Part shown: one piece after another, positions 1 to 64,000 of the stretch
Layout: each line of letters opens with the position of its first letter
How positions within the stretch are numbered: position 1 is the first letter of the stretch
From: a virus
Taxonomy: Duplodnaviria; Heunggongvirae; Uroviricota; Caudoviricetes
Length of the DNA stretch: 64,000 bases
Reading direction: 5' to 3' (one strand)
Virus record (IMG/VR): IMGVR_UViG_3300028486_000080
Location: 16,199-80,198 of that record
Program-made: the position numbers and the translations under genes
The notes under the pieces: generated by a model
The model's database searches: none
The model's input: the letters and a program-made list of their open reading frames with translations, nothing else
Told to the model about the DNA's origin: nothing

Positions 1-302
1 CGCTGACGCAGAAAAATAGCAACAGGTCCGTCCTCTTCAGTTTCCCACTTGCCACCAAGTAGCCAGCCTTCAGGCACCTCAGGAAACCAGCGCAACAAAA
101 TATCGGCTCCAGACACCCCGTCGTCGTACTCCGACTGTAGCCGTGGATCGTCGAGGTGGTAGACCATGGAGTCGAAGCCCCACATATCCGCCACCTCGCT
201 AAGCCGCGTTTCAGGAGGGGTAAAGTAAAACATCAGCGCAACTAGGGTGCCATCACCTAAGTCAAGTAGCTGCTCAGGCGGGGGCAAATGGTCAGGAACC
301 AT
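1..302 (-). CDS. hypothetical phage protein, truncated by the window edge
   Basis: Manual translation from ATG at 302 (MVPDHLPPPEQ...GWLLGGKWETEEDGPVAIFLRQ) is open to position 1; start overlaps the rIIB stop. Confidence 0.6.
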   Translation of the reverse strand, partial: MVPDHLPPPEQLLDLGDGTLVALMFYFTPPETRLSEVADMWGFDSMVYHLDDPRLQSEYDDGVSGADILLRWFPEVPEGWLLGGKWETEEDGPVAIFLRQ

Positions 303-1239
303 GGTAGCCATCATCGGGCCATCCTTCATCGTATCCGTCATCACCTTCATCCTCATCGTCATCGTAATTAGGACCGTCGTCGTCGTCGTCCTCATCGTAG
401 GCGCGTGAAGTAGTGAGAGGATCATTGTGCCAAACAACGCCTTCCAAGGCAGCCCCCGGAACTGCGAGAGGGCTAGACTCTAGATGGTGGATGCCCACAT
501 CCAGGTCTGCCAATTCTCCAATGACCTTGTATCGGAATACGCGCATCTTAGCGCAATTATAGTCACGCGGGACAGCGACGACATGTGCCGGGCTGACTTC
601 CACAACTACTACGCGATCTCCCGCTCCGTTGCCGAAATGCGGCAGGTACTCTTTCGAGCAAACGTGTAGACCGTTGGAACAGGCGTTATCCCTATCCGGG
701 TCCACCTCCCATGGATCGACCGAAGGCTCTTGCCCTGGGTGATTGTCGATTGTGCCTGAGTGACAGTCCAGGTAGTCGCTGCGAACTTTTTTGTAAGCGA
801 CAAAGTTACCTTCCTCGGTTATCGGCACATTGTTGCGCTCAAGGAAGTCGAATAGTGATAGCACAGCTTCACGACGGTGGTTCTGGTAGAGCTTAGCCAT
901 GAAGTTGACCAATGGTCCCGCATCCAGTTGCAGTTCGATGAAGTGCATGATGCGGTCAGTCAACGTGTTGTGGATCGGTTTGCCCTTGTAGAATACGCCG
1001 TCACGAGTGACAGTGATATCTGCATGCTCAGCGAATGCTGAAGCAACGAACTCGACCTTGTTCATCAGTGGATAGATGTCAGCAGCCGTCGCTACCGAAC
1101 GTATTAGGTCCAACACCTGTTCGTATCGCGGATCGCTCTTCTGCCAAGTGTAGCAGGCTCCCGGATGAGGACTGTCGGGGAGACAGTGTACCGAGATAGA
1201 GTCGGGGGATATGCGGTAAGCGTAGTCACGCTGCAACAT
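292..1239 (-). CDS. rIIB: rIIB-like lysis inhibition protein
   Basis: PITEEGNFVAYKKVRSDYLDCHSG, CSNGLHVCS and VVAVPRDYNCAKMRVFRYKV are rIIB motifs; directly follows rIIA; GAGGA RBS before ATG 1239; D/E-rich tail. Confidence 0.9.
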   Translation of the reverse strand: MLQRDYAYRISPDSISVHCLPDSPHPGACYTWQKSDPRYEQVLDLIRSVATAADIYPLMNKVEFVASAFAEHADITVTRDGVFYKGKPIHNTLTDRIMHFIELQLDAGPLVNFMAKLYQNHRREAVLSLFDFLERNNVPITEEGNFVAYKKVRSDYLDCHSGTIDNHPGQEPSVDPWEVDPDRDNACSNGLHVCSKEYLPHFGNGAGDRVVVVEVSPAHVVAVPRDYNCAKMRVFRYKVIGELADLDVGIHHLESSPLAVPGAALEGVVWHNDPLTTSRAYDEDDDDDGPNYDDDEDEGDDGYDEGWPDDGYHGS

Positions 1240-3646
1240 TATCTTCCTCACCGGTTAAGCTTAATCGTTTCTCGATCACGCTTATAACGTGGGCTGCCAT
1301 GGCTGTCAACTCAGGAAATCCTGATAGATCAAGTGGCGGCGCCTTATCCTTGTAGAACGAGAGCATGCCGTAGAAGTAAGCCTTCCCTGTGTCGGTCAAG
1401 AGTGCGTTGACGTGGGAGTCATCGGTGAGCATCCGTTCTAGCATAATGTAACGCTCATCGAACGCCTTAGCGATCCGATTATAGTCGAAGACCTTATCTT
1501 CGCTTTGCTTGAACCCATGACCGTACATGCGGCTGAGGATAACTCCCAACCGAGTCCGATTATTGTTGTCATCATCGCCCCGCCACGACATTGCCGTTGG
1601 TACACCAAATCCTAGAGCGAACAGTGGATCGCTGCGCATCATATCGATGATCATAGGTCCGATCTCGATCATATTGTTGCTCAGGAGCTTTGATAGTTTC
1701 AGGAAGTGGTGTCCTGTGTGTGACAACAAACTAGCGCGGACATTCAACTGAATTTCGTCCTTGCGAATTTGCTGTATCACTTTTTTATCGATAACCCCGA
1801 GGAGATTCTTCCACAAGGTGTTGCCCTTCATCACCTCAGCCTGCCCCGCGGTAAGGCGATAGATTGGTATCGTCTTATCGTAGAACCCAAGCGCCTCAGA
1901 ATTATCGAGCACCGATCTGAAAGTGCTGCGATTGATCCGTGACTTCACTCTCCCTCCCGCAGAGGGTGGGACCATCAAATCATGGGTGGACGTGTGTCTT
2001 ACGACGTAATAGGCTTCTGAGGTATAGCACGGCTCTATCTTTCCTCCCCAGTTGTCTAAAACCCATGGGTATACAGCCGTCTTAGAAAATTTCGCTTTAG
2101 CTTGAGGTTTTGCCCGTACTTTCGCGGATTCTGGCAAGTCGTCTTCAAAGTAAGCTCCGCGAAAGACGCCAGCTTCTTCGATCTTTGCCAGCATTTGTTT
2201 GACATAGCGGCGCGCGCAGCGAATCACCCACACCTGTAGGGCGCTATCTTTTCCTGGCGGGAGCTTCCACTTCTTGGACTCCTCCACCAAGTGCTCGTTA
2301 ATTGCCGGGTTCCACTTCAAATGCGACGGAACTATGTATAGGATGTCAGAAGGCACGATGTTGATAGTTGTCTTCTTAAAAGGCGACAAATCAACATAGG
2401 TCGTCCCTGCGTAGGCGTATAGGCTACCTGCATGAAAGTTAGCCTGAAAACCTAGTGTGCGCTTGCTAAGCTCAAAAGTCCGTGACGGTTTGCCTATGTA
2501 TCTCGGGAGAGCGTCTTGGTTGTCTTTGACGTATTGCTTCCAGTTTTGTTCAATACGATTCTGCCCAAGTTCAGCGACTAGTGTTGTCATCGCGCGAACA
2601 TATATTGGCTGATCCTGCTCATCCTCATCCAAGTAGGTCTTGGCTAGCGCCTCGGCAGCGGTAGGATAAGTGCGGGCATTACCTATTGTGGATTCGATAT
2701 CAGCCTGTAGTTTGTCGAATCCTTCGTTAATAGTATTGATGATTCGTTGCTTGCTCACCTCATCGTATTGGATAGCTTCACGAGACATCGTGACGGAGCA
2801 AGTCCCGATTGGTAGATCGATGAGGATAGTCTTCGCCTCCTCACTCATGCTCCTAATGACGCTACGCGTTTTGGTGTCAACATCGTACATCAGAGAAGCG
2901 TCGAGTGGATAGACTGCCGCTCCTTGGCGTACATAAACGTTCCAGATTCCCTTTTGCGAGGCGTCCCCTAAATAGACGCGATCCGTGAGTTTGATGATGC
3001 CACCAAAGCTCTGGATGTCGATGTCTTCGTACCCTACGCCTTCAAATACGATCCTCTTGTCAAACCAGGAGAAGTGTTGATTGGCTAGCCCTTCGATGAT
3101 CTCACGCCGATGACTGTCCCCAAGGGGAACAGTTACTTCGATGCCTCTAGGCTCTTCCGAGGGCATCGTGTAAGAGTGGTCAATTCTCGGCACACCATCT
3201 TGCGGAACGCAAATTTCATACGCGCGCACTTCCTTACCGTCGAAAGCGCTGAGTATGAAAGCATCGACCAGCGCAAGCGGTGACTTGGAGCCGATGCCAA
3301 ACATACCAGTCTCTTCATTCGAGTCCTGCTTGGTGCTTTCGAAGAGTGTGGAGTAGTGCTCCATAATGAAGTCATGCGACATCCCCACGCCGAAGTCGCG
3401 CACAGCGAAGTTAGGCTCCATGTGTGAAGGCAGCGATACCTTGATAGGCACATCTTCGCATCCAGCCTTAGCGTGGCTGTCAAGCGCGTTAGCGATCAAC
3501 TCACGGACGACTGTCTCAGCCTTTTTGGAGTAGATGCTATCGACAAGATTGCGGAAGGAGCGTCCTGTCGCCTTGATCTTCATCGTCGCGCTTTGACCGA
3601 ACCCCTCGCTCGTGACAACGCGATTTTCCTCGTATACGTCCTTCAT
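1226..3646 (-). CDS. rIIA: rIIA-like protein with N-terminal GHKL ATPase domain
   Basis: LVDSIYSKK..VVRELIANALDSH, VRDFGVGM, GMFGIGSKSP, SREAIQYD; paired with rIIB. Confidence 0.9.
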   Translation of the reverse strand: MKDVYEENRVVTSEGFGQSATMKIKATGRSFRNLVDSIYSKKAETVVRELIANALDSHAKAGCEDVPIKVSLPSHMEPNFAVRDFGVGMSHDFIMEHYSTLFESTKQDSNEETGMFGIGSKSPLALVDAFILSAFDGKEVRAYEICVPQDGVPRIDHSYTMPSEEPRGIEVTVPLGDSHRREIIEGLANQHFSWFDKRIVFEGVGYEDIDIQSFGGIIKLTDRVYLGDASQKGIWNVYVRQGAAVYPLDASLMYDVDTKTRSVIRSMSEEAKTILIDLPIGTCSVTMSREAIQYDEVSKQRIINTINEGFDKLQADIESTIGNARTYPTAAEALAKTYLDEDEQDQPIYVRAMTTLVAELGQNRIEQNWKQYVKDNQDALPRYIGKPSRTFELSKRTLGFQANFHAGSLYAYAGTTYVDLSPFKKTTINIVPSDILYIVPSHLKWNPAINEHLVEESKKWKLPPGKDSALQVWVIRCARRYVKQMLAKIEEAGVFRGAYFEDDLPESAKVRAKPQAKAKFSKTAVYPWVLDNWGGKIEPCYTSEAYYVVRHTSTHDLMVPPSAGGRVKSRINRSTFRSVLDNSEALGFYDKTIPIYRLTAGQAEVMKGNTLWKNLLGVIDKKVIQQIRKDEIQLNVRASLLSHTGHHFLKLSKLLSNNMIEIGPMIIDMMRSDPLFALGFGVPTAMSWRGDDDNNNRTRLGVILSRMYGHGFKQSEDKVFDYNRIAKAFDERYIMLERMLTDDSHVNALLTDTGKAYFYGMLSFYKDKAPPLDLSGFPELTAMAAHVISVIEKRLSLTGEEDNVAA

Positions 3647-3675
3647 AAGTAACCTTAATCTAAGGGCTCAAAAGG

Positions 3676-3698
3676 AAGCCCTACCTTAGGTAGGGCTT
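3676..3698 (-). terminator. intrinsic terminator-like hairpin downstream of the sciP-like gene
   Basis: Perfect 10-bp stem AAGCCCTACC-TTA-GGTAGGGCTT, followed by a short T tract on the minus strand. Confidence 0.55.
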
Positions 3699-3728
3699 AA
3701 GTTCACTTGGGAGAACGGAGTATCAGCC

Positions 3729-3995
3729 TCAGGACTGACGATGCTCATGTACCTTAGTCACCTTGAGTCCGTCAAGCCCGAACTTCGCGAGGGACATTTC
3801 CCAATATTTCAGTTCGGCTTCGGTCCAGCGGTAGGTCTTCAGAGCCCACTCACGCGTAATTAGCTTGCCGTGGATAGCAGCGATTACTTCTGCTTTTCTA
3901 CGGGCGGTCCACCGCGAGGTATTCGCTGGGGGTAGGCTATCGACCGTGATCTGACCGGTTGGTCCTAGAGCATACTTCGGGCGATGTGCTGCCAT
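3729..3995 (-). CDS. sciP: SciP / DUF1153 family CtrA-inhibitor homolog
   Basis: YALGPTGQITVDSLPPANTSRWTARRKAEVIAAIHGKLIT...W...GLDGLKVT matches the SciP pattern GP.G....DLPP..T.RW..RRKAEVVAAV.GGL; GGAGG RBS before ATG 3995. Confidence 0.88.
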   Translation of the reverse strand: MAAHRPKYALGPTGQITVDSLPPANTSRWTARRKAEVIAAIHGKLITREWALKTYRWTEAELKYWEMSLAKFGLDGLKVTKVHEHRQS

Positions 3996-4073
3996 GTGTT
4001 TTACCTCCATGGGGTTGCTGGAGGTCTTACTAGCATCGTTAATACTAATCAGCAAGGGAAATTTTCGGTAAGG

Positions 4074-4646
4074 TTAACTTGTCTGTGCAGCGCGTAGCAG
4101 CATAGCCTTAAGAACTTCCGCAGCAGCTAATGTATCCGCGAAGGCGTCATGGGCATCCTCGATCTTCTTACGAAGAAATGTGTAGTATGCACCACTCAAA
4201 CGCACAGGGCGGTTGAGCATAACTTCAGCCCGTTTCATGATGCACATAGTTTGCGTGTTGTCGGGGAAGATCGGGCGCTGACTATAGTCCTCAGGATCAA
4301 TACGCATAGAGGTTTGACGCATCACCTTCTCATCAAAGGCTAGGTTATACGCGGTAATAAGGTCAGCTTCCTCACATAACTCACGAAACTCCGCTAGAAC
4401 TTCCTTGATCGGGCGCCCCTCAGCTTGGCATAGGGCTGGAGTAATACCATGTACCTCTACAGCTTTCTCATGAAACGGGGCACCTCGGGGCACCTTAACC
4501 AGGGTATTCACGGTCTTAATTATCTCGAAGTTATCCCCGAGCATGACCACACCAAGCTGCACCGGCCACGGCTGCACAATCGATAGCGGGTCTTCACCCT
4601 GAACTGGTAGACCGGTGGTTTCAGTATCGAATACGAGAACCTTCAT
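4074..4646 (-). CDS. DEDDh 3'-5' exonuclease, DNA polymerase III epsilon-like
   Basis: VFDTETTG, AYNLAFD, HDAFADT motifs. Confidence 0.9.
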   Translation of the reverse strand: MKVLVFDTETTGLPVQGEDPLSIVQPWPVQLGVVMLGDNFEIIKTVNTLVKVPRGAPFHEKAVEVHGITPALCQAEGRPIKEVLAEFRELCEEADLITAYNLAFDEKVMRQTSMRIDPEDYSQRPIFPDNTQTMCIMKRAEVMLNRPVRLSGAYYTFLRKKIEDAHDAFADTLAAAEVLKAMLLRAAQTS

Positions 4647-4662
4647 AACGAGTAACCTTGAG

Positions 4663-4709
4663 TTAACCTACAATGTTAACCATACTACTACAAAAGCGCT
4701 TGCTGTCAA
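4663..4709 (-). promoter_or_regulatory. sigma70-like promoter TTGACA-N16-TAGTAT with a downstream TTAA-N9-TTAA
   Basis: Read directly: -35 at 4704-4709, -10 at 4682-4687, TTAA at 4663 and 4676. Confidence 0.55.
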
Positions 4710-4734
4710 GCACTAAATTAACTACTCTTAAGGG

Positions 4735-5049
4735 ATGGATGATAGAACCAAGAAGCTCATGGCCATTCTCGCAGAGAACGGCTACACGCACGTCCGTCAG
4801 CTGCCCACAGGAGAGTGGGCGGCGATCCTGAAGTTCATCTTCACGTATGGATTGTGTGTGGGCTTGGATGAATATGGGTTGCGTACGCGCTTTTGCTACG
4901 GAACCGAGATCGAAGCCGTAGCCGCGCTGCATGAGTGGGATGGTAAGGGCTTCCCACCGGGTTGGTGGCTGCGTCAGAAACCCGAGGATATCAATAATCC
5001 GCTAAGAGAAGAGCTAAACGCTTCACTCGAAGAGCCTCACGACCTTTAG
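4735..5049 (+). CDS. hypothetical phage protein
   Basis: 104 aa ORF with plausible composition, divergent from the exonuclease. Confidence 0.65.
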   Translation: MDDRTKKLMAILAENGYTHVRQLPTGEWAAILKFIFTYGLCVGLDEYGLRTRFCYGTEIEAVAALHEWDGKGFPPGWWLRQKPEDINNPLREELNASLEEPHDL

Positions 5050-5446
5050 CGGCGCAGGCGTTCTTGTCCTTGATGTTGCGCCCACAAAATGTAGGCGTTA
5101 ACATGTGGCAGTTAGGGCAGATGGCTTCTAGGTTATTGCGCTTGTTGTTCTCGCGGTCACCATCGATGTGATCCACAGTGAGAGGCATGGGCTGCCCCAT
5201 CCACTCGTTCAGGTTACAGTGTGCACAATACCCATCTTGCTCTTCGATAATGCGCCGACGCAGAGTTTTCCAAGTCATCTGCTCGGTATCAGCCGCATGA
5301 CGCTTTGCTCGCGCCTTTGCTCTAGAAGCTTCGATGGAGCGCATACGACGATCTAGGCGCTGGCATTTAGCCGAGCACACCACACTCGTCTTCTCTCTGT
5401 CTTTTCTAGGGGTGTATTCTGATCCACACTGACGGCATATAGTCAT
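4991..5446 (-). CDS. HNH endonuclease with N-terminal Zn-finger
   Basis: CRQC...CSAKC; CAHC..LTVDHIDGDRENNKRNNLEAICPNCH. Confidence 0.85.
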   Translation of the reverse strand: MTICRQCGSEYTPRKDREKTSVVCSAKCQRLDRRMRSIEASRAKARAKRHAADTEQMTWKTLRRRIIEEQDGYCAHCNLNEWMGQPMPLTVDHIDGDRENNKRNNLEAICPNCHMLTPTFCGRNIKDKNACAAKGREALRVKRLALLLADY

Positions 5447-5586
5447 GGTAGAGTCCAGCCCTTCGGAGCCTCACTCCAGCGAAGCAGTTTAGACCACCAC
5501 ACCTCATCAACATGCACGGTTGGTCCTTGGACGATCTTGAAGCTGTTCGGCGGCATGTCAGGATCGAGGACGACCTTCATGCCCAT
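5443..5586 (-). CDS. small hypothetical protein
   Basis: Fills the gap between the TusA-like and HNH genes; stop overlaps the HNH start. Confidence 0.4.
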   Translation of the reverse strand: MGMKVVLDPDMPPNSFKIVQGPTVHVDEVWWSKLLRWSEAPKGWTLP

Positions 5587-5596
5587 GTAGGTTAGC

Positions 5597-5929
5597 TCAG
5601 GCTTTGGTGAGTTTGTAGAGCCCATGTCCTAAGGTCTCCAAGAAGTGCTTGTTCTTCTCCGCGAAAGCGATAAGGTCTTTCACGGTACCAGGGTCATCAG
5701 TCTTGATGATGGCTACGTCACCCGACGCCATAGTGCGCACTGAGCGATTGAGCTTGATGATGCTCACCGGGCACTTGGCTCCAATCAGGTTGATTTCGAT
5801 CTCCATAGGCACACTGCCCTCCATTGTGTTTAAGTAGTCCTGGCATGCCGCACACTGACAAGGGTATCCGACCCTCCAGGTATCGGTGCCGCAGGGGTTG
5901 CCGGTAATATGACAGCGAGTGTTCAGCAT
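5597..5929 (-). CDS. TusA/SirA-like sulfur carrier domain with Cys-rich N-terminal extension
   Basis: INLIGAKCPVSII...MASGDVAIIKTDDPGTVKDL follows the TusA pattern LD..G..CP.P......GE.L....DDP....D; ATG overlaps the polymerase stop (TGATG). Confidence 0.72.
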   Translation of the reverse strand: MLNTRCHITGNPCGTDTWRVGYPCQCAACQDYLNTMEGSVPMEIEINLIGAKCPVSIIKLNRSVRTMASGDVAIIKTDDPGTVKDLIAFAEKNKHFLETLGHGLYKLTKA

Positions 5930-8151
5930 CAATGAGTCTCCGCCCAATTATCGCCCGCCTTTGCATCAGCCTCAATAGGGAGCTTGATCCCGAGTTGCTT
6001 ACCGGCATCAAGGGCGCTTTGGAGACAGACGTTCCAGATGAGTTGTTCGTGCTCAGCGCGACACCCAAACTGAAGTTCGTCGTGCGAGTAAATCATCAGG
6101 GTAAAGTCGTTGTCATAACCGACCTTCAGCCCATGCTCGCGCTCCAGCACATCCATAATCCGTATGATCCAGAACTTGGACACGATTGCCCCAGCGGATT
6201 GCAGCAGCGTGTTGAGGGCGGCATGGGACTTACGCACAGTCAGACGGCGACCGTCGAGACCTTTGATCCACCCTCGCTTAGCGAGTGCTTGGACATTTTC
6301 AACCAACAAGTTCATGCCCGTGACGCCGCGCATGAACCGCTTCCTAGCTTCTTTTCCGACGACCTTCTGACGGCTCGGCGGCGAGAGTGGTTCAATAATG
6401 AAGCCGAGCTTTTCGTCTCCAGCGCCGTAGATGAGCGCAAACAGGAACGCCTTAGCATCGCGCCGGTTATCGAATCCTAGGATAGCTCGGTTAGCTTCGT
6501 GGATGTCCTTGTTGAGAACAACATCAGCAAGTGCCCCGTCATCGTAGGGCCAAAGATAGTGTGCCCAGCAACGAAGCTCGATACCCTTCAAGTCGGCGCC
6601 AACCATGCGCCATCCCTGCGGCACCCCGAAGAGTGCACGGCAGTCATAACCCCACTTTCCTTCTTCACCCTTAGCTACACGGACCTTGGGCTCCCCCTTC
6701 TCATCCAGGATCGGCTTCCCATCCGCATCAAGCAGCTTCACGAACTGCACAGATGGAACCTGAGAGATATTCGGGTTCATATGCGATGCACGACCAGTTA
6801 CCGTGTTGCACGGGATGATCGTTGGATGCAGAAAGCCATTGGTATCTACCATACCAAGCCAAGCTTTCTTGCCCGTCTTCAACTGACCTAGACGCTTCTG
6901 GAGCAACAGGTACTTAACGAGAGACTTCGCTACCTGCGGATAGTCCTCTTCAAGCTTCAGCAGCGTCTTCTCATCTGTCGCTGGAGCACCAGTGTCAGTG
7001 AACTCTTCTGGCACCCATCCCATTTCCATGAGGCGGTGCTGGATTTGTGGTCGCGAGTTAGGGTTGAACTTGACCTTGGCGATCTTGACGTAGGCTCCAT
7101 CGCCAGTAACTTCGTTGTACTTGGTAATCTGCGCATAGATGCCGTGCGGCGTGATTGCTTTGCGATCACGCTTCGGATGGAACTCCTCACCCCATTGCTC
7201 GCGCGTCTGCCAATCCAGCAGGTTAAACCGCCGCCGGTACACAGGGTGCTTCGGATATAGTCGCTGAAGTTCTGTTAGCTCGTTGTGGCTCGCCTCAGGC
7301 GTGAACACCCACTTCTCAGGCTCGTAACGATCAGGGAACTCGTGCTGAAGCAGGGCGCCAAAGTGCTCGACCAAACCATGGAGTTCGTCATATAACGCTT
7401 CGGCTCCCTCGACATCGAACCAGATTCCGTTGTCTTTAGTCTCCTCCATAAGCTCCATCATGTAGTGCTCAACACGCACTGCATTCAGGACGCCAGGGTT
7501 CATCTTCGGCTTGAGCTTCTTCAGCCATAGCGACTTCAGCAGACGACTATCGTCAATGCCGTAGTCGATCATGTCGGGATTGCACTCAGCCCAAGGGTCC
7601 AGCCCCTTGGCGAGCATCATTGCCTTATAGTCACCCTTCGACTCTTGCAGGCGAACACCCCAAGCTTCGAGCCCGTGTTTGCCGATCATCTGCCCAGTCA
7701 GCTTCTTAGGATGCCCGAACGGCAGGCTCTTGGTCTTCTCAAAGAGAACGAAGTCAGTGTCCTCTTTGATGTTGCCATGGAAGAGGCGGCACAGGACGAT
7801 GGAGTCCCATGTCTCTGTCGCAGTGCGATCAAAGGCTGTGTGATGCTCCAACACTTGATAGTCGAAGCCGATACCGTTGTGGAACACAACAGTCTTCGAG
7901 CGCATTAGCATCGCCACGCCCGCCGCAATCGCCCCTTCACCAAACATGAAGTGACGATTGGGGCGAGCCAGGGTTTCAGCGACGTATGCAAGATCAGCCC
8001 GAGCGACGAATACGAACTCGTTGTCCGTCTCGGCTTCGGCAATCGTCAGCATGTGGATGGTATCAGGCATCCAATTTGGTGGCGAACCAATAGCCGTCGT
8101 CTCGATATCCGCTAGGGATGTCTGAGGGCTGTATGTATTAAGATCAATCAT
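5929..8151 (-). CDS. polA: T7-like family A DNA polymerase with 3'-5' exonuclease domain
   Basis: ADIET, FHNGIGFD, TVTGRASHMNPNISQVP, motif A DLKGIELR, motif B RRDAKAFLFALIYGAG, LQSAGA, motif C SHDELQ. Confidence 0.95.
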   Translation of the reverse strand: MIDLNTYSPQTSLADIETTAIGSPPNWMPDTIHMLTIAEAETDNEFVFVARADLAYVAETLARPNRHFMFGEGAIAAGVAMLMRSKTVVFHNGIGFDYQVLEHHTAFDRTATETWDSIVLCRLFHGNIKEDTDFVLFEKTKSLPFGHPKKLTGQMIGKHGLEAWGVRLQESKGDYKAMMLAKGLDPWAECNPDMIDYGIDDSRLLKSLWLKKLKPKMNPGVLNAVRVEHYMMELMEETKDNGIWFDVEGAEALYDELHGLVEHFGALLQHEFPDRYEPEKWVFTPEASHNELTELQRLYPKHPVYRRRFNLLDWQTREQWGEEFHPKRDRKAITPHGIYAQITKYNEVTGDGAYVKIAKVKFNPNSRPQIQHRLMEMGWVPEEFTDTGAPATDEKTLLKLEEDYPQVAKSLVKYLLLQKRLGQLKTGKKAWLGMVDTNGFLHPTIIPCNTVTGRASHMNPNISQVPSVQFVKLLDADGKPILDEKGEPKVRVAKGEEGKWGYDCRALFGVPQGWRMVGADLKGIELRCWAHYLWPYDDGALADVVLNKDIHEANRAILGFDNRRDAKAFLFALIYGAGDEKLGFIIEPLSPPSRQKVVGKEARKRFMRGVTGMNLLVENVQALAKRGWIKGLDGRRLTVRKSHAALNTLLQSAGAIVSKFWIIRIMDVLEREHGLKVGYDNDFTLMIYSHDELQFGCRAEHEQLIWNVCLQSALDAGKQLGIKLPIEADAKAGDNWAETH

Positions 8152-8160
8152 TATCCTTAA

Positions 8161-9534
8161 TCATACCATACCTGCAATAGCTACGCTAGAGCGAGCGCGT
8201 GTGATAGCCGTATAATTCCACTGTGCCCATTCAGAGCGTGCCTTGCTCATGTCCGAGAATACAAATACGTGCTCATACTCTGATCCCTGAGACTTGTGCC
8301 CTGTTATGCAGTGAGCGAACTGTACACCACATACTGATCGTTTGGTGAGCATGCTCTGTGCACGCAACAGATTTCTCTCGTGGTCTGGGTCACGAACTGC
8401 CGGGCAGTCATCATATGAAGCCATGAGATCGATGAAGCACATAGGGATCACCTCAGGATCGCGATCTGGCTCATCTGGATAATCCACGCGAACCTTGCAT
8501 ATCAGGTCCGAGTATGGATCAACCGCCTTGCTCATCAGGTTGAGCACACGGACGCGTACACCATTCACCCAACCGCGTGTGTTGTGGTTGGTTGTCAGAA
8601 TAAGTTCTTCGTTTTCTGACGGGTAGAACGGATACTTCATCGGATCAGGACCAAGAGAGACAAGTTTCTTACGCTTGCGTATATAGCCGTTGATCCGATG
8701 GCGTAGTCGGTTCTCAAAACAAATCGCTTGGTGGGTATCAGTGAAGGGCGCCATCGCGATTGGGTGAACTTGGGGGAAGGTGCTCACATCATCCCACGCC
8801 TTGAACGAGGACATGGGCGGTGTTTGCCGCTTATTGTAGATGAAATGCGATAACGGAAGGATTCCGCTATGCGCCTCCTGGCGCAGAACTTTAGTGAGCT
8901 TGTAATCTGCATTTGGGAGATCGATAGCTTGCTTGTCATTGACCGGTGGAAGCTGCCCATAGTCCCCAAAGAAGATCATAGGTAGCGTGTGATGCTTCAC
9001 CATATCATCGAATAGGCGCGTCCCTATCATTGACGCTTCATCAAAAATCAAAACGTCGCCCGCAAGATCATCAGACTCTTTTGGGCTGAAGTGCATCAGG
9101 TTCTCGTTCTCGATTATCTCACGACGTTTACACTTGAGTTCGAAGATGCGCTGACGAATATCATTCGTCGGCATTTCCAATGTCAGGGATTCAAGCGCAT
9201 CATCCACCTGGGTAAGTGCCTGGGATACGCCGCCGCACAACGCAGAGTGCATAGTGTAAGCCCTGGTGCAGATGCGTGCCTTCTGGAGCTTCTTGGTCAG
9301 CACATCGGCAGCTTTGCCGGTGGGCGCCATGACTAGAGGATTGATGCCTTCAGCCTTCAGACGGCGAATGAGTTCAGCAGCGATGGTGGTCTTACCCGTA
9401 CCGGCTAGCCCAGTTACAGAGCGCCGTGTGCCTCGACCACCGTCCTTACCGTAGCTCACTAGGCTTTCAACGATCTCCGCCTGTTGCTGCGTCAAGGATA
9501 CGCTTGCGGTTGCCGTCGTATCGGTCTTGGACAT
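8161..9534 (-). CDS. RecD/Dda-like SF1B helicase
   Basis: LTQQQ, GLAGTGKTT, MAPTGKAA, DEASM, GDYGQLPPV, HKSQGSEY, YTAITRAR. Confidence 0.9.
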   Translation of the reverse strand: MSKTDTTATASVSLTQQQAEIVESLVSYGKDGGRGTRRSVTGLAGTGKTTIAAELIRRLKAEGINPLVMAPTGKAADVLTKKLQKARICTRAYTMHSALCGGVSQALTQVDDALESLTLEMPTNDIRQRIFELKCKRREIIENENLMHFSPKESDDLAGDVLIFDEASMIGTRLFDDMVKHHTLPMIFFGDYGQLPPVNDKQAIDLPNADYKLTKVLRQEAHSGILPLSHFIYNKRQTPPMSSFKAWDDVSTFPQVHPIAMAPFTDTHQAICFENRLRHRINGYIRKRKKLVSLGPDPMKYPFYPSENEELILTTNHNTRGWVNGVRVRVLNLMSKAVDPYSDLICKVRVDYPDEPDRDPEVIPMCFIDLMASYDDCPAVRDPDHERNLLRAQSMLTKRSVCGVQFAHCITGHKSQGSEYEHVFVFSDMSKARSEWAQWNYTAITRARSSVAIAGMV

Positions 9535-9817
9535 CTGATAACTCTTTCCGCAAAGTCTTGAGGGAAATGCCAAGATCGGCACATGCTTCGGACATACTCA
9601 GTCTCTTGTTTACCTTAATCTTCACATAGGCGTCAAGTGCTTCTTGGTCAGTTATCTTGCGTCTGCGACCCTGTGGACCCTGCTTGTCCAGTTCACGCAG
9701 CTTGCGCCGTACGGCTCCAACACCTTTGTCCACAGCCTCAGCGATCTCCTGAGCGAACGCGCCGCTCTCGGACATCGCGGTTAGTACTTCTATCTGACGC
9801 TGGGACCACTGAGACAT
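9467..9817 (-). CDS. tandem helix-turn-helix DNA-binding protein; N-terminus resembles GcrA/Myb-type HTH
   Basis: WSQRQIEVL...G..AQEIAEAV....AVRRKLREL plus a second HTH, SMSEACADLGISLKTLRKEL. Confidence 0.6.
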   Translation of the reverse strand: MSQWSQRQIEVLTAMSESGAFAQEIAEAVDKGVGAVRRKLRELDKQGPQGRRRKITDQEALDAYVKIKVNKRLSMSEACADLGISLKTLRKELSDVQDRYDGNRKRILDAATGGDR

Positions 9818-9821
9818 TTAT

Positions 9822-10049
9822 CTACCCGGTGTAGCAGCCGATGGTGCAGCCGTAACGGTCCCAATGTCGTTGCTCAGCGAATGCGTCACCGATCTGCTTG
9901 AGTTCATCACTCAGCGCGCGGGCGTCATCCAAGCTAAAAATGTTCGGGCGCTCAATGAGCGAGTGGAGCTTCCACAGCACTTCTTGCGCGCGCTCGTGGT
10001 CTGCCGCCTTCCAGTCTTTTAGAATTCGAGGGAAGAGGTGGTCACTCAT
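9822..10049 (-). CDS. hypothetical protein
   Basis: 75 aa ORF, in operon, GAGGAG RBS. Confidence 0.6.
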   Translation of the reverse strand: MSDHLFPRILKDWKAADHERAQEVLWKLHSLIERPNIFSLDDARALSDELKQIGDAFAEQRHWDRYGCTIGCYTG

Positions 10050-10061
10050 GTCTATAACTCC

Positions 10062-11666
10062 TCACATTTGATCCGCGAAGAATTTACCGCCGCTCATGTT
10101 GATCAGTGTGCGGTTACCGTTTGGGTATACGATGTCGTGCGTATGTGCCCATGAGCTTGGACCGTTGTTATATCCTAGGTCCATCTTCGATGACGTACCT
10201 ACAACATGCAGCCCGCTCTCGATAGCCGGGGAGTGCGTGTGACCAATCGTGGCTTTCTCGGTCACTCCTACGAACGCGATCTTCGATCCTCGCCGTCCGT
10301 TGGGACCAAAGTGCCCGTGCCACCCGCACTCTACGTTCATAATCTCATAGCTCTCATCACTGAGCAAGAATCTAATCTCATCTGTCTCCGTGACGTATTC
10401 CGTGTTGTCATACACTCCGCACATGTGCTCCATAGCTAGTTCTAGCAACGAAAACTTTGTACCGGCGCGCATCATATCGATCACCGCCAGTTTAAGGCGA
10501 TAGAAGGTTTCGATGTTATCGAAATCCTCCATTCGACATGGGTCAAACTTCAACAACCACTTCTCGATGAAAGCATCGTGGTTGCTATCGACCACAATAT
10601 TTTCTTCCGCGAGTGTGGCTACGAAGCGCGTAAATTTGATGACCTTATTGAAGTCACCCGCGACGCGGTTCTCACCTTTTGCCCAGCGACCCAAACGGTG
10701 GAAGAGGTTCTGAAGTTCATGATAGTTGCCCGCTGTGAAGTCCATTAGGTCATGAAAAACTTGAGTATACGGGCGTAGTTCTTCAACCAAAGTTCGCGTA
10801 GGAACTTTCATTCGTAGCGAAGGGTCAACCGTGTAGCCCCACGTCGCCATCGCCACTTCAGGATCAAGCTGTTCAGCGTGAATATCTCCGTAGATCAACC
10901 CCGCAACACCTTCGTGGGGACGTATCTCTGCATCAGAGATATGATATCCAAGATCGTAGAACTCACCATCGATCTCGTTAGTAGGGGTCAAGTGGCGAAA
11001 CCACACACCATCCTTGGATACCTCGACGATCAATGCGCCATGCATGTGATCAAAGTGTGCGCGGAATCCTGCCTTGGTAGGACTATAGTGCGGATGGGTC
11101 ACGGCGCCTGTGGTCATGATCCACTTAGCCGGGCGATCCTTGTGTGTAGGGACCGTCTCAGCCGCGATCTTGGTGTGCGGAAACACCGCCCACTGACGTT
11201 TGGTATAGGTGCGCAGACCATTGAGCGGCTTGCTCATGGTAGCGGTAAGGTTAAGCTCTGGGGAGTAACGAATCTTGTCGTCGATCTCGATGGGCTCATT
11301 GCTGAGGTACGGGATCACTTCATCCGCAAACTTCCCCTCTTCGAGCTTAGCGTAACGCTGACGGCTGGTGCTAGTCAGGGCACCGATGATTAGCTCGGCG
11401 CCAGTGAACGCCGCGTATGCCTTCAAATTCTCCAGGAAGTCGGCATGAACCGGAGCACCTTTGACGGCACAGGTGAAGATGTAACGCTTGATCTCCCTGC
11501 CACGGATAGGGGCTACGCGAGGCTCCTGCATATGGCGGATCGCCTCTAGGGCAGAACGCTCCTGAGCAAGGCGGTCGAAGAAGGTCGAGCGGGGGATATT
11601 AAGCGCGTCGGCTGCCTTGCGGACAGAGCCGTACTTAGCCAATGCCTTGGAACATTCATCTGACAT
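10062..11666 (-). CDS. N-terminal HTH fused to a calcineurin-like metallophosphoesterase domain
   Basis: SVRKAADALNIPRSTFFDRL HTH; GDIH, HDLMD, SNHD, HGH, GHTHS metal-binding motifs. Confidence 0.7.
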   Translation of the reverse strand: MSDECSKALAKYGSVRKAADALNIPRSTFFDRLAQERSALEAIRHMQEPRVAPIRGREIKRYIFTCAVKGAPVHADFLENLKAYAAFTGAELIIGALTSTSRQRYAKLEEGKFADEVIPYLSNEPIEIDDKIRYSPELNLTATMSKPLNGLRTYTKRQWAVFPHTKIAAETVPTHKDRPAKWIMTTGAVTHPHYSPTKAGFRAHFDHMHGALIVEVSKDGVWFRHLTPTNEIDGEFYDLGYHISDAEIRPHEGVAGLIYGDIHAEQLDPEVAMATWGYTVDPSLRMKVPTRTLVEELRPYTQVFHDLMDFTAGNYHELQNLFHRLGRWAKGENRVAGDFNKVIKFTRFVATLAEENIVVDSNHDAFIEKWLLKFDPCRMEDFDNIETFYRLKLAVIDMMRAGTKFSLLELAMEHMCGVYDNTEYVTETDEIRFLLSDESYEIMNVECGWHGHFGPNGRRGSKIAFVGVTEKATIGHTHSPAIESGLHVVGTSSKMDLGYNNGPSSWAHTHDIVYPNGNRTLINMSGGKFFADQM

Positions 11667-11757
11667 AGCAACCTACAAGTTAACCTTAATGGTCTTTGTT
11701 TATAGACCATAATCGGTTGCCGTGTCAAGCAGTAAGGTTAATTAGATTGGACTTATA

Positions 11758-12255
11758 TCAATCTCGGCGCGGACCCACCTCGAACTCCCATGGCTCCCCT
11801 AAGGGACCGATGGACATGCACCGTAAATGGTCGGCTACCTCACCGCCGCATAGTTCTCCTTCGGAGGGATGTATGATATAGGATCGGCGGAAGCCCCCCT
11901 TGAGGGGTAGATACCCGCTGGAGACCAACCAAGACTCACGGGTGTCAAGGTCAAAGCGCTCATCTAGCGCTTCCTGGTAAGCTGTGATGTAGTTAGCATC
12001 GATCAACTCTCCCAGATGTTTTTCGAGACGAGCATCGTCTACCGGGTCTCGCTCTTCTTCCGGTCGCTCCAAGAGTTTGCGTATGGGTGGCGCAACCGGA
12101 AACAGCATAGCGATAGCGTCACGATTGATGATGACGAGATCGGCAGGCGTGTTAAAGTATGGTGCGCCCGCGTAGTGTAGTGTGCCTATCTTACAGACGG
12201 TACCCTCTATTACCCGCAGTTTCGTCTCGCCAACGACGCGTATAATATTTCCCAT
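11758..12255 (-). CDS. hypothetical protein
   Basis: 165 aa ORF with GAGGG RBS. Confidence 0.6.
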   Translation of the reverse strand: MGNIIRVVGETKLRVIEGTVCKIGTLHYAGAPYFNTPADLVIINRDAIAMLFPVAPPIRKLLERPEEERDPVDDARLEKHLGELIDANYITAYQEALDERFDLDTRESWLVSSGYLPLKGGFRRSYIIHPSEGELCGGEVADHLRCMSIGPLGEPWEFEVGPRRD

Positions 12256-12267
12256 CCCTCAGTCCTT

Positions 12268-13053
12268 TTATTTGCGGATAGTGACGTAGGGACTAAACCC
12301 CATTCGCCGTAGCTCCTTTATTGCGAACTCATACTCTTCCTGACTGCGCACCACATCATGCACATAGACGGGTAGACCACTCGCCTTAGCGAGCGTGAGT
12401 AGCGCGCGAGTCTTTGAGTAGTTGGGAGCCGATATGCGCTCGCCCTGGGTCGAGTAGAGTAACTGGGTTTGAGCGACGCCTGCAAGCACATTCCGCGCCG
12501 GCTCGTCGTAGATCAACTCTCCTGCGTTTTCTGCAACGATCATAAATGATTCGTTACCTTGACTCTTAGCATACTCGCTGACACCGCGGATGAACTGTCC
12601 CATGTCCTGATGCGCGGTGGTGCGCACCTTCGTGTGGATCGTATACAGTCCTACGCCTGCTAGGTACACACCATCGAACTGCGCGCGGATAGCCTTCAGC
12701 ACCAAGTCATAGACTTTAGTCTGCCACTCTCGATTCCAGAACTGAACAGGGTGACCCAACTCGAAAGTGGAGTATCTTGACATCCATGGTGGAGGAGACT
12801 GTCGCCAGTTCGCTTTCCAATAGGGACGGTGGTCTTCCGCCAGCGCCACATTGATGTGTGCCAGCACCTTGTGCTTCCCATTGGCTTTCATGGTGCGCAC
12901 TTCAGGCACTTGCCAGAACGCCGAGTTGTCGTTCTCGATGTCGATAACGATCAAATGCTCCTCGCGCTCAGCGATCCCCCGCGGAGTTGCATGTTGAAGA
13001 CACATAAACCAAGAGTGTAGCGTCGTTTGGTCCCGCGCAGGCGTGAGCAACAT
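12268..13053 (-). CDS. GH114/TM1410 (PelA-N-like) TIM-barrel protein, catalytic acids apparently lost
   Basis: VLAHINVALAEDHRPYW, FDGVYLAGVGLY, IVAENAGEL, GVAQTQLLY, LPVYVHD align by eye to GH114 motifs. Confidence 0.55.
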   Translation of the reverse strand: MLLTPARDQTTLHSWFMCLQHATPRGIAEREEHLIVIDIENDNSAFWQVPEVRTMKANGKHKVLAHINVALAEDHRPYWKANWRQSPPPWMSRYSTFELGHPVQFWNREWQTKVYDLVLKAIRAQFDGVYLAGVGLYTIHTKVRTTAHQDMGQFIRGVSEYAKSQGNESFMIVAENAGELIYDEPARNVLAGVAQTQLLYSTQGERISAPNYSKTRALLTLAKASGLPVYVHDVVRSQEEYEFAIKELRRMGFSPYVTIRK

Positions 13054-13658
13054 CAGTTCAGCACCATTTTTACCGAGCTACCATCGCTCGCCTTTGTCTG
13101 ATCTTTCGGGACAAGGAACTCCCGCAGTTTTGAATCGCACTGAGTGCGGAACCACCACAGGGCAGCGGTGTTGAGTGCTGGATACTCGATGGGTGGAGCT
13201 TGTTTGACGCAAGTCAACAGCGCTATCGGTAAGACGCTCCCGTCTTCGTTCGGCATCGCCATGACGGCGACGTGGATATCTGGCGACATCCCTGCCCAAA
13301 TCTTCTTACGGATGAGTAGGAGCATCTGAGGTACCATGTCCTCAACCCGCCGCCACTCTTCGACGAACTCAACCATCAAAGATTTGTAGTCCGTCAGGAT
13401 GACAGGGTTGTCAGGATCACCCTCCAGCGCTTGCTTGTAGATGTCGCCTACCTGAGCGCAGAGACGTTCATCACACTCGAAGGCGATACCAACATGGAAC
13501 GAAGTAAGCGAAGGCATCAGTGTGATGGATCGCGGGATGTTGTCGCGGGATGTTAGTTTGGCTACTGCTACCCCGTTAAACGGTCGGTCTCCAAAAACCT
13601 TATCATAGCGGACCATTTGGGCTTCATCGTCGATGATCGTCCGTTCGTAAGACATCAA
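13053..13658 (-). CDS. hypothetical protein
   Basis: 201 aa ORF translationally coupled on both sides. Confidence 0.65.
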   Translation of the reverse strand: MMSYERTIIDDEAQMVRYDKVFGDRPFNGVAVAKLTSRDNIPRSITLMPSLTSFHVGIAFECDERLCAQVGDIYKQALEGDPDNPVILTDYKSLMVEFVEEWRRVEDMVPQMLLLIRKKIWAGMSPDIHVAVMAMPNEDGSVLPIALLTCVKQAPPIEYPALNTAALWWFRTQCDSKLREFLVPKDQTKASDGSSVKMVLN

Positions 13659-15340
13659 AGCTCCATGGTGTCAGCGATGTATTTCATCTTGCGAACCGCA
13701 GTGTCATAGATGATAGCATCAAACGACTTGTTCGCACAGAGGTAGTCTACAAAGCAAGGTTGGTTCTGCGTGATACGGTGAATGCGCTTGCGCGCCTGGA
13801 TCAGGGCTGTACCTTGCCAGTCCATTTCCGCAAAACACAAGTAGGAACTTCGAGTTAACGTTACACCCTCACCGGCTGCATGGATGTTACCGAAGAACCA
13901 GTTCACCTTACCCTCCTGGAACATCTTGCACATGTCTGTGCGCGCGGAGGCTTTCATGCCGCCCATTACGTAGGCATGGTCGGGGAACGCCTCACGCAGC
14001 TTGTCGAGCACGTCACGATGGTAGGCGAACACAACAGTAGGGATTTGTCCGTCGTCGGTCTTGTCCTTCAGGAAGTCAATCACGCTTGGCAGCTTAGCCA
14101 ACGCGGTCATCTTGCGAAGGATGGCGAACATCGAGAACATCGGCATGTACTCGGGTTTACCTATCAACTTCGAGTTCTCGATCAGCGTCTCACCCAACAA
14201 CAGCAGCCACTCAGTTCGCGTCGTAGCTGTCTTGCCGGTCTCTTTGCTGAGCATACGCAAGGCATCCATGTTCTCTTCGAGGAAGTTATCCTCCTCATCC
14301 AGGATCACTTGCACTTCCGGTAGCAAGAACACGTTCTCAGTGAGCGGCGGCAGATCAGGAAGAACCTCCGAAACTTTGTGGCGCACCATGAAGCGCGAGC
14401 GCATGAGTGCACCAAGCTCTTCAAGGTTTGAGGCGCCGTTGATGTCCTTACCATAAACGGTCTGGTAGGCTTCGCAGTAACGATCATGGAAGTAGTTCTG
14501 GTCGTGCCCCAACCCAAGCGGGTCACAAGCGTGGACTATGGACCACAAATCCTTAGGACGGTTCATCGGTGTGGCGGTGGCGAAGATGCGCTTGTCTGCC
14601 TTGATCTCTGGGACGTAGAAGACTTCCTTCTTGCCGGGCTCCAGCGTGGCGCCAAGTTCTGCGGCAGCCTCAGGCTTCATGCGCACGCGCCCACCGAGCA
14701 CAGCCTGAGTGCGCCCTGCTGATGAGTTTTTGATTTTGTGGGACTCGTCACAGATTAACACATCCCAACGTCGGTTGTGGATCGTGCGCAGATGACGGTC
14801 GATAATGTCATAGTTGATGATGACTAGATCAGTGTCAGGGAAGTCATCACCCTCAGCAACGCCTACCGTCATGTCTGGCTGGGAAGTCCACATAGGCCAC
14901 TCGATCAGCGCCCAATTGTACTTCACCGTCGCGGGGCAGATCACGAATACGCTACGGGCGTTAAGCTTATTAATTGTGTTTATGCAGATGGCAGTCTTTC
15001 CTAGACCAGCTTCCTCCGCAAGGAGTGTGGAGTGGCGCTCTAGGATGAACTCGACGGCTGCCTTTTGAAACGGCATGAGTTCCTTGCCGCTTGCGGTGGG
15101 CGGTAACGTAAACCCTTCACTCGGAAAGCGGGAGCATGACTTCGCTACATCGGCGCGCGTCTTCGCCACGATGGCGTGCAGTTTCGGTTCAAGGAAATCG
15201 ATGAAGTCTACAAGCTTGAGAGGTTCTTTAGTGTAATAGATGTCACCATCACGCGTCCACCCAGCTTTGAAGAGCATAGGCGCATAGGGCTCACTAGCTG
15301 AGGCTTGGAACCTCTTCCAATTCGCGTTGAAGGTGATCAT
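13655..15340 (-). CDS. SNF2-family (HARP-like) helicase
   Basis: LMPFQ, LLAEEAGLGKT, ICPATVKYNW, DESHKIKN, ATATP, AAGEGVTL, QARKRIHRITQ. Confidence 0.9.
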   Translation of the reverse strand: MITFNANWKRFQASASEPYAPMLFKAGWTRDGDIYYTKEPLKLVDFIDFLEPKLHAIVAKTRADVAKSCSRFPSEGFTLPPTASGKELMPFQKAAVEFILERHSTLLAEEAGLGKTAICINTINKLNARSVFVICPATVKYNWALIEWPMWTSQPDMTVGVAEGDDFPDTDLVIINYDIIDRHLRTIHNRRWDVLICDESHKIKNSSAGRTQAVLGGRVRMKPEAAAELGATLEPGKKEVFYVPEIKADKRIFATATPMNRPKDLWSIVHACDPLGLGHDQNYFHDRYCEAYQTVYGKDINGASNLEELGALMRSRFMVRHKVSEVLPDLPPLTENVFLLPEVQVILDEEDNFLEENMDALRMLSKETGKTATTRTEWLLLLGETLIENSKLIGKPEYMPMFSMFAILRKMTALAKLPSVIDFLKDKTDDGQIPTVVFAYHRDVLDKLREAFPDHAYVMGGMKASARTDMCKMFQEGKVNWFFGNIHAAGEGVTLTRSSYLCFAEMDWQGTALIQARKRIHRITQNQPCFVDYLCANKSFDAIIYDTAVRKMKYIADTMEL

Positions 15341-15343
15341 GGC

Positions 15344-15802
15344 TCACTTGAAGAGCCCTTCCGGCTCGCTCTCTATTACGCTAGCGATATCCATGAATGG
15401 CACTTTGAAGTCATTCAGTTCTGCTAGAGACAGCATTTTGCGGCGCTCTGGATGGCGCATTCCGTTGTTGCTCAGAACCATATCAATCTGCTTTGCAAGT
15501 AGAGGATTTTTGTCTCGCAGATCAGCGTATGAAAACGTACCGGTATCGGTTCTGAAACCCACCCAAGCTTGCGCGACTTCAGTAAGGGTTGTGCTATTTT
15601 TATCCCGCCCGTATTCGAGTACTTCCCCCTGTGGTATTTTTGCCCAGGAAGCGGCTGGAGACTTTGGGCAAATCTTTGATATCACTCCCAAGCAGCAATC
15701 ACACTCGCCCTGCTCTTTCGTCTTTAGAGTGAGAAAATCCGTGCATTGTGTGTATGCCCCAGACCGTAGAGCCTCAATCGCTTGCTTAGCTGCTCTCTTC
15801 AT
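15344..15802 (-). CDS. hypothetical phage protein
   Basis: Start at MKRAAK overlaps the upstream stop; CDCCLGV motif. Confidence 0.6.
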   Translation of the reverse strand: MKRAAKQAIEALRSGAYTQCTDFLTLKTKEQGECDCCLGVISKICPKSPAASWAKIPQGEVLEYGRDKNSTTLTEVAQAWVGFRTDTGTFSYADLRDKNPLLAKQIDMVLSNNGMRHPERRKMLSLAELNDFKVPFMDIASVIESEPEGLFK

Positions 15803-16184
15803 CTTTCTTTTCCCTGGTAATATCGAATTCGACTGAAGCGATATAAAGCTCCCCCGGAACATAATGAACGAAAAGTTTCGTATCCACAAGCATTTTGTTA
15901 TTTGATGCTAAACGCTTCACGCGAGAATAGAACGCTGAGAAGGTTTTTATCTCACCTAACTTGAGGCAAAGATCGAGCATCGCCTGTTCAGCCTTTTCAG
16001 GGATACTGTATATGTATAGTGCCCCCTCCTGATGAGTCTTCACAGACTTTAACGGAAATTGCCCAAGGAGCGATAAATGCGGTATCAACTCCTCTACTTC
16101 GTCCGTGTTCAGCATGTAGCTGAGTTCGATTGAGTCCAGTAGACTCTTCCGCCCCGAGAGTTGTGACATCTTATCAACTTCCAT
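15786..16184 (-). CDS. hypothetical protein
   Basis: 132 aa ORF in operon. Confidence 0.55.
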   Translation of the reverse strand: MEVDKMSQLSGRKSLLDSIELSYMLNTDEVEELIPHLSLLGQFPLKSVKTHQEGALYIYSIPEKAEQAMLDLCLKLGEIKTFSAFYSRVKRLASNNKMLVDTKLFVHYVPGELYIASVEFDITREKKDEESS

Positions 16185-16236
16185 GTGTGAACCTCAGACA
16201 TTAACCTTAACAACATGGGGGCAATTGAACATCGTG

Positions 16237-16818
16237 TCAATGGGGACCATACATAATAATTGGTGGCTTGCTCGGCACCTTGGACCAGTCCCAAATGTAC
16301 CAAGCGTGATTCTCGCTGGGAGAAGCCTTGCAATCGGGGTTATCGAACCAGACAACACGCTTGTTGAGGACGATCTTGCCAAACCAAGCCGGATGCTCAC
16401 CGAAGATGTCTGCTCGCGTTTTGGCGCTGTCGAAGTCCACACGCATGAGCATAGCCACCAGACCATTAGATTCCTTCGTATATGCGAGCGCTCGATCAAT
16501 AAAAGCCCGAATCAAATCCTTACGATATGGCGGATTAGTGATTATGGCATCCCAACCTGCATCGTAACCAACGCATGTTAGGAAGTCCGTCTGATAGTCA
16601 TCGCGGATGTCAGTGCCTAAAGTGTGAGCATGTGGGAACTGATCCTTGAGGACGTTCAGCATCGCGTGGTCGCCGCACGCTGGTTCCCAAATCTTAACAT
16701 CTTGCTTGTTTAGGTAACCTAAATTCTTAAGCTTAACGCATAGCAGTTCCGTGCACCAAACGGGTGTTGGGTAGAAATCACTCTCACGGCGCTCGAACTC
16801 TGATTTACGTTGAGCCAT
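16237..16818 (-). CDS. phage N6-adenine DNA methyltransferase, short NPPY type
   Basis: DFYPTP, IWEPACGD, IITNPPY. Confidence 0.85.
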   Translation of the reverse strand: MAQRKSEFERRESDFYPTPVWCTELLCVKLKNLGYLNKQDVKIWEPACGDHAMLNVLKDQFPHAHTLGTDIRDDYQTDFLTCVGYDAGWDAIITNPPYRKDLIRAFIDRALAYTKESNGLVAMLMRVDFDSAKTRADIFGEHPAWFGKIVLNKRVVWFDNPDCKASPSENHAWYIWDWSKVPSKPPIIMYGPH

Positions 16819-16820
16819 TG

Positions 16821-17009
16821 TTACTTACCTAGCTCGACGATCAGCAAGACAACGAATGTCACGCCCAGGAACAGAAGGAACAGGGCGAGCGGGAGCCAGA
16901 ATGGGGCAAGCACCCACACCCATGACCAAGCAATACTGCCGGTCAATTTGAGAGTGATGAAAATCAACCCGAGAATGCTCAGGAAAGGAAGCGGAAGCTT
17001 GATGGTCAT
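16821..17009 (-). CDS. small two-helix membrane protein
   Basis: ILGLIFITLKLTGSIAWSWVWVLAPFWLP, a recurrent phage membrane protein pattern. Confidence 0.7.
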   Translation of the reverse strand: MTIKLPLPFLSILGLIFITLKLTGSIAWSWVWVLAPFWLPLALFLLFLGVTFVVLLIVELGK

Positions 17010-17038
17010 TGGTAATCCTCCACGTTAAGGTAAACAAC

Positions 17039-17245
17039 TTACCTTAATTCGTTGAGCCGTGCAACAAGAAAAACTTCCGCATCCTCTAAAAGCGCGTGGG
17101 CGCGTACCTCATTGCGCACGCCCTTGATCGGAGTAAACTCACGACGCGCCATGCGGACGCTGTTCAGCACCGCTGCGAGGAGGACAGCGCGCTCAGCGCG
17201 ATCCTGCTCTTCTTCGTGCTCATAACATGAGTCATAGTGTCCCAT
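17039..17245 (-). CDS. hypothetical protein
   Basis: Start MGHYDSCYE overlaps the RtcB stop. Confidence 0.55.
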   Translation of the reverse strand: MGHYDSCYEHEEEQDRAERAVLLAAVLNSVRMARREFTPIKGVRNEVRAHALLEDAEVFLVARLNELR

Positions 17246-18626
17246 TGTCAACCTTCTTCTTGTTGCGCCATGGCTCATAGTAAGCTCCCGCCATGATGCA
17301 CCCATACGGCTGCACTATGTCGATCACCGCGCACAACCCATACTTGTCGATCTGCGCGCGCACCTTGTTGGCGTCCTTGTACGCCCCAGGAAGTTCTGAC
17401 GCATCGGGACGCCCAGAGTAGAAGCGCACGTCCAATCCCTGGGTCTGCTGCGCCATCATCTGTTCCAAAGTCAGATGCGCGTTCTCCCGCATGTAATGCG
17501 TGCGCGAGTAGTTGCGCCCTGCCCCATGAGGAGAGAAGCCTAGCCCGTTAGGGGCGTCCAGCCCGCGCGTGATTAGGATCGGCTGAGCCATGTTGAGTGG
17601 GATCAATGTCAGACCGATGTCGTCGGCAGAGAACCCACGGAATGCTGGCGTCGCTCCCTTAGCGTGGAAGAAATGACCATCACGCTCGAAGACAAAGTTG
17701 TGCTCGTTCCAGAAGCGCCCAACAACTGGCGCCTTCACGAACGTCGCTACCGCTTCATGGATGGCGTAGTGGTTCTCCTTGGTCCACAGGCGCACAGCCT
17801 GGAGCGCACGCCAATACTCTTCACCCTCTTCGGTGCTGATATCGAGCCACGCGTTGTGGGGGGCCACCTCGGACGTGAGAGTCTTCGTGTAGCGCTGTGC
17901 CGCGCGCAAGCCGTCCTTGTAGAGCGCTGCTCCAGGACCACGAGAGCCGTGATGCGTGACGATAGCTGTCTCGCCCGTGGACGCCAACGTGCCCACGTAG
18001 AAGAAGTGGTTGCCGTCCCCTTGGGTACCGAAGAAGTCCTGCGCGATACGCACCAGCGGCTTGAGGAAGTTGTTGGAGGCAAACTCATCCATGACAAAAT
18101 ACGGAGGCGTCCACTGGTCACCACGTGGACGCCCACCAGGACCGAAGTGCGTGATCTTCGAACCAGCATCCAGCACATCCTTAGGCTCCACGCCCCGGAT
18201 GATAGAGATCGCCATAGAGCAACACACGTCAGCGGAGTGCATGCCAGGGTGGATCGCCTTTGACTTGACAACGCCGCCAACAGGGATCGTCCCTAGCTGA
18301 GCACCAGCCGGGCAAGCGTCAGGCATCACGGCGCCTGCTTCGACAACCGGGATGCGCATGATCTCGCGCATGTGCTGAGATACAGCCACACGGTTAGCCA
18401 CTTCGGCGTCGTTATCCGCATCTAGATTGACATGGAAGTCACGCCCCTCGGTAAGGGGCAACGACTGGACCGGCTTGGGAGCAAGACGCTGCACCATACC
18501 ACGGATGTCCTCTTCTGAGGCGCCGTAATTAGCTGCGTGTTGTGCCGTCTTGATCGCTTCCTTGAACCACGATCCTGGAGGAAATCCCCAATTGATCAGC
18601 GTCTGTCCCGTTATCTCGTTCATCAT
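17232..18626 (-). CDS. rtcB: RtcB family RNA ligase
   Basis: MPDAC, SADVCCSM, GTQGDGNHF, HHGSRG, NEHN, HAKGATP, PHGAGR, ELPGAYKD. Confidence 0.92.
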   Translation of the reverse strand: MMNEITGQTLINWGFPPGSWFKEAIKTAQHAANYGASEEDIRGMVQRLAPKPVQSLPLTEGRDFHVNLDADNDAEVANRVAVSQHMREIMRIPVVEAGAVMPDACPAGAQLGTIPVGGVVKSKAIHPGMHSADVCCSMAISIIRGVEPKDVLDAGSKITHFGPGGRPRGDQWTPPYFVMDEFASNNFLKPLVRIAQDFFGTQGDGNHFFYVGTLASTGETAIVTHHGSRGPGAALYKDGLRAAQRYTKTLTSEVAPHNAWLDISTEEGEEYWRALQAVRLWTKENHYAIHEAVATFVKAPVVGRFWNEHNFVFERDGHFFHAKGATPAFRGFSADDIGLTLIPLNMAQPILITRGLDAPNGLGFSPHGAGRNYSRTHYMRENAHLTLEQMMAQQTQGLDVRFYSGRPDASELPGAYKDANKVRAQIDKYGLCAVIDIVQPYGCIMAGAYYEPWRNKKKVDNGTL

Positions 18627-18731
18627 TCTTTTCCATCAACTTGCGGATATCGATCAGCAGGTCTTCTACGTCCCGTAAGGTGTAGAAAATGAAGAGCAAC
18701 ATCACCATGATACCCAATAGGCCAGCAGACA

Positions 18732-18965
18732 TTACGCCTTATCCCACTGCAAATTGTATGCCGCATTTGTGTAGAAGTTGTTCATTGCGTCGAGACCATG
18801 CTTATGCATGTCCAGCAATGTCTTCACGACTTCAGCGTATGCCGTATCTTTGTGATGCAGGGCATCATACTGTGTCTGAAGTTTGTCAATCTTCTGTTGC
18901 TGTTTACGGAGCGCTGCCTGCGCCTGCGGGTTTAGCGCGTTGAACACTTCTTTCTTGTCGGCCAT
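18732..18965 (-). CDS. hypothetical coiled-coil protein
   Basis: 77 aa ORF with GGAGG RBS. Confidence 0.6.
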   Translation of the reverse strand: MADKKEVFNALNPQAQAALRKQQQKIDKLQTQYDALHHKDTAYAEVVKTLLDMHKHGLDAMNNFYTNAAYNLQWDKA

Positions 18966-19027
18966 CTAGTTCCTCCAATGACGGTTACGGATCATACCGT
19001 TAACGTTACTGGATGTCAAGTCGTCTA

Positions 19028-20116
19028 CTATCCTCGGCATGGTCCGGTCCAGATGTTGGACCACTCGGTTTGTCGGTTGGATAGGTATTTCTGGCTCGAC
19101 CAGTGCACAGAGGCTCTGCCCCCATCGTTTGCGCAATCAAGGGCTTGCTGCTCAAAGTGCTCGATGTAGTACTTCTGTGCCAACAACATGTCTCCCATCA
19201 CAAGAGGCATAGAGGACGTGAAGCACACGCGTGTATACATATTTGGCATCGCCTCAGACAGCGATATCTTTTTAGTTCCGGTGATCAGGATATTATAAGA
19301 GTGGTCATAGCCCACAAAGTACACGTCACCCGTAACGCCCCCGCAAACCGGGAACATGGCGTATTTCTCAAAGTCCGCGCGCTGGTCAGCAGTGAGGTGA
19401 TCGTGCAGCAACTTACGACCACGCTCACGTGCAGCAGTCCGTGGGTCGGAGTTTGTGCGCGGCTCTACGGCAAGTTCCGTGTCGTCGAACACCGCTGCGT
19501 ACCGAGGGCGCGCAGGGTGATTGGGAAATCGATATTGGATAACGTGCTCGCGTTGCCTCCGCTCGGTCGCGGTTACAGGCATTGGCTCGCTTATAGTGAG
19601 CGGCGCTTCCATGTAGTGCGCGACCACGCGCTCTTCTATGGAACTGAAGTCTGCACCTTCAGCCAAATCTAACCGAATAGTTGACGAAATCCGTAGGAAC
19701 AAAGTGTTGATGGTATGCACCCGCGGGAGATCGCGGACATAGCGTGCTTCATACGTGAACGCCATGAACTCATCAGCGTATCGCGCCCAGGCATTGCGCG
19801 CGATCAACCCATGGTCATGTCTACGAAGGGCATCTGATAGATACGACAACACTGCGAAGAGGTAACGTCTGCGAAATTCTAATTCCGCGTCTCGCCCCAT
19901 GAAGGAAAAGTACTGATCACTCGGCAAGATAAACCCTGCGCGTCTACCATCGTCAAACGTAAAGCGTAGGGTTGGCTCCTCTAGCGCATTAAGCCAACAA
20001 GACACGTCCGCAACGTCGGGAATTTGCCCAGGCTCAAAATCACTTACCAAACGATCAAGCCCGGCATCGAGTTGACGATACCGGACTTCTTCTTGTCTGT
20101 CGCGATAGCGATGCAC
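19028..20116 (-). CDS. hypothetical protein, partner of the upstream GG-terminated protein
   Basis: C-terminal RKLLHDHLTADQRADFE...RVCF...DMLLAQK pattern; starts 3 nt after the upstream stop; start codon uncertain. Confidence 0.65.
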   Translation of the reverse strand: MHRYRDRQEEVRYRQLDAGLDRLVSDFEPGQIPDVADVSCWLNALEEPTLRFTFDDGRRAGFILPSDQYFSFMGRDAELEFRRRYLFAVLSYLSDALRRHDHGLIARNAWARYADEFMAFTYEARYVRDLPRVHTINTLFLRISSTIRLDLAEGADFSSIEERVVAHYMEAPLTISEPMPVTATERRQREHVIQYRFPNHPARPRYAAVFDDTELAVEPRTNSDPRTAARERGRKLLHDHLTADQRADFEKYAMFPVCGGVTGDVYFVGYDHSYNILITGTKKISLSEAMPNMYTRVCFTSSMPLVMGDMLLAQKYYIEHFEQQALDCANDGGRASVHWSSQKYLSNRQTEWSNIWTGPCRG

Positions 20117-20118
20117 GC

Positions 20119-20349
20119 TTAGCCGCCAACTACCTGCGGCATGATCGTGGTAGATACGGCAGTAGGATCGAAGGTGCGCGCCGCCTTCTTGGTCCCGTCT
20201 GCGAACCGCTGAACGGCAAGATGCTTCTTGCCTCCGACGATCTCGTCAAACTTCTCCATCGCTTCTTTGACTTCGGCGCTGTCCTTAGGATCGAACTCCA
20301 CTTTGATATCGCCCGCGATTGGGTCCATGATTTCCATCACGTGCTTCAT
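20119..20349 (-). CDS. small protein ending in di-glycine (...TIMPQVVGG)
   Basis: 76 aa, GGAG RBS, own sigma70 promoter, GGC GGC TAA end. Confidence 0.75.
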   Translation of the reverse strand: MKHVMEIMDPIAGDIKVEFDPKDSAEVKEAMEKFDEIVGGKKHLAVQRFADGTKKAARTFDPTAVSTTIMPQVVGG

Positions 20350-20386
20350 GCGTCAAATCTCCATGTGTTAGGTTAACCTAAATCCA

Positions 20387-20415
20387 ATCCTAACTAGACC
20401 CTCCAGTCGTGTCAA
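20387..20415 (-). promoter_or_regulatory. sigma70-like promoter TTGACA-N17-TAGGAT
   Basis: Read directly upstream of 20349. Confidence 0.65.
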
Positions 20416-20725
20416 TGCTATTGACGATTAAACGACTAGTGAGTGAATCGATGCGGTTGTGCAGGCGATGTGGTGGCAGCGGAACACTATTCCGTCCTTC
20501 TAAAGACAAGTTCCTTACGTTTAAGCGCTGCACGGACTGTCAAGGATGGGGAGTACGTAATCGCGCCGGGCGCCCTAGTCGGTTACAATTACCTTCCTCA
20601 GGATGCGGAGATAGAGAGCTTCAAGTCGAGCGATCTCTTCAGCCACACCCTCACCCGCCTTAGAGCGGGCATATAGCAAAGTTAGCTCTCGCCCCGCGAG
20701 CTGTGACGCGGTTAAATAAACACGG

Positions 20726-20902
20726 TCAATCTTCATCAGAGCACGCCTCGCATCCAGTCCCGAGACAGAGGGGACAAAACGGTGGAGGCTCGATTCCCGT
20801 GCCGAAGCAGCGTAGACACTTGCGCCCGTTCATGTAACCGACGCCGCTGCACCACACGCAGGTATCATCCTCATCATCATGATTGACTTCAGTATCATCC
20901 AT
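20726..20902 (-). CDS. small DnaJ-type CxxCxGxG zinc-finger protein (58 aa)
   Basis: Manual translation MDDTEVNHDDEDDTCVWCSGVGYMNGRKCLRCFGTGIEPPPFCPLCLGTGCEACSDED; below the ORF track cutoff. Confidence 0.55.
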   Translation of the reverse strand: MDDTEVNHDDEDDTCVWCSGVGYMNGRKCLRCFGTGIEPPPFCPLCLGTGCEACSDED

Positions 20903-20951
20903 GTGTTAAGCCTAACATATTAAGGTTACTGTAGTCAAGAGGCAAACACCT

Positions 20952-21317
20952 ATGGAGACGCTTGTAATGGGATACTTCCTCATCATCCTGGGGCTAACGC
21001 TGCTCGTAGCCTTCGGGCTGAAGCTTTACAACATTATGAACGATCTGATCGTTAAGGCTGAGGAACGAACGCGCGCGATAGATAACGAGGCAGGGCGTAT
21101 CGAACTCAATCAGGCAAGCATCATCGGGCAACGAGTCATTGACTTGGACTCGGAGCCTACCTTCGCCGGAATGGTGGTAGAGTCTTCCTATGACCGCAAG
21201 TACGGCTGGGTAGCTCATGTCGTCAACGCCTATGGAGACCGCCGCGACTATGAGCTAACCCGTTTGGTCTGGGAAGAGAAGCTTATGGGTTACCGATACT
21301 ATCGCGCTCGGGCGTAG
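20952..21317 (+). CDS. hypothetical membrane-anchored protein
   Basis: N-terminal hydrophobic helix, GAGG RBS. Confidence 0.6.
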   Translation: METLVMGYFLIILGLTLLVAFGLKLYNIMNDLIVKAEERTRAIDNEAGRIELNQASIIGQRVIDLDSEPTFAGMVVESSYDRKYGWVAHVVNAYGDRRDYELTRLVWEEKLMGYRYYRARA

Positions 21318-21480
21318 CGAACCAGCTTGGACCGCGCTCCCACTCCACCTTTCCGTCGCGGATCGCATCTAGAGCGTCCTGATCTGACCAGATAAACGCT
21401 TGGCTAGACCCAGAGTCCAGAGCCATACCTACCCCGAAGAGGGAGAGAAATGTCAGCACGACAAGCATGTGATGGTTCAT
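21283..21480 (-). CDS. small secreted or membrane hypothetical protein
   Basis: Signal-like N-terminus, GGAG RBS. Confidence 0.5.
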   Translation of the reverse strand: MNHHMLVVLTFLSLFGVGMALDSGSSQAFIWSDQDALDAIRDGKVEWERGPSWFATPERDSIGNP

Positions 21481-21496
21481 AGTGATCTCCTATAAA

Positions 21497-21529
21497 ACAA
21501 GCCCCGCAGGGTAGTCTCGCGGGGCTTGT
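21497..21529 (-). terminator. intrinsic terminator
   Basis: ACAAGCCCCGC...GCGGGGCTTGT stem followed by TTTT on the minus strand. Confidence 0.6.
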
Positions 21530-21556
21530 CTGTCTAGCAGGAGATAGCAGTATGGT

Positions 21557-21757
21557 TTAGAGAGCGCCGCCCTGGTCGGAGCCTTCGCCGTCGTCGTCGT
21601 CGTTGTCGTCGTCCTCAGAGCCGCCGTCCTGCTCGATCTCCTGGACCAACTCCTGGAGAGCCGCGTCGCTACCAGCGGTCGGAGCCGCCTGATCGTCGCC
21701 AGCCTGGGTCTTGTCGAGAACGTTCGTATCGTCGTCGGTCTGCTTGATCTTGGTCAT
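21557..21757 (-). CDS. very acidic small protein
   Basis: 66 aa with about 21 D/E; GGAG RBS; followed by a terminator. Confidence 0.65.
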   Translation of the reverse strand: MTKIKQTDDDTNVLDKTQAGDDQAAPTAGSDAALQELVQEIEQDGGSEDDDNDDDDGEGSDQGGAL

Positions 21758-22506
21758 GTAGCTTGCTCCTTAACCATATGTAAAAATTCCAGACGAGACT
21801 TAGGGGTGTCTGGCGAAAGCACTGCTTCCTCACAAGTAAACACCTTGCCTACTTGCGTCTCCCCTCCCCGTGCTATGAGGCTGGTTTGGAACTGCCAGTC
21901 CATCCATATACAGGGAACCTTGACGCCACGCGCGGGTGTACCGATCCATTTGTCGGACCCGAGAGGGCGAATTCCAGTAATTAAGCACTTAGGGTTGCGC
22001 GGGCTGTCCGTAAGAGAGGCTTCGCGCACGATGGCTGAGGGACAGTGAGATATGCCAAGCTTATCTACCTTACCCTCGGTGCTGCATGTCATACCGATTG
22101 AAAGCCCGCGCACCCCGCTATCTATCAACCAACGCCCGAGCGGGGACACAACAACACCCTCTCCCCAGACGCCGATCTCGTCTCGATACAGGCGTAGCCA
22201 CTGCCCTACGTGTCCCGCGTCGTGCCCGTTGTTCAATGCCAACCCCGCCGTGGGCGGCGGGAACATGAGCGCCACATTAGGAGCCCATGTAACGTAGTCA
22301 GCCGAGAACCCTCGCCAACCATTTGTTGGTAGGATGTCGTCCCACCGCATGATGTAACCGCAGATTTCAAACCCGTTCGAGGTGCCGGGGGACAATAAGG
22401 TCGATGCCCATCCTTTCACTTTCTGGCGGAAGCTCGTAGGACCAGCGGGTACCAAACCCTGGTATATCTCCATAGCTGACTGGTGCGTCATTCCCCACGT
22501 CCTCAT
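21754..22506 (-). CDS. HK97-type prohead protease-like domain (start uncertain)
   Basis: ICGY, NGHD...VGQW, GVWGEG, VRGLSIG, REASLTDSPRNP correspond to the S78/U35 HD, GLSIG and EVSLV..PAN motifs. Confidence 0.6.
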   Translation of the reverse strand: MRTWGMTHQSAMEIYQGLVPAGPTSFRQKVKGWASTLLSPGTSNGFEICGYIMRWDDILPTNGWRGFSADYVTWAPNVALMFPPPTAGLALNNGHDAGHVGQWLRLYRDEIGVWGEGVVVSPLGRWLIDSGVRGLSIGMTCSTEGKVDKLGISHCPSAIVREASLTDSPRNPKCLITGIRPLGSDKWIGTPARGVKVPCIWMDWQFQTSLIARGGETQVGKVFTCEEAVLSPDTPKSRLEFLHMVKEQAT

Positions 22507-23074
22507 TGAATATCCACTTGGTCAACCCACGATATTTGGAGCCGCAGAAACGGTAGTTCGGCAACGTGATCATCGCATCCATCGCCTGGATACAAGTAGT
22601 GGGAGCCCGCTGGGGGCAGACATAAGCGACTCGCGTAATGGCGCTTGCCGGTATGTCACCAAGGTAGGTGCAGTTGCCGAGCAATTGCAGGCTAGCCTTC
22701 CACTGACCCGCGCCGGTAAAATCCTTGAGGTGATCGCGATACCAGCGTGTACGCTTCAACATGTCCCACGACCGTGGGAGATCGTCCCGTTCGCGTCCCT
22801 GCTGCTCCATAGTATCTTCATCTGGCGCGAACAGGTTCTCATCGAGAAGTGTAGTGTCGATCTCAAGGATCGCTGCGCGGTCGCTACTATTATCTTCAAC
22901 AGCATTGAGCGCGAAGTAGAGTGCGTAAGAATTGGTGAGGTATACGGCATCACGGCACGACACCGCTTTAGCCCACACACTCTTGACCTTTGATTTTCTC
23001 CGAGGGTGGAGCCCCTTCGCTAACGCGATCCCCGCGGAGCGCTCCGATGTGCCATGATACAGTTTCATGCCCAC
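22367..23074 (-). CDS. putative ADP-ribosyltransferase-fold protein
   Basis: MKLYHGTS...GLHP...AVYLT..YALYFA pattern. Confidence 0.5.
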   Translation of the reverse strand: MGMKLYHGTSERSAGIALAKGLHPRRKSKVKSVWAKAVSCRDAVYLTNSYALYFALNAVEDNSSDRAAILEIDTTLLDENLFAPDEDTMEQQGRERDDLPRSWDMLKRTRWYRDHLKDFTGAGQWKASLQLLGNCTYLGDIPASAITRVAYVCPQRAPTTCIQAMDAMITLPNYRFCGSKYRGLTKWIFNEDVGNDAPVSYGDIPGFGTRWSYELPPESERMGIDLIVPRHLERV

Positions 23075-23122
23075 CCCCTTGCAAGTTTTGGGCCACGCCC
23101 GAAGACGTGGCCCGCCGCCGTG

Positions 23123-23308
23123 TTAGTGAGCCTGCTCAACCGGCGCAGATGGAGCCGAGGGTGCGGCAGCCGGTGCGGTCTCGGTCACAGCCTTGTCGGG
23201 CGTGTAGGTGGACACAGAAGCGCTGTTGCTCTGGTTGTACAGGATGAAGCCGAACGCGCCAGCGGCGATGACGGCGATAGCAACAATAGCCTTAGAAGTA
23301 GCGGACAT
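23123..23308 (-). CDS. small membrane-anchored protein
   Basis: N-terminal TM, Ala/Pro-rich tail, AGGAG RBS. Confidence 0.6.
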   Translation of the reverse strand: MSATSKAIVAIAVIAAGAFGFILYNQSNSASVSTYTPDKAVTETAPAAAPSAPSAPVEQAH

Positions 23309-23445
23309 ATTTTCTCCTAACGTTGAGTTTCAAACCACACGCTGACGGAACCACGAAGTTGGTTTGATGTCCACAGGCAGCATATATTTAACGTTAATAG
23401 TTGCGCCCTATTGCTGGTCACATATCAGCATGAGAGGCTAACGGT

Positions 23446-23580
23446 ATGGAACAGATGACTTACACTGACATCGCGGTATTGTGTGGTGCGATCACCTTTA
23501 TGGGTGTTTGGGTGATCGTAGCTATATATGCCCTCGGGCGGTTCATCGATTGGATGGCGAGTCAGCCAGAGCAAGATTGA
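23446..23580 (+). CDS. small membrane protein (44 aa)
   Basis: Manual translation MEQMTYTDIAVLCGAITFMGVWVIVAIYALGRFIDWMASQPEQD; GAGG RBS. Confidence 0.4.
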   Translation: MEQMTYTDIAVLCGAITFMGVWVIVAIYALGRFIDWMASQPEQD

Positions 23581-23614
23581 TCCTATCGCGATTTACCTTA
23601 AACTGTACTCTGCC

Positions 23615-23650
23615 AAAAAGAAAGCGCGCCGGGCATTAGCTCGGCGCGCT
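23615..23650 (-). terminator. intrinsic terminator after the AIPR-like gene
   Basis: AGCGCGCCG...CGGCGCGCT stem plus T tract. Confidence 0.65.
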
Positions 23651-23676
23651 ATTTGGTAATCCGGCAGGGTGTGGGA

Positions 23677-25155
23677 CTATACGCCGGATTGCTTGATGAT
23701 CAGTTCGATGTCGAGAGACACGAGTTCGAAGAAGTCATTGGGGCGCGGAGAGTTGGAGATCGCACGCGCCGTGAAGCCGTCGTCCTGATTATAGAAGCGA
23801 TCCTTGATCATCTTCATATATTTCTTCGTGATGTAGTCGGACAACATAGTGTCGTAGAACTCGACCGGATTCTCGCGCCACACCAGCTTACCGCGGTCCA
23901 GCTTCATCAGGTGATGCACCGGATAAAGGAGCGGCAGAATATACGCAGGGAGCGCACCCTTGATGGTCTCGTGCATCGGCTCCTGGAAGTAGTAAGTGCG
24001 GAACGGATGATTGGGAAGAGCCTCAGTGTATCCTGTCGCTGAGCGCGCATATTTCCCGCTCTTGCGATACATCTGAGTGAACTCCTTCACGAGCCAATCG
24101 TGGAGGCGCATAATGTCGGGAACGAGCGCCAACGCCGACAAGAACCCCTTATCGGTGGAGGCAGAAAACACGTCGTCTCCCGACGACGGGGAGCATGCCA
24201 CCTTGACGGCGCGGAACGCCTTCTGCACTCCAGCCTTGGAGTTATAGAAGTTGATGCCGGGAGTAACCATTTCCCCGCGATCAAGGCGCGGGATTCCACG
24301 GTTCACGTAGAGTCCATAGAGTGCGACCATAGCGAGCGTGATAACCTCACGCACCTTGATCTCGTCCTTGATCTCCGCTTCATCCGGCTTCCAGTTGATG
24401 CGAGCGTTGATGCTCGGGGGGAGGGCGTTACGCAGATCGTCGTAGACGCCATCATAAGTGTTGATGGCGGTGACAGTCTGCTCCGAACCAGCGTTGCGTG
24501 CGACGATCACGTCAAGAATCTGCCGCTTCGGAGCTTCAGCCGAGTTCTTCGGATAGATGAACTCTACGTTGACTGATCCCTGAAGTTTGGGGAGAAACTT
24601 CTGAATGGCTGCCGCATACTTCTCTTCGAACGCACGCAGACGGCTGGGATGACGGATGCGCTCGACAGACTTGCGGTCGGGGTTCTCCTCGGGGATCACG
24701 CAGGAGAGAACCTGCTTGCGAATAGCAAATGATGTGTGCCCGCCATCGACGATACCATGCAGCGACGGATCGTCCGCCGTCACGGCAATCTTCGTGTTGC
24801 CTGCAAGAAGCGCGGCGCGGGAAACTGACGCAAGGAGCCCCTTGTTGCGGAACACCATCTTCTCAGGATTATTGGACAGCGTGTCGCGAATCTGCTTGAC
24901 GACGGCGTTTTCCTTGGCGCCGCGCGGATTGCCGCCAGTGCCGAGAGGGAAGAGGTAGGGGTAGATGTGCTTTATCGGAACGTCAGCGCAAATTGCTGAG
25001 CCGAGTTCTTTGTCGTCGGTCTTGATCGACGGGCGTGCCTTAAGGTCAAGAGTGAACGTCACCGGATTGTCCGCGTCATAATGGAACACCGTCTCGACGG
25101 TAGGTTCCTCGACGGTTTCGGCTTCTTCTACGCGGTCTTTAAGCTTTACAGCCAT
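23677..25155 (-). CDS. AIPR-family (ParB/DndB-like nuclease fold) protein
   Basis: FRNKGLL, IVDGGHT and ARNAG correspond to the AIPR NNG, IVNGGQT and N motifs; GGAG RBS. Confidence 0.65.
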   Translation of the reverse strand: MAVKLKDRVEEAETVEEPTVETVFHYDADNPVTFTLDLKARPSIKTDDKELGSAICADVPIKHIYPYLFPLGTGGNPRGAKENAVVKQIRDTLSNNPEKMVFRNKGLLASVSRAALLAGNTKIAVTADDPSLHGIVDGGHTSFAIRKQVLSCVIPEENPDRKSVERIRHPSRLRAFEEKYAAAIQKFLPKLQGSVNVEFIYPKNSAEAPKRQILDVIVARNAGSEQTVTAINTYDGVYDDLRNALPPSINARINWKPDEAEIKDEIKVREVITLAMVALYGLYVNRGIPRLDRGEMVTPGINFYNSKAGVQKAFRAVKVACSPSSGDDVFSASTDKGFLSALALVPDIMRLHDWLVKEFTQMYRKSGKYARSATGYTEALPNHPFRTYYFQEPMHETIKGALPAYILPLLYPVHHLMKLDRGKLVWRENPVEFYDTMLSDYITKKYMKMIKDRFYNQDDGFTARAISNSPRPNDFFELVSLDIELIIKQSGV

Positions 25156-25227
25156 GATTGTGCTCTCCTACTAACCGAGCTATAAATTGGTCGGCAGGAG
25201 AGCTACTTGCACTTTTCAGACCAAATG

Positions 25228-25749
25228 TCAATAGATTGGAATCGATTCCATCAAAGTGACTTGGCTCGGGCGGGGCTCCGAAATTTTGTTGAACAGTTTT
25301 CTGGAGAGCCGGGCACCTTTGCCAAGCACGCCCATCTTCTGAAGTGTGATCACCGTCTTCGCTGATATTTCATAGACATGCAAGACCGGAAAGGCGGACG
25401 TGTCAACGATTAGGAAGCTCGTCAGGTTGCGTGCCCACTTGCGGAAATCGCTCTGATCAAAATGCCGTCCCGATCCCGTCTGCACTGACGGGAGTAGGCT
25501 GACGCTACTGCCGTGCATGCAACGAATTTCATAGCGCTCCCCGGTCTCTGGATTATACACATCAAAGCGTTCATTGGACTTCAGCGCCATTTTTAGACGC
25601 AGGCGGCTGGCAACAGAGTTCTCAACGATTTTGGTTGCGCCGCTACCTGTCATGAATGAAGCCCGTAGAGCGGCAACGCTGATACCGAACCCGCGTGCTA
25701 GAGAAGCTTCAGGATACATAAAGCTGGTGATGTGTTCGATGGTATCCAT
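25228..25749 (-). CDS. putative restriction-like endonuclease
   Basis: FDVYNPETGERYEIRC resembles a PD-(D/E)xK core (D..ExR); directly downstream of an MTase. Confidence 0.45.
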   Translation of the reverse strand: MDTIEHITSFMYPEASLARGFGISVAALRASFMTGSGATKIVENSVASRLRLKMALKSNERFDVYNPETGERYEIRCMHGSSVSLLPSVQTGSGRHFDQSDFRKWARNLTSFLIVDTSAFPVLHVYEISAKTVITLQKMGVLGKGARLSRKLFNKISEPRPSQVTLMESIPIY

Positions 25750-25760
25750 AATAAGTAACC

Positions 25761-26807
25761 TTACTTTTCTGCGTTAACGATGTAGGACCGATTGGTCCCT
25801 GCGGATACGCCCCAGATCGAAGATGTCTTGGACGCGGCGTGTTCTTGATCAAGAATATTAACCTTACCAAATCCGTGTTCCATTAGCAAGCCCGCAATTA
25901 CCTGCTCCAGCATTCCTGCCTTCACGTTGCCAACTTCAATGCACACACGACCGCCAGGTACGAGCACGCGCCACTGATCTGCGATGACGCGGCTCATGAA
26001 CTGTGCCCACGTCTCCATACCGTGGTTCTCGTCAAGCTTCTCTGGTTGCTCACGTATGAACCAATTGCGAAGCCAGTTATCGTCGGTGTAAGCCACCTCA
26101 GACACGAACGGCGGAGAAGTAAGAACTAGGTTGACGCTGTTATCCGCCACATGCTTGTTGAAGCATGCATCGGTCACTGTCAGGATTCTCAAAGGAGAAA
26201 ACTCAGGAGGGAGCGGATCACGCAGCAGACGCTTGGTCTTGCTGATCACAACCTCCTTCACGGAACGGTACTCCGGTGTCTGCCCACGCTTCTCATTAAT
26301 CTTAAGCTGACGCTCGACGCTGACAGCTTGATTGGGAGGCAGCGTGTATACAGAGAGAAAGCCTTTGGAGTGCCCAGTAAGGCGTGTGAGTATGCACAGC
26401 CTGATCCATCTATCGACCGGGGTGTGGCGCAATAGGAGCATCGACGCCATGATCTCTTCCAACGTGTCTGGGTGGAAGAACGCCAACATACGTTCCGGCA
26501 GAACGCTGCGCTCAGGAAGTTTTAGTGTGAGATCAGCAAGACGTTTCTCTACTTCCGCCAAAGTTGGCGGAGCCAGCCTTGGCTCCAGCAGATGGATATG
26601 CAGTGGGTTGAGATCGTTTGCGATCACCTTCCGTCCGAGGAGGGCAGCTTCGAGAGGAACAGTCCCTCGACCAGAGAATGGATCGTATACCCACTCTCCC
26701 GGAGCCGAGAACTTCTCAACGAAATAGTTTACGAGAGACGGCTTGAAGCATGCTCGGTAAGGAACCTGATGCAGGCTGTGCCCGTCTCTTTGCTTGTTTG
26801 ACCACAT
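25761..26807 (-). CDS. N4-cytosine/N6-adenine DNA methyltransferase
   Basis: YRACFKP, VYDPFSGRGT, NDLNP, LVLTSPPF. Confidence 0.85.
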   Translation of the reverse strand: MWSNKQRDGHSLHQVPYRACFKPSLVNYFVEKFSAPGEWVYDPFSGRGTVPLEAALLGRKVIANDLNPLHIHLLEPRLAPPTLAEVEKRLADLTLKLPERSVLPERMLAFFHPDTLEEIMASMLLLRHTPVDRWIRLCILTRLTGHSKGFLSVYTLPPNQAVSVERQLKINEKRGQTPEYRSVKEVVISKTKRLLRDPLPPEFSPLRILTVTDACFNKHVADNSVNLVLTSPPFVSEVAYTDDNWLRNWFIREQPEKLDENHGMETWAQFMSRVIADQWRVLVPGGRVCIEVGNVKAGMLEQVIAGLLMEHGFGKVNILDQEHAASKTSSIWGVSAGTNRSYIVNAEK

Positions 26808-26846
26808 GGTGTTAACCTTAACACGCTGTGGGGATTATGGTCAAGG

Positions 26847-26877
26847 CAAAAAAAAAAAGAGACCGCAGTGCGGTCTC
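26847..26877 (-). terminator. intrinsic terminator
   Basis: GAGACCGC-AGT-GCGGTCTC stem plus a 12-nt T run on the minus strand. Confidence 0.75.
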
Positions 26878-26883
26878 CAGAGA

Positions 26884-27255
26884 CTAAAGCTCTATGTCTT
26901 TTCCAGGAGGGCTTGGTGGAGGCAACACATGCTCCTGTTCAGGGAGTTCGTTCATCCCATCAGGGAGCACCGGAGGGATGTTGGGTTCCCGTCCGAACGT
27001 CTTGCGGTAGTCGTCGATCATTTCCTGGTACATGCGATTGATCTCGACGCGCATGTCAGAGAGACGCTGATTGCGCTGCATCTGCCGCGCGTTGAAGCCC
27101 TCCACATCGTCGCTTTCGGCGCCATCCATTGCGGCAATCTTGTAAGCCAACGCATGCTCCGGTCCCATGTGAAGCGCGAGCATAGTGCCGCCGATGAGTG
27201 CGAAGAAGGCAAGATTAGCCACAACACCCTTCCAGTTGTTCTTCAACCACTCCAT
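26884..27255 (-). CDS. membrane-anchored hypothetical protein
   Basis: Start MEWLKNNWKG with GGAG RBS, TM helix; co-transcribed after the ctrA-like gene. Confidence 0.6.
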   Translation of the reverse strand: MEWLKNNWKGVVANLAFFALIGGTMLALHMGPEHALAYKIAAMDGAESDDVEGFNARQMQRNQRLSDMRVEINRMYQEMIDDYRKTFGREPNIPPVLPDGMNELPEQEHVLPPPSPPGKDIEL

Positions 27256-27260
27256 TGGCG

Positions 27261-27650
27261 TCACTCCGTGGCAGTTTTCTGAAGGTTGGGGTTGCGCATC
27301 GTGTAGCCCCGCCCCCAAACTGTTTCGATGTAGTGCTGCCCGCCCGTGGCGGTTGCGAGCTTCTTGCGGAGCTTGCAGATGAACACGTCGATGATCTTGA
27401 GTTCCGGTTCATCGATCCCACCGTAGAGGTGGTTGAGGAACATTTCCTTCGTGATCGTCTCGGCGGGCTTGAGTGCCAGAAGCGCGAGCATATCGAATTC
27501 TTTGCCCGTCAGGTGAACAGGTGCGTCATTGACCAGCACCGTCTTAAGGTCAAGATTGACCTTGATTTCACCAATGGTGATGGTGGTTTGCTCAGCATCC
27601 TCAGGGGGAGCCGTCTCCTCAGGAGCCACTTTTTCCTTAGCTTTTGTCAT
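27261..27650 (-). CDS. ctrA: CtrA-like winged-helix DNA-binding domain lacking the receiver domain
   Basis: VHLTGKE...[32 protein letters not shown]...[10 protein letters not shown] is the CtrA C-terminal signature; only about 30 aa low-complexity N-terminus; GGAG RBS. Confidence 0.93.
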
Positions 27651-27661
27651 CACTATCTCCA

Positions 27662-27712
27662 TTAATATGTGTTAACGCCTCCACGGTTAACCGATTAACC
27701 GGGAGGCGTCAA
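27662..27712 (-). promoter_or_regulatory. promoter of the ctrA-like gene (TTGACG -35) overlapped by a 35-bp inverted repeat carrying TTAA half-sites
   Basis: ACGCCTCC(A)CGGTTAA-CCGA-TTAACCGGGAGGCGT at 27675-27709; four TTAA in 27662-27698. Confidence 0.6.
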
Positions 27713-27745
27713 CTAAATTCTTAACGGAGTTATGTTAACGTTAAC

Positions 27746-28327
27746 TTACCAGAACTGCCACCAATGTTTGTGGACATCAAACTTTGGATTCTCTGCTGGA
27801 TGGTCCTCGTGCTTGGGTTCAGGTAGAGGCGGAGCTTCTTTCTTCGCGATCTCCTCCTCGAACCACCGTGCGTTTTGCAGACAACGTGTGCGTCCAGAAG
27901 GGTGGGCACCATCAGCAGGCGCGTCACCATAATCTTCGCAGATGGGTTTCAGGTGCTCACGCTTCAGCCAACCCTCAGCCACGCCTTTCTTCACCGCGAA
28001 GTGGTCTGCCTCTGACTCATCGTCGTCAATCTCTTTCTGAAGATGCCCGCACTCGTGAGCGAACATGAACAGACGAGCTTGCCAGGGCATTTCCTTGATG
28101 TACTTCGGGTTAAGGAAGATCAGGTCTCTTCCAGCCGCTCCACCAGGGCTAGGGATGTCATAATCGATGATAACCTTAGCGCCGGGGCACCGGATCGTAA
28201 TAAGGTTATCATTGTTCGGTCCTGTGGTGTAGTGGTCTGGATACTTCTTATTCTCATCCACCACAATTTCTGCATGAGCCGCACCTATGAAGCCAAACAG
28301 GCACAGTGCGATAATAAGGCTACGCAT
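27746..28327 (-). CDS. secreted protein with HExxH zincin-like motif
   Basis: Signal peptide; FAHECGHL, ESEADHFA, HPSGRTR. Confidence 0.6.
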   Translation of the reverse strand: MRSLIIALCLFGFIGAAHAEIVVDENKKYPDHYTTGPNNDNLITIRCPGAKVIIDYDIPSPGGAAGRDLIFLNPKYIKEMPWQARLFMFAHECGHLQKEIDDDESEADHFAVKKGVAEGWLKREHLKPICEDYGDAPADGAHPSGRTRCLQNARWFEEEIAKKEAPPLPEPKHEDHPAENPKFDVHKHWWQFW

Positions 28328-28338
28328 CTTCTTCCCCC

Positions 28339-28361
28339 TTAAGGTTAATCGTTAACCTTAA
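28339..28361. promoter_or_regulatory. palindrome TTAAGGTTAA-TCG-TTAACCTTAA
   Basis: Read directly; four TTAA on a 6/7/6 lattice. Confidence 0.6.
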
Positions 28362-28389
28362 TATAGGGGGAAGAAGAGGGAAATCAACC

Positions 28390-28749
28390 CTACTCCTCCT
28401 CTATCTCTGTTAGGAATTGCTCCTTCATGTACAGGTGCGTCGCAGATATCGCGAGAGAATCCATGATGCGCTGAGCCACCTTGTGTCCCAGATAATATTG
28501 CTCTGCGTGATTATCCGTAAACTTCTTGATCGGCTTCCACACGAAGTCGGCGCAGTTGACCAGATCAGCGCATCGGTCAATACGCGTCTCGAAGACTCCC
28601 CCGTACATGCCCGACATCAAGACATTAAGCGCGCCCGCAAACACCGTTAGGCGATCCGTCTCGCTGTCACATTCTGGCATCCGGTTGAGACTGGTAATAA
28701 TCTCGTCGATGAGGTGCTGGTGCGCGACTTCCTTCTCCACCCAATCCAT
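28390..28749 (-). CDS. hypothetical protein
   Basis: 119 aa ORF, GAGG RBS. Confidence 0.6.
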   Translation of the reverse strand: MDWVEKEVAHQHLIDEIITSLNRMPECDSETDRLTVFAGALNVLMSGMYGGVFETRIDRCADLVNCADFVWKPIKKFTDNHAEQYYLGHKVAQRIMDSLAISATHLYMKEQFLTEIEEE

Positions 28750-28769
28750 TTTTTTTCCTCACATTAAGG

Positions 28770-28798
28770 TTGACGTTCGCCATCTGCTGTGCTAGAAA
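28770..28798 (+). promoter_or_regulatory. sigma70-like promoter TTGACG-N17-TAGAAA (GTGC extended -10)
   Basis: Read directly; drives the plus-strand membrane gene island. Confidence 0.5.
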
Positions 28799-28989
28799 GA
28801 AGAACAGTGCAAGTGCCTTCCTCTCCACAGGTTGAAAGGTTCATGCGCTCAAGCTCCTGTCGGCATAGGTATCCCCCCCACCTCCCCCGACAGGAGCTTT
28901 TCTTTAGGTTAAGATCACTACCCTACTCCCACGTTAGCACCCACGTGTTATCATGCGTTTGGTCCAACAAACAACTCGGGCAGGGTATC

Positions 28990-29223
28990 ATGGCTAACCT
29001 CTACACAAAGGTTGAACACAGCGTCTATCAGGCGGCAGCGCTCGGAGCCCTGGCATTCATGTTGGGGACTTACATCCATCGATATGCTGCTACGTGGTCA
29101 AACACCCACGCGGTTATTGTCAGCGTCGGCTTTATGCTGACTCTGGTTACTGGTTCGTACCTTGCGCAGAACCTCCGTGAGCTACGCGTGCTCTTGGGTG
29201 ACACCCGTGTTGAAGCTGAGTGA
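28990..29223 (+). CDS. small membrane protein
   Basis: Two hydrophobic helices; start MANLY. Confidence 0.55.
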   Translation: MANLYTKVEHSVYQAAALGALAFMLGTYIHRYAATWSNTHAVIVSVGFMLTLVTGSYLAQNLRELRVLLGDTRVEAE

Positions 29224-29443
29224 CTTCGAAAAAGGATTCTTGCTTAGCAAAATCCTTTCAGCCTTCTCCCTCATCGGCATCTTCTACTTCCAGATGGTCT
29301 GGTGGTTGGCGGTGGTGTCGATGATCGTCTACGGCTTCGTGATGGTATTCATCACGCGCGAAATTCATAGGGTATGCCATATATGGATACTAGAACGCTG
29401 GAAATACGGGATAGCGCTACGTTCATTCCGGTTGTGGCGCTAA
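29207..29443 (+). CDS. small membrane protein
   Basis: Hydrophobic helices; GTG start inferred. Confidence 0.45.
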   Translation: MLKLSDFEKGFLLSKILSAFSLIGIFYFQMVWWLAVVSMIVYGFVMVFITREIHRVCHIWILERWKYGIALRSFRLWR

Positions 29444-29718
29444 GAATGGTCTCCATAAATCCCGCAGAGCAATATCTGCTGGAACGAGCGGGATTCGTTA
29501 GCTATATCCCGCTCGTTGTGCTCATGCCCCTGGAGCATCTTTCGCGCACCAGCTATGAGTTCTTTGACCGAACGTTTGCTGTCGCGCAAGACTACATCCA
29601 GAAGAACTTCTACAACCTCAAAAACGGAGACGTGGTTGATGTCCGATACATCCTCGGAGAACAATCCGAGCCCGCCGTCAGCGAACGACTCACCGCGCCC
29701 CCGTTTGACGGAAGCTGA
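29374..29718 (+). CDS. conserved-looking phage hypothetical protein
   Basis: LEIRDSATFIP...GDVVDVRYILGE...SER pattern. Confidence 0.65.
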   Translation: MPYMDTRTLEIRDSATFIPVVALRMVSINPAEQYLLERAGFVSYIPLVVLMPLEHLSRTSYEFFDRTFAVAQDYIQKNFYNLKNGDVVDVRYILGEQSEPAVSERLTAPPFDGS

Positions 29719-29950
29719 ATCCATCTGGCGTGACTCGATCCTGACCCTGGTGTCCTGGGGCGCGCTATTCGGCTTTATTGCCGCCACGACGTTGTTCTGT
29801 CTCGTCAGTGTTCTAGTCCTGAACGACTCCAACTGGTTCATGTACACCGGAATTGTGGGTGGCGGCTTCCTGATGGCAGAGTGTGTCGGATTAATCGGTA
29901 GACGCATGCACCAAATGGGCGTGCCTATTGCAGGGAAGTATGAACCATGA
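29639..29950 (+). CDS. membrane protein
   Basis: Two TM helices; GGAG RBS before MSDTSS. Confidence 0.55.
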   Translation: MSDTSSENNPSPPSANDSPRPRLTEAESIWRDSILTLVSWGALFGFIAATTLFCLVSVLVLNDSNWFMYTGIVGGGFLMAECVGLIGRRMHQMGVPIAGKYEP

Positions 29951-30249
29951 TGAAGTATCTGACGCTTGGTTACTTTGAGAAGGTCTACCTACTGATGTCC
30001 GTGTTTAGCTCATGCGTAGCCTATCTGGCTGTCGCAAACGGACGCTCGGCTGGTGACGCGATGTTGCTTGTACTAGGAACTGGGGCGGCGTCGATCATCG
30101 GGGCGCGTATCGCCATCGACTTGATCAAATATTACCTCATTGATCGCACGCTGACGAGCCTGGAAAAGGCTCTGGATAACTGCGCCGCTATTGAGCTAGC
30201 TGCTCAGCCTTTGGAGGATAACGCGACCAATCCGACTTCGGCGCCTTAG
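29947..30249 (+). CDS. membrane protein
   Basis: Two TM helices; ATGA coupling. Confidence 0.55.
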   Translation: MMKYLTLGYFEKVYLLMSVFSSCVAYLAVANGRSAGDAMLLVLGTGAASIIGARIAIDLIKYYLIDRTLTSLEKALDNCAAIELAAQPLEDNATNPTSAP

Positions 30250-30475
30250 CCAAGGTATCCAGTAAGTCTGCCTCAAATGCGATGTTGCCTGCATCGTCAT
30301 AGACGCGAATCGTGCCTTCCTCTAAGTCGATGCTGATGTCGTTCATCGGTAGCTCGACACCAGGGGAGGGCACGAAGTCGTATAGGACTAGCGCGAACGT
30401 GTCCGCCTGATCCCAGCCTGAAGCCTTACCTATAAGGCGTCCGCAGATCGTCCAGTCGTGGCGCTCGATGTTCAT
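30188..30475 (-). CDS. hypothetical protein
   Basis: Coupled ORF. Confidence 0.55.
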   Translation of the reverse strand: MNIERHDWTICGRLIGKASGWDQADTFALVLYDFVPSPGVELPMNDISIDLEEGTIRVYDDAGNIAFEADLLDTLAKAPKSDWSRYPPKAEQLAQ

Positions 30476-30738
30476 TTCACCAACCTCTTGCTGAATTCAC
30501 TGTTCAGGATGCCGACGATACGCTGCGCCTCATCGTCATCCACGATTAGGCTGCGCCCATCGCTGAAAGCAATCTCGATCTCGCCCGGTTTGTTGTAGAA
30601 GTTAATAATTAAGGACACCGGCTCAACTAACCGGAGCCTGATACGAAGCGTCCACTCGCGCCAGCGATCCAGGTAATCTGGATCGTCAGGCGCGGGTGGA
30701 GGTAACTCCTGGAAGAGCGTATTAAGGTCTTCTACCAT
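30472..30738 (-). CDS. hypothetical protein
   Basis: Coupled ORF. Confidence 0.55.
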   Translation of the reverse strand: MVEDLNTLFQELPPPAPDDPDYLDRWREWTLRIRLRLVEPVSLIINFYNKPGEIEIAFSDGRSLIVDDDEAQRIVGILNSEFSKRLVK

Positions 30739-30760
30739 TTGGGTAGATTAACCTTAAACC

Positions 30761-30952
30761 TTAGCTCAGGTCAAGGATTTTCTTTCGGGCGATAGCCGTA
30801 AGATCGTCCCAGCACCACAGGAAAGCGGATACCGCGCCTGCGGCACACAAAGAGAGGGATACACCAAACGGTATACCATATAGGTAGGCTAGGAGGGGAC
30901 CAAGGAACATGGCAGTGTACGATGCGATTTTGGCGGGGGTGAAGAAGTCCAT
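30761..30952 (-). CDS. small membrane protein
   Basis: Start MDFFTPAK, two TM helices. Confidence 0.5.
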   Translation of the reverse strand: MDFFTPAKIASYTAMFLGPLLAYLYGIPFGVSLSLCAAGAVSAFLWCWDDLTAIARKKILDLS

Positions 30953-30962
30953 AACGGTTGCC

Positions 30963-31517
30963 TCAATGTTGCATTGACTTCGGGGGGGCGTCTGCCATAT
31001 CCCGAGATACTTGCGCCGCCTTATCAAGCTGCTCCTGGCGCATCTTTTGTTCGATGGCGTCGGCGGCATTACGCAGAGCATCCACTGTCTCTTGCGATCC
31101 ATGGATACCCTCACCAAGAAGGCAATTACGCCCTAACTTGTCGCCCATCACAGCGACAACCCAATTAATACTATCGGGCGGGATTTTTTCAAGCTCAGCC
31201 TTGAAGGCGCGCATTTCATCACCAGGACCGCGCCCTTTGCGCTCTACCGCGATGATCCCCTCTTTGAGTTCTTCAAACGGATCATTCGGTACAGTGCGTT
31301 CCTCCGCTTCGACGTTGCCGGGCATCAACTTGTCGAGCATAGCACGTTGCTTGATGCGTGCAGACGCGGTGTTGATTGCGCCAGCGATATCCTTAAGCAC
31401 AGAAAAAACGGCAACAGGATAGTCGCTAGGATTGTTGTACTTTGCGGTTACTAGACTGATGGCGGACGCCACCTCGATAAGGGCAAAGCGCATGCCGCGT
31501 GTGAAGTCAGTTGACAA
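30963..31517 (-). CDS. hypothetical protein
   Basis: 184 aa ORF, GGAG RBS. Confidence 0.6.
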   Translation of the reverse strand: MSTDFTRGMRFALIEVASAISLVTAKYNNPSDYPVAVFSVLKDIAGAINTASARIKQRAMLDKLMPGNVEAEERTVPNDPFEELKEGIIAVERKGRGPGDEMRAFKAELEKIPPDSINWVVAVMGDKLGRNCLLGEGIHGSQETVDALRNAADAIEQKMRQEQLDKAAQVSRDMADAPPKSMQH

Positions 31518-31872
31518 GGGTAGACTCCTTCGCCTTTTGGGCAGCCGCCCATTTCATGACAGATTCCAGCGCCTCTTTAACGTCGCGCTGGCACTTCTCG
31601 ACTACCACATCTTGGAGGCTGTCGCGCACAGTGCTCGGGAACACCGTCATGAAGGTTGAGCCTAGCATGGTGCAGCAGATCGCCTGCACCGCCATCATAA
31701 CCTCCACAGGGCTAGACCGCCCGCGCTCGTTCTCTAACCAAGTCTTGAACGGCTCAGCAATCGCTTTGCCCAGACGACCCTGCGCCGCCAACATCGGGTC
31801 ATTAGACATCGACAGATCATGAAAACGCATGATCAAAGATTCGATGTTGAAGGTAGCCTCACACTCCATCAC
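31507..31872 (-). CDS. hypothetical protein
   Basis: Coupled ORF. Confidence 0.6.
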   Translation of the reverse strand: MMECEATFNIESLIMRFHDLSMSNDPMLAAQGRLGKAIAEPFKTWLENERGRSSPVEVMMAVQAICCTMLGSTFMTVFPSTVRDSLQDVVVEKCQRDVKEALESVMKWAAAQKAKESTLVN

Positions 31873-32486
31873 AGTGCTCCCTCAAATTGTTGCGCCGCGG
31901 TGCCTCCTGTAGGGATGGGTACCTTGCCGCCGTGCGCCACGTATGAGCGGATGCGCTTGGCTACGGCGCCTGGATCATTACGCTCATTCTCATAATATCC
32001 AAGAGGACCGAACAGATATATGGCGTCGTTGAAGCCGATGTTGAAGAACCGTGCCAGGGCGGTGTAGCCGGTGTAGTTCTCGAACGTTGGGTGAGCATAC
32101 GAGGTGCCGAATTTCTTTGGTAGGAATCGCCCAAGCCATTCACGTCCTGGGTCTCGATCTTCCTCACGCTTGTCGCGATCCGTAAGGACCAACCCTGAAG
32201 CGTTGAACTCAGGTAACGTGGCAGCAACAGCGCCAGCGCTCATCACGCAGAACTGAGTGGGCTCAACCACGAGGTAACCGAATCCATATGTCTGGTCTGA
32301 AGCACGCTTGAACGCAGGATGAAACCGATGCTTCTTATCCAAGGCGTCGAATGCTACTACCCGCTCGGTTTGCGAAGTTGCCACGCTTGCCCCTTGATAT
32401 GTGGACGCCCACACATCACACTCGTATCGCGCGCGTGGCGTCTGTTCCAGGGCAACGCATAACTTAAGAAGGTCAGCTTTGTTCAT
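31869..32486 (-). CDS. hypothetical phage protein
   Basis: 205 aa; CVMSAG and ALARFFNI...AIYLF pattern. Confidence 0.6.
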   Translation of the reverse strand: MNKADLLKLCVALEQTPRARYECDVWASTYQGASVATSQTERVVAFDALDKKHRFHPAFKRASDQTYGFGYLVVEPTQFCVMSAGAVAATLPEFNASGLVLTDRDKREEDRDPGREWLGRFLPKKFGTSYAHPTFENYTGYTALARFFNIGFNDAIYLFGPLGYYENERNDPGAVAKRIRSYVAHGGKVPIPTGGTAAQQFEGAL

Positions 32487-32733
32487 CTAGATCACCCTTA
32501 CGGTAGTTCTCCAAGAATCTACGAGCTTGTGGAGAATCCACTTGCTTGGCGAACTCTGTGACGCGTTTGGCAACGCGTCGCCTTATCTCCCATAGCTCGT
32601 CACTTGTAATCTTTTCTTCAGCGAATGCGCGCGCGGCGGAAGCCAATTCATCCATTGCCTCCAAACATACCCTAGATTCTAGTTCTGCCGTGCTGCCCGC
32701 ATTGCGCTCTTGCAGAAACTTGAGGCAGATCAC
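32473..32733 (-). CDS. hypothetical protein
   Basis: Coupled ORF. Confidence 0.55.
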   Translation of the reverse strand: MICLKFLQERNAGSTAELESRVCLEAMDELASAARAFAEEKITSDELWEIRRRVAKRVTEFAKQVDSPQARRFLENYRKGDLDEQS

Positions 32734-33038
32734 TCTTCTGCCTCCTCATCGTCTTCCTCAGGTAAGTCGATCTCACCCATGATACGTGTCATGGTGCGGA
32801 TATTGAGCTTACCCGTGTCGGGTTCTTCCATCTTGTATATCGCGCGACCATTAGTGACGCTGAAGTACATCTTACCATCATACTCCACCGCTATCGGATT
32901 GCCTTGAAGGCAGCGCAGCAGATCAAGGTTGATCACAGCGACGGCAGGCCAGTCGTCTACCACCTCAACAACCCCACGGTCGAGTGTGGAGTCGAAGACC
33001 GAGTGGAAGATGATCGGCTTAGGAGAAAAGAAGCTCAT
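32730..33038 (-). CDS. hypothetical protein
   Basis: GAGGAG RBS before MSFFSPK. Confidence 0.55.
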   Translation of the reverse strand: MSFFSPKPIIFHSVFDSTLDRGVVEVVDDWPAVAVINLDLLRCLQGNPIAVEYDGKMYFSVTNGRAIYKMEEPDTGKLNIRTMTRIMGEIDLPEEDDEEAEE

Positions 33039-33189
33039 AGTTGCACTCCTCGCTGCCGCCACCCAAGAGGAGTGAACTACCTGGGTGGCGGAGCCTCAAC
33101 GAAAGGACCACGGTGCCAAAGCAGCGCAGCCCCCGGAGGATATCCGAGGGCTGCGGCGGTGCACACAGTTTAATACTCTTGAGGTTAAT

Positions 33190-33411
33190 CTACTCACACG
33201 GAAGGTGTGTAGGCACTGTAGCTGGGTTGTTGTCGCGCGCTGACTGCGCTGAAGCTATTGCTCCAGCTACGATCTCTTCCCAACGCGCACGAATCTCGAC
33301 ATGTGTCTCGATGTCCAACTCATCCCACAAATCTCCGAGACCCTTTCGCCCCCGGATGTCGTCGATTATATCATCGACTGCGTTACCTACGATCTGTGCG
33401 TTGACGCTCAT
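33190..33411 (-). CDS. hypothetical protein
   Basis: IIDDIRGRKGLGDLWDELD pattern. Confidence 0.6.
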   Translation of the reverse strand: MSVNAQIVGNAVDDIIDDIRGRKGLGDLWDELDIETHVEIRARWEEIVAGAIASAQSARDNNPATVPTHLPCE

Positions 33412-33635
33412 GCGTAATAAGCTCCTACGGTTTGACCATTCTGCATCACGTAGACGCGTGAGCCAGGGGCCATGATGATCGTGCTGACGATACCTGGGTG
33501 GTCAGCTACGCCCAGGGAAATTGTGGGCTCTCCCTCACCTTTTGGGTGGTGTCTGCCCGGCGAATACAGCGCAGTGTAGCATGGGATAAGCTGCTCTATA
33601 CCGTTATCGGTAATGTATTTGACGCATAGTTCCAT
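33408..33635 (-). CDS. hypothetical protein
   Basis: AGGAG RBS; VYVMQNGQTVGAY end. Confidence 0.55.
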   Translation of the reverse strand: MELCVKYITDNGIEQLIPCYTALYSPGRHHPKGEGEPTISLGVADHPGIVSTIIMAPGSRVYVMQNGQTVGAYYA

Positions 33636-33699
33636 CGTCTTTCTCCTATTAAGGTTTACTTACTGGTGTGTTAACCTTAACTCAGGAGGGAATATACTG

Positions 33700-34017
33700 T
33701 CAACGGAAAAAGTGACGCCGTAACTCATGACCCTGTTGGTTGCACTTCGAGCATGGATGCCCATCTTCGGCGTCGCCGTCGTGGCGCACGAAGTCACGAA
33801 GCTCCGCCTTAAGGCTGGTCAACTCCTTCACCGCAGTCTTGCCGATGACCTTCTCTTCCAAAGCGTCAAGCCGCTCCAGCATCAGCCAATAGGCATCGAA
33901 GAATCTCTTAGGGTCTTTGCTCATGATCTCTTGCTGCATGGCAAGCCCACGCAGGCGATCACGCTCGTAAGCCTCTTCGGCTTCTTTCTCCGCCCACCAC
34001 TTCTGTCCGCAACTCAT
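33700..34017 (-). CDS. hypothetical protein
   Basis: Coupled ORF. Confidence 0.55.
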   Translation of the reverse strand: MSCGQKWWAEKEAEEAYERDRLRGLAMQQEIMSKDPKRFFDAYWLMLERLDALEEKVIGKTAVKELTSLKAELRDFVRHDGDAEDGHPCSKCNQQGHELRRHFFR

Positions 34018-34289
34018 ACTGCATGACGCAGAGTCTTGCGTCCCTTCCGTGGATCAAAGGAGTAACCGGTACGACGAAGTTTGTGGTCCTGCACCTCGCC
34101 ATCAGCGCTGGTCCAGTAGACATCCTTCTGTTGCCACCAGACTTTATCTAGTGCCTGGATGCGGATGCCGTCTTCGCGCGGCATATAGATCGCAGCTTCA
34201 TCGCCGTTGCGGTCGCACACCCAGACGCGCCACATCTTCTCGCCCTTGACGGTGACTTCCGCACTCTCGATCACTATGCCGCCGATCAT
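34014..34289 (-). CDS. hypothetical protein
   Basis: Coupled ORF, GGAG RBS. Confidence 0.6.
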   Translation of the reverse strand: MIGGIVIESAEVTVKGEKMWRVWVCDRNGDEAAIYMPREDGIRIQALDKVWWQQKDVYWTSADGEVQDHKLRRTGYSFDPRKGRKTLRHAV

Positions 34290-34474
34290 TTCTTCGCTCC
34301 CTTGGTCTTCTTAGCCATGATCCACCAAGTGTTGGGTCTAAGGTTGAGCGAGAATACGCACCATGTATTAGGATCGAGCATGTTAGTTGCCCAGCCGATA
34401 GCTTCACTCTCAGTCGAGAAAGAGCCATAACTGGTGAAGCCGTTCATATAATCGTTGGATTGGATGTCGCTCAT
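34286..34474 (-). CDS. hypothetical protein
   Basis: First gene after the promoter at 34479-34509. Confidence 0.5.
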   Translation of the reverse strand: MSDIQSNDYMNGFTSYGSFSTESEAIGWATNMLDPNTWCVFSLNLRPNTWWIMAKKTKGAKK

Positions 34475-34478
34475 CTAG

Positions 34479-34509
34479 TAACCTTACCGCGGTAAGGTTA
34501 TCGCGTCAA
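34479..34509 (-). promoter_or_regulatory. sigma70 promoter TTGACG-N17-TAAGGT containing the perfect 22-bp palindrome TAACCTTACCGCGGTAAGGTTA
   Basis: Read directly. Confidence 0.7.
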
Positions 34510-34518
34510 GCGGATCAT

Positions 34519-34552
34519 AAAAAAAAACCAGACAGGCGGTCCCGTCTGGTTT
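34519..34552 (-). terminator. intrinsic terminator
   Basis: AAACCAGAC...GTCTGGTTT stem plus T run. Confidence 0.65.
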
Positions 34553-34614
34553 CTCTTAGGCTGGAGGGTTCTCCCACTCCTGTAGTAGCCGCGCTATCTT
34601 GCGCTTGATCCAGT

Positions 34615-35001
34615 TCACCATGACCGGAACCGAGAGCGCGAGTCATAGTATCCCCCGTTGTACATGACATGCGGCTCGTCGTATTCACGCGCCATGCGCG
34701 CTGCCCGGTGTTCATAGCTGGAAGCAAACGGGTTGTAACCCCCTAGTTGTCCAACGTTGCGTCCTCGGGGATAGTGCTTCTTCGCATAGGCGTAGGGCGT
34801 GCCGGGGCGAACGCCATACTCATACGCCTGTGCGGGCACCGAGCGCAACAGCGCTACGGTTGAGAGAAGGATCAGCGCAAGCGCTGTCCAACGGACATCG
34901 ATCATGGCTAGTAGGGCTCCTATGAGGATCATCCACAAGAACGGTTGAGGGATCGCCGCAAAGGCTGCCAGGATCGGAGAGGATGCGATCAGTTCATCCA
35001 T
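34615..35001 (-). CDS. membrane-anchored hypothetical protein
   Basis: Two N-terminal TM helices, Tyr-rich tail. Confidence 0.6.
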   Translation of the reverse strand: MDELIASSPILAAFAAIPQPFLWMILIGALLAMIDVRWTALALILLSTVALLRSVPAQAYEYGVRPGTPYAYAKKHYPRGRNVGQLGGYNPFASSYEHRAARMAREYDEPHVMYNGGYYDSRSRFRSW

Positions 35002-35021
35002 TGAGGTTACTCCAAAGTAAA

Positions 35022-35055
35022 AAGCCGTCCCAGGTTGTTACACCTGGGACGGCTT
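35022..35055 (-). terminator. intrinsic terminator after the Dam-like gene
   Basis: 13-bp stem AAGCCGTCCCAGG...CCTGGGACGGCTT plus TTT. Confidence 0.7.
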
Positions 35056-35093
35056 ATGCCACAGTATGAGTTGTGGTGTGGCTGCAATTATGA

Positions 35094-35126
35094 GTTAACC
35101 TTAACACTGGTAAGGTTAACTGTCAA
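35094..35126 (-). promoter_or_regulatory. sigma70 promoter TTGACA-N17-TAAGGT with inverted repeat GTTAACCTTA-N7-TAAGGTTAAC
   Basis: Read directly. Confidence 0.7.
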
Positions 35127-35929
35127 GCCGTAATCAGATACTCCTTGGTCTTTTTGTTTTGTGTCTTCTTACCGCTGATCGTGTGAGTAGCCGCTAGATT
35201 ATGAAAGGTGAACCCGGCGTAAAGTTCCTCTACTTCGTCGCATACATCGTAGCTGAGTAGAAACGGGATTTTGTTTGCGGAAAGCTCCCGCAAAACATCC
35301 CGTAGGCGTGTATGGTCTTCTAGCGACATTAACTGGTGGGACTTTGTGTACAGGTCTCCTCCCTTCTTAATATACGGAGGATCGAGATAAACGAAATCAC
35401 CCTGTCCAGCGCAGGGTAACACCTCGGAGAAGTCCACGTTGCGTACGACTACCCGGTCTCGATATCGGCGTAAATCGTTGGCTTCCGCTATAAGGCGTGG
35501 AGCATTGTATCGGCAGTCCACGGTCCACTTACCTGTCTGAGCATTGCCGCCTATCTTGCCAGATGACATGATGCCAGAGAAAGTGGTGCGGTTAAAGAAT
35601 ATGGCATAGAATGCCCGATCCACTATACTGACAGGTTTAGTCTCTCGCATGGTGTCAAATTGTTTGGCAGTAGGACGACAGTCCATAAGATCAATAAGGT
35701 TTTCGTAATCCCTATCGCTAGCGCCGAACAATACTTTCCAAAAAGCCGATACAAACGGATCGATGTCATTTATCGATGCACGTTGGACAAGGTTGTTACG
35801 CAGCATATACGTGAATACGCTCCCTCCCCCGACAAAGGGCTCATACAATGTATGAGCCCCTGCCGGTACAAACGGCGTGAAGTGTTTGACTAATTTACTT
35901 TTGCCGCCAGGGTATCTGAAGAGTGACAT
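35123..35929 (-). CDS. dam: Dam-family (D12 class) N6-adenine DNA methyltransferase
   Basis: FRYPGGKSKL, YEPFVGGGSV, INDID, VYLDPPY; target sequence not determinable from sequence. Confidence 0.88.
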   Translation of the reverse strand: MSLFRYPGGKSKLVKHFTPFVPAGAHTLYEPFVGGGSVFTYMLRNNLVQRASINDIDPFVSAFWKVLFGASDRDYENLIDLMDCRPTAKQFDTMRETKPVSIVDRAFYAIFFNRTTFSGIMSSGKIGGNAQTGKWTVDCRYNAPRLIAEANDLRRYRDRVVVRNVDFSEVLPCAGQGDFVYLDPPYIKKGGDLYTKSHQLMSLEDHTRLRDVLRELSANKIPFLLSYDVCDEVEELYAGFTFHNLAATHTISGKKTQNKKTKEYLITA

Positions 35930-36528
35930 GCCACCAGTTCCGATAAATCGCTTATGAAATTTGCTGGGTTCATCTTGTCGAGGTAAATCGCCAGCTTAGT
36001 TTCTCGAAGGTGCTCTAATACCGGTGGACCCATGGCGTTCATCAACTCCGATGGGTGTGCGATCATCAGGATGGTTACAGTTTTGTTTTTGAGGCTCACG
36101 TGTGTTCCAACACATGGGTGCTTAAAGAACTCTACGTCTTTGCCCCCACCGTTGAAGGATTTGATGTTGACAATCCAAGAAACTTCATCAACGGTTCCGT
36201 GATAGTTTTTTGCAGACAGGGGTATTAGCCCATCACCGGTAAAGTCTGGGTTCCAGCTTTTCTGTCGCTTATTGTAGATCGCAGCATCATATTGATAGGG
36301 TAACCCAATTGTCTGGAACCACTCACACACTGCACGCTCGGCAATCTTTGACACCTTAGCCTGCGCTAGCTTAAGGTTACGATTACCTTGATTGCGCATA
36401 GTGTATTCGTCGCTGCAACCGGACTTCATCACGGCAAGTGAGAATTTATGAGCCCACAGATGAAGCTCATCCCAATCCGTGATCAGGGGTACATTGAAGG
36501 GGTAAGTGATCGTCTGCATTTGATTCAT
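35890..36528 (-). CDS. putative PD-(D/E)xK nuclease
   Basis: KIAERAV...KSWNPDF....LSAKNY; overlaps the Dam-like gene start. Confidence 0.45.
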   Translation of the reverse strand: MNQMQTITYPFNVPLITDWDELHLWAHKFSLAVMKSGCSDEYTMRNQGNRNLKLAQAKVSKIAERAVCEWFQTIGLPYQYDAAIYNKRQKSWNPDFTGDGLIPLSAKNYHGTVDEVSWIVNIKSFNGGGKDVEFFKHPCVGTHVSLKNKTVTILMIAHPSELMNAMGPPVLEHLRETKLAIYLDKMNPANFISDLSELVACHSSDTLAAKVN

Positions 36529-36567
36529 CCTTTTGTATGGTAACCTTAATTGGTTACAGGATTAACC

Positions 36568-36960
36568 TTAATGCCAACGATCCTCGTTGTAAAGAGAAAA
36601 CGATACGCCCACGGAGTAGTAGCCGTTCGAGGTGCCGAGCCAGCGCAGCGTCACGATGCCCTTGCGCGTGCGGAGTTTGTAGAAGGTCCACATACACGCC
36701 TCATCGTAATAATAGTCTCCTAGCTCAGCGTTCTTGGTACACTCCTCGGTCACCTCTTCAGCTTCGAGAATCTTCGAGCCGATGATGTCGTTGATGTCCC
36801 CGACGATCTCAGCGAGGTACACGTTCTCGCAGCAGTCCTGATGGTGCATGATCAGGTACTCGTTGCCTTCCTTGGTTTTGATCTCGACACGCGAATCGTG
36901 GTCAGTGATATCGATAGCGATAATGGTCTGACCCTTCAGGTCTTCAAATCGAGTAGTCAC
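36568..36960 (-). CDS. conserved phage hypothetical protein
   Basis: HHQDCCENVYLAEIVGD...WTFYKL.T.KG.V.LRWLGTSNGYYS pattern, common in phages. Confidence 0.75.
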   Translation of the reverse strand: MTTRFEDLKGQTIIAIDITDHDSRVEIKTKEGNEYLIMHHQDCCENVYLAEIVGDINDIIGSKILEAEEVTEECTKNAELGDYYYDEACMWTFYKLRTRKGIVTLRWLGTSNGYYSVGVSFSLYNEDRWH

Positions 36961-37396
36961 TACGCTCTCCTTCGAGAATAGACTTATGCCACCGCATGAG
37001 TGCCTGTGCGTCGCTCAATGCGTTATGAGGTATGTCGGGTTCGGTGTCGTGTCCCCATGTGTCAAGCGTGACCAAGTTAAATTCGAGGCGTGGACGATGA
37101 CCGTCAGGTCCGCACATCCACGCCATCAGGTGAGCCAAGTCTTCTGGCCAGTCGGCAAAGATCGTCTCACCTTCGTGTCGGCGCATATAGTTCCACAACA
37201 AGTGCTGGAACTCAGTGTCGGGGATGCCTTCCTTTCCGAGCACCGGAAGCACATTCTGAAACACCCAAAGGTTCATCCCGCGCGCACCGAACCGGCGCAC
37301 CTCGTAGAACTCATCATCACTTACGCTAGAGACGATTCCCATGGAGATAAGCGATCCCCGAAATCCGTTAAACTCGGTGTCCACGTACAGCGCCAT
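36944..37396 (-). CDS. DEDDh 3'-5' exoribonuclease-like (Rv2179c-like)
   Basis: LYVDTEF..LISMGIV..EFYEV..WVFQNVLPVL..HNALSDA. Confidence 0.75.
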   Translation of the reverse strand: MALYVDTEFNGFRGSLISMGIVSSVSDDEFYEVRRFGARGMNLWVFQNVLPVLGKEGIPDTEFQHLLWNYMRRHEGETIFADWPEDLAHLMAWMCGPDGHRPRLEFNLVTLDTWGHDTEPDIPHNALSDAQALMRWHKSILEGERSDYSI

Positions 37397-37397
37397 G

Positions 37398-37895
37398 TCA
37401 GCTTCCAATCTTCGAAGTCGAAATCCAGCCTTCAGTTTCTCCCCACCAGTCTGCCTTCTTGGTGCGCTTGGAGAGGTTCTGTGGGAACATACCGATTAGA
37501 GTGCCATAGTCGCACGCCACAACACGGTCCTCGAACAGCCCAAAGTTCTTAGTCTTCATGTCCGACATCCACACAGGGACGCGCTTTGGCATGCGTTCTA
37601 GCGGTACGGGCTGCTGCACCTTCTTCTGTATCAAGTAGATGCCGCAGTCAGAGATACGCACGCATGGGGCTAACCACTTCTTCATGTCGGGATCGACATC
37701 AGCGGCGTTCCAGATGTTCCACTCAGCGACGTTCTGGAACATGCCGCTGTCGTCGCGCTCTTCGACCTTGATCACTAGGTTGGGATCGAGCTTGCATTCA
37801 TAGACAGTGCGCGCGATACCAGCCCCAAGGCGCTTACCCAACAGTAGGGAGCTTAGGTCTCGGATATCGCCAGGGTAGTCAGGGACGCGGTTCAT
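37398..37895 (-). CDS. minimal protein kinase-like protein
   Basis: Gly loop LGAGIARTVY, VIK lysine, DMKTKN catalytic loop, DYG; start may be 37895 or 37916. Confidence 0.7.
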   Translation of the reverse strand: MNRVPDYPGDIRDLSSLLLGKRLGAGIARTVYECKLDPNLVIKVEERDDSGMFQNVAEWNIWNAADVDPDMKKWLAPCVRISDCGIYLIQKKVQQPVPLERMPKRVPVWMSDMKTKNFGLFEDRVVACDYGTLIGMFPQNLSKRTKKADWWGETEGWISTSKIGS

Positions 37896-37921
37896 CGGCA
37901 GGCTCTCATCTTCCAATCGAA

Positions 37922-37953
37922 TTAACCTTAACCAACAGTAGATCGACTGTCAA
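37922..37953 (-). promoter_or_regulatory. sigma70 promoter TTGACA-N17-TAAGGT(TAA) at the main strand switch
   Basis: Read directly. Confidence 0.7.
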
Positions 37954-38010
37954 CACTTTTTGTGCTAACGAGGGATGAACAGTCGGCACACCTCCGAAAA
38001 GGGATTTTTG

Positions 38011-38283
38011 ATGTCAGAAAAGTTAGGTGATGCGCCCATCGAGCCGCAGTACAAGTCCAAGATGGAGGCGGTGGCGCGCGCCATCGACGAACTCTTCAAC
38101 GGCGTCAACTGCAAGCCCAAGGATCGTCAGACAGGCTTCATCCTGCTAACGTTCCCGTTTGGTGAGGGTGAAGGGCGCTGCAACTACATCAGCAACGGTG
38201 CAAACCGTGATGATGTCGTGACGATGTTCAAGGAACAGATCAAGCGCTTCGAAGGTCAACCAGAAGTCACAGGGAACGCATAG
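38011..38283 (+). CDS. conserved phage hypothetical protein
   Basis: GFILLTFPFG..GRCNYISNGANRDDVV pattern. Confidence 0.7.
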   Translation: MSEKLGDAPIEPQYKSKMEAVARAIDELFNGVNCKPKDRQTGFILLTFPFGEGEGRCNYISNGANRDDVVTMFKEQIKRFEGQPEVTGNA

Positions 38284-38285
38284 TC

Positions 38286-38555
38286 ATGGCGTATGAAGAA
38301 CGCGAACTCGAAGACGACTACCCGATCTTCCCCAACTACCTCTACGTGGCTGACGGCGTGCCGATCAACGCTCCAGTGTCTTCGCGCACGACTGCGGCGC
38401 ATCTGAAGCGGCTCATCGGCTGCAAGGTCTTGACCAAGTGCAACATCGTTGAACGTGGTCTGATCAATCGCATGGCGAATTACGTTGGTCCTGAAGACGG
38501 CGGCATCCAAGTCCTGTCAGGAGAGGATGCGGTGAATTACTTTGACGCCAAATGA
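38286..38555 (+). CDS. hypothetical protein
   Basis: ORF in operon. Confidence 0.6.
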   Translation: MAYEERELEDDYPIFPNYLYVADGVPINAPVSSRTTAAHLKRLIGCKVLTKCNIVERGLINRMANYVGPEDGGIQVLSGEDAVNYFDAK

Positions 38556-38719
38556 AGAAGGTAGATATTGAGGGGCTATGGGTGTTTTGCCTCATCGGCA
38601 TTGTTATGATGTTCGATAGCTGTTCCTTCCACGCGGAAGTGATCAAAAAGCTAGAGGGGCATAACCAAGCCATCCATGGTATCTGGAAAGAACTGGAGAA
38701 GCAGAATGTCGGAAAATGA
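38552..38719 (+). CDS. small membrane protein (55 aa)
   Basis: Manual translation, ATGA coupling. Confidence 0.45.
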   Translation: MKKVDIEGLWVFCLIGIVMMFDSCSFHAEVIKKLEGHNQAIHGIWKELEKQNVGK

Positions 38720-39059
38720 CCTACGGGTTCCTCCCGGCTATCGCGTGACGACTGACGCGGATGGTTTTGCTGAGGATGGTATAGTCCCTGACGAGACGGC
38801 AACGAAAGACACTGACACCTACGCCAAGGAATATGCCGCTACAGTGTGGTGGCACATTCGCACGTACCTCAAGTCAGCACACTTCAATGAGACGGCGACC
38901 GACATCACGCTAGGCGCGGCGGTGCTCGTGGTGGCATCATTGCTGGCATCAGTCGTCTATTTCACCTTTACACATCTTCCCCTTGCCTTGTCGGTACCTG
39001 CTACCTTCGGGTTCGCGTGGATCGTCGGCAAGCTCACCAAGACGAAAGAGCCGCTATGA
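38706..39059 (+). CDS. membrane protein
   Basis: GGAG RBS before MSEND; C-terminal TM helices. Confidence 0.55.
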   Translation: MSENDLRVPPGYRVTTDADGFAEDGIVPDETATKDTDTYAKEYAATVWWHIRTYLKSAHFNETATDITLGAAVLVVASLLASVVYFTFTHLPLALSVPATFGFAWIVGKLTKTKEPL

Positions 39060-39277
39060 ACCGCCGTGATCTCATACTCAGCGCTCTCGCTGTCGCGGCT
39101 GTGCCCGTGGGTGGTCCCCTCTTGGGCTCCCTCCTGGCGAGCGAGGCTGAAGCCATGAAAAATCCATGCAAAGAACTTCCAGAGACAGAATTTCTCCCGC
39201 GTCCTCTTCCCGAGGGGTGGAGCTATGTGGACGTTTATCGCGTACAGCTTGTGCCGTCTGTCGAAGGTGCTGGTTGA
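39056..39277 (+). CDS. small protein with twin-arginine-like signal
   Basis: MNRRDLILSALAVAAVP...AEA. Confidence 0.55.
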   Translation: MNRRDLILSALAVAAVPVGGPLLGSLLASEAEAMKNPCKELPETEFLPRPLPEGWSYVDVYRVQLVPSVEGAG

Positions 39278-39343
39278 TCACGACCGGCAAGCGAGCGGGT
39301 GAATGTATCTATGGTGGACCCTACAGCGGTTATGAGCTTGTGA

Positions 39344-39826
39344 ATGTCGAAACCATATCTGCACTTCAGCGACCGCCCGCTGACGACGATCCATAGTCGC
39401 CCACAGTTTAATACCCCGGATGACAAGCCGAACGGCTTATGGTTCTCGGTGGGCAACGCTTGGCCAGAGTTTGCACATCGCTACTTGACACAGCACTCGC
39501 TCCAACACGCTACGCGTCTTTGGTTCAAACCAAAGTCGTTGCTTCGCATCCACACCGAAGCAGATATGAAGAAATTCACACGCAAGTATAGTGTCAAGCG
39601 CGAAGATGCTTCTATTGCAGCGATCTTGCGATTGATTCAGTGGGATCGGGTGGCTGAGGATTATAAAGGCATCCTGATTGCCAACTACATCTATCAGTGC
39701 CGCATGAGCCATCCATGGTATTACTCATGGGACGTTGCGTCAGGGTGCGTGTGGGACGCATCGGCGGTCAGCAAGTTCGCACCTTACGAGGGTGAAGAAT
39801 GTGTGGGGTATAGGTGGGTTGCATAA
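39344..39826 (+). CDS. conserved phage hypothetical protein
   Basis: DKPNGLWFS...WYYSWDVASGCVWD pattern. Confidence 0.7.
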   Translation: MSKPYLHFSDRPLTTIHSRPQFNTPDDKPNGLWFSVGNAWPEFAHRYLTQHSLQHATRLWFKPKSLLRIHTEADMKKFTRKYSVKREDASIAAILRLIQWDRVAEDYKGILIANYIYQCRMSHPWYYSWDVASGCVWDASAVSKFAPYEGEECVGYRWVA

Positions 39827-40022
39827 GTTCCTCTTTGTCCTGTTTACGGCGCCCATAATTGCTCTAGGTGTGATACTTATCATCCACCTATTGATGTGCG
39901 CTATTGAGCGATATGACTTCCGCGCAACCTACGGCACGCCCTACCCCAAAACACTAACCGCGCAGCGTAGGAAGATTCGCTTAATGGCGTTCTTACAGAA
40001 AGTGAAAGGACTGTTCCAATGA
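39819..40022 (+). CDS. small membrane protein (start uncertain)
   Basis: TM helix; fills a gap in the operon. Confidence 0.4.
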   Translation: MHKFLFVLFTAPIIALGVILIIHLLMCAIERYDFRATYGTPYPKTLTAQRRKIRLMAFLQKVKGLFQ

Positions 40023-40153
40023 CCTTTATTAACGAAGAAGAGAAGCAAGTGTGGATCGAAGTCGTCTTGGCGTGTTTGATGAGCGGCGATGTAATTCCAA
40101 CCGCAATTGATCGTGCGGATAGCATCACGCAAGCGTATAGAGCGAGATCATGA
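40019..40153 (+). CDS. small hypothetical protein (44 aa)
   Basis: ATGA-coupled at both ends. Confidence 0.45.
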   Translation: MTFINEEEKQVWIEVVLACLMSGDVIPTAIDRADSITQAYRARS

Positions 40154-40428
40154 GCGACCAGGGCTTCGGCTACGCAGTACAGGACCGGGAAGGCAACATC
40201 AACATGCGCACCGTATCGCCAACGATACGCGGCGCGATAGTCAACTGGCTCTACGCGGTCCCAAAATACAACGTCACGACCTATTGGACAGACGATATGA
40301 TCTTCGACCGGTTCAAGATGCACAATTCTCTTGGCGAATGTCACATCATTGCAGTCGAAGTCATCAAGACGGGAGTAGGGGACATCGATGAGCTTCGCTC
40401 CCATCACGATTGGACCGATGATGCCTAA
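40150..40428 (+). CDS. hypothetical protein
   Basis: Coupled ORF. Confidence 0.6.
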   Translation: MSDQGFGYAVQDREGNINMRTVSPTIRGAIVNWLYAVPKYNVTTYWTDDMIFDRFKMHNSLGECHIIAVEVIKTGVGDIDELRSHHDWTDDA

Positions 40429-40594
40429 GCGCCCCCCGCCGAGCCATAACTTCCGCGACCACCCTGATCGTGAGCTTGAGCGCCACAACGAAATTAAGGA
40501 TACGCTCTGGCATCTGGCGCTGGGTGCAGGGATCATAGTGCTGAGTGCTGTTCTATTCCTTATCTGTGTAGGAGCCTTCGGCTGTGGACGCTAA
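40418..40594 (+). CDS. small membrane protein
   Basis: C-terminal TM helix. Confidence 0.45.
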   Translation: MMPKRPPPSHNFRDHPDRELERHNEIKDTLWHLALGAGIIVLSAVLFLICVGAFGCGR

Positions 40595-40823
40595 TATACT
40601 ATGGTTGATGGTAGCTGGCGCGATACTTGCCTTCCCCCTCGGATGTTGGGTGGGTCACAAGTTTGCCATGTATTACATGGTTCGTATCAATGAGCAGTGG
40701 CGCTTCACCGTTGCGCGTGTGTCTGAGCAGCTTTCTGGATGCCAGCAAGATCGTGAAGATTTGGCTAAGCGGTTGAAGGAGGCTGAAGAGGCGCTTGATA
40801 TGTTAAGGATGGAGAGCCGATGA
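40584..40823 (+). CDS. membrane-anchored coiled-coil protein
   Basis: N-terminal TM; GGAG RBS, GTG start. Confidence 0.55.
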   Translation: MDANILWLMVAGAILAFPLGCWVGHKFAMYYMVRINEQWRFTVARVSEQLSGCQQDREDLAKRLKEAEEALDMLRMESR

Positions 40824-41047
40824 GCGCCGACATTCCAGCCCGCATCCGGGAGCTTGAAAAGCAACTTGCGGAAGAGAAGGCTAAGGTGCCGAAATGGGAC
40901 CATCCTTCTCACAAGACGCGCTACTCTGACTCATCGTTCTATGATGAAGTCTGTACCGTATGTGGCGCCACTGATGGACGCGGCGACTATGGTCTGAAGT
41001 ATCCCTGCCCTGGCGTGGCTAACGCCGAAACAAGAGGAGAAGAGTGA
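40820..41047 (+). CDS. hypothetical protein with SH..R.SD...DE.C..CG motif
   Basis: Coupled ORF, GGAG RBS. Confidence 0.6.
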   Translation: MSADIPARIRELEKQLAEEKAKVPKWDHPSHKTRYSDSSFYDEVCTVCGATDGRGDYGLKYPCPGVANAETRGEE

Positions 41048-41562
41048 TGGACACTAGGTATATCTTCGACGGCTTCGACACCAACAAGCGGCGCGTTTTG
41101 GTGGAGGAGCGCGACGGCAATATCGTCCTCAGCGTGAACAATAAGGAAGTGTTCACTGCCCGTGGCGCCAACAACCTGCAAGATGGTATCGAAGGCGCCA
41201 GCAACATCCCCCTCACCAAGACTTTCGTCGAAGCCGCTCTTGCCAACGCGCATCGTCGCCGTGCGCGGTTCATTCAGAACCTTGCCACCTACGGCAAGGT
41301 ACCGGCGGGCGCGATCCACTCGAACGAGAAAGACATCGCCTCGCTGAAACACCTTCTCGCCAACCCGTCGATCTGGAACGGTGTGACTGAGCAGATCGAG
41401 AAGACGGCAGGCGTCGAAGGGCGCGGTTTCACGTCGCCAGGATCAGCACACGCTTTCACGCCGCAGCCGCGCGAAGTTGGTCCCTCTCCCGAAGAGCTTT
41501 CTGCGTATACCGCAGCGGGTGTGCAGTATCCTACTGAGGACTCCAATGAAGACGGGCGATGA
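41047..41562 (+). CDS. hypothetical protein
   Basis: GAGGAG RBS. Confidence 0.65.
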   Translation: MDTRYIFDGFDTNKRRVLVEERDGNIVLSVNNKEVFTARGANNLQDGIEGASNIPLTKTFVEAALANAHRRRARFIQNLATYGKVPAGAIHSNEKDIASLKHLLANPSIWNGVTEQIEKTAGVEGRGFTSPGSAHAFTPQPREVGPSPEELSAYTAAGVQYPTEDSNEDGR

Positions 41563-41947
41563 TTCGAAAACGTCGGCAGAACTGATGGAGGTAGGCGTCG
41601 AGGGTGCGAAGCGCATCTTAAAGACGTTCCTCGCCGCTCCTCCATCGCAGATGGACGATCAGGTCAAGGATCGGCTGCGCGCCATGTCTGAGCTACCAGT
41701 CGCCCTCTGGCCTGAGCGTCTTGATGCGATCACGCGGTGGTCCTCTCACTGCGGGCTCGTATCAGACTTCACGGTGATCACGTTCGAGGCGTTCTCGAAG
41801 ATGCTCTCATCGATATTCGATGAGGGAAAAACGCCCGAAGAGAAGGTGGCAGGCGCCGCTACGGCTTGCGCGGATTATATGCAGTCCACGGATCAAGCGG
41901 AGTTGGTGTTGAACCAGATGCTTAAGGAGCGTGGTGCCAAGCCGTGA
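41546..41947 (+). CDS. hypothetical protein
   Basis: GAGG RBS before MKTGDD. Confidence 0.6.
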   Translation: MKTGDDSKTSAELMEVGVEGAKRILKTFLAAPPSQMDDQVKDRLRAMSELPVALWPERLDAITRWSSHCGLVSDFTVITFEAFSKMLSSIFDEGKTPEEKVAGAATACADYMQSTDQAELVLNQMLKERGAKP

Positions 41948-42090
41948 TCTTCGTTTGTCCAAAAGACTCCACCATCATTGTGGATGACGAATACGACCCA
42001 GGGGACGCCATCAAGTGCCCCTGCTGCAAAACAAGATGGGAACCTTTCTTCGGGGCAGCATATGAAACAGAGGCGGACACGCGACCGTAA
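41944..42090 (+). CDS. small Zn-ribbon-like protein (48 aa)
   Basis: Manual translation MIFVCPKD...IKCPCCKTRW. Confidence 0.4.
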   Translation: MIFVCPKDSTIIVDDEYDPGDAIKCPCCKTRWEPFFGAAYETEADTRP

Positions 42091-42385
42091 GGCTTACGTT
42101 CTGGTTCACCGAAAACCTTCACCTATTGCCGACCGGATTGAATGTCTGTGGATCGCGGGGCTCACTATTGAAGAGATATCCCAGGTCGCAGGGTGCAGCC
42201 GGAATTACGTGGTCTACGTCTCGCGTAGCCGAGGGCTTCCTACTCGTGTGTTGAGCGGGCGCCAAGGGCGCAAGGCTAACATGTGGCCCTACATTGTGCG
42301 CTGGGCAATGGCTGGATACGACGAGCGGCAGATCAAAGACGGGCTCGGCTACCATCGCGGTCGGGCGGAGTTTATGGGAACCTAA
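42062..42385 (+). CDS. HTH DNA-binding protein
   Basis: LWIAGLTIEEISQVAGCSRNYV plus a partial second HTH. Confidence 0.6.
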   Translation: MKQRRTRDRKAYVLVHRKPSPIADRIECLWIAGLTIEEISQVAGCSRNYVVYVSRSRGLPTRVLSGRQGRKANMWPYIVRWAMAGYDERQIKDGLGYHRGRAEFMGT

Positions 42386-42387
42386 AG

Positions 42388-42612
42388 ATGTTCGTGACGC
42401 AGTATCACAACGGCTCCGAGCGGCACATGACTCCCGAGCTTGTGCTGTACAACGCGGCGACCAAAACCGTGGTGGTGATCTTCCAGGAGCACGGCGATAC
42501 CTTCGAGCCGTCGCTGACTTTTAACGATGGTATCATTAAGGTGTTTGACCACGGCGTGCTCGTGCGTAAATACGATCTGAGACAGTCGTGGTGGAAACGT
42601 GTCTTTGGGTAG
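42388..42612 (+). CDS. hypothetical protein
   Basis: GGAG upstream, in operon. Confidence 0.5.
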   Translation: MFVTQYHNGSERHMTPELVLYNAATKTVVVIFQEHGDTFEPSLTFNDGIIKVFDHGVLVRKYDLRQSWWKRVFG

Positions 42613-42625
42613 GTTGGTGCGCAAC

Positions 42626-42880
42626 ATGCGTCGCATGTCTGAAATGGCTGAAGAGTTGAAACCCGAACTGCGCAAGTTCATGCGCGATCTCGGCTACGCG
42701 CGGTCCACCGCGATCAAGTTCTGCGATGGCTACATGGAGCACCTTGCGACGCTGCCCTCGCTGGAGAAGTTAGACGCGCTTGCGAACATGCATGACGGCT
42801 GCATGGCTGCCGGGTTGAAGAAGGCGGGCGTGCGTGAAGACGTGGCACTGAAGCGCTACTACAAATTGGAGAGACAATGA
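42626..42880 (+). CDS. hypothetical protein
   Basis: ORF in operon. Confidence 0.5.
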   Translation: MRRMSEMAEELKPELRKFMRDLGYARSTAIKFCDGYMEHLATLPSLEKLDALANMHDGCMAAGLKKAGVREDVALKRYYKLERQ

Positions 42881-43113
42881 GCCAAGCAACAGCGAACATC
42901 CTGACGCACAGCACGCTCGCCTACCTCAAGGAGCGCGTGAACGATATCCAACAAGGGTACGAGGAGACGGGCGAGCTTTCGCACGAAGACAAGTCCGCGA
43001 TGCGCAAGCTGCACCACAAAATCCACGCCGAGCTTACGCGGATGCAGAACGAGCTTCGCGATGGACCGGCGCCTGAACCTGAGCATGTAAAGGATCACAC
43101 ACATGCACGTTAA
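42877..43113 (+). CDS. hypothetical protein
   Basis: GGAG RBS, ATGA coupling. Confidence 0.6.
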   Translation: MSQATANILTHSTLAYLKERVNDIQQGYEETGELSHEDKSAMRKLHHKIHAELTRMQNELRDGPAPEPEHVKDHTHAR

Positions 43114-43336
43114 GGCTTTGCTGGCACCAATGATGCTCGCGGCGGCACTGATCGGTTCCGCCTGTAGCTCAAACCCTGAGACAGACGTGATAACTCACGC
43201 CACATGGTTGGCGGCGCGCTGCAATGACAAGGAAGGCAAACCGGGTATCCGCTACGAAGGTGCCAACATTATCGTGACGTGCATCTTTACACGTCCGCCG
43301 ATGCCGCCTCCGCCGATGCCTGTTGAGGTGCGCTGA
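43103..43336 (+). CDS. putative lipoprotein
   Basis: Signal peptide ending LIGSAC; Pro-rich tail. Confidence 0.55.
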   Translation: MHVKALLAPMMLAAALIGSACSSNPETDVITHATWLAARCNDKEGKPGIRYEGANIIVTCIFTRPPMPPPPMPVEVR

Positions 43337-43773
43337 TGCCCATCCCCGTAGATGCGCTCAAGATCGGTCAGTCACTCTGGTATGGAAACCGGTGTGAAGA
43401 AACTGAGTGGCCCGATGAACCTGAGATACGCGAACTCGATGGCAAGCGCTGGATGGAAATGGGTGCCGAGACTATCGCGCGCACGCTGGTCGAGTTCGAA
43501 GTGACCCATATCGCTGTGACCCAGGTGCAAGGTGATTGGACCGAGCGCTGCGACAAGCCTTCCAGCTTCGCGATCCTTCAGGTGAAGAAGGTTCATCTGA
43601 ACACGTCGCAGGCTTCGGAATACTCGGAGGGAATGGTGGTCTACTACTATCCCGATCTCGACGGTTCCGATACTGCCGACAGTTACTTCCTCACCGAGCG
43701 CACCGCGCGCGCGGCGGCAAACAGACCATTGGACAAACCCGATGATCAGCCCAGCGACTTGGAAGGCGTGTAG
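43336..43773 (+). CDS. hypothetical protein
   Basis: GAGGTG RBS, TGATG coupling. Confidence 0.6.
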   Translation: MPIPVDALKIGQSLWYGNRCEETEWPDEPEIRELDGKRWMEMGAETIARTLVEFEVTHIAVTQVQGDWTERCDKPSSFAILQVKKVHLNTSQASEYSEGMVVYYYPDLDGSDTADSYFLTERTARAAANRPLDKPDDQPSDLEGV

Positions 43774-43776
43774 GTG

Positions 43777-43853
43777 GTTAACCTTTAGATAGTTTGTTTC
43801 CCCTTAGATAGTTTGTTTCCCCTTAGATAGCTCCCTTAGATAGTTTGTTTCCC
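43777..43853. repeat. tandem repeat of a ~19-bp unit CTTAGATAGTTTGTTTCCC (three full copies plus one partial)
   Basis: Read directly; the 26-bp head recurs at 45759-45784 with one mismatch. Confidence 0.85.
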
Positions 43854-43904
43854 ATCGAGAGGCGTGCGACGTAAGACAGGCGACGGGAGACATGGGACGG
43901 AGAC

Positions 43905-44276
43905 GTGATGACTGAAGAATCGAAAACCCCCAGCGGACCATTTGGCGTTGGGTTCTCGCTCGGCTACTGCAATGGCGTGCTCGATACGTGTCTGGCACTG
44001 TGGGAGGCGGGAGACAACACACGCGTTGGCTTAGTAAGTGTAATGACCCGGTGGATGGAGCGGGGGCATGCGCAGGTTCAACGAGCGGCTTTCGAAGCGT
44101 GTTTGGCGACTCTCGACTCTCGCCTTACGGAGTTGGACGATGCGCGGGAGTATGCCGACGTTGCGTGGACGGCGGAGGCTGGGAAGATCAATCGGTTGCT
44201 GCGGCAGCAGTTGACCAAGACGAAAGCCGACGCGTTGACGCGACTGTTGGTGGACAATGGAGCAACAATTCGATGA
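43905..44276 (+). CDS. hypothetical protein
   Basis: GGAG RBS. Confidence 0.55.
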   Translation: MMTEESKTPSGPFGVGFSLGYCNGVLDTCLALWEAGDNTRVGLVSVMTRWMERGHAQVQRAAFEACLATLDSRLTELDDAREYADVAWTAEAGKINRLLRQQLTKTKADALTRLLVDNGATIR

Positions 44277-44545
44277 AAACATCTATCCACAAGGAACCAC
44301 ATCCGCTCGCTGGTCAGACGGTGAAGGTCAAGTCTGGAAAGTTCGCCGGGCGAGATTATCACCTCGAAGATTGGTGGGACCGCCTGGGGCAAGGTAGCTG
44401 GAAATTTTGCGACGGCAACCCGGCATGTCTCGACTACGCCTTACGCACGGGATTTTCACCCGATCCTGTACCGCTGGACGATGAGGTGGTCTACGGCAAG
44501 ATCGGCGGGTTCGGTAAGCTGATCCATGTTTCGGAGCTAGCATGA
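44273..44545 (+). CDS. conserved phage hypothetical protein
   Basis: HPLAGQTV...EDWWDR..G.SW...GNPACL.YA.R...DDEVVYGKIG pattern. Confidence 0.7.
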   Translation: MKTSIHKEPHPLAGQTVKVKSGKFAGRDYHLEDWWDRLGQGSWKFCDGNPACLDYALRTGFSPDPVPLDDEVVYGKIGGFGKLIHVSELA

Positions 44546-44546
44546 C

Positions 44547-44741
44547 GTGAAGCTGGACAAGTTCCACTACCATGAAGCGATGGATCGAGCACACGTCATC
44601 CAGACGATGATCGATCAGTTGCTCTTGGAGCATCCAGTTGCCTTACGTCACTCGACTTTCGCCTCCTTGGTGCAAGACTTAGATGACGCCGCTTACAAGG
44701 TATACCACGCGGCGGCTATGCTGGGTGAGAAGAAAAAATGA
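44547..44741 (+). CDS. hypothetical protein
   Basis: HYHEAMDRAHVI pattern. Confidence 0.6.
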   Translation: MKLDKFHYHEAMDRAHVIQTMIDQLLLEHPVALRHSTFASLVQDLDDAAYKVYHAAAMLGEKKK

Positions 44742-45034
44742 TGGATGACGACGATCACTGTTCCGCGTTCTCTCCGATGCGCGATCTGGAGACGATGCCG
44801 TATTCACCTGCTGAGCAGCGTGTTGCTGGTTACCTAACCTCGATCTGTCCTGACATCGGCGCTGGGGACGATCCGATTGGGTTTCTCATGGCGAGCCATG
44901 CACAGCAGCGTGCAGACATGGCTGAGGTAGCTCAGAAGCTCATCTTCGTTGAGCAACGGCTGAAGGATGCCATCGCTCAGTATGACGGTCTGCGGGCTGC
45001 CATTACGATGGAGCGAGATCAGCGTGATAGCTGA
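44738..45034 (+). CDS. hypothetical protein
   Basis: GDDPIGFL..SH pattern, coupled. Confidence 0.6.
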   Translation: MMDDDDHCSAFSPMRDLETMPYSPAEQRVAGYLTSICPDIGAGDDPIGFLMASHAQQRADMAEVAQKLIFVEQRLKDAIAQYDGLRAAITMERDQRDS

Positions 45035-45353
45035 TAGGGATAGGTGGGACGCAGACCTGTGCCGGGGCTCGATTGGCTCCTACCTGGGGATGAAGGTCTA
45101 CATCCGCCCCGCGGTGTTCGTTCATCGCCTGTCTTGGACTCAACGGTTATTCTCGTGGCCCTGGCGACCGTGGTGTGCCGAAGTGCGCACGCCCAACCCG
45201 ATCTTCGCAAACGGCGAGGTGTACCGCGTGGAGAACGCTTTCTTCATGACCCAAGAGTCCTGGGACAACCTTCAGCGGCAACTCGATATGCTCGACGCCA
45301 GTCAGGAGGACGAACGTATGATGCCTCCCATCCCTGATCAATGGGTGCCGTGA
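45024..45353 (+). CDS. hypothetical protein (start uncertain)
   Basis: ORF in operon. Confidence 0.5.
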   Translation: MIADRDRWDADLCRGSIGSYLGMKVYIRPAVFVHRLSWTQRLFSWPWRPWCAEVRTPNPIFANGEVYRVENAFFMTQESWDNLQRQLDMLDASQEDERMMPPIPDQWVP

Positions 45354-45652
45354 TGGAGTTTCCCTGGGCTCAGGTAGGGCGCAAGGTTGTTTGCCTGCAT
45401 GCGCTGTGGAACCGCGGCATCGGGGAGATTACCCCGGTGGAGGGTGGGGTGTACACGATCCGCGCCGTCGAGTTGTCGCCCCAAGGTAAGGTGGGACTAC
45501 GGTTCGTTGAGATCGTCAACGCGCCGCGACACTACTTGGACGATTACGGCGAGACGATCTTTTATGCCGGGCTGTTTCGCCCGCTCACCGATATCACCGT
45601 GTTCAAAGACATGCTGAAACGAGCGCCTAAGAAGGTGACCGAGGACGCGTGA
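45353..45652 (+). CDS. hypothetical phage protein
   Basis: VGRKVVC..GVYTIRAV..GLRFVEIVN..FRPL pattern. Confidence 0.65.
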   Translation: MEFPWAQVGRKVVCLHALWNRGIGEITPVEGGVYTIRAVELSPQGKVGLRFVEIVNAPRHYLDDYGETIFYAGLFRPLTDITVFKDMLKRAPKKVTEDA

Positions 45653-45684
45653 TACGTTGTTAACTTTTAACCAGTTTACGCCCT

Positions 45685-45746
45685 CCCTATCACCGGGGAG
45701 CCCGGCTAGCTTCGCCTTTACGGAGGCGATGTCCCCGGTGATAGGG
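45685..45746. other. 15-bp perfect inverted repeat enclosing a second hairpin
   Basis: CCCTATCACCGGGGA...TCCCCGGTGATAGGG with internal TCGCCT-TTACGG-AGGCGA. Confidence 0.7.
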
Positions 45747-45929
45747 CTCCAGCACCTTGTTAACCTTTAGCTAGTTTGTTTCCCTGATCATTTCCACACG
45801 TGGTGGGCGGCGCGCGGCACCCTACCCCCTAACGGTCCCTTTGGGTTCCCATTACCTCCTCGCCTCGCGCCAACGACTCGGAACCATTTGAACGCTTTTG
45901 ATTCAAAAGTCGCTCGAAAACAGTCATTT

Positions 45930-46260
45930 CGCATTTGAATTGATTTTTGAGAAAATAAACGAAAATAGAAAAATAAATGAAAAATGTGTTTAGCACACAA
46001 GCAACACATATGCGCGCCCCCACATACACAACATATTAGGGTTAACAATTAGTGTACACATACACACTCATACACACTCACACATTCACTACATGTTAAC
46101 GTTAATAGATATGGTAAACGATTAACCTTAACAGTGTGTGTATGTGTAACACTGTGTTAACCATATGTGTTAACCTTACTAGATACTAACACTGTGTACC
46201 ATAGTGGCACACATACACACATTAACCCCTCGTATACCATAGCCTACCTTTTTTCTATTC
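45930..46260. repeat. AT-rich non-coding region with A-tracts, ACAC/GTGT repeats and TTAAC motifs
   Basis: GAAAAATAAACGAAAATAGAAAAATAAATG; CACATACACAC copies and an inverted GTGTGTATGTG; no credible ORF. Confidence 0.7.
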
Positions 46261-46293
46261 TTCATTCTTTGTTTACACCTTGAGGCGCATAGT
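46261..46293 (+). promoter_or_regulatory. cassette promoter: degenerate CtrA box plus CACCTTGAGGCG-CATAGT
   Basis: TTCA-N7-TTTA; near-identical to 47163 and 48686. Confidence 0.6.
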
Positions 46294-46364
46294 CATGGGA
46301 TAGCAGGCAAGCACACAGACACAGAGCTTAGCCCTTCCCCCTGCTACCCATAGGAGTCGAACCA

Positions 46365-46511
46365 ATGGAAAAGTTTACTGGCGAGATCGATGGAAAAGCT
46401 CTTGCGCTTTTCATCCAGACAAAGCGACTTGAGCGTGCGCGCCTAGACGCCAAGGCTGACGAAAAGCGCGCCCTAATCCTTGCTTATCTCCGTCACGCAA
46501 CCAAACAGTAA
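46365..46511 (+). CDS. small hypothetical protein (48 aa)
   Basis: AGGAGTCGAA leader; manual translation MEKFTGEIDG... Confidence 0.55.
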   Translation: MEKFTGEIDGKALALFIQTKRLERARLDAKADEKRALILAYLRHATKQ

Positions 46512-46524
46512 GGATATTCACACT

Positions 46525-47019
46525 ATGGCAAACGATATTGTTATATATCGGTCACCTGTCAGGGTAGCTATGGGCATCCTAATTACTGAGGGTAAAGCCG
46601 CCCTCAGTAAGGGCGCCTCTGTGGCGATAGCCTTAGGGTGCGGGCTTACCATTGGCGCCCTTTCTACGGTCGCCTATGTGCGCACCCTAGAGGTGCCTCC
46701 CCAGATCATCGAAAAAACGATTACGAAAATTCGCTTCGAGAACATTTGCAAACCTGAGAATCTGGGGCTGCCGATTAAGGTGGTTATGCCGGAAACGAAT
46801 CCGAACGTTTCTTGGAACGGCAGTTATGTGGCGCCGCTTTCCAGCGATCCAAAGATTGCACGGGAACAAATCGCCGCGGAATCACGTCGCGCCGTCGCTA
46901 CTATCAGGGCAAGAGTCGATACGCTCAAAATCGAAGCTTCGAGCGCTGATAAGCGATTCGATACCATTATGAAAAATTCCGTTGCGCCGAAGGAGTCGCC
47001 AGACGGAAAAAAACAGTAG
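46525..47019 (+). CDS. membrane-anchored hypothetical protein
   Basis: AAGGA RBS, TM helix, followed by a hairpin at 47031-47056. Confidence 0.6.
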   Translation: MANDIVIYRSPVRVAMGILITEGKAALSKGASVAIALGCGLTIGALSTVAYVRTLEVPPQIIEKTITKIRFENICKPENLGLPIKVVMPETNPNVSWNGSYVAPLSSDPKIAREQIAAESRRAVATIRARVDTLKIEASSADKRFDTIMKNSVAPKESPDGKKQ

Positions 47020-47162
47020 GCGGCGCCAAGCGGCGGGACTCTGTATCCCGCCGCGACGCGTCGCAAGAATCCGGTGTCGATTACTCGATTGATCACCCTT
47101 CGGGGCATAGGACTCAAAAAACTGGCGGCAAGCCAAAAATAAATGTGCACGCCTTCTAGATC

Positions 47163-47195
47163 GTAACCTTTTGTTAAGACCTTGGGGCGCATATT
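47163..47195 (+). promoter_or_regulatory. cassette promoter GTAA-N7-TTAA-N12-CATATT
   Basis: Read directly. Confidence 0.6.
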
Positions 47196-47229
47196 GGACT
47201 GGTCAGAGACACAAACCACGGAGTCGAAA

Positions 47230-47418
47230 ATGTCTAGCCGCTACACACAAGCCGCACTTGAGCGCCGCGCCCTTCGCCGCAACGCTGATGCCCGCAAGCT
47301 TTCGCCGCGCGGTGTCAAGTTCGCCAACTACGACTCGAAGTCGATTAGTGAGGCGCGCGAAATCAGCGACAAGCTGATGAGCGATTGGCGTTGGCTCAAT
47401 TCGAGCGGGACGCACTAA
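47230..47418 (+). CDS. small basic hypothetical protein
   Basis: GGAGTCGAAA leader; followed by hairpin GGCGCCTC-GCAA-GAGGCGCC. Confidence 0.6.
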   Translation: MSSRYTQAALERRALRRNADARKLSPRGVKFANYDSKSISEAREISDKLMSDWRWLNSSGTH

Positions 47419-47468
47419 AACGGAGGCGCCTCGCAAGAGGCGCCCTTTCCCCCCTAGGAGTCGAGACA

Positions 47469-47732
47469 ATGAGCTTCATGCAGCCCGAAATCGTCAAAGG
47501 CGACTGGTACCTTGTAGACGGAACGCAAGGAATCGAGTCTTTTCCCGCAGATATGTTTGGACCGGAGGAAGCGGCGGCAGCATACAGCGGCGACGTTTGG
47601 AGCGTCGAATTCACCCATGGATATGGTGCGCGCTTTTCAGCGCCGGGTTACATGGATTGCACGGATTGGACCGTCTACGCTACGCTAGAAGAGGCGCAAG
47701 CGGCGCTCAATGAGGAGTCGGACGATGCTTAA
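47469..47732 (+). CDS. hypothetical phage protein
   Basis: AGGAGTCGAG leader; GYGARFSAPGYMDCTDW pattern. Confidence 0.7.
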   Translation: MSFMQPEIVKGDWYLVDGTQGIESFPADMFGPEEAAAAYSGDVWSVEFTHGYGARFSAPGYMDCTDWTVYATLEEAQAALNEESDDA

Positions 47733-47982
47733 GGCTGAGACTTTCGAGGCGCCAACGCATTGGGCGCCTGCGTTGATAAATGGCGATTGGTCGGGCTTGG
47801 ATAGCGCCGAAACGCATGAATTGCTGGCGTGGATCGATGCCAACAAAGATATTGGCTCGATTGTGAGCGTGGACTCCGAATCGGAGCGCTTCACCTGGAA
47901 TTATCGAATTTATAACCCTTTTGCACCGGAAGGCGTGCGCGGGGGTTCGGTTTGTGAGTATACTGCGCTTGTTGAGGCATAA
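47725..47982 (+). CDS. hypothetical phage protein
   Basis: PTHWAPALINGDWSGL pattern. Confidence 0.65.
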   Translation: MLKAETFEAPTHWAPALINGDWSGLDSAETHELLAWIDANKDIGSIVSVDSESERFTWNYRIYNPFAPEGVRGGSVCEYTALVEA

Positions 47983-48006
47983 GCCTCTAAATCAGGAGTC
48001 GAGAAC

Positions 48007-48468
48007 ATGGCACGAGTAAACGAGACGGCAGCAGGCAAGGCAATTGGCGCATGGGTGATTATGCGCGGCGCAAAGCACATCGCCACGGTGCGCGCCCACT
48101 ACGGCAACGCGGTGACTGTGGACGTGATCCAATACGGCAAGGCGCTGGAGCGCTCGCAAAAGACGGGCGACAAGCTCAAGCGCAAAGTTGAGGATCGGCA
48201 GACGGGACGCGCTGGCGGTTACGGCTATGACAAGTTTGCGGCGGCGCTTGCCGGGCTGATTATCGACGGTCACCAGATGAATGACCATTGCGGCAAGCAA
48301 CTCAAGCCGCCGCATGGCGCAAAGCGTTTTCCTCAGGACTACAAACCGCCGCGCGGCTATCACCTCAACAATTGGGACCGCGAGAACGGCGGTTATATGT
48401 CGTGCTATCGCTCCACCGGCTTGCGGTATCTCGAAGAAATCGGTTACAGCGTGATCCAGGCGATTTAA
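48007..48468 (+). CDS. hypothetical phage protein
   Basis: AGGAGTCGAG leader; GRAGGYGYDKFAAAL pattern. Confidence 0.7.
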   Translation: MARVNETAAGKAIGAWVIMRGAKHIATVRAHYGNAVTVDVIQYGKALERSQKTGDKLKRKVEDRQTGRAGGYGYDKFAAALAGLIIDGHQMNDHCGKQLKPPHGAKRFPQDYKPPRGYHLNNWDRENGGYMSCYRSTGLRYLEEIGYSVIQAI

Positions 48469-48505
48469 CGGATTAGTAACCAAGAGTCGAGAAATCGGCT
48501 CTTGG

Positions 48506-48630
48506 TTAATTTTCGATGGCGATTTGTTAACCTTAAAAATTAGGGTTAACGCCAGATTCACAGAAATTAACGACCGTTAACGTTAACGCGCGCTTAACGC
48601 GGCGCTGTCTCAAAATGGGACAGTTGTTAA
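48506..48630. promoter_or_regulatory. cluster of 9 TTAA half-sites including canonical TTAA-CGCGCGC-TTAAC (48583-48598)
   Basis: Counted in sequence. Confidence 0.65.
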
Positions 48631-48685
48631 CCCGAAATTTACCATGATCCAAGTTGGCGATTTTTTCGCTTGGCGGCGATTTTTG

Positions 48686-48718
48686 TTTACCTCTCGTTAA
48701 GACCTTGAGGCGCATAGT
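48686..48718 (+). promoter_or_regulatory. cassette promoter TTTA-N7-TTAA-GACCTTGAGGCG-CATAGT
   Basis: Read directly. Confidence 0.65.
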
Positions 48719-48756
48719 CAGCACATCGAAACGCCAACACCCAGGAGTCGAACCCA

Positions 48757-48947
48757 TGCAAAAGCGCCATTTTGAAGCCGTAGCAAAGGCAATCAAAGCC
48801 TGCAACATCAGCGAAAACGCTCGTTGCAGTGTTGTGCTCGCTCTGGCGAACGAGTTTGCCGAGCACAACGAAAAATTTCAGGAAATCAGATTCATGCTGG
48901 CATGTGGTTGCTCGCATGATGACGTTGCGCTGATGTTGCGCGCCTAA
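48757..48947 (+). CDS. small hypothetical protein
   Basis: AGGAGTCGAA leader; MQKRHFEAVA pattern. Confidence 0.65.
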
Positions 48948-48968
48948 TCGAGAACGAGGAGTCGAGCC

Positions 48969-50225
48969 ATGACAGCGGCAGGTTACATAATCGGCGGCAT
49001 GTTCCTAATCGGCGCTGTGATCCACGTCGATAAGCTGCAAACCAAGCTCGACTCCTCTATGTGCATGACGCGCGCATGCCTTGAGCTTGTCAGCGTCGAA
49101 AAGTCAGTAAGAGAACGCAACGCGGCAAAAGCCGCTCAAATAGAGGTGATGCATGCACTCGAACGCTAAAGAGATCGTGACCATTGTCGAGACAACGAAA
49201 ATCGAGTCCGCAGAAGACTTGGCGGCATACTTTGCCCGCGGCGGAGTCGTGCACAAATGCGCGATTGGCGAGCGCTCGATTGCCCCAGGTGAGGCGCCCG
49301 TGCTCGATGAGGAATTCGATACGGAATGAAAATCTGGCACGTGATAATTGCGGGGGTGCTTTTGTGCGCCCTCGCTGGATTCTCGACTCACAACTGGCGC
49401 CGCAACATCTGCGACGTTGATTGCAGAGTCCAATTCGAGGAGTCGCTTAGGTGATAGTCACCTCTAAGCACGTGCGCCCTAATCCGTACAGGGCGCGCGA
49501 ATTCGTCGGCTTTGATGCGTCGGGCAACGTCTGGCGCATCTATCACAATGAGCGGCGCCGCTCGCATGCCGAGACGTGGCGAGTCGAGAAAATAATGGGC
49601 GGCACGTCGTTTTGTTCACGCAATCTTAGCGAAATCAGCGATAGGCTAGCCAATACCGCATAACCGAGGAGTCGAACATGCTTGACCTAATCGCCAACTG
49701 GCAAGATTCGCCCATGCTGCTAGCCGGGGCAATGCTCTTTTCTTTTTGGGTGACCGCTTCTGTGGTCCGCTAAATAGGAGTCGAACAATGAAGCCTGGAA
49801 CAAGAATCGAAGTCGTCTCGCCGCGTCTGCATTGCGCCGGGCAATTCGGAATCATCGTCGCCGCGTGCTCTAGTCATGCCGACGTGCTGCTTGACGATGG
49901 CGGCACCCTCAACGGGATTCACGTCTCGCACCTCAGGGAAAGCGATTATTTCGCTTGGTAGTAGTTTGTTAAGACGTGCCGGGATATTCTCGGCACGTCA
50001 ACACATGAGGAGTCGAACATGTCTAAGCTAGTTCAAGTTTTTGGCGACTACGGATATGACAGCGAGCAACTATTGCTCGGTGAAACGTCCCTTGAAGATG
50101 CCGAGCGCTTTATCAAGCGCTACACCCGCGGGGGTGACTTCGGAGGCTATAGCGTCATTGAGGCAATATCGTTTGCCGATGATGGCGAGGCAATCGTGCG
50201 CTTCAAAGTCTCGATTGACGACTAA
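48969..50225 (+). CDS. run of seven tiny genes: 48969-49169, 49153-49329, 49326-49454, 49451-49663, 49678-49773, 49788-49961, 50019-50225
   Basis: Coupled ORFs, most preceded by GGAGTCG(A); three have hydrophobic helices. Confidence 0.55.
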
Positions 50226-50282
50226 CAGGTAAGGTGCCCGGTGTAACAGCCGGGCATCATTGTGGCTTGTTTTTTGGTATGG

Positions 50283-50534
50283 TTAATTTCGCTACGTGAT
50301 TCTGTTAACCTTAATGTGAACACCTATCAGCGTTAACCTTAATCGTTAACCTTAACGTGAACACCTATCAGCGTTAACCTTAATTCTTAACCTTAATAGT
50401 CAGCTTTGTTAACCTTAATTCTTAACGTTAATGCGCGATTCATGGTAAATCTGGCGTTAACGTTAATTGTTAACCTTAACGGCTGTTAACCTTAACGATT
50501 ATGGTTAACGTAGTATGGTTAACGAGCCGTTAAC
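50283..50534. repeat. dense TTAAC array: 24 TTAA, 8x TTAACCTTAA, one exact 28-bp direct repeat, one canonical CtrA box at 50519-50534
   Basis: Counted in sequence; non-coding. Confidence 0.9.
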
Positions 50535-50555
50535 CTAAATGAAAATTAGTGTTAG

Positions 50556-50675
50556 GAAAACCTCACGAGCCCAAAGCCAGATCGCGATTCGAAAAGCTCG
50601 CGAGCCCATGGGTGCTCCCGAGTGTGAAAAAGCTCACGAGCCCATGGACAGATTCGATTCTGGAAAAGCCTCAGG
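50556..50675. repeat. iteron-like repeats GAAAA(G/C)CTC(A/G)CGAGCCCA at 35-nt period
   Basis: Copies at 50556, 50591, 50626 and a degenerate copy at 50663. Confidence 0.75.
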
Positions 50676-51164
50676 TGGTCGATTATGCTTGCGTAGATTG
50701 TCGATGGCTGGAATCACTCTCAGGTTCCACGGTACGTGAAGCCCACACCGATCTTTACCTTGCAACGGCTCGATATGGTCAACATGGTGAGCGACACCCG
50801 TCTCTTGTTCCTTGACTCTCGCCTCCAGATACTTGGCGGCAATCTCGTCCACCATGGCGTCGTTCTCAGAGCACCATACAGGAAAAGCGTTAATAAATCG
50901 TGCACGCTTCTTAGCGTTGCGCGCTCGTGATCGCCCGATATTTTTTCGGTAGTAATCTCTGTTGTTGTCCCGGCGTCTCTCTCGATGCGTGAGGGCATAA
51001 AGGCGCCCGCGCGCTAGGTAGCGCTCTCGATTTTTCTTCTGCCACGCCTTGGTGCGTTCATTGCGGCATGGCTTGCATTCCCCGGCGAGTCCGTCACGGT
51101 ATCGCGGGTCTTTGCAGTAGTCTGTTAACTCTTTTTCCTCTGAGCACTTCGAACAGCGTTTCAT
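50634..51164 (-). CDS. HNH endonuclease with N-terminal Zn-finger
   Basis: KRCSKC...ECKPC; HHVDHIEPLQG..CGLHVPWNLRVI...NLRKHN; own promoter TTGACA-N17-TACACT at 51171-51199. Confidence 0.9.
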   Translation of the reverse strand: MKRCSKCSEEKELTDYCKDPRYRDGLAGECKPCRNERTKAWQKKNRERYLARGRLYALTHRERRRDNNRDYYRKNIGRSRARNAKKRARFINAFPVWCSENDAMVDEIAAKYLEARVKEQETGVAHHVDHIEPLQGKDRCGLHVPWNLRVIPAIDNLRKHNRPPEAFPESNLSMGS

Positions 51165-51298
51165 GAACGCAGTGTATCAATATTAACCTTAAATGTCAAC
51201 TGTGATATATTTGTTGTGATAATATTGTCACAGATGCTCGTTGACTTAAAAGTCAATTTAAGATTCGGACAACCTCCCCCTTAGTTAAAATTTCTGGC

Positions 51299-51384
51299 GG
51301 GTCCACATACCCCCCTAGGAAAAAATCCGGCAATGGGTCCACCCGCCCTATCTCTAATTTTGGGGAAGGGTCCACCCGCCCTAT
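51299..51384. repeat. three GGGTCCAC repeats, two extended to GGGTCCACCCGCCCTAT
   Basis: Copies at 51299, 51335, 51368. Confidence 0.7.
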
Positions 51385-51394
51385 TCTCAAATAG

Positions 51395-51628
51395 TTAACG
51401 GCTCCCCTCGATCTTTTCCATGAGTGCCCTCAGCATCGCTTCATAGGGGAAGTTGCCCACCTTTTCCACCCGGCGAAAAGTGCTAAGGCTCATACCCAGC
51501 GCCTCAGCGGCAGCCGGTTGACTCAAATTGAGGCGGGTCCGCCAATCCTTAACATCGATACCGAGGGTCGATGCGAATTGGGGCACCAGATCGCCATAGT
51601 CGCCCGTACGGGTCACATCGTTGGTCAT
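51395..51628 (-). CDS. XRE-family HTH regulator
   Basis: VKDWRTRLNLSQPAAAEALGMSLSTFRRVE. Confidence 0.75.
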   Translation of the reverse strand: MTNDVTRTGDYGDLVPQFASTLGIDVKDWRTRLNLSQPAAAEALGMSLSTFRRVEKVGNFPYEAMLRALMEKIEGSR

Positions 51629-51631
51629 GGA

Positions 51632-51784
51632 GTCAAAACTGTTCAAATTGGACAGGGGGGTAGTCAAATTGACTGTAGTCAATTTGAAGGGGTAGTCAAA
51701 TTGGATACCCCTCAAAACTGTTCAAATTGAACAGTTTTGCGCCTGTTAACGTTAATCTTTAAGCCTAATGTGTTCAAATTGACT
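51632..51784. promoter_or_regulatory. six TCAA(A/T)TTG pseudo-palindromes upstream of the XRE gene, putative operators
   Basis: Includes AAAACTGTTCAA-A-TTGAACAGTTTT at about 51715-51739. Confidence 0.6.
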
Positions 51785-52283
51785 ACCCCCCGACGCTCGA
51801 CGGGCGATTTGTGACCATTTTCGGGGCGTTTGTGTCCACTGAATGGTCACACGACTTCCGAGGGGTGTAGGGCGGCAAAAACCCAGCATTTCTCGGCTCT
51901 TGATGGCTTCTTTACCTTACTATTCTTACTTAATATAACTATATGATTAATGTAACCAGTTTTGGGAAGTCCTTAGCCCATTGCAAACGAATCTTAAGCA
52001 TAAAAGTTAACGTTAACGTTCGTGCTGTTTGCGCCCATCCGTGCTCCAGTGTGCTGCTGTAGCCCGTGATATGCCTTTTGAGGAGTCACAATAGACCTGT
52101 AGTTTCTTTCGACGTAAGCCTTTGATATCGCCCAATGTTTTTGTGCCCATTTTTCGGGGGCAATGGACACACTCCCGACACAAGAGTATTGCAATTAACG
52201 ATAATATCCTGTAGTATCTCAGAGTCGAAAGGCGTGAAACGCCCAACGATCAACGATCAACCCTCAACTCTCAGGACACCACC

Positions 52284-52766
52284 ATGGGTCTCTTAACTCT
52301 CGACGTGCACCTCGAATTGGATACCGAAAGCCCCGAGGCTATGATGCTTCTAGCCATAAAACACCGGCTAGGTCTCTCCGACGTTGACGCGATCAAGTAT
52401 GCCCTTCACCACCACCAATTGAAGCACAATCGCGCCAAGGGTACCCTACCCCGTAAGGCTGATCAGATGCGCAAAGTCCGCGCTATCCAGCAATGGCAAG
52501 CGGTCCATGCCGCCTATGGGAAGCTGGCAACATGCCCTCACATCTTTGCCGTTACGGTATGGGATTACGGTCCCGACAACAAAACCGTCGAAGTCACCGT
52601 GAAATTCCCATGGGTCAACCCTAATGATTGGACCACGTGGCGGGTCGATACTGACAAGGTGCACGATGCCAAAGGCGTGGCCATTTACTTCGCTGCCCAG
52701 TCCCTAGGATTGAACGTCGAAGACAAATATGCAACAGAGCCTATCCGTTGCGTTCAGGTTAATTAA
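52284..52766 (+). CDS. hypothetical protein
   Basis: 160 aa, AGGA RBS. Confidence 0.6.
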   Translation: MGLLTLDVHLELDTESPEAMMLLAIKHRLGLSDVDAIKYALHHHQLKHNRAKGTLPRKADQMRKVRAIQQWQAVHAAYGKLATCPHIFAVTVWDYGPDNKTVEVTVKFPWVNPNDWTTWRVDTDKVHDAKGVAIYFAAQSLGLNVEDKYATEPIRCVQVN

Positions 52767-54113
52767 GGATTTTCCCGCCGCCGCGCGTTGTATTCTTGAA
52801 TGCGTGCGAGCCCGAACAGTCGCCGCATTTCATCCACCGGCAGACCACGGCGCCGCGCCCCACCACGCACGGCTGAATCCTCGATAACAGTCTCTAGCCA
52901 ATCGGTCACCGGCTTGAGGCGTTCCGCTTTGTTGCTCATGCGCAGTAAGCTATGGGCATCCCGTAACAGCGAAATATTAGGCACCGGCAGCGCGGGCAAC
53001 GGCTCCAATTGCTTGACGCGTCCGCGTTTAGGTTTCACCGATTCGGACATTACCGCTTACCCTTGTTCCTCGACATTCATAATTCCAGGTCCAGGTTTGT
53101 GCGTGGCGTGCGTCACCATGGCGTAGTCAGCAGGCGAGAACATGACGACGACTTGCGCGCCCTTTATCGCGTTATCCATAACGTAATGCATCGCGGGCAT
53201 CATGTCCTCGAAAGGACCGACGATGCCCTGCATATTCGGCAGCACCACCACATACTGAGTAACCATTACGCCTCCACTTCACCCTCTTGGCGGCGCTTGA
53301 TCACCGCGGGCGCTAGCGGGTCCAGCGGACTATCGCTAGCCTCGATTGCGCGCTCCCGCAGCGTAGCCTCCAGCCCCTCAGGAGTCTTTGCCTTAGGAAA
53401 CGTGCTCGGCAGTCCAGGCACACACGTTATGCCCCATTTCTTTGCGAGGCTCCCACCGATCTTGCGCATGGCTTCAGCCTTGCCACGCAAGTCGGCAGCC
53501 ACGAGCTTGGTGCCCATGCTTGCCATGTCGTCGGCTTGCTCGTCGTAGAGTCCCGCCTTAGTAGCGATAAGCGATACCGTCATGTCCTGCGCCGCGCGCA
53601 TGACTTCACGTTTTGACATTGAGTGCTCCCTTAATCATTCGTTGGCGCAACAGCTTCACCGGCACGCCCGCGTTCCTTGCAGCATCCCTTATAAACTTCT
53701 CGGACGCCATAGCCTCCAGCCAATCAGCAACATAGTTAGCGTCCGCCACTACCATGTCGCCTTCTGGCGATCCGTCAGTTTCATAAGCCCGCAACCATTC
53801 GGCAGCAAAGCGCAGCGCATCAGGGGGCGGTTGCTTAGGTATGCTCATATTCTGCCTCCATACGGTCCAAGTATGCCTTGTCTGCCGCCTCTTCGGCGCG
53901 AAGCTCTTCATCGGTCGGATACCGAGGAACCCAACCGTCCAGCCACGCGCACGGGCGGTTAGCCGACAGAACACGATTCTGCGGCAGCGGCAGCCTCAAC
54001 AGAAGCTCCGTCGCCACAGTGTGATAGTAGTCACTCCAGGCGCCCATACCAGCCTTGCGCGCCTCTTTAGAGGCTTCAAGATAGGCATCTTCGGGGGTGT
54101 ATTCGGTGCACAT
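52763..54113 (-). CDS. operon of five hypothetical genes: 53835-54113, 53606-53848, 53266-53619, 53057-53266, 52763-53050
   Basis: Coupled ORFs behind the cassette promoter at 54160; 52763 and 53606 look paralogous. Confidence 0.6.
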
Positions 54114-54159
54114 AGGTTCGACTCCTATAATGGCGCGCATTGCGCCGAACTCTCAGGAA

Positions 54160-54190
54160 CCCTAGCACCAAAGTCTTAAGAAACCGTTAA
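54160..54190 (-). promoter_or_regulatory. CtrA-box promoter TTAA-CGGTTTC-TTAA-N7-GTGCTAGGG
   Basis: Read directly. Confidence 0.75.
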
Positions 54191-55398
54191 GGTACCAATA
54201 TAATCGGACCAACGATCTTCAGGCACACACAATTGTCGATCCACACCGGGCGCCCTTCGATCAGCAAATCCCACGCACTCTTGTGAAGCGTTAATGTTAA
54301 CTGTTTCTCTAGATCAGCGACGGTCGTATCCCAGGTCTCTTCAACGTCGAAATTGTGCCGTGAGTATCTGTTAACCCTAATAGGGATTGAACCCTCACCT
54401 ACGGTCATTTTTCCAGTTTCCTCAACAGTCGGGCGCGCGGCGGACCACTTCAGTTTCTTTCATCGATCCTCTCTCCACAGAAAGCGCACCGCCCGCGCAC
54501 AACGATGCACACGTGGTCCGTCAATACATATGACCGATAGAGGGTCATCGGTTGTCAAAATCCTTTTGATACACGAGCTTTTTACAGTGCTCACAATAGA
54601 TTGTCACCGTGCCGTAAGCACCGCCACCATGCCCACACGTCGGGCAACCTTCAGAGCTTGACGCCTCGACTTCTATCATCGTTTCGGTCCAGGGCTTTGC
54701 ACAGAAGACACACAGCGGCGGCTTCACCCACCCGTTTGGATTGTCGCTCAATAGTAGTGCCTCCGAGAATCATCCACACGCACGATCTCACCATCAGCGG
54801 TGTAGTCGATGCCACACTTGGCGCCGCTCAGGCTATTGGTCATGTCCTGCGGCGTCAAATAGCGAAATCCCTTGTAGGCTTCGCGGTCCATCAGCGCCGT
54901 CTCGATCAGCGACGCCACGCCCCGGCGCGCGTCCTCATCGCGATCAGCCGAGTGCAGGATGTAGCTATTCGCCCAATTGCGCAGCTTCTCAAGCTCCACA
55001 GTCTTGCGTGCCTTAGCCATGACGTGCCCTCCGTTGCTCAAGATAGCCGACGATCATCTTGTTGCGCTTAGCCAGAGCCTCGCACATGAAACGCTGATAG
55101 GTGCGCGCGTTCCCCAGCCACCACGGGTCCAGCGGTCCCGTTGCAGCCTCGTTCGCTTTGCGTGCCCAGAGCGCTGCCATGCGCTTGGCGTGAAGACTTG
55201 CTTTTGCTCGCGTCATTCGAGCACCATCCAGCCAATCACGGGGGACACGTTCAGGCGCGCAACAAGCGCCTCGTATTCATCCGCCGTGATATGGTTGCCA
55301 AGCTCACGAGACTTGTTCATGGCTCCCTCAAGCGCAACGCGAATCATGTTGGTCTCGACAAGGCTGAAATTCTGGTAAGGCGCGCGATAGATTTGCAT
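54187..55398 (-). CDS. operon of small hypothetical genes: 55213-55398, 55013-55216, 54748-55020, 54545-54751 (CxxC Zn-binding), 54187-54408
   Basis: Coupled ORFs; the first has the GGAGTCGAAC leader. Confidence 0.55.
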
Positions 55399-55432
55399 GT
55401 TCGACTCCTTTGTGTTCTCTCGACTTCAAGCA

Positions 55433-55463
55433 CCCTAGCACGAATGTACTAACGAACCGTTAA
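55433..55463 (-). promoter_or_regulatory. CtrA-box promoter TTAA-CGGTTCG-TTAG-N7-GTGCTAGGG
   Basis: Read directly. Confidence 0.75.
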
Positions 55464-55827
55464 GGGCGCCCTTGTGTCACTAGCCCGGCATCCTCCAATT
55501 CGCTCAGCATGTCAGAGACACGCACCAGCTTCGTGCGATCCGTGATCTCTCCGTTCGCGACGGCATCACGATACCACGTGATAACCTTAGCCTCGCTAAC
55601 CCAGCGGCGCTCAGGGTAGACGATGAAAAATTGACGATCTCCGCTCATGGCAGATACAGCGTCGGATAGCTGGTAGAGGCGTTGAAGCCCATAACCTGCG
55701 TGGTCTCGATATTCACATCGGCAACGTTCTCGACAGTCCGCACAACCGCACGGATGGCTTCCTTTGGCGTGCCCACGTTGAAGACGATCATCACCGCGAC
55801 TTGATTAGGCTTGAAATCAGCTTCCAT
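55460..55827 (-). CDS. two small hypothetical genes: 55645-55827 and 55460-55648
   Basis: GGAGTCGAG leader; ATGA coupling. Confidence 0.55.
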
Positions 55828-55874
55828 TGCTCGACTCCTATAATGGTGCGCATGCACCGAACTCAAAGATCACC

Positions 55875-55947
55875 AGACACCAATGGGATTCGAACCCATG
55901 TTTGCTCCGCGAAGGGTGCCGTCCTGTTCCCGTTAGACGATAGTGGC
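55875..55947 (-). tRNA. degenerate tRNA-Glu-like element (6-nt anticodon loop, no CCA)
   Basis: GCCACTA-TC-GTCTAACGGGAACAGGAC-G-GCACC-CTTCGC-GGAGC-AAAC-ATGGG-TTCGAAT-CCCAT-TGGTGTC-T; D and T arms follow bacterial tRNA-Glu; one mismatch in each of the acceptor and anticodon stems. Confidence 0.65.
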
Positions 55948-56006
55948 TGGCATCACCGCACGGTACCTTGCGGCGTCCCGAGCCGATCAAGCTCAGGCAC
56001 GAACAA

Positions 56007-56036
56007 CCTAGCACTGAGATATTAAAAAAGCGTTAC
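56007..56036 (-). promoter_or_regulatory. CtrA-box promoter GTAA-CGCTTTT-TTAA-N7-GTGCTAGG upstream of the tRNA-like element
   Basis: Read directly. Confidence 0.65.
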
Positions 56037-56154
56037 CACCCGACAAATATAAGGGATACTATGTTATCACTTGCGCGCGTTAAGGTTAAAGATTCGTATT
56101 CCGCGAATGTCCCATATTAAGGTAAACGAATCCTGTAGCCGAAAAACGAAATAG

Positions 56155-59139
56155 CTAGGCGGCTTGATCCTTATTGTCTTCATTCCGACGCACCAGATAC
56201 ACCTCAGGTATGTAATCGCCGCCGTCATGTTCCCAGCGCCGCCAAATGATCTCAGACACACGCCAGCGCCCGGTGCGGGGCACCTTGACTTTTCCGCGGT
56301 CGAAGTCCCGCGTGTTGAAATATTCAACATCGGTCGGAACAATCCACAAGATATCCTCACGGCGCGGCAGCGCGGGGAAGTCACGCACCAGCGAAAACCC
56401 ATCTACCATCAGTAGACAGCGCAACTTACTCATCACCCTTCCTCATGATGATATACCAGCCACCGCGCGACAGCGAATAATCTATGTCCCTATGACACCA
56501 CCACCCTTCATCCTTCATCTTGTTGCGCTCGATTGCAAGCGCACGGATGCAATGCTGCGACCAATCCCCATCGAACGGCACGCACGGAATGACGATCACC
56601 TCTTGGTGCGCATACGCTCGGATACCGTCCAGCCAGCGATTGATGCGTGCCCACATGATCAGGAGTCCCTATATCTGCTCGGCAGCGGCACATCGCGAAA
56701 GGCAAAGAAACCAAGCCAGAGTCCACCCAACACAATTGCACCAATCGAGGCGAAGAACCCGACGACACCCGTCAAGATCACCAGCGCCGTATTCGAATAC
56801 GTTTGGGGCAATTGGGTATTCCAGTATAGGGCAATACCCCCAACCACAAACAGGTACACCGTCAAGTAGCCGTGCACCCGGCGTCTTGCCGTGCGCTCAA
56901 GCTCCGCACTCTCGTATGGAGTCAGGTCCGATCTCATTCCAGGTAAAGCTCCGCTAGATCAGCCGTGCCCGACACAAAGACTATGCCCGACGCATTCTGC
57001 ACCTCGACAACGCGGCACAGTTGCGTCACTAGATGATCACCTCCGTTGTCAGGATGATGCGCGTTGACCACCATGACGATAGCGTCGGGCGGATACTTGG
57101 ATAGAGCCTCAATCAGTTGCTTGACGTTCATTCCGCATCCTTGTCAGGTATTGGGCATATGCGCCAAGCAATTGTTGCGTGGCTTCATCCTCGTTTGTCG
57201 CGATCTCACCGAGGCGATACGCCATAGCTGCCAGCGCCGTGTTGCTCAGCAGATAAGTCATTGCCACCGAGCGCATCATTTGATTGATGGCTTCGCTCAG
57301 CAGCGCTTCATCACTACCATTTGTAGCAGTGCGGATTTGGTCCATGTCCAGCATTATGCGTCATCCATTGGTATGAAGTTGACCTTAGGCTTCGAGCGTC
57401 CAGGTAGCTTGTTGATCAGCGGCACATTCCAAATCTCAGCGATGCGCGTAGCCTCACGTAACGCCCAATCATATTCGGTCGTACGATACACCCATCCTGC
57501 GACGCCTTGCTCATTGATCCGGCATGCGAAGTAGGCGAACCCATCTTGGGGTTGCCAGGACTCCGTAACGATCACACGGGGACCATGATCCGGCAGCGGC
57601 GCGGTCTCAGCAGTAAGGCGTTCGGCGCGAGTCATTGCTTGCCACCGAATATCCGTGGCACTCACAAAGCTCTTGTGCGTCTCATGCTCCAGCCACGCGA
57701 CGATAGCCTCATGCCAACGCTTGTTAGGCTCCGAATACATTGGGCGGCACACGTCAGAGCCGTGCACGCGCTCGCAGATGAAAGGCGTGCCGTCGATAGA
57801 CGCACAGAGCTTTTTGCCCGGCGCGATCTCCAGCAACCACATAGGGAACGCTTGATTGTATTCGTCACCGTAGTTGATGCGCATCAGTCGTATAGTCTCC
57901 ACAGTAACGCATCGCGCCTTAACGGCAGCATTTCAACATGCTCGGGGCACCGTGGTCCCAGCGCGCTACATTCGAGCATGGCTCCCATGACTGAAATAGT
58001 CACCAGCGCATACGCCAGGAGCGCTACCGTTAACCCTACTGCGAGCATGCGCTTCAGGATCATTCCGGCACACTCCGATACGCCTTGACGCACGTCGTGT
58101 AAATCGTAGGCTTTGACATTTCCGCTTGCTGGTCAATTGCTTTTGCCGCAGAAAGGCACTCTTCGCCACTCGGATAATCGATCACCAGAGGTGCCGTCCA
58201 CGCCTTGGCGAACATAATTAATGCCCAGACGATTTTTGTGCCAGCGATAATCATGCATCCTCCCTAACAGACGGCGACGGATTCTTGTAGAGTTGAATCT
58301 TGATACGGTTAATGGCTTGCCGGGCGTCCTCTCGCATGCCGCGCGCGATCATTTCCTGCACATCGCTCAGCATCGATGCCACAGTATTGGTTACCGTGCC
58401 GTTGAAATCCAACAGCCGGGAAAACTCTCGATCACACTCCGCTTCCGAGCATCCAAGGCACTCACGCGCCCGCGCTTCATCCTTAAAGAAATTTTTATCC
58501 AAGCTCCGTTGCCTCCATAATTGCGGCATCAGACAATTCCATCGCTTGATACTTGTCGATCACAGCGAGCCGCGCGGTGCGCTCATTATACATTTCAGCG
58601 CGCGGGCGCCCCACCAGACCTAACAGCACAAGGCACGCGAAGTAGGACAGCCGGTGAATAGCTGCATAGGTGCGCGGGTCATAGGTCATGGGTAGCCCTC
58701 GGCGCATCAGGATCATCGCCCCAGACAAGTGCAGGATCGATGCCAGTCTCAGCGAGCACGCGCTTGATATCGTCGCGCAATGCCTTGGCGAGGCGGACGT
58801 TGCCGCACTTGCGAGCGAGTTTGTAGTCGCAAACCCATGCACGTAGTCCGACAATATGTCCCTTGAGGGTTACACCGCTCATGGCTTGCGCTCGACAACC
58901 AAGTGCAGCTTAGCGCGCGACGGCGAAAGGCGACCGTGCGCGCCGTGAATTACGCGCAAAGAGTCGCGACCAGCCCACGACGCCCGGCGCTTGGCAGCAG
59001 CCTCCGCAATGATAGCTGCAACCTCAGCCAGAAAAGCCTCACGGCGCTCCGGTATCTGCGACCAGTGCGTTGGCGGCTCAGCGAGCTTGTTGCTGCACAC
59101 AATGCGCGCGGTAGCTACAGGGGGGAAAATGTCCAGCAT
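56155..59139 (-). CDS. operon of about 12 small hypothetical genes: 58879-59139, 58679-58882, 58495-58689, 58251-58529, 58060-58254, 57884-58093, 57354-57902, 57109-57354, 56934-57131, 56659-56937, 56426-56656, 56155-56436
   Basis: Tightly coupled ORFs, several with TM helices; no function recognised. Confidence 0.55.
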
Positions 59140-59172
59140 GTTTCGACTCCATGTTTCCTCGACTTTGGACAG

Positions 59173-59202
59173 CCTACCACAGAGGTACTAACAACCCGTT
59201 AA
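59173..59202 (-). promoter_or_regulatory. CtrA-box promoter TTAA-CGGGTTG-TTAG-N7-GTGGTAGG
   Basis: Read directly. Confidence 0.65.
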
Positions 59203-60363
59203 CGCGCCCTCAGCCTTGCGAGCATTAACCTTACTTATATACCGCAACCGGGAAATGGCGTCCCGAATGTCAGCGCGGATAAACGACTTCTCACGGTCGG
59301 ATAAATCCCACCGATTGCGATCAGCCATGCCGTCGCGAATAGTCATGCGCAGCAATAGCACTTGCCGATCAACCGTCACGGCGAGCCCCCGGCGTCTTGC
59401 CATTATGCAACACCTCGTCATGCGTCTTGATGTGGCGAAGCTTTTCCACTAGCCGCTCAGCAGCGCCAATAGTCAGTGCGTCGGCGTTGCCAGCTTCCAG
59501 GTCCGCCATGATAATGCGCACCTCACGCGTGGCGTATTCGTAAAGATTTGCTTCGCGTTTATCCGACAGAAGCGCAGCGTCGAATTTCATTCAACAACCT
59601 CCATCGTTATCCGCACCCGGCGCCCTATGTAAGGTCGCACATCCTGATGTAGATGAAAGTCCACATCCCACGACTGCACCCGAAAGAATAACTGACTATC
59701 GGGCACCTCAAGCTCACCAACCATAGCCATGCCACCGTCTTCAGTGTCCATAGCCAGAACGCCTTCAGCCACCACCTTAGGCATCGGGGAACTTCTCTTT
59801 GATCCACGCGACCACGTGCTTGGCGGTCTCAGCGTCAAGCGTCACCATCGTGCGCTTGGAGTGCACCGCTTTATCACCGCGCGATATCTCTTCAACATCA
59901 AACATCAGATACGGGTTGCCGGTATGCGTAGCGAGGCGCAAGATAGCCGAGCCCGTGCCGTAACGCTTCCATGACGGTTTGTGCTCGCGGGTCACATACT
60001 CGATCTCTGAGTAGTGCTCACCCTCCGTATTCCCGTCATCCCGGATGAAGTGGCAGCCGTGATCTTTGAAAATTTCCCTTTTCATGATCATACCAACTGT
60101 TGAAGAGCGTGCGCCGCGCAAGCGCCGCGGATGTAAGACTGCAACGCCGCGTCGCTATCGAACACGAGGGGCATTTCCAGGTCATGCCCCGTCACATGAT
60201 AGAAGGCGCCCGATGAATCGACTTTGACGTGCACGTGGCGATAAGCACCAGTGCCCATGTTCTCGTATGCCTCGACCAGGGAACCGGTAGGCATGCCGCC
60301 ATAGGTAAGGCGCGGAAATTCCGACTTTGCGTCGTCGAAAGGCTCTGAAGGCTCGCGGTACAT
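59188..60363 (-). CDS. operon of five small hypothetical genes: 60088-60363, 59777-60091, 59587-59784, 59369-59590, 59188-59421
   Basis: Coupled ORFs; GGAGTCGAAATG leader at 60363. Confidence 0.55.
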
Positions 60364-60576
60364 TTCGACTCCTTGATGTGGTGGAACGAGTGAGTCTTGA
60401 CCTCACACTGACGGCACGGTCGGGCGCGGTATGATCCTCCCCTTAGGTGCCGTTGCTCTGCCAATATTAAGCTACCGTCCCTTAACCATTGAAATCTATT
60501 GTGACGGGCGCTCTTATTCAGCGGTCGGGAAGCTCCGTCCCTTAGGCCGTTTGGGTCTCGCCCGTCACTTCACACA

Positions 60577-60607
60577 ACCTAGCACACAGAAGTTAACAAA
60601 CCGTTAA
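60577..60607 (-). promoter_or_regulatory. CtrA-box promoter TTAA-CGGTTTG-TTAA-N7-GTGCTAGG
   Basis: Read directly. Confidence 0.75.
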
Positions 60608-60612
60608 CGCGC

Positions 60613-60828
60613 TCAGATTTTGCACATTCTTTGAAGGCGCTCGATAACTGCGGGAGTCCTATACCGGCGCGACGTGCGACGGCGCGATCCCTCGAACCAC
60701 AATTGAAGCGTGCCGTCCCGCATACGGAACAAATTGAACTGAGAATTAGTGCTCGTGACAAAGACAGCCGCAGCGCGATAACCGTCTCCAGGCTTGCCCT
60801 TAGTCGTCAGCACATGCGTCAGTTGCAT
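60613..60828 (-). CDS. small hypothetical protein
   Basis: GGAG RBS before MQLTHVL. Confidence 0.5.
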   Translation of the reverse strand: MQLTHVLTTKGKPGDGYRAAAVFVTSTNSQFNLFRMRDGTLQLWFEGSRRRTSRRYRTPAVIERLQRMCKI

Positions 60829-60830
60829 CG

Positions 60831-61442
60831 CTACACAGTCTCCACTTTCTTGAGCCCGTTGGGTCCGAAGTCCGTGCGCAGCCCGGCGCGCACTTCCTTT
60901 GCCATGCGCACCCATCCGAGCGCACCGAGCAACGTCTGCGAGCGTCCGCCGTGCATGCCGTCATGCCACGACTGCCAACCGGCAACCGAATACTGGCGGT
61001 CAGGCTCGTGATAGATCACGTGAGTCAGCCCATCCGTGCCGATCAAATCCATCGGCATGTAGTCATCAGCACCAGGGGGGCGGAAGTATGACGTGACGCG
61101 CAATCCGAGCGAGTCCACCACCTCACTGATGTAGGCGGGAGTCGGGTCAACCTTGGTGCCAGCGGGGACACACATGTAGTAATCCAGCGAGTCCACAAAC
61201 TCACTGCCGAAAATGAATCGCAACGCCTCTCGCGTCGCGGGGATGCGCTCAGACTGGTGCGGACTGTAACCGCCAATCAGCGAGTCAACCACCGTGCTCG
61301 CTTCGATATACTTGATGCGTCCAGCGACGTTGATGCAGGCGCCGCGATTGTAGGTGCCGCGCACCTGAATGCGACCGATCTCCTGCCCCGCGCGATTGAC
61401 GATGATATGCGTCGGCTTTTTGATCAGATAAGGATTGGGCAT
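60831..61442 (-). CDS. hypothetical protein
   Basis: AGGAGTCGAACATG leader. Confidence 0.65.
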   Translation of the reverse strand: MPNPYLIKKPTHIIVNRAGQEIGRIQVRGTYNRGACINVAGRIKYIEASTVVDSLIGGYSPHQSERIPATREALRFIFGSEFVDSLDYYMCVPAGTKVDPTPAYISEVVDSLGLRVTSYFRPPGADDYMPMDLIGTDGLTHVIYHEPDRQYSVAGWQSWHDGMHGGRSQTLLGALGWVRMAKEVRAGLRTDFGPNGLKKVETV

Positions 61443-61472
61443 GTTCGACTCCTTTTGTTCTCGACTACGCAC

Positions 61473-61504
61473 ACCCTAGCACGCATGTCTTAACAAACAG
61501 TTAC
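61473..61504 (-). promoter_or_regulatory. CtrA-box promoter GTAA-CTGTTTG-TTAA-N7-GTGCTAGGG
   Basis: Read directly; back-to-back with the plus-strand TTGACA-N17-TAGTGT promoter at 61515-61543. Confidence 0.7.
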
Positions 61505-61579
61505 TACAGGGGACTTGACAACGGTAAGATTAACAAGTAGTGTCCGAGGCTCACCCCTATTAACGTTAAGGAAACCCTC

Positions 61580-61819
61580 ATGGCTACCAAAAAGAAAGCA
61601 CCAACTCGCAAAAGCCCGGCAAAGCGTGCCACGTTCAAGCCGCTCGCTATCCAGGTCAACACCACTACACAGATCGAAGCGGCAGAGGGCGCCGACTTCC
61701 GCGCGGCGGCAGGCGCCGTGCTTACCGATCTCCAGCGGCGCCTCAGCAAGGGCGAACTCACGGGTCTTGAGGTAAAGGCTTATGGGATGAACGGTAACCG
61801 CATCCTTGCGGAGCTTTAA
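61580..61819 (+). CDS. small protein with basic N-terminal tail (MATKKKAPTRKSPAKR)
   Basis: Own sigma70 promoter; AAGGA RBS; bidirectional hairpin at 61861-61892. Confidence 0.65.
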   Translation: MATKKKAPTRKSPAKRATFKPLAIQVNTTTQIEAAEGADFRAAAGAVLTDLQRRLSKGELTGLEVKAYGMNGNRILAEL

Positions 61820-61939
61820 CCCTAACGCGTAATTAACCCTAGAGTGGTTAACAAAAAGTAAAAGGGCGCCTCATATCGAGGCGCCCCTTTCTTGATGTCG
61901 AATCTTATATCAGATCGACGTTTTGATGCCGATTCTATA

Positions 61940-62923
61940 TCAAGCCGCCTGAAGCAGCTTGACCGCCTTAGCCTTCATCACGGCGCCCGATCCAAATTGA
62001 GCGGATGCGAGGCGGGCATCGTCCGCCGTCTCACCATCAGCGGTGCGGCGTGCCGTGCGGTCATGATCGACGTAGCGCGTCACGGCGTTAAGCGCCGTCC
62101 AAGCGTTGTAGGTCTCAGTGCCGCGCTCAGTGAGAGTCGTATCGAGTGAGCCGGTGATACGATCCACTACAGCCTTGCCACGTCCGGTGACTTCCTTACC
62201 CTCTTGCCCGATGTCAACAACCTTTTTCAGGAAGTTGATAGTTTCGTCGCGCGTCATCTTGATATTGCGCAGCGACTCCGCAAACTCGCGGTAGCCGTCG
62301 AAGTCCGCCGCGATCTTTGCCATAGCGGCAAGCGCCTTGTCCTGCGCCACCAGATCGAAAGCGGCGTTGTGCTTGATCGATACCACGCCCTGCTCAAAGG
62401 CGGCGCCCTGAAGCGTGTTGCGGCACTCGACGCGCGTTCCTACAGCACCGCCGCGCGTTGCCAGCGTGCCGTCGAATGACGTAGCGAGTAGGGCATAAAG
62501 CTTGTGCTTCGAACCGGCGATATCGGACTCTTCACCGCCGTTGAACGCGGCTAGCGCCCAGATCACGCGACCACCCTTGATGGCGCCCATCGTTTCCATG
62601 ACGAAACGCGGGTCCGACAGGATGAAGTTGTGGAAGAACTCGCGAATCTGCGCGGGCTGTACCGGGATATAGTCGTCAGTGAAGAGCCCTAGGCGAGCGT
62701 TGTTGTCGTCGCGCACGATGGCGACAGAGTTGTGAAGTTGGATCATGTTGTTGCCGCGCTGAATAAACAGCGGGCACTTGGAAACGGTGAAATCGGTCTT
62801 CGACGCCTTAGCCCACTCATCCAGCGAGGAGTCGGCGGTCACACTCGTATTTTCGCGGCGATGCCACGAGGGGGCGGCAGTGTCGCGGCGTGCCATCGAG
62901 TCAGCTACGTTATCCCAAGCCAT
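61940..62923 (-). CDS. DUF932 family phage/plasmid-like protein (TIGR03299-like)
   Basis: SWHRR..DFTV..LGLFTDDYIPVQ..ETMGAIKGGRVIWALA..LLATSFDGT..RVECRNTL..IKH..AWTALNAVTRYVDH. Confidence 0.8.
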   Translation of the reverse strand: MAWDNVADSMARRDTAAPSWHRRENTSVTADSSLDEWAKASKTDFTVSKCPLFIQRGNNMIQLHNSVAIVRDDNNARLGLFTDDYIPVQPAQIREFFHNFILSDPRFVMETMGAIKGGRVIWALAAFNGGEESDIAGSKHKLYALLATSFDGTLATRGGAVGTRVECRNTLQGAAFEQGVVSIKHNAAFDLVAQDKALAAMAKIAADFDGYREFAESLRNIKMTRDETINFLKKVVDIGQEGKEVTGRGKAVVDRITGSLDTTLTERGTETYNAWTALNAVTRYVDHDRTARRTADGETADDARLASAQFGSGAVMKAKAVKLLQAA

Positions 62924-62961
62924 TTGTCTGCATGCTCCTATGTTGCTCTTGAATGATTGAA

Positions 62962-62992
62962 CCTTACAGCGAATGTCTTAACAAACCGTTAA
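62962..62992 (-). promoter_or_regulatory. CtrA-box promoter TTAA-CGGTTTG-TTAA-N9-TGTAAGGT
   Basis: Read directly; a further canonical TTAA-N7-TTAAC at 63050-63065. Confidence 0.7.
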
Positions 62993-63166
62993 AAAGGAAG
63001 CTTGTCCATCCCCATTTGTTATCTTTGGGCATGGATTGTAGGCTCATGGTTAATTTTCGGTTAACGCGGGTTAGATACAATTAAGGTTAAGAAGCTCTAA
63101 CTGCTTCCCCGCATTTATCCCCGCAAAATGAAGGCATAATTAAGGTAAACGGTAGCCGCCGCAAGA

Positions 63167-63194
63167 AAAAGCAGGGGAGTCGAAGCCCTGCTTT
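63167..63194 (-). terminator. intrinsic terminator
   Basis: AAAGCAGGG-CTTCGACTC-CCCTGCTTT plus T tract. Confidence 0.6.
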
Positions 63195-63223
63195 CTCTGC
63201 GCGCTGCCTGATATACAGGCGCG

Positions 63224-63493
63224 CTAGTTGGCGAGCGTAACGGAAGCTGAAGTAAACCAATCGCTATCCGGCGCCTCAGGATCACCAGACGGTCCAGGCA
63301 CCCATAACTGGTCATCCTCTCCCCCGTCTCCCTGAAGCACCAGCGAGGTATGAAGCTCGTTGAGCCAGTTGGCGACCACCGTCAGCTTAGTGCCAACCGG
63401 CACGTCACCATGTGCGCCGTTGCTTATCGGTTGAGTGACGATCACCGTGTCACCCTCTTTAAGCGTCTCGGCAAGGTCCATCCAAGTTGACAT
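63224..63493 (-). CDS. hypothetical protein
   Basis: GGAGTCGAAC leader. Confidence 0.6.
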   Translation of the reverse strand: MSTWMDLAETLKEGDTVIVTQPISNGAHGDVPVGTKLTVVANWLNELHTSLVLQGDGGEDDQLWVPGPSGDPEAPDSDWFTSASVTLAN

Positions 63494-63523
63494 TCGTTCG
63501 ACTCCGTTGTTTCCAGTTTCAAC

Positions 63524-63555
63524 ACCCTAGCACAAAGGTACTAACAAACTGTTAA
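63524..63555 (-). promoter_or_regulatory. CtrA-box promoter TTAA-CAGTTTG-TTAG-N7-GTGCTAGGG
   Basis: Read directly. Confidence 0.7.
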
Positions 63556-63723
63556 TTTGGATCGTGTCGGCTGATAAACCATAGCCCGACCACCACAGCC
63601 AGAATAATGGGTCCGAATGCCACGAAAAACAGAGACACCACCCAATTCTCAATCGGGTTTTTCTGCCCAGCACACATGATCAGCCCTACTAGGCTATATA
63701 GGATAGTGAATTCCAACATCCCC

Positions 63724-63933
63724 CTAAGCCCTCATCATCCGGCGAATGTCGCACCTCAACCGCTCGATACTGCGGCAGTCACTAGGGGTGCCCCCGGTTA
63801 TGTAGCGTATGCGCCTCCCGTTGTGCTCGAATATGATGCGCACATGCCCGCCCTTGGTCATGTCCAGTGAAGCATCCTTGACGCCTATCGCCTCAAGTGC
63901 CGACTGTAACTGCCGTTTCCTTTTCTTCTGCAT
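63724..63933 (-). CDS. HicA-like small protein
   Basis: TKGGHVRI...GGTPSDCRSIERLRCDIRR pattern. Confidence 0.5.
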   Translation of the reverse strand: MQKKRKRQLQSALEAIGVKDASLDMTKGGHVRIIFEHNGRRIRYITGGTPSDCRSIERLRCDIRRMMRA

Positions 63934-64000
63934 ACTTACGCCGCTTCAACTTTGCGGTGCAAACCTTCATGGGGGTATGCAGCATCAAGCTCGCAATCTA

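Follow-up and report, generated by a model that had tools for sequence, protein, structure and literature searches.

A reiterated 32-nt module in the window (the whole 64,000-nt stretch of phage DNA analysed here) carries a CtrA box where the -35 element of a promoter would be expected. On balance, we think that these cassettes are probably promoters of the housekeeping RNA polymerase, predicted to lack a -35 element and to depend on a CtrA-type winged-helix protein at the box. What was established directly is the motif with its geometry and selective conservation, together with the presence of genes for CtrA-type and SciP proteins; it is from these that we infer binding, activation, the acting protein and timing. 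The phage is uncultured, has a genome of 165 kb and presumably infects an alphaproteobacterium; its sequence occurs in sludge metagenome DNA runs, kept as contigs.

The minus-class module is made of a TTAAC-N5-GTTAA box (equivalent to TTAA-N7-TTAA), a 7-nt spacer and an extended -10 element, nTGnTAnnnT. The eight minus-strand copies listed in the preliminary description were all recovered as 32-nt modules, and eight others were found beyond the right end of the window (genome positions 80780-88659), making 16 in 18 kb. The copies in the window are as follows (window coordinates):

54159..54190, minus strand, box promoter 1: TTAACGGTTTCTTAA, 7 nt, GTGCTAGGGT; upstream of a 92-aa ORFan (53835-54113), with an orthologous promoter in the relative
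55432..55463, minus strand, box promoter 2: upstream of a 61-aa ORF (55213-55398)
56005..56036, minus strand, box promoter 3: GTAAC variant, followed after ~60 nt by a tRNA-like gene (55875-55947)
59171..59202, minus strand, box promoter 4: upstream of an 86-aa ORF (58879-59139)
60576..60607, minus strand, box promoter 5: followed by a structured leader of ~200 nt; next ORF at 60088-60363
61473..61504, minus strand, box promoter 6: GTAAC variant, upstream of a 203-aa ORFan (60831-61442)
62961..62992, minus strand, box promoter 7: -10 block GCTGTAAGGT, upstream of a DUF932 gene (61940-62923)
63524..63555, minus strand, box promoter 8: upstream of an 89-aa ORF (63224-63493)

The box half-sites of all 16 minus-class copies fit (T/G)TAA-N7-TTA(A/G). 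Neither the N7 inside the box nor the 7 nt separating it from the -10 block varies in any copy (16/16 here and 15/15 in a related phage), in agreement with the exact spacing noticed previously. Taking TAGGGT as the -10 hexamer (-12 to -7), the canonical box would lie at -38 to -24 with its 5' base at -38, which supports the earlier placement of the CtrA box in the -35 position. The -35 slot itself reads ACGGTT and TTGACA is absent. Across the 31 copies of the two phages, the information content was 21 bits for the box, 12 bits for nTGnTAnnnT and about zero for the flanks. Cassette orientation always agrees with the downstream gene, in 13 of the 16 cassettes a predicted start codon follows within 140 nt, and the box-to-ATG distance is 47-50 nt in 9/16 minus-class copies, with the region-specific Shine-Dalgarno sequence GGAGTCGAAC in front of the ATG. 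Promoter, leader (~25 nt) and Shine-Dalgarno sequence together form a cassette of ~80 nt, found once per one to three genes. The GGTTTG spacer and the leader are also conserved, beyond what a CtrA site requires; the copies therefore share descent as a cassette, and their number within the genome is not independent evidence.

Counts against expectation showed a strong local excess. Exact TTAA-N7-TTAA was observed 6 times in the window (0.37 expected) and TTAR-N8-TGNTANNNT 10 times (0.43 expected), seven of the latter being minus-class copies; all six exact occurrences of GTGCTAGG in the window belong to the box-promoter family. A PWM made from the copies scored them at 32-57 bits, the best score in 20 shuffled genomes being 12.8. 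Genome-wide, the 12 exact TTAA-N7-TTAA sites are confined to a 26-kb stretch from 64.8 to 91.1 kb, which makes up 16% of the 165-kb genome, confirming that the box class is limited to one genome region. The reported lack of TTGACA promoters there also held, as an ordinary sigma-70 promoter scan of 45.5-64 kb was at chance (15 observed versus 12.9 expected).

A second set of copies is found on the plus strand, where GTTAAGACCTTGAGGCGCATAGT occurs in three near-identical versions at 46271, 47173 and 48696 (0-2 mismatches). Their upstream half-sites are degenerate (TTCAT, GTAAC and TTTAC):

46261..46293, plus strand, plus-class promoter a: degenerate box TTCATTCTTTGTTTA, then CACCTTGAGGCG, then CATAGT
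47163..47195, plus strand, plus-class promoter b: GTAACCTTTTGTTAA, then GACCTTGGGGCG, then CATATT; 57 nt upstream of an ATG with the Shine-Dalgarno sequence GGAGTCGAAA
48686..48718, plus strand, plus-class promoter c: TTTACCTCTCGTTAA, then GACCTTGAGGCG, then CATAGT
49958..49990, plus strand, weak copy: single half-site (GTTAAGACG...GATATT)

Three of the four plus-strand copies put forward in the preliminary description are thus real, and the fourth is the single half-site. Its total of about 12 promoters is correct for the window but too low for the family, which amounts to roughly 20 copies (16-20) when the plus strand and the 8 copies to the right of the window are included.

The existence of two promoter classes is supported by the sequence. 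TTGAC-N17-19-TAAGGT was observed six times against 0.07 expected, all within 26.8-38.0 kb, and additional TTGACA-N17 sites are present at 19019 and 20415, so that the left part of the window is of the TTGACA-N17 type, as had been proposed. The TTGAC-class promoters of the replication module have TTAA words, that is CtrA half-sites, over their -10. The six sites are:

26815-26844, 33674-33703, 34481-34509, 35098-35126 and 37925-37953, minus strand: TTGAC-N17-19-TAAGGT
36348-36377, plus strand: TTGAC-N17-19-TAAGGT

The cassette family is carried by only one related genome (168 kb), which has 15 box-promoter copies in 21 kb; a more distant relative, L058, has degenerate GTAAC variants only. Proteins of the two cassette phages are 44-74% identical. 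At nine orthologous promoters, the two half-sites are 89% and 92% identical and the -10 block 74%; the flanks are 31% and 33% identical. The gene content flanked by the cassettes varies between the two phages.

The phage also encodes proteins related to the host regulators CtrA and SciP, which the preliminary description had not weighed:

27261..27650, minus strand, ctrA-C: 129-aa receiver-less CtrA DNA-binding domain, candidate reader of the box
3729..3995, minus strand, SciP homologue 1 (DUF1153)
genome 86763-87065, outside the window, SciP homologue 2: directly behind a box promoter

ctrA-C scored 163.8 bits against the NCBIfam CtrA model (next-best family 67 bits) and shares 64-65% identity with cellular CtrA along its full length, or 67-75% when the DNA-binding part is aligned locally. 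A 30-residue stretch is invariant, T168 and T170 are kept, and ten TTAAC half-sites lie within 95 nt upstream of the gene. A CtrA-type protein, the phage's own ctrA-C, is predicted from its gene to be available in the infected cell. Since the phage carries its own receiver-less CtrA, it appears wired into the host cell-cycle switch or able to imitate it.

We propose that a CtrA-type winged-helix protein bound to the full box, at about -38 to -24, would stand in for the -35 element, the extended -10 (TGnTAnnnT) supplying the contact with sigma. Assuming a host with CtrA and the corresponding life cycle, host CtrA~P would fire the cassettes upon infection of a cell rich in CtrA, such as one of the piliated swarmer type. 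ctrA-C, whose C-terminus is not alanine, could then read the same boxes, and expression would become independent of host phosphorylation and proteolysis. The phage SciP made from a box promoter is a candidate brake, and the sigma-70-type promoters of the replication module with TTAA over the -10 may respond in the opposite sense. The box may accordingly be read by ctrA-C, in a delayed-early/middle mode, instead of or besides host CtrA~P. Gating by host CtrA and early timing, both put forward in the preliminary description, are kept here as proposals.

It is possible, though we hold this only tentatively, that ctrA-C is the dedicated reader, the box cassettes being a delayed-early/middle class as with MotA in T4 and host CtrA being irrelevant or a competitor. 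Expression of ctrA-C from the sigma-70-type replication module would begin as soon as infection starts, and the protein might shut TTGACA...TAAGGTTAAC promoters via the TTAA words over their -10. The gene is located in a block with consensus TTGAC-N17-TAAGGT promoters, for which no activator is needed. Its product lacks the receiver domain and has a recognition helix and preceding loop identical to those of CtrA; it ends in E in both phages, whereas the aligned cellular CtrA sequences end in A. The isolated DNA-binding domain of PhoB is constitutively active and activates pho-box promoters, also without a -35, which by analogy may bear on ctrA-C. Both phages with the cassette family encode ctrA-C, but this co-occurrence amounts to two related genomes only. 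Against a dedicated phage reader, phages of the phiCbK type rely on host CtrA alone at their CtrA boxes, no CtrA-like gene of theirs being present in the phage collection, the strict N7 suits a dimer assembled via receiver domains, and promoter-dense, ORFan-rich blocks are usually immediate-early.

A broader proposal, which we likewise regard as possible rather than probable, is that the phage has rebuilt the CtrA/SciP switch: ctrA-C, a captured domain released from control by phosphorylation and perhaps by proteolysis, would activate the ~20 cassettes in the manner of MotA and repress the promoters with TTAA over the -10, and phage SciP would end cassette expression. Within such a rebuilt switch, ctrA-C could in addition halt replication of the host chromosome at its origin.

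Neither a -35 nor an activator is indispensable to an extended -10 promoter, so that the box could be an operator, a consideration that counts against the favoured reading. The cassettes would in that case be constitutive extended -10 promoters at which CtrA or ctrA-C, bound at -38 to -24, blocks the polymerase; their genes would be off in CtrA-rich cells and released once CtrA is cleared, a lytic deferment by repression. We consider this improbable. All 31 copies in the two phages keep TG at -15/-14, a hallmark of -35-independent promoters, and CtrA represses DELTA_120 of the Brevundimonas phage vB_BsubS-Delta (PMC9437464). However, TAGGGT agrees with the -10 consensus at only 3/6 positions, full sites near -35 in Caulobacter are associated with activation and sites over -10 with repression (PMC4287350), and TTAA over the -10 occurs here in the other promoter class. 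Finally, it is very unlikely that the repeat serves mainly as something other than a CtrA-dependent promoter, be it the site of another phage factor or a recombination cassette with incidental TTAA: the GGTTTG spacer and leader are conserved beyond the needs of a CtrA site and the cassettes border gene content variable between the two phages, but conservation peaks on the TTAA half-sites and TGnTAnnnT rather than on the spacer, orientation matches the downstream gene at a fixed ATG distance, and no other candidate factor was found (the T7-type search being uninformative). Cassettes beside variable genes recall the mobile PeSL cassettes of T4-type phages.

Profiles for MotA and AsiA (PF09114, PF09010) gave no match above cut-off in the genome, and matches to Sigma70 region 2 and region 4 were below cut-off (E 0.03-0.04). 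PF00940, for a T7-type RNA polymerase, had no match either; the same search matched no control genome and is therefore uninformative. Promoters of a phage sigma factor or T7-like polymerase were considered as a candidate and are not supported, no such gene matching above cut-off (the PF00940 search being weak evidence).

Promoters dependent on a CtrA-type protein, as we favour here, have close counterparts in Caulobacter. The 5' base of the full CtrA motif lies near -35 of activated promoters, e.g. at -39 in ctrA P2 (PMC4287350). The CtrA-activated promoters of Caulobacter crescentus (ctrA P2, fliQ, ccrM, pilA site 1 and sciP) likewise lack TTGACA, their -10 is of the housekeeping-sigma type (GCTA...) as here, and sciP sits behind a CtrA promoter, as one phage SciP does behind a box promoter. 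Unlike those of Caulobacter, the promoters described here are phage-borne and belong to a set of 16-20 almost identical cassettes, in which the extended -10 is strict and the leader and Shine-Dalgarno sequence are conserved; their starts and CtrA dependence are predicted.

Phage promoters regulated by host CtrA have already been published, first in 2022 and for few phages: host CtrA binds and activates promoters of phiCbK (gp5, gp18) and Cp1R7A-A1 (gp19) (Mascolo 2022, PMC9437464). Similarly to our phage, the phages of that study (phiCbK, Cp1R7A-A1 and vB_BsubS-Delta) have CtrA boxes skewed within the genome and upstream of small genes without assigned function (PMC9437464). Their boxes are packed in terminal repeats or a 1.3-kb gap, whereas ours extend across 18-26 kb in the form of a single stereotyped module, and the receiver-less CtrA with two SciP copies present here is not described in PMC9437464. 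No nucleotide similarity to these three phages was found.

The T4 middle promoters, with a MotA box at -30, a sigma-70 -10 and sigma appropriation, show a functional likeness only, the box replacing the -35. They too occur in many copies over a phage region, and the reader is possibly phage-encoded here as well. Unlike in T4, no MotA/AsiA homologue is present, the box is the native binding site of the host regulator and the candidate activator is a captured host domain. At PhoB-dependent promoters (OmpR/PhoB family), the tandem pho-box site also replaces the -35, and activation is through a winged-helix domain of the family to which ctrA-C belongs; the DNA motif and the regulon differ. Phage-borne CtrA-type winged helices without a receiver are also found in roseophage RDJL Phi 1 (gp37) and Rhodobacter phages, but these proteins are 38-55% identical to CtrA, compared with 64-65% (75% locally) for ctrA-C. 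No CtrA-box enrichment was found near their "CtrA" genes in the loci examined, whereas ctrA-C co-occurs with a box regulon.

What is new here is that the CtrA-box principle is scaled to a whole regulon from one stereotyped, evolutionarily maintained cassette, and that this regulon is paired both with a second promoter class bearing CtrA half-sites over the -10 and with a phage receiver-less CtrA and SciP. Should ctrA-C be what reads the boxes, we would have a case in nature of a virus making a stolen master regulator its own transcription-timing factor, and with it a ready-made constitutive CtrA variant for studying the contact between CtrA and RNA polymerase. The cassettes offer about 30 aligned natural promoter variants to define the grammar of CtrA-dependent promoters.

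The genes behind the box promoters are nearly all ORFans, plus DUF932, DUF3846, TadG/VWA pilin and SciP genes. The 18-kb cassette block of small ORFans resembles a phage host-takeover region, and the TadG/VWA pilin-like gene of the box regulon is the sole hint at pilus- or flagellum-dependent adsorption.

The box cassettes, each made of a CtrA box at the place of the -35 element, an extended -10, a leader and a Shine-Dalgarno sequence, belong to a phage genome of 165,361 bp with terminal repeats and 53% G+C (IMG/VR record; 'genome' coordinates refer to the whole record). A sequencing-run search found this sequence in two DNA runs only, both from one sludge study. The left part of the window is a replication and nucleotide-metabolism module, followed by two blocks of small genes:

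Window, left 38 kb, minus strand: module with rIIA, family-A DNA polymerase, Dda-like and other helicases, RtcB and a methyltransferase
Window ~38-52.8 kb, plus strand: block of small ORFans
Window 53 kb to past the right end (genome 69.2-88.3 kb), minus strand: about 40 small genes

Every one of the eight minus-strand copies reported in the preliminary description was present where it had placed them. Read 5' to 3', the unit opens with (T/G)TAAC-N5-GTTA(A/G), which amounts to TTAA-N7-TTAA; a spacer of exactly 7 nt, nTG(C/T)TAnnnT and a short leader with GGAGTCGAAC at its end, before the ATG, follow. In nine copies the start codon lies 47-50 nt from the box. The abundance of this family far exceeds what chance would give: the window has 6 exact TTAA-N7-TTAA matches where 0.37 are expected, and 10 of TTAR-N8-TGNTANNNT where 0.43 are expected; PWM scores of the cassette copies are 32-57 bits, and shuffled genomes reach at most 12.8. 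The family of in-window copies initially proposed was too small, since eight more lie past the right edge (genome 80780-88659), giving 16 minus-strand cassettes in 18.3 kb across the window and the stretch to its right. The proposed restriction of the box class to one region was confirmed: all 12 exact TTAA-N7-TTAA sequences fall at genome 64.8-91.1 kb. The plus-strand copies held up only in part. Three near-identical GTTAAGACCTTGAGGCGCATAGT copies were found, with degenerate upstream half-sites, and the fourth carries a single half-site, as had been described; this set is best seen as carrying a half-site form of the cassette design. In several cassettes (window 54187-54190, 59188-59191 and others), the TAA stop of the upstream gene lies within the 5' TTAA half-site, so that the end of one gene overlaps the next promoter.

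Taking TAnnnT as the -10 hexamer (-12 to -7), the TG at -15/-14 makes an extended -10 and the CtrA box occupies -38 to -24, with ACGGTT in the slot expected for the -35 hexamer. An ordinary sigma-70 scan found no excess of conventional promoters at 45.5-64 kb (15 versus 12.9 expected). Genome-wide start-site mapping in Caulobacter showed that, where CtrA activates a promoter, the 5' base of the full CtrA motif falls close to the -35 region; in ctrA P2 it is at -39 (PMC4287350). The phage boxes are alike in their position near -35, and the cassettes therefore share the geometry of CtrA-activated promoters. We consider CtrA-type-dependent promoters the most likely reading of the cassettes. A T7-like promoter, suggested by CTAGGG, was dropped because TGnTAnnnT suits sigma-70 and no T7-type polymerase gene was found in the phage genome, by a search that is itself uninformative, having matched 0 of 14 control genomes.

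A related phage (JGI contig of 167,729 bp, reached via the protein index) encodes a receiver-less CtrA DNA-binding domain and a DUF932 protein, respectively 79% and 66% identical to those of this phage. Its syntenic 21 kb contain 15 cassettes with unchanged spacings. Over the 31 copies, which come from the only two genomes, related to one another, where the family was seen and which share descent within a genome, the box holds 21 bits of information, the -10 block 12 bits and the flanks none. Nine promoters were treated as orthologous, their downstream proteins being 44-74% identical between the two phages.

Identity between the two phages at nine orthologous promoters, by segment
30 nt upstream: 31%
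5' half-site: 89%
N6 spacer: 65%
3' half-site: 92%
7-nt spacer: 57%
-10 block: 74%
20 nt downstream: 33%

More than any other evidence, this segment-wise footprint argues for a function of the half-sites and the -10. Many genes between cassettes are not common to both phages, so the gene set that the cassettes enclose is variable. In a more distant relative (109 kb; DUF932 protein 52% identical), only degenerate GTAAC-N6-TTAG versions occur.

In IMG/VR, neither the cassette pattern nor the DUF932 protein led to a relative, and the DUF932 protein had no match in metagenome_contigs. Of the further viral contigs that carry a CtrA-like gene (L011-L047), most have a full-length cellular-type ctrA or a distant receiver-less gene; none was box-enriched within 10 kb. 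A looser geometry pattern matched 72 IMG/VR contigs once each, with no dense family in the stretches fetched. A stricter pattern gave 46 matches among prokaryotes (one genome per species), 23 explicitly alphaproteobacterial (15 of Rickettsiales type) and 8 from unspecified Proteobacteria. These fit a natural alphaproteobacterial promoter form and carry little weight, the downstream genes being uninformative and the search having no control pattern. Five contigs of the low-GC MAG 'Proteobacteria bacterium Gw_Eff_bin_451' (L072, L080, L087, L098, L099) carry TTAACNNTTTGTTAA-N8-TGCTATATT; in four, the module is followed by a nearly identical sequence of ~50 nt, which looks like a repeated promoter element of a cellular genome. 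Six predicted viral contigs of 38-40 kb in IMG/VR (L019-L023, L026) end within the last ~50 codons of a cellular-type ctrA (82-96% identical); prophages or GTA regions that lie next to ctrA may be their origin.

A CtrA-family domain at the box probably governs the cassettes. The phage genome, searched for each, yielded no receiver domain, GcrA, MotA or AsiA, and only weak matches to sigma-70 regions 2 and 4, under the family cut-off. It does encode a candidate reader, ctrA-C (129 aa, window 27261-27650, minus strand), which scores 163.8 bits on the NCBIfam CtrA model at profile positions 124-224 (next family, 67 bits). It is 64-65% identical over its full length, and up to 75% locally, to cellular CtrA of Hyphomonadaceae or Maricaulales type, with an invariant recognition helix and an invariant stretch of 30 residues. 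Residues T168 and T170 are both kept; in CtrA they direct the protein to one class of promoter or another (bioRxiv 10.1101/739516). Some 24 unrelated residues stand in place of the receiver, and both phage proteins end in E; the aligned cellular sequences end in A, several in AA. For ClpXP to degrade CtrA, both the alanines at its C-terminus and a determinant in the receiver domain are required. As judged from its sequence, ctrA-C should thus be free of control by phosphorylation and probably also escape proteolysis. Ten TTAAC half-sites and a TTGACG, conserved in the related phage, lie within 95 nt upstream of ctrA-C.

On balance, we favour a scheme in which host CtrA~P would read the boxes first and ctrA-C would serve as back-up or sustainer. 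It is rather unlikely that ctrA-C is instead a dedicated activator working in a MotA-like, delayed-early mode. The 'early' label given to the box regulon draws only on gene content and promoter density. A repressor site, at which CtrA would block constitutive extended -10 promoters, is unlikely; in Caulobacter, repression is accompanied by half-sites over the -10 (PMC4287350).

The existence of two promoter classes was borne out, the left module using TTGAC-N17-19-TAAGGT. Six such sites were found in the window against 0.07 expected, all at 26.8-38.0 kb (26815-37953), and similar sites occur elsewhere in the genome. The TAAGGT sits inside the word TTAAGGTTAA, read as TTAACCTTAA on the opposite strand, which places CtrA-type half-sites over the -10/start region of many second-class promoters, the position associated with repression in Caulobacter. 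The two classes may respond oppositely to the same protein. The same half-site words form dense arrays in several non-coding stretches, including the 95 nt upstream of ctrA-C:

Window 50282-50530: TTAAC/GTTAAC array, 30 half-sites in 250 bp
Window 46041-46222 and 48465-48627, genome 88658-88765: other TTAAC/GTTAAC arrays, gene-poor

Spacing in these arrays is mostly other than N7. They might act as a sponge or an origin, or be bound by the phage CtrA domain as a monomer.

The genome also contains two DUF1153/SciP genes:

Window 3729-3995, minus strand: SciP homologue 1 (E 1e-25)
Genome 86763-87065 (L059:6763-7065), minus strand: SciP homologue 2 (E 2e-35)

The box promoter at genome 87120 precedes the second by 54 nt, and a TadG/VWA pilin-like gene (L059:5218-6567) comes after it. 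In Caulobacter, CtrA activates sciP itself, and the SciP protein blocks late-S promoters that CtrA activates. Complex prediction for phage SciP-2 and ctrA-C returned a score of zero, without a verdict, and so speaks neither for nor against binding.

Host-CtrA control of phage promoters has been published (PMC9437464), and receiver-less 'CtrA' genes are already annotated in roseophages. A regulon-scale, stereotyped CtrA-box cassette was not found described in the literature searched, nor was a case in which such a cassette is joined by SciP copies and a near-native receiver-less CtrA, or by a counter-class of promoters.

Other features were noted. The Shine-Dalgarno module GGAGTCG(A/C), which contains a GANTC site, has 31 of its 36 genomic copies at genome 60-90 kb (window ~44-64 kb and beyond), 23 of them having a start codon 2-8 nt after; translational control, or control by an RNase, might act on it in a region-specific way. 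Three further elements were recorded:

Window 55875-55947, minus strand: tRNA-like gene (Rfam tRNA, 35.1 bits; missed by ARAGORN)
Window 60380-60575, minus strand: leader of ~200 nt, after the box promoter at 60576-60607 and before the next ORF
Window ~43798-43855, plus strand: CCCTTAGATAG directly repeated three times with TTTGTTT between the copies, upstream of a 122-aa ORF

The box promoter at 56005-56036 lies ~60 nt upstream of the tRNA-like gene, whose anticodon loop suggests UCG. A long hairpin (GTGACGGGCG...CGCCCGTCAC) is part of the leader, which had no Rfam match and might be a small RNA or have a regulatory role as a leader. The CCCTTAGATAG repeats look like iterons.

Follow-up and report, generated by a model that had tools for sequence, protein, structure and literature searches.

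A 252-bp stretch of phage DNA (positions 50283-50534), packed with 24 TTAA words and lying between two converging genes, raises the question of which protein occupies it and what that occupancy controls. The window analysed here comprises 64,000 nucleotides, positions 16199-80198 of an IMG/VR phage genome that derives from sludge metagenomes, has a length of 165,361 bp and a GC content of 53%, and was assembled as a circle closed by an overlap of just 22 bp; coordinates below are those of the window unless the genome is named. A sequence-only reading had seen CtrA half-sites in this stretch and had suggested a site for the truncated CtrA encoded by the phage, a decoy for host CtrA, or an origin. 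Here, we describe the anatomy of the array, its recurrence in many phages and its polarity towards a neighbouring block of iterons, and we infer from these sequence features that the array and the iterons may together form a CtrA-occupied switch on cis-acting repeats, most likely a replication or maintenance origin, a reading to which we give not quite an even chance.

Anatomy and integrity of the array

The array and its immediate surroundings contain the following features:

50019-50225, + strand: 68-aa ORF that ends the rightward arm; ribosome site GAGGAG, no match to any family
50224-50272, + strand: hairpin and U-run (-24.5 kcal/mol, z -3.85), directly before the array
50277-50286, - strand: upstream edge motif of the array, ATGGTTAA, which is the CtrA half-site 8-mer TTAACCAT in reverse
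50304-50539, + strand: core array of 10-mers and lone GTTAAC half-sites, with a GC content of 36% against 53.6% in the window
50316-50343 and 50357-50384, + strand: exact 28-bp duplication within a 41-bp unit present 2.3 times
50333-50355, 50374-50396, 50409-50431 and 50457-50479, + strand: 23-bp doublets (10-mer, N3, 10-mer)
50519-50534, + strand: canonical TTAA-N7-TTAA(C) CtrA box, the sole one in the array
50555-50680, + strand: iterons, GAAAA[G/C]CTC[A/G]CGAGCC(CATGG), three good copies and one degenerate, 35-36 bp apart
50634-51164, - strand: HNH / endonuclease VII-like gene, 176 aa (phrog_1035, 3e-27), with its 3' end in the iterons
51171-51199, - strand: HNH-gene promoter of sigma-70-like type, TTGACA-17-TACACT, whose spacer contains a TTAAGGTTAA 10-mer (51183-51192)
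51395-51715, - strand: XRE-type HTH protein, 106 aa, a candidate binder of the nearby repeats

The 24 TTAA words in 252 bp compare with a window average of 0.9 per 252 bp and a genome-wide mean of 0.76 per 250 bp. The next densest stretches hold 11 per 252 bp in the window and 13 genome-wide, and the maximum in 40 Markov-1 control sequences of 64 kb each, which retained the dinucleotide composition of the window, was 5 per 252 bp. The repeated unit is the 10-mer (G)TTAAC[C/G]TTAA(C) rather than TTAA alone: ten exact copies are present, TTAACCTTAA eight times and TTAACGTTAA twice, and every one of the eight copies of the asymmetric TTAACCTTAA stands on the + strand. Both the TTAA density and this one-way orientation are far above chance. 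The array additionally holds a 10-mer with one mismatch at 50530 and three lone GTTAAC words, each with ATG in front. Linkers vary between copies, and the 10-mers are intact in every copy. At a GC fraction of 0.348 the array is the second-lowest 250-bp window of the genome, and the TTAA words alone account for this AT richness.

Start-to-start distances between TTAA words are dominated by 6 bp (ten times) and 13 bp (nine times), which are the N2 and N9 spacings that the sequence-only reading had reported. The doublets place TTAA at 0/6/13/19, their four pairs of 10-mers having an offset of exactly 13 bp, and the remaining 10-mer offsets in the array are 16, 22, 28, 28 and 35 bp. Canonical operator spacing, with half-sites 11 bp apart from centre to centre, is found in only one pair among the 24 TTAA. 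The earlier counts of TTAA words and of the two 10-mers, the 28-bp duplication and the single N7 pair were all reproduced.

The array is unlikely to be an assembly artefact, since Logan contigs from two runs bridge it without any difference (48500-52500 in X1 and 48500-52199 in X2) and since exact repeats inside it reach at most 28 bp, less than the k-mer length of these assemblies, which we take to be k=31. X1 and X2 are two sludge-metagenome runs of one study, and either may be the source sample. In X2, one contig ends at 52199 and the next begins at 52171.

A convergent gap with no gene start

The array occupies a convergence point beside iterons, as had been proposed: the 68-aa ORF ends at 50225, the HNH gene ends at 50634 and the iterons begin at 50555, so both flanking genes end in the gap, which has no annotated start. 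The hairpin at 50224-50272 is likely the intrinsic terminator of the rightward arm; a simple terminator scan left it unflagged, and its z-score comes from separate folding. No -35 element, TTGACA included, was found in the array, and a promoter scan gave one weak promoter-like site. An Rfam search of the region returned only sub-threshold eukaryotic miRNA noise. We rejected an ORF at 50539-50739 (+ strand) as a real gene, as it lacks a ribosome site and is not conserved in the second module described below. With no gene start beside the array, its occupancy cannot work as a classical promoter switch.

Standard marks of an origin were sought in the same region. DnaA boxes (with at most one mismatch) and the IHF consensus are absent from 49900-51300, and the genes near the array, which encode the HNH nuclease, the XRE protein and the 68-aa ORF, include no initiator-like gene. 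A GC-skew check had been suggested for the origin idea and does not support it: the skew changes from + to - at the array, a terminus-like polarity fully explained by convergent transcription, and the cumulative skew has no minimum there.

Recurrence in other phages and a second spacing lattice

In similarity searches with the region and in BLAST searches with the array alone, every match came from a phage of Caulobacter, Brevundimonas, Sphingobium, Erythrobacter or Sphingomonas and none from a plasmid; array look-alikes are confined to phages of Caulobacterales and Sphingomonadales. A pattern scan found 10-mer doublets in 107 viral contigs, about 40 of which, with low-GC microsatellites set aside, carry arrays of 6-26 copies. 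Perfect 10-mer doublets occur in only 3 of 401 alphaproteobacterial genomes, which makes such arrays a phage feature. Bacterial doublet matches elsewhere are mostly (TTAAGG)n microsatellites in Bacteroidota and others, and were set aside as irrelevant.

Across distinct sequences, the offsets between consecutive 10-mers pile up at 13 bp (25), 17 bp (35) and 27 bp (33), while the whole-unit, in-phase offsets of 10-11 and 21 bp are almost empty; the search pattern demanded one offset of 11-18 bp, so that 13 and 17 stand out within the range searched and 27 lies outside it. The 17- and 27-bp offsets bring an inner pair of TTAA words to distances of 11 and 21 bp, the canonical CtrA phasing, whereas the 13-bp offset yields no 11-bp TTAA pair. 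Both direct and inverted 10-mers are found at the 13-bp offset, and it is the TTAA lattice that is conserved. With 25 distinct 13-bp doublets in 17 phage loci, this doublet is a real and recurrent second arrangement, distinct from the N7 boxes as the sequence-only reading had held, and the window is rich in it: beyond the array, the N9 geometry that had been listed at 4663, 28339/28345 and 46157 is present there, and also at 48533, 51746 and 51994.

The further claim that this grammar would suit the receiver-less CtrA of the phage is not supported by the comparison with other genomes. No Trans_reg_C ORF was found in BL64 or in four other phage genomes, 98-100% complete, that carry 13-bp doublets, and two Rhizobiaceae MAGs have a 13-bp doublet upstream of a predicted secreted-protein gene, whose product we read as a putative outer-membrane protein. 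The reader of the doublets is therefore expected to be common to the hosts and would most simply be host CtrA.

Coupling of the array to iterons

The iteron block begins 20 bp past the array and runs, in its last copies, into the 3' end of the HNH gene. At 50555-50669, Tandem Repeats Finder detected 3.2 copies of a 36-bp unit. Each iteron has a near-palindromic core, GCTCNCGAGC, and the repeat word is GAAAAGCTCACGAGCC. The block thus contains at least three regularly spaced direct repeats, as iteron origins do. Three GANTC sites fall within it; a 475-bp stretch contains five such sites, compared with a genome-wide density of 2.9 per kb.

This pairing of array and repeats recurs. When arrays were oriented to read TTAACCTTAA and the 350 bp downstream was scored, at least three copies of another 11-mer were found downstream of 27 of 48 arrays, loci that are not independent of one another; the corresponding counts were 11 of 48 upstream and 2 of 66 in control windows. 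The iterons found beside arrays belong to at least nine unrelated sequence families. The phage described here also conforms to the order of array, iterons and then a gene that reads towards them and so presents its 3' end.

Elsewhere in the genome, the iteron core occurs only at 88966-89035, where it adjoins the second-densest TTAA cluster (13 TTAA, two canonical boxes and one 10-mer). This second module is a weaker copy of the array element. It likewise adjoins the 3' end of a leftward HNH gene, whose product is 42% identical to the first HNH protein and which takes the equivalent position. The modules share one orientation and are separated by 22 kb, a stretch that appears, from its negative GC skew and from the promoters listed in the sequence-only reading, to be the leftward arm of small genes. 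The terL gene lies at 94916-96514 of the genome, 28 kb from the array and 5 kb past the second module, on the opposite strand.

Searches for close relatives of the locus had little yield. The HNH protein led only to 34%-identical genes, all of them without arrays; a scan of viral contigs with the iteron pattern gave 5 chance matches in coding DNA; and a metagenome scan for paired iteron cores gave at least 120 unrelated matches, none with 10-mers or flank similarity.

A probable CtrA-type reader

The make-up of the array is that of CtrA half-sites, as first proposed: it consists of TTAAC half-sites with flanking ATGGTTAAC 8-mers, ATGGTTAAC being the half-site word TTAACCAT reversed, and it includes one canonical box. 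TTAACCTTAA itself, which agrees with the half-site word TTAACCAT in 7 of 8 positions, comprises two TTAA(C) half-sites 6 bp apart. Besides the copy of ATGGTTAA at the upstream edge of the array there are further copies at 50501 and 50515, and the arrays of other phages have the same edge motif.

Genome-wide, TTAAC[C/G]TTAA is found 42 times on the + strand and 24 times reversed, the 13 palindromic TTAACGTTAA being counted in both, and dispersed 10-mers often take the form TTGACA-N16-17-TTAAGGTTAA or lie within promoter spacers. The canonical TTAA-N7-TTAA boxes, 12 in number, all fall within 64.8-91.1 kb of the genome (16% of 165 kb), the type of skewed placement by which CtrA-cluster phages were defined in the literature (PMC9437464). 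As in the CtrA-box clusters of phages, the TTAA words of the array are gathered in one intergenic region at a density far above that of the genome.

The window also encodes a candidate second reader and a protein with a bearing on the DNA-entry reading below:

27261-27662, - strand: phage CtrA DNA-binding domain without a receiver, 133 aa, candidate second reader of the array
10062-11666: T5 A1-like DNA transfer protein (phrog_1745, 1.6e-137)

The 133-aa protein aligns with positions 124-224 of the NF045991 CtrA model, the DNA-binding half alone, at 163.8 bits, the next family scoring 67 bits. Together with the confinement of array look-alikes to phages of Caulobacterales and Sphingomonadales, this CtrA-derived domain indirectly suggests that the host of this uncultured phage may be an alphaproteobacterium with CtrA.

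The identity of the half-sites, the 8-mers at the edges, the skew of the canonical boxes and the published shift of a probe from phage Delta, together with the restriction of look-alikes to phages of CtrA-bearing hosts, make it very probable that a CtrA-type protein would bind the array. Against this reading stand the single canonical N7 pair and the still putative binding of full-length CtrA dimers to 13-bp doublets.

Comparison with known systems

The origin of the Caulobacter chromosome, Cori, reportedly has five CtrA boxes over its unwinding and DnaA region. The array resembles it in placing several CtrA sites in an AT-rich stretch beside initiator-type repeats, with GANTC sites present, but Cori has canonical N7 boxes and DnaA boxes, whereas the array has non-canonical spacing and neither DnaA nor IHF boxes.

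Close architectural parallels are found in leader regions of the phiCbK and Lacusarx types (BL64, CcrSC, CcrBL9, Lacusarx and XM05), which have the same succession of array, iterons and 3' end of a nuclease-type gene, often with the module doubled (XM05 and Lacusarx have a main module and a small second one), and whose TerL is about 33% identical to that of this phage. In these genomes and in numerous contigs, the iterons are followed by terL, which reads towards them, and the module is found 0.1-1.4 kb past the terL 3' end in half of the 30 array loci (15) as well as in BL64, XM05 and Lacusarx. The array-iteron region opens a long terminal repeat in the BL64/Lacusarx-type clade, and an unannotated terL frame of BL64 seems to extend across the boundary of this repeat. 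Here, by contrast, the gene beside the iterons is HNH/endonuclease VII-like, terL is 28 kb off and the two modules are 22 kb apart. We therefore reject linkage to terL as a universal rule, true as it is in one large clade, since it fails here, in the Delta type and in several others. The repeat nearest terL in the relatives is of the GGGTCCC type, a word absent from this genome, as are all terminus-linked GGGWCCC repeats of the relatives. A GGWCC cluster at 9.1-10.9 kb of the genome was considered as an end marker and proved to be a collagen-like coding repeat.

Phage Delta is the type case of a CtrA-box cluster in alphaproteobacterial phages (Mascolo 2022, PMC9437464), and CtrA~P shifts Delta DNA in vitro by EMSA (PMC9437464). 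Three exact 10-mers lie in the 81 bp upstream of DELTA_120, a 68-aa ORF that begins at the edge of the Delta array and spans the neighbouring repeats; from its coordinates, we read this 81-bp stretch as the published EMSA probe. The two arrays have in common dense TTAA half-sites in one non-coding region, the 10-mers TTAACCTTAA, TTAAGGTTAA and TTAACGTTAA, phage-specific repeats alongside, the host range of their look-alikes and the gathering of all canonical boxes in one genome sector. They differ in that the 1312-bp gap of Delta contains 30 TTAA, of which 12 form N7 pairs, and lies between divergent modules with promoters, whereas the array described here has 24 TTAA in 252 bp, one N7 pair, mainly 13-bp doublets and a convergent gap.

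A further parallel is the iss region of T5, where DnaA boxes are paired 3 bp apart in a repeat-rich non-coding leader (Davison, bioRxiv 10.1101/866236). The 3-bp spacing of boxes for a host factor in repeat-rich non-coding DNA is shared, and an A1-like protein is encoded here. In T5, however, the boxes are DnaA boxes inside inverted repeats of the left terminal repeat, while the boxes of the array are directly oriented CtrA half-sites, and phages of this group are not known to enter the cell in two steps.

What the array may control

We propose that the array is a landing pad for CtrA-type DNA-binding domains, to be occupied by host CtrA~P, with the receiver-less CtrA domain of the phage as a probable additional occupant. 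The pad would be the control half of a two-part cis element whose other half, the phage-specific iterons, would be read by a phage protein, and its occupancy would gate events at the iterons. The likeliest such event would be the start of DNA replication, of the phage or of an episome, with CtrA keeping the AT-rich array from opening as at the Caulobacter chromosomal origin. The lack of a gene start beside the array, coupled with its pairing with phage-specific repeats, favours the gating of a DNA transaction in cis, and we lean slightly towards some transaction of this kind over promoter control. That the gated process would be replication or maintenance is the best single guess, drawn by analogy with Cori, but it is less likely than not.

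The origin idea fits the array-plus-iteron architecture. Several observations speak against it: DnaA and IHF boxes, a nearby initiator gene and an origin-type skew are all missing; the element is present twice, beside HNH paralogues, so that the iterons could belong to a nuclease cassette; and in relatives the module follows terL at the start of the terminal repeat, a position that terminus, packaging and entry functions would fit equally well. Nor was a close relative found in which the conservation of this particular array could be checked.

A wider version of the proposal, which we regard as doubtful, would make the element a cell-cycle-gated origin common to the phiCbK, Lacusarx and Delta types and to this phage. 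CtrA would license or block its firing, the receiver-less domain would set the switch independently of host CtrA phosphorylation and proteolysis, and the 23-bp doublet would represent a distinct binding mode with four half-sites on four helix faces.

An alternative is that the array is a transcription hub, giving rise to an unannotated transcript that runs into the iterons as reported for DELTA_120, or a roadblock between the converging arms. CtrA represses the Delta promoter beside the homologous array (PMC9437464), and the Delta ORF that crosses the iterons from the array edge has a positional counterpart here in the ORF at 50539-50739, directly after the array. Consistent with a transcriptional role, the second TTAA cluster (L252 2650-2935) lies upstream of a - strand gene, and 10-mers stand on or beside TTGACA promoters throughout the genome. 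The counterpart ORF, however, has no ribosome site, is antisense to the end of the HNH gene and is conserved in the second module solely within the iterons. The array has no -35 element and one weak promoter-like site, its twelve or more sites exceed the need of a single promoter, and the fixed iteron partner would remain unexplained. We consider this explanation unlikely.

It is less likely still that the array belongs to a terminal-repeat leader, serving terminase recognition and end formation, or else DNA entry as an analogue of T5 iss in which CtrA takes the place of DnaA boxes. The position of the module just past terL in half of the 30 array loci, and in BL64, XM05 and Lacusarx, suggests such a role, as do the encoded A1-like transfer protein and the 3-bp pairing shared with T5 iss. 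Both modules adjoin genes for HNH nucleases, a class known to assist terminases, and two same-sense modules 22 kb apart could mark the boundaries of a repeat. In this genome, though, terL is encoded on the other strand, at a distance of 28 kb from the array and of 5 kb from the second module; the relatives' terL-nearest GGGTCCC-type repeat is missing; and the assembly is circular with its 22-bp overlap and so does not show the genome ends. Delta-type phages, moreover, are circularly permuted (PMC9437464).

We find it improbable, to a somewhat greater degree, that the array is a site dedicated to the receiver-less CtrA of the phage, its lattice tuned for monomers, or a decoy that titrates CtrA of the host. 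The phage does encode a genuine CtrA DNA-binding domain that lacks a receiver, the array has only one N7 pair, and its 6-7-bp steps set four TTAA words on four sides of the helix, which monomers could tolerate better than dimers would; replication of the phage DNA would also multiply the sites. Yet 13-bp doublets are common in complete phages without Trans_reg_C and occur in host promoters as well, and a decoy would need neither an iteron partner nor fixed polarity nor a single location. Finally, a neutral origin by slippage or duplication of a dispersed motif beside a mobile HNH homing-endonuclease cassette, to which the 41-bp unit present 2.3 times with its exact 28-bp duplication, the resemblance of the HNH paralogues and their shared downstream repeats to a duplicated cassette, and the failure to find relatives that would reveal purifying selection might point, is very improbable, given that the same word has the same polarity to iterons in at least nine phage lineages without an HNH gene nearby, that offsets are not random but cluster at 13, 17 and 27 bp, and that the 10-mer is intact in all copies while the linkers differ.

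Implications

The array is a member of a class already described, the CtrA-box clusters of phages that infect Alphaproteobacteria (Mascolo 2022). So far, the only role assigned to these clusters has been that of promoter operators through which a phage senses the host cell cycle ('lytic deferment'); the Mascolo study, too, treats the sites in this way, without describing the 10-mer as a unit, the lattice of offsets or the coupling to iterons (PMC9437464). What is new here is the 10-mer unit with its preferred offsets of 13, 17 and 27 bp, the iteron coupling of fixed polarity, the promoter-less convergent position and the second module. The densest cluster of this genome has no promoter to control, and the 13-bp doublet would be read without any phage-encoded CtrA. 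Our findings sharpen a known category rather than open a new one, and they can be tested in cultured relatives.

Phages of the phiCbK type persist as replicating episomes (pseudolysogens) whose origin is unknown (PMC12195562). Regarded as a CtrA-occupied switch on iterons, the element is a clonable candidate for the replication start of these episomal phages and a testable candidate for what CtrA switches on phage DNA. Should it instead serve end formation or DNA entry, that role would still be new for this group of phages.

Results

We found that the first module, in which a TTAA half-site array (50283-50534), iterons (50555-50680) and an HNH/EndoVII-like gene (50634-51164, minus strand) lie together, has a counterpart elsewhere in the same phage genome:

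L252:2650-3582 (genome 88649-89581), same sense as the first module, about 8.5 kb past the window's end: second module

The two modules are 22 kb apart in equal orientation, and the second comprises a cluster of 13 TTAA that includes two canonical N7 boxes (TTAA-N7-TTAA), three iterons with a core identical to that of the first module, and an HNH/EndoVII-like ORF whose product shares 42% identity with that of 50634-51164. Near the first module, two successive contigs from sludge-metagenome run X2 meet at window 52171-52199, sharing 29 bp, whereas the contig from run X1, of the same study, is continuous there.

Half-site units of the array type, TTAAC[C/G]TTAA (10-mers), also occur singly or as doublets elsewhere in the window:

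Window 28339-28361: inverted 23-bp doublet, TTAAGGTTAA-tcg-TTAACCTTAA, in the loop of the inverted repeat cttcttccccc ... gggggaagaag
Window 10062-11666, minus strand: 534-aa protein with a match (1.6e-137) to phrog_1745, the 'DNA transfer protein' family of T5 A1 type

The inverted doublet has a leftward gene on either side and the phage CtrA-domain gene close by. At window 45924-46480, a 431-bp ORF-free gap contains the genome's lowest-GC 250-bp window, and there an inverted CA-rich/GT-rich repeat (acacatacacac ... gtgtgtatgtgt) frames TTAACGTTAA and TTAACCTTAA, followed by GTTAAC sites 13 bp apart at 46156/46169; the rightward arm may have its head here. One 10-mer lies 14 bp upstream of the start of the DNA transfer protein gene. 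This is a hint that DNA of phages in this group may enter the cell in two steps, as in T5.

Outside the window, at genome 9.1-10.9 kb, long collagen-like Gly-X-Y coding repeats carry a GGWCC every 9-18 bp and presumably belong to a tail-fibre gene. GGGWCCC is absent from the whole 165-kb genome, where base composition predicts about 28 occurrences, and this looks like avoidance of a SanDI/PpuMI-type restriction site.

In Caulobacter phage BL64 (PV745554), we located a TerL-like frame:

L010:3359-3944 and L253, extreme left end: 194-aa frame, 45-54% identical to TerL C-termini

Since the record also leaves about 2.7 kb without annotation from terS to the first repeat gene, the unannotated terL seems to straddle the terminal-repeat boundary.

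Discussion

Doublets of two 10-mers starting 13 bp apart are also found in Rhizobiaceae MAGs:

L129:4481-4503 and L194:1118-1140: perfect 13-bp doublet, then TTAACCAT

Both lie upstream of a predicted secreted-protein gene, which we take to encode a putative outer-membrane protein, and would represent the non-canonical doublet in use on a host chromosome.
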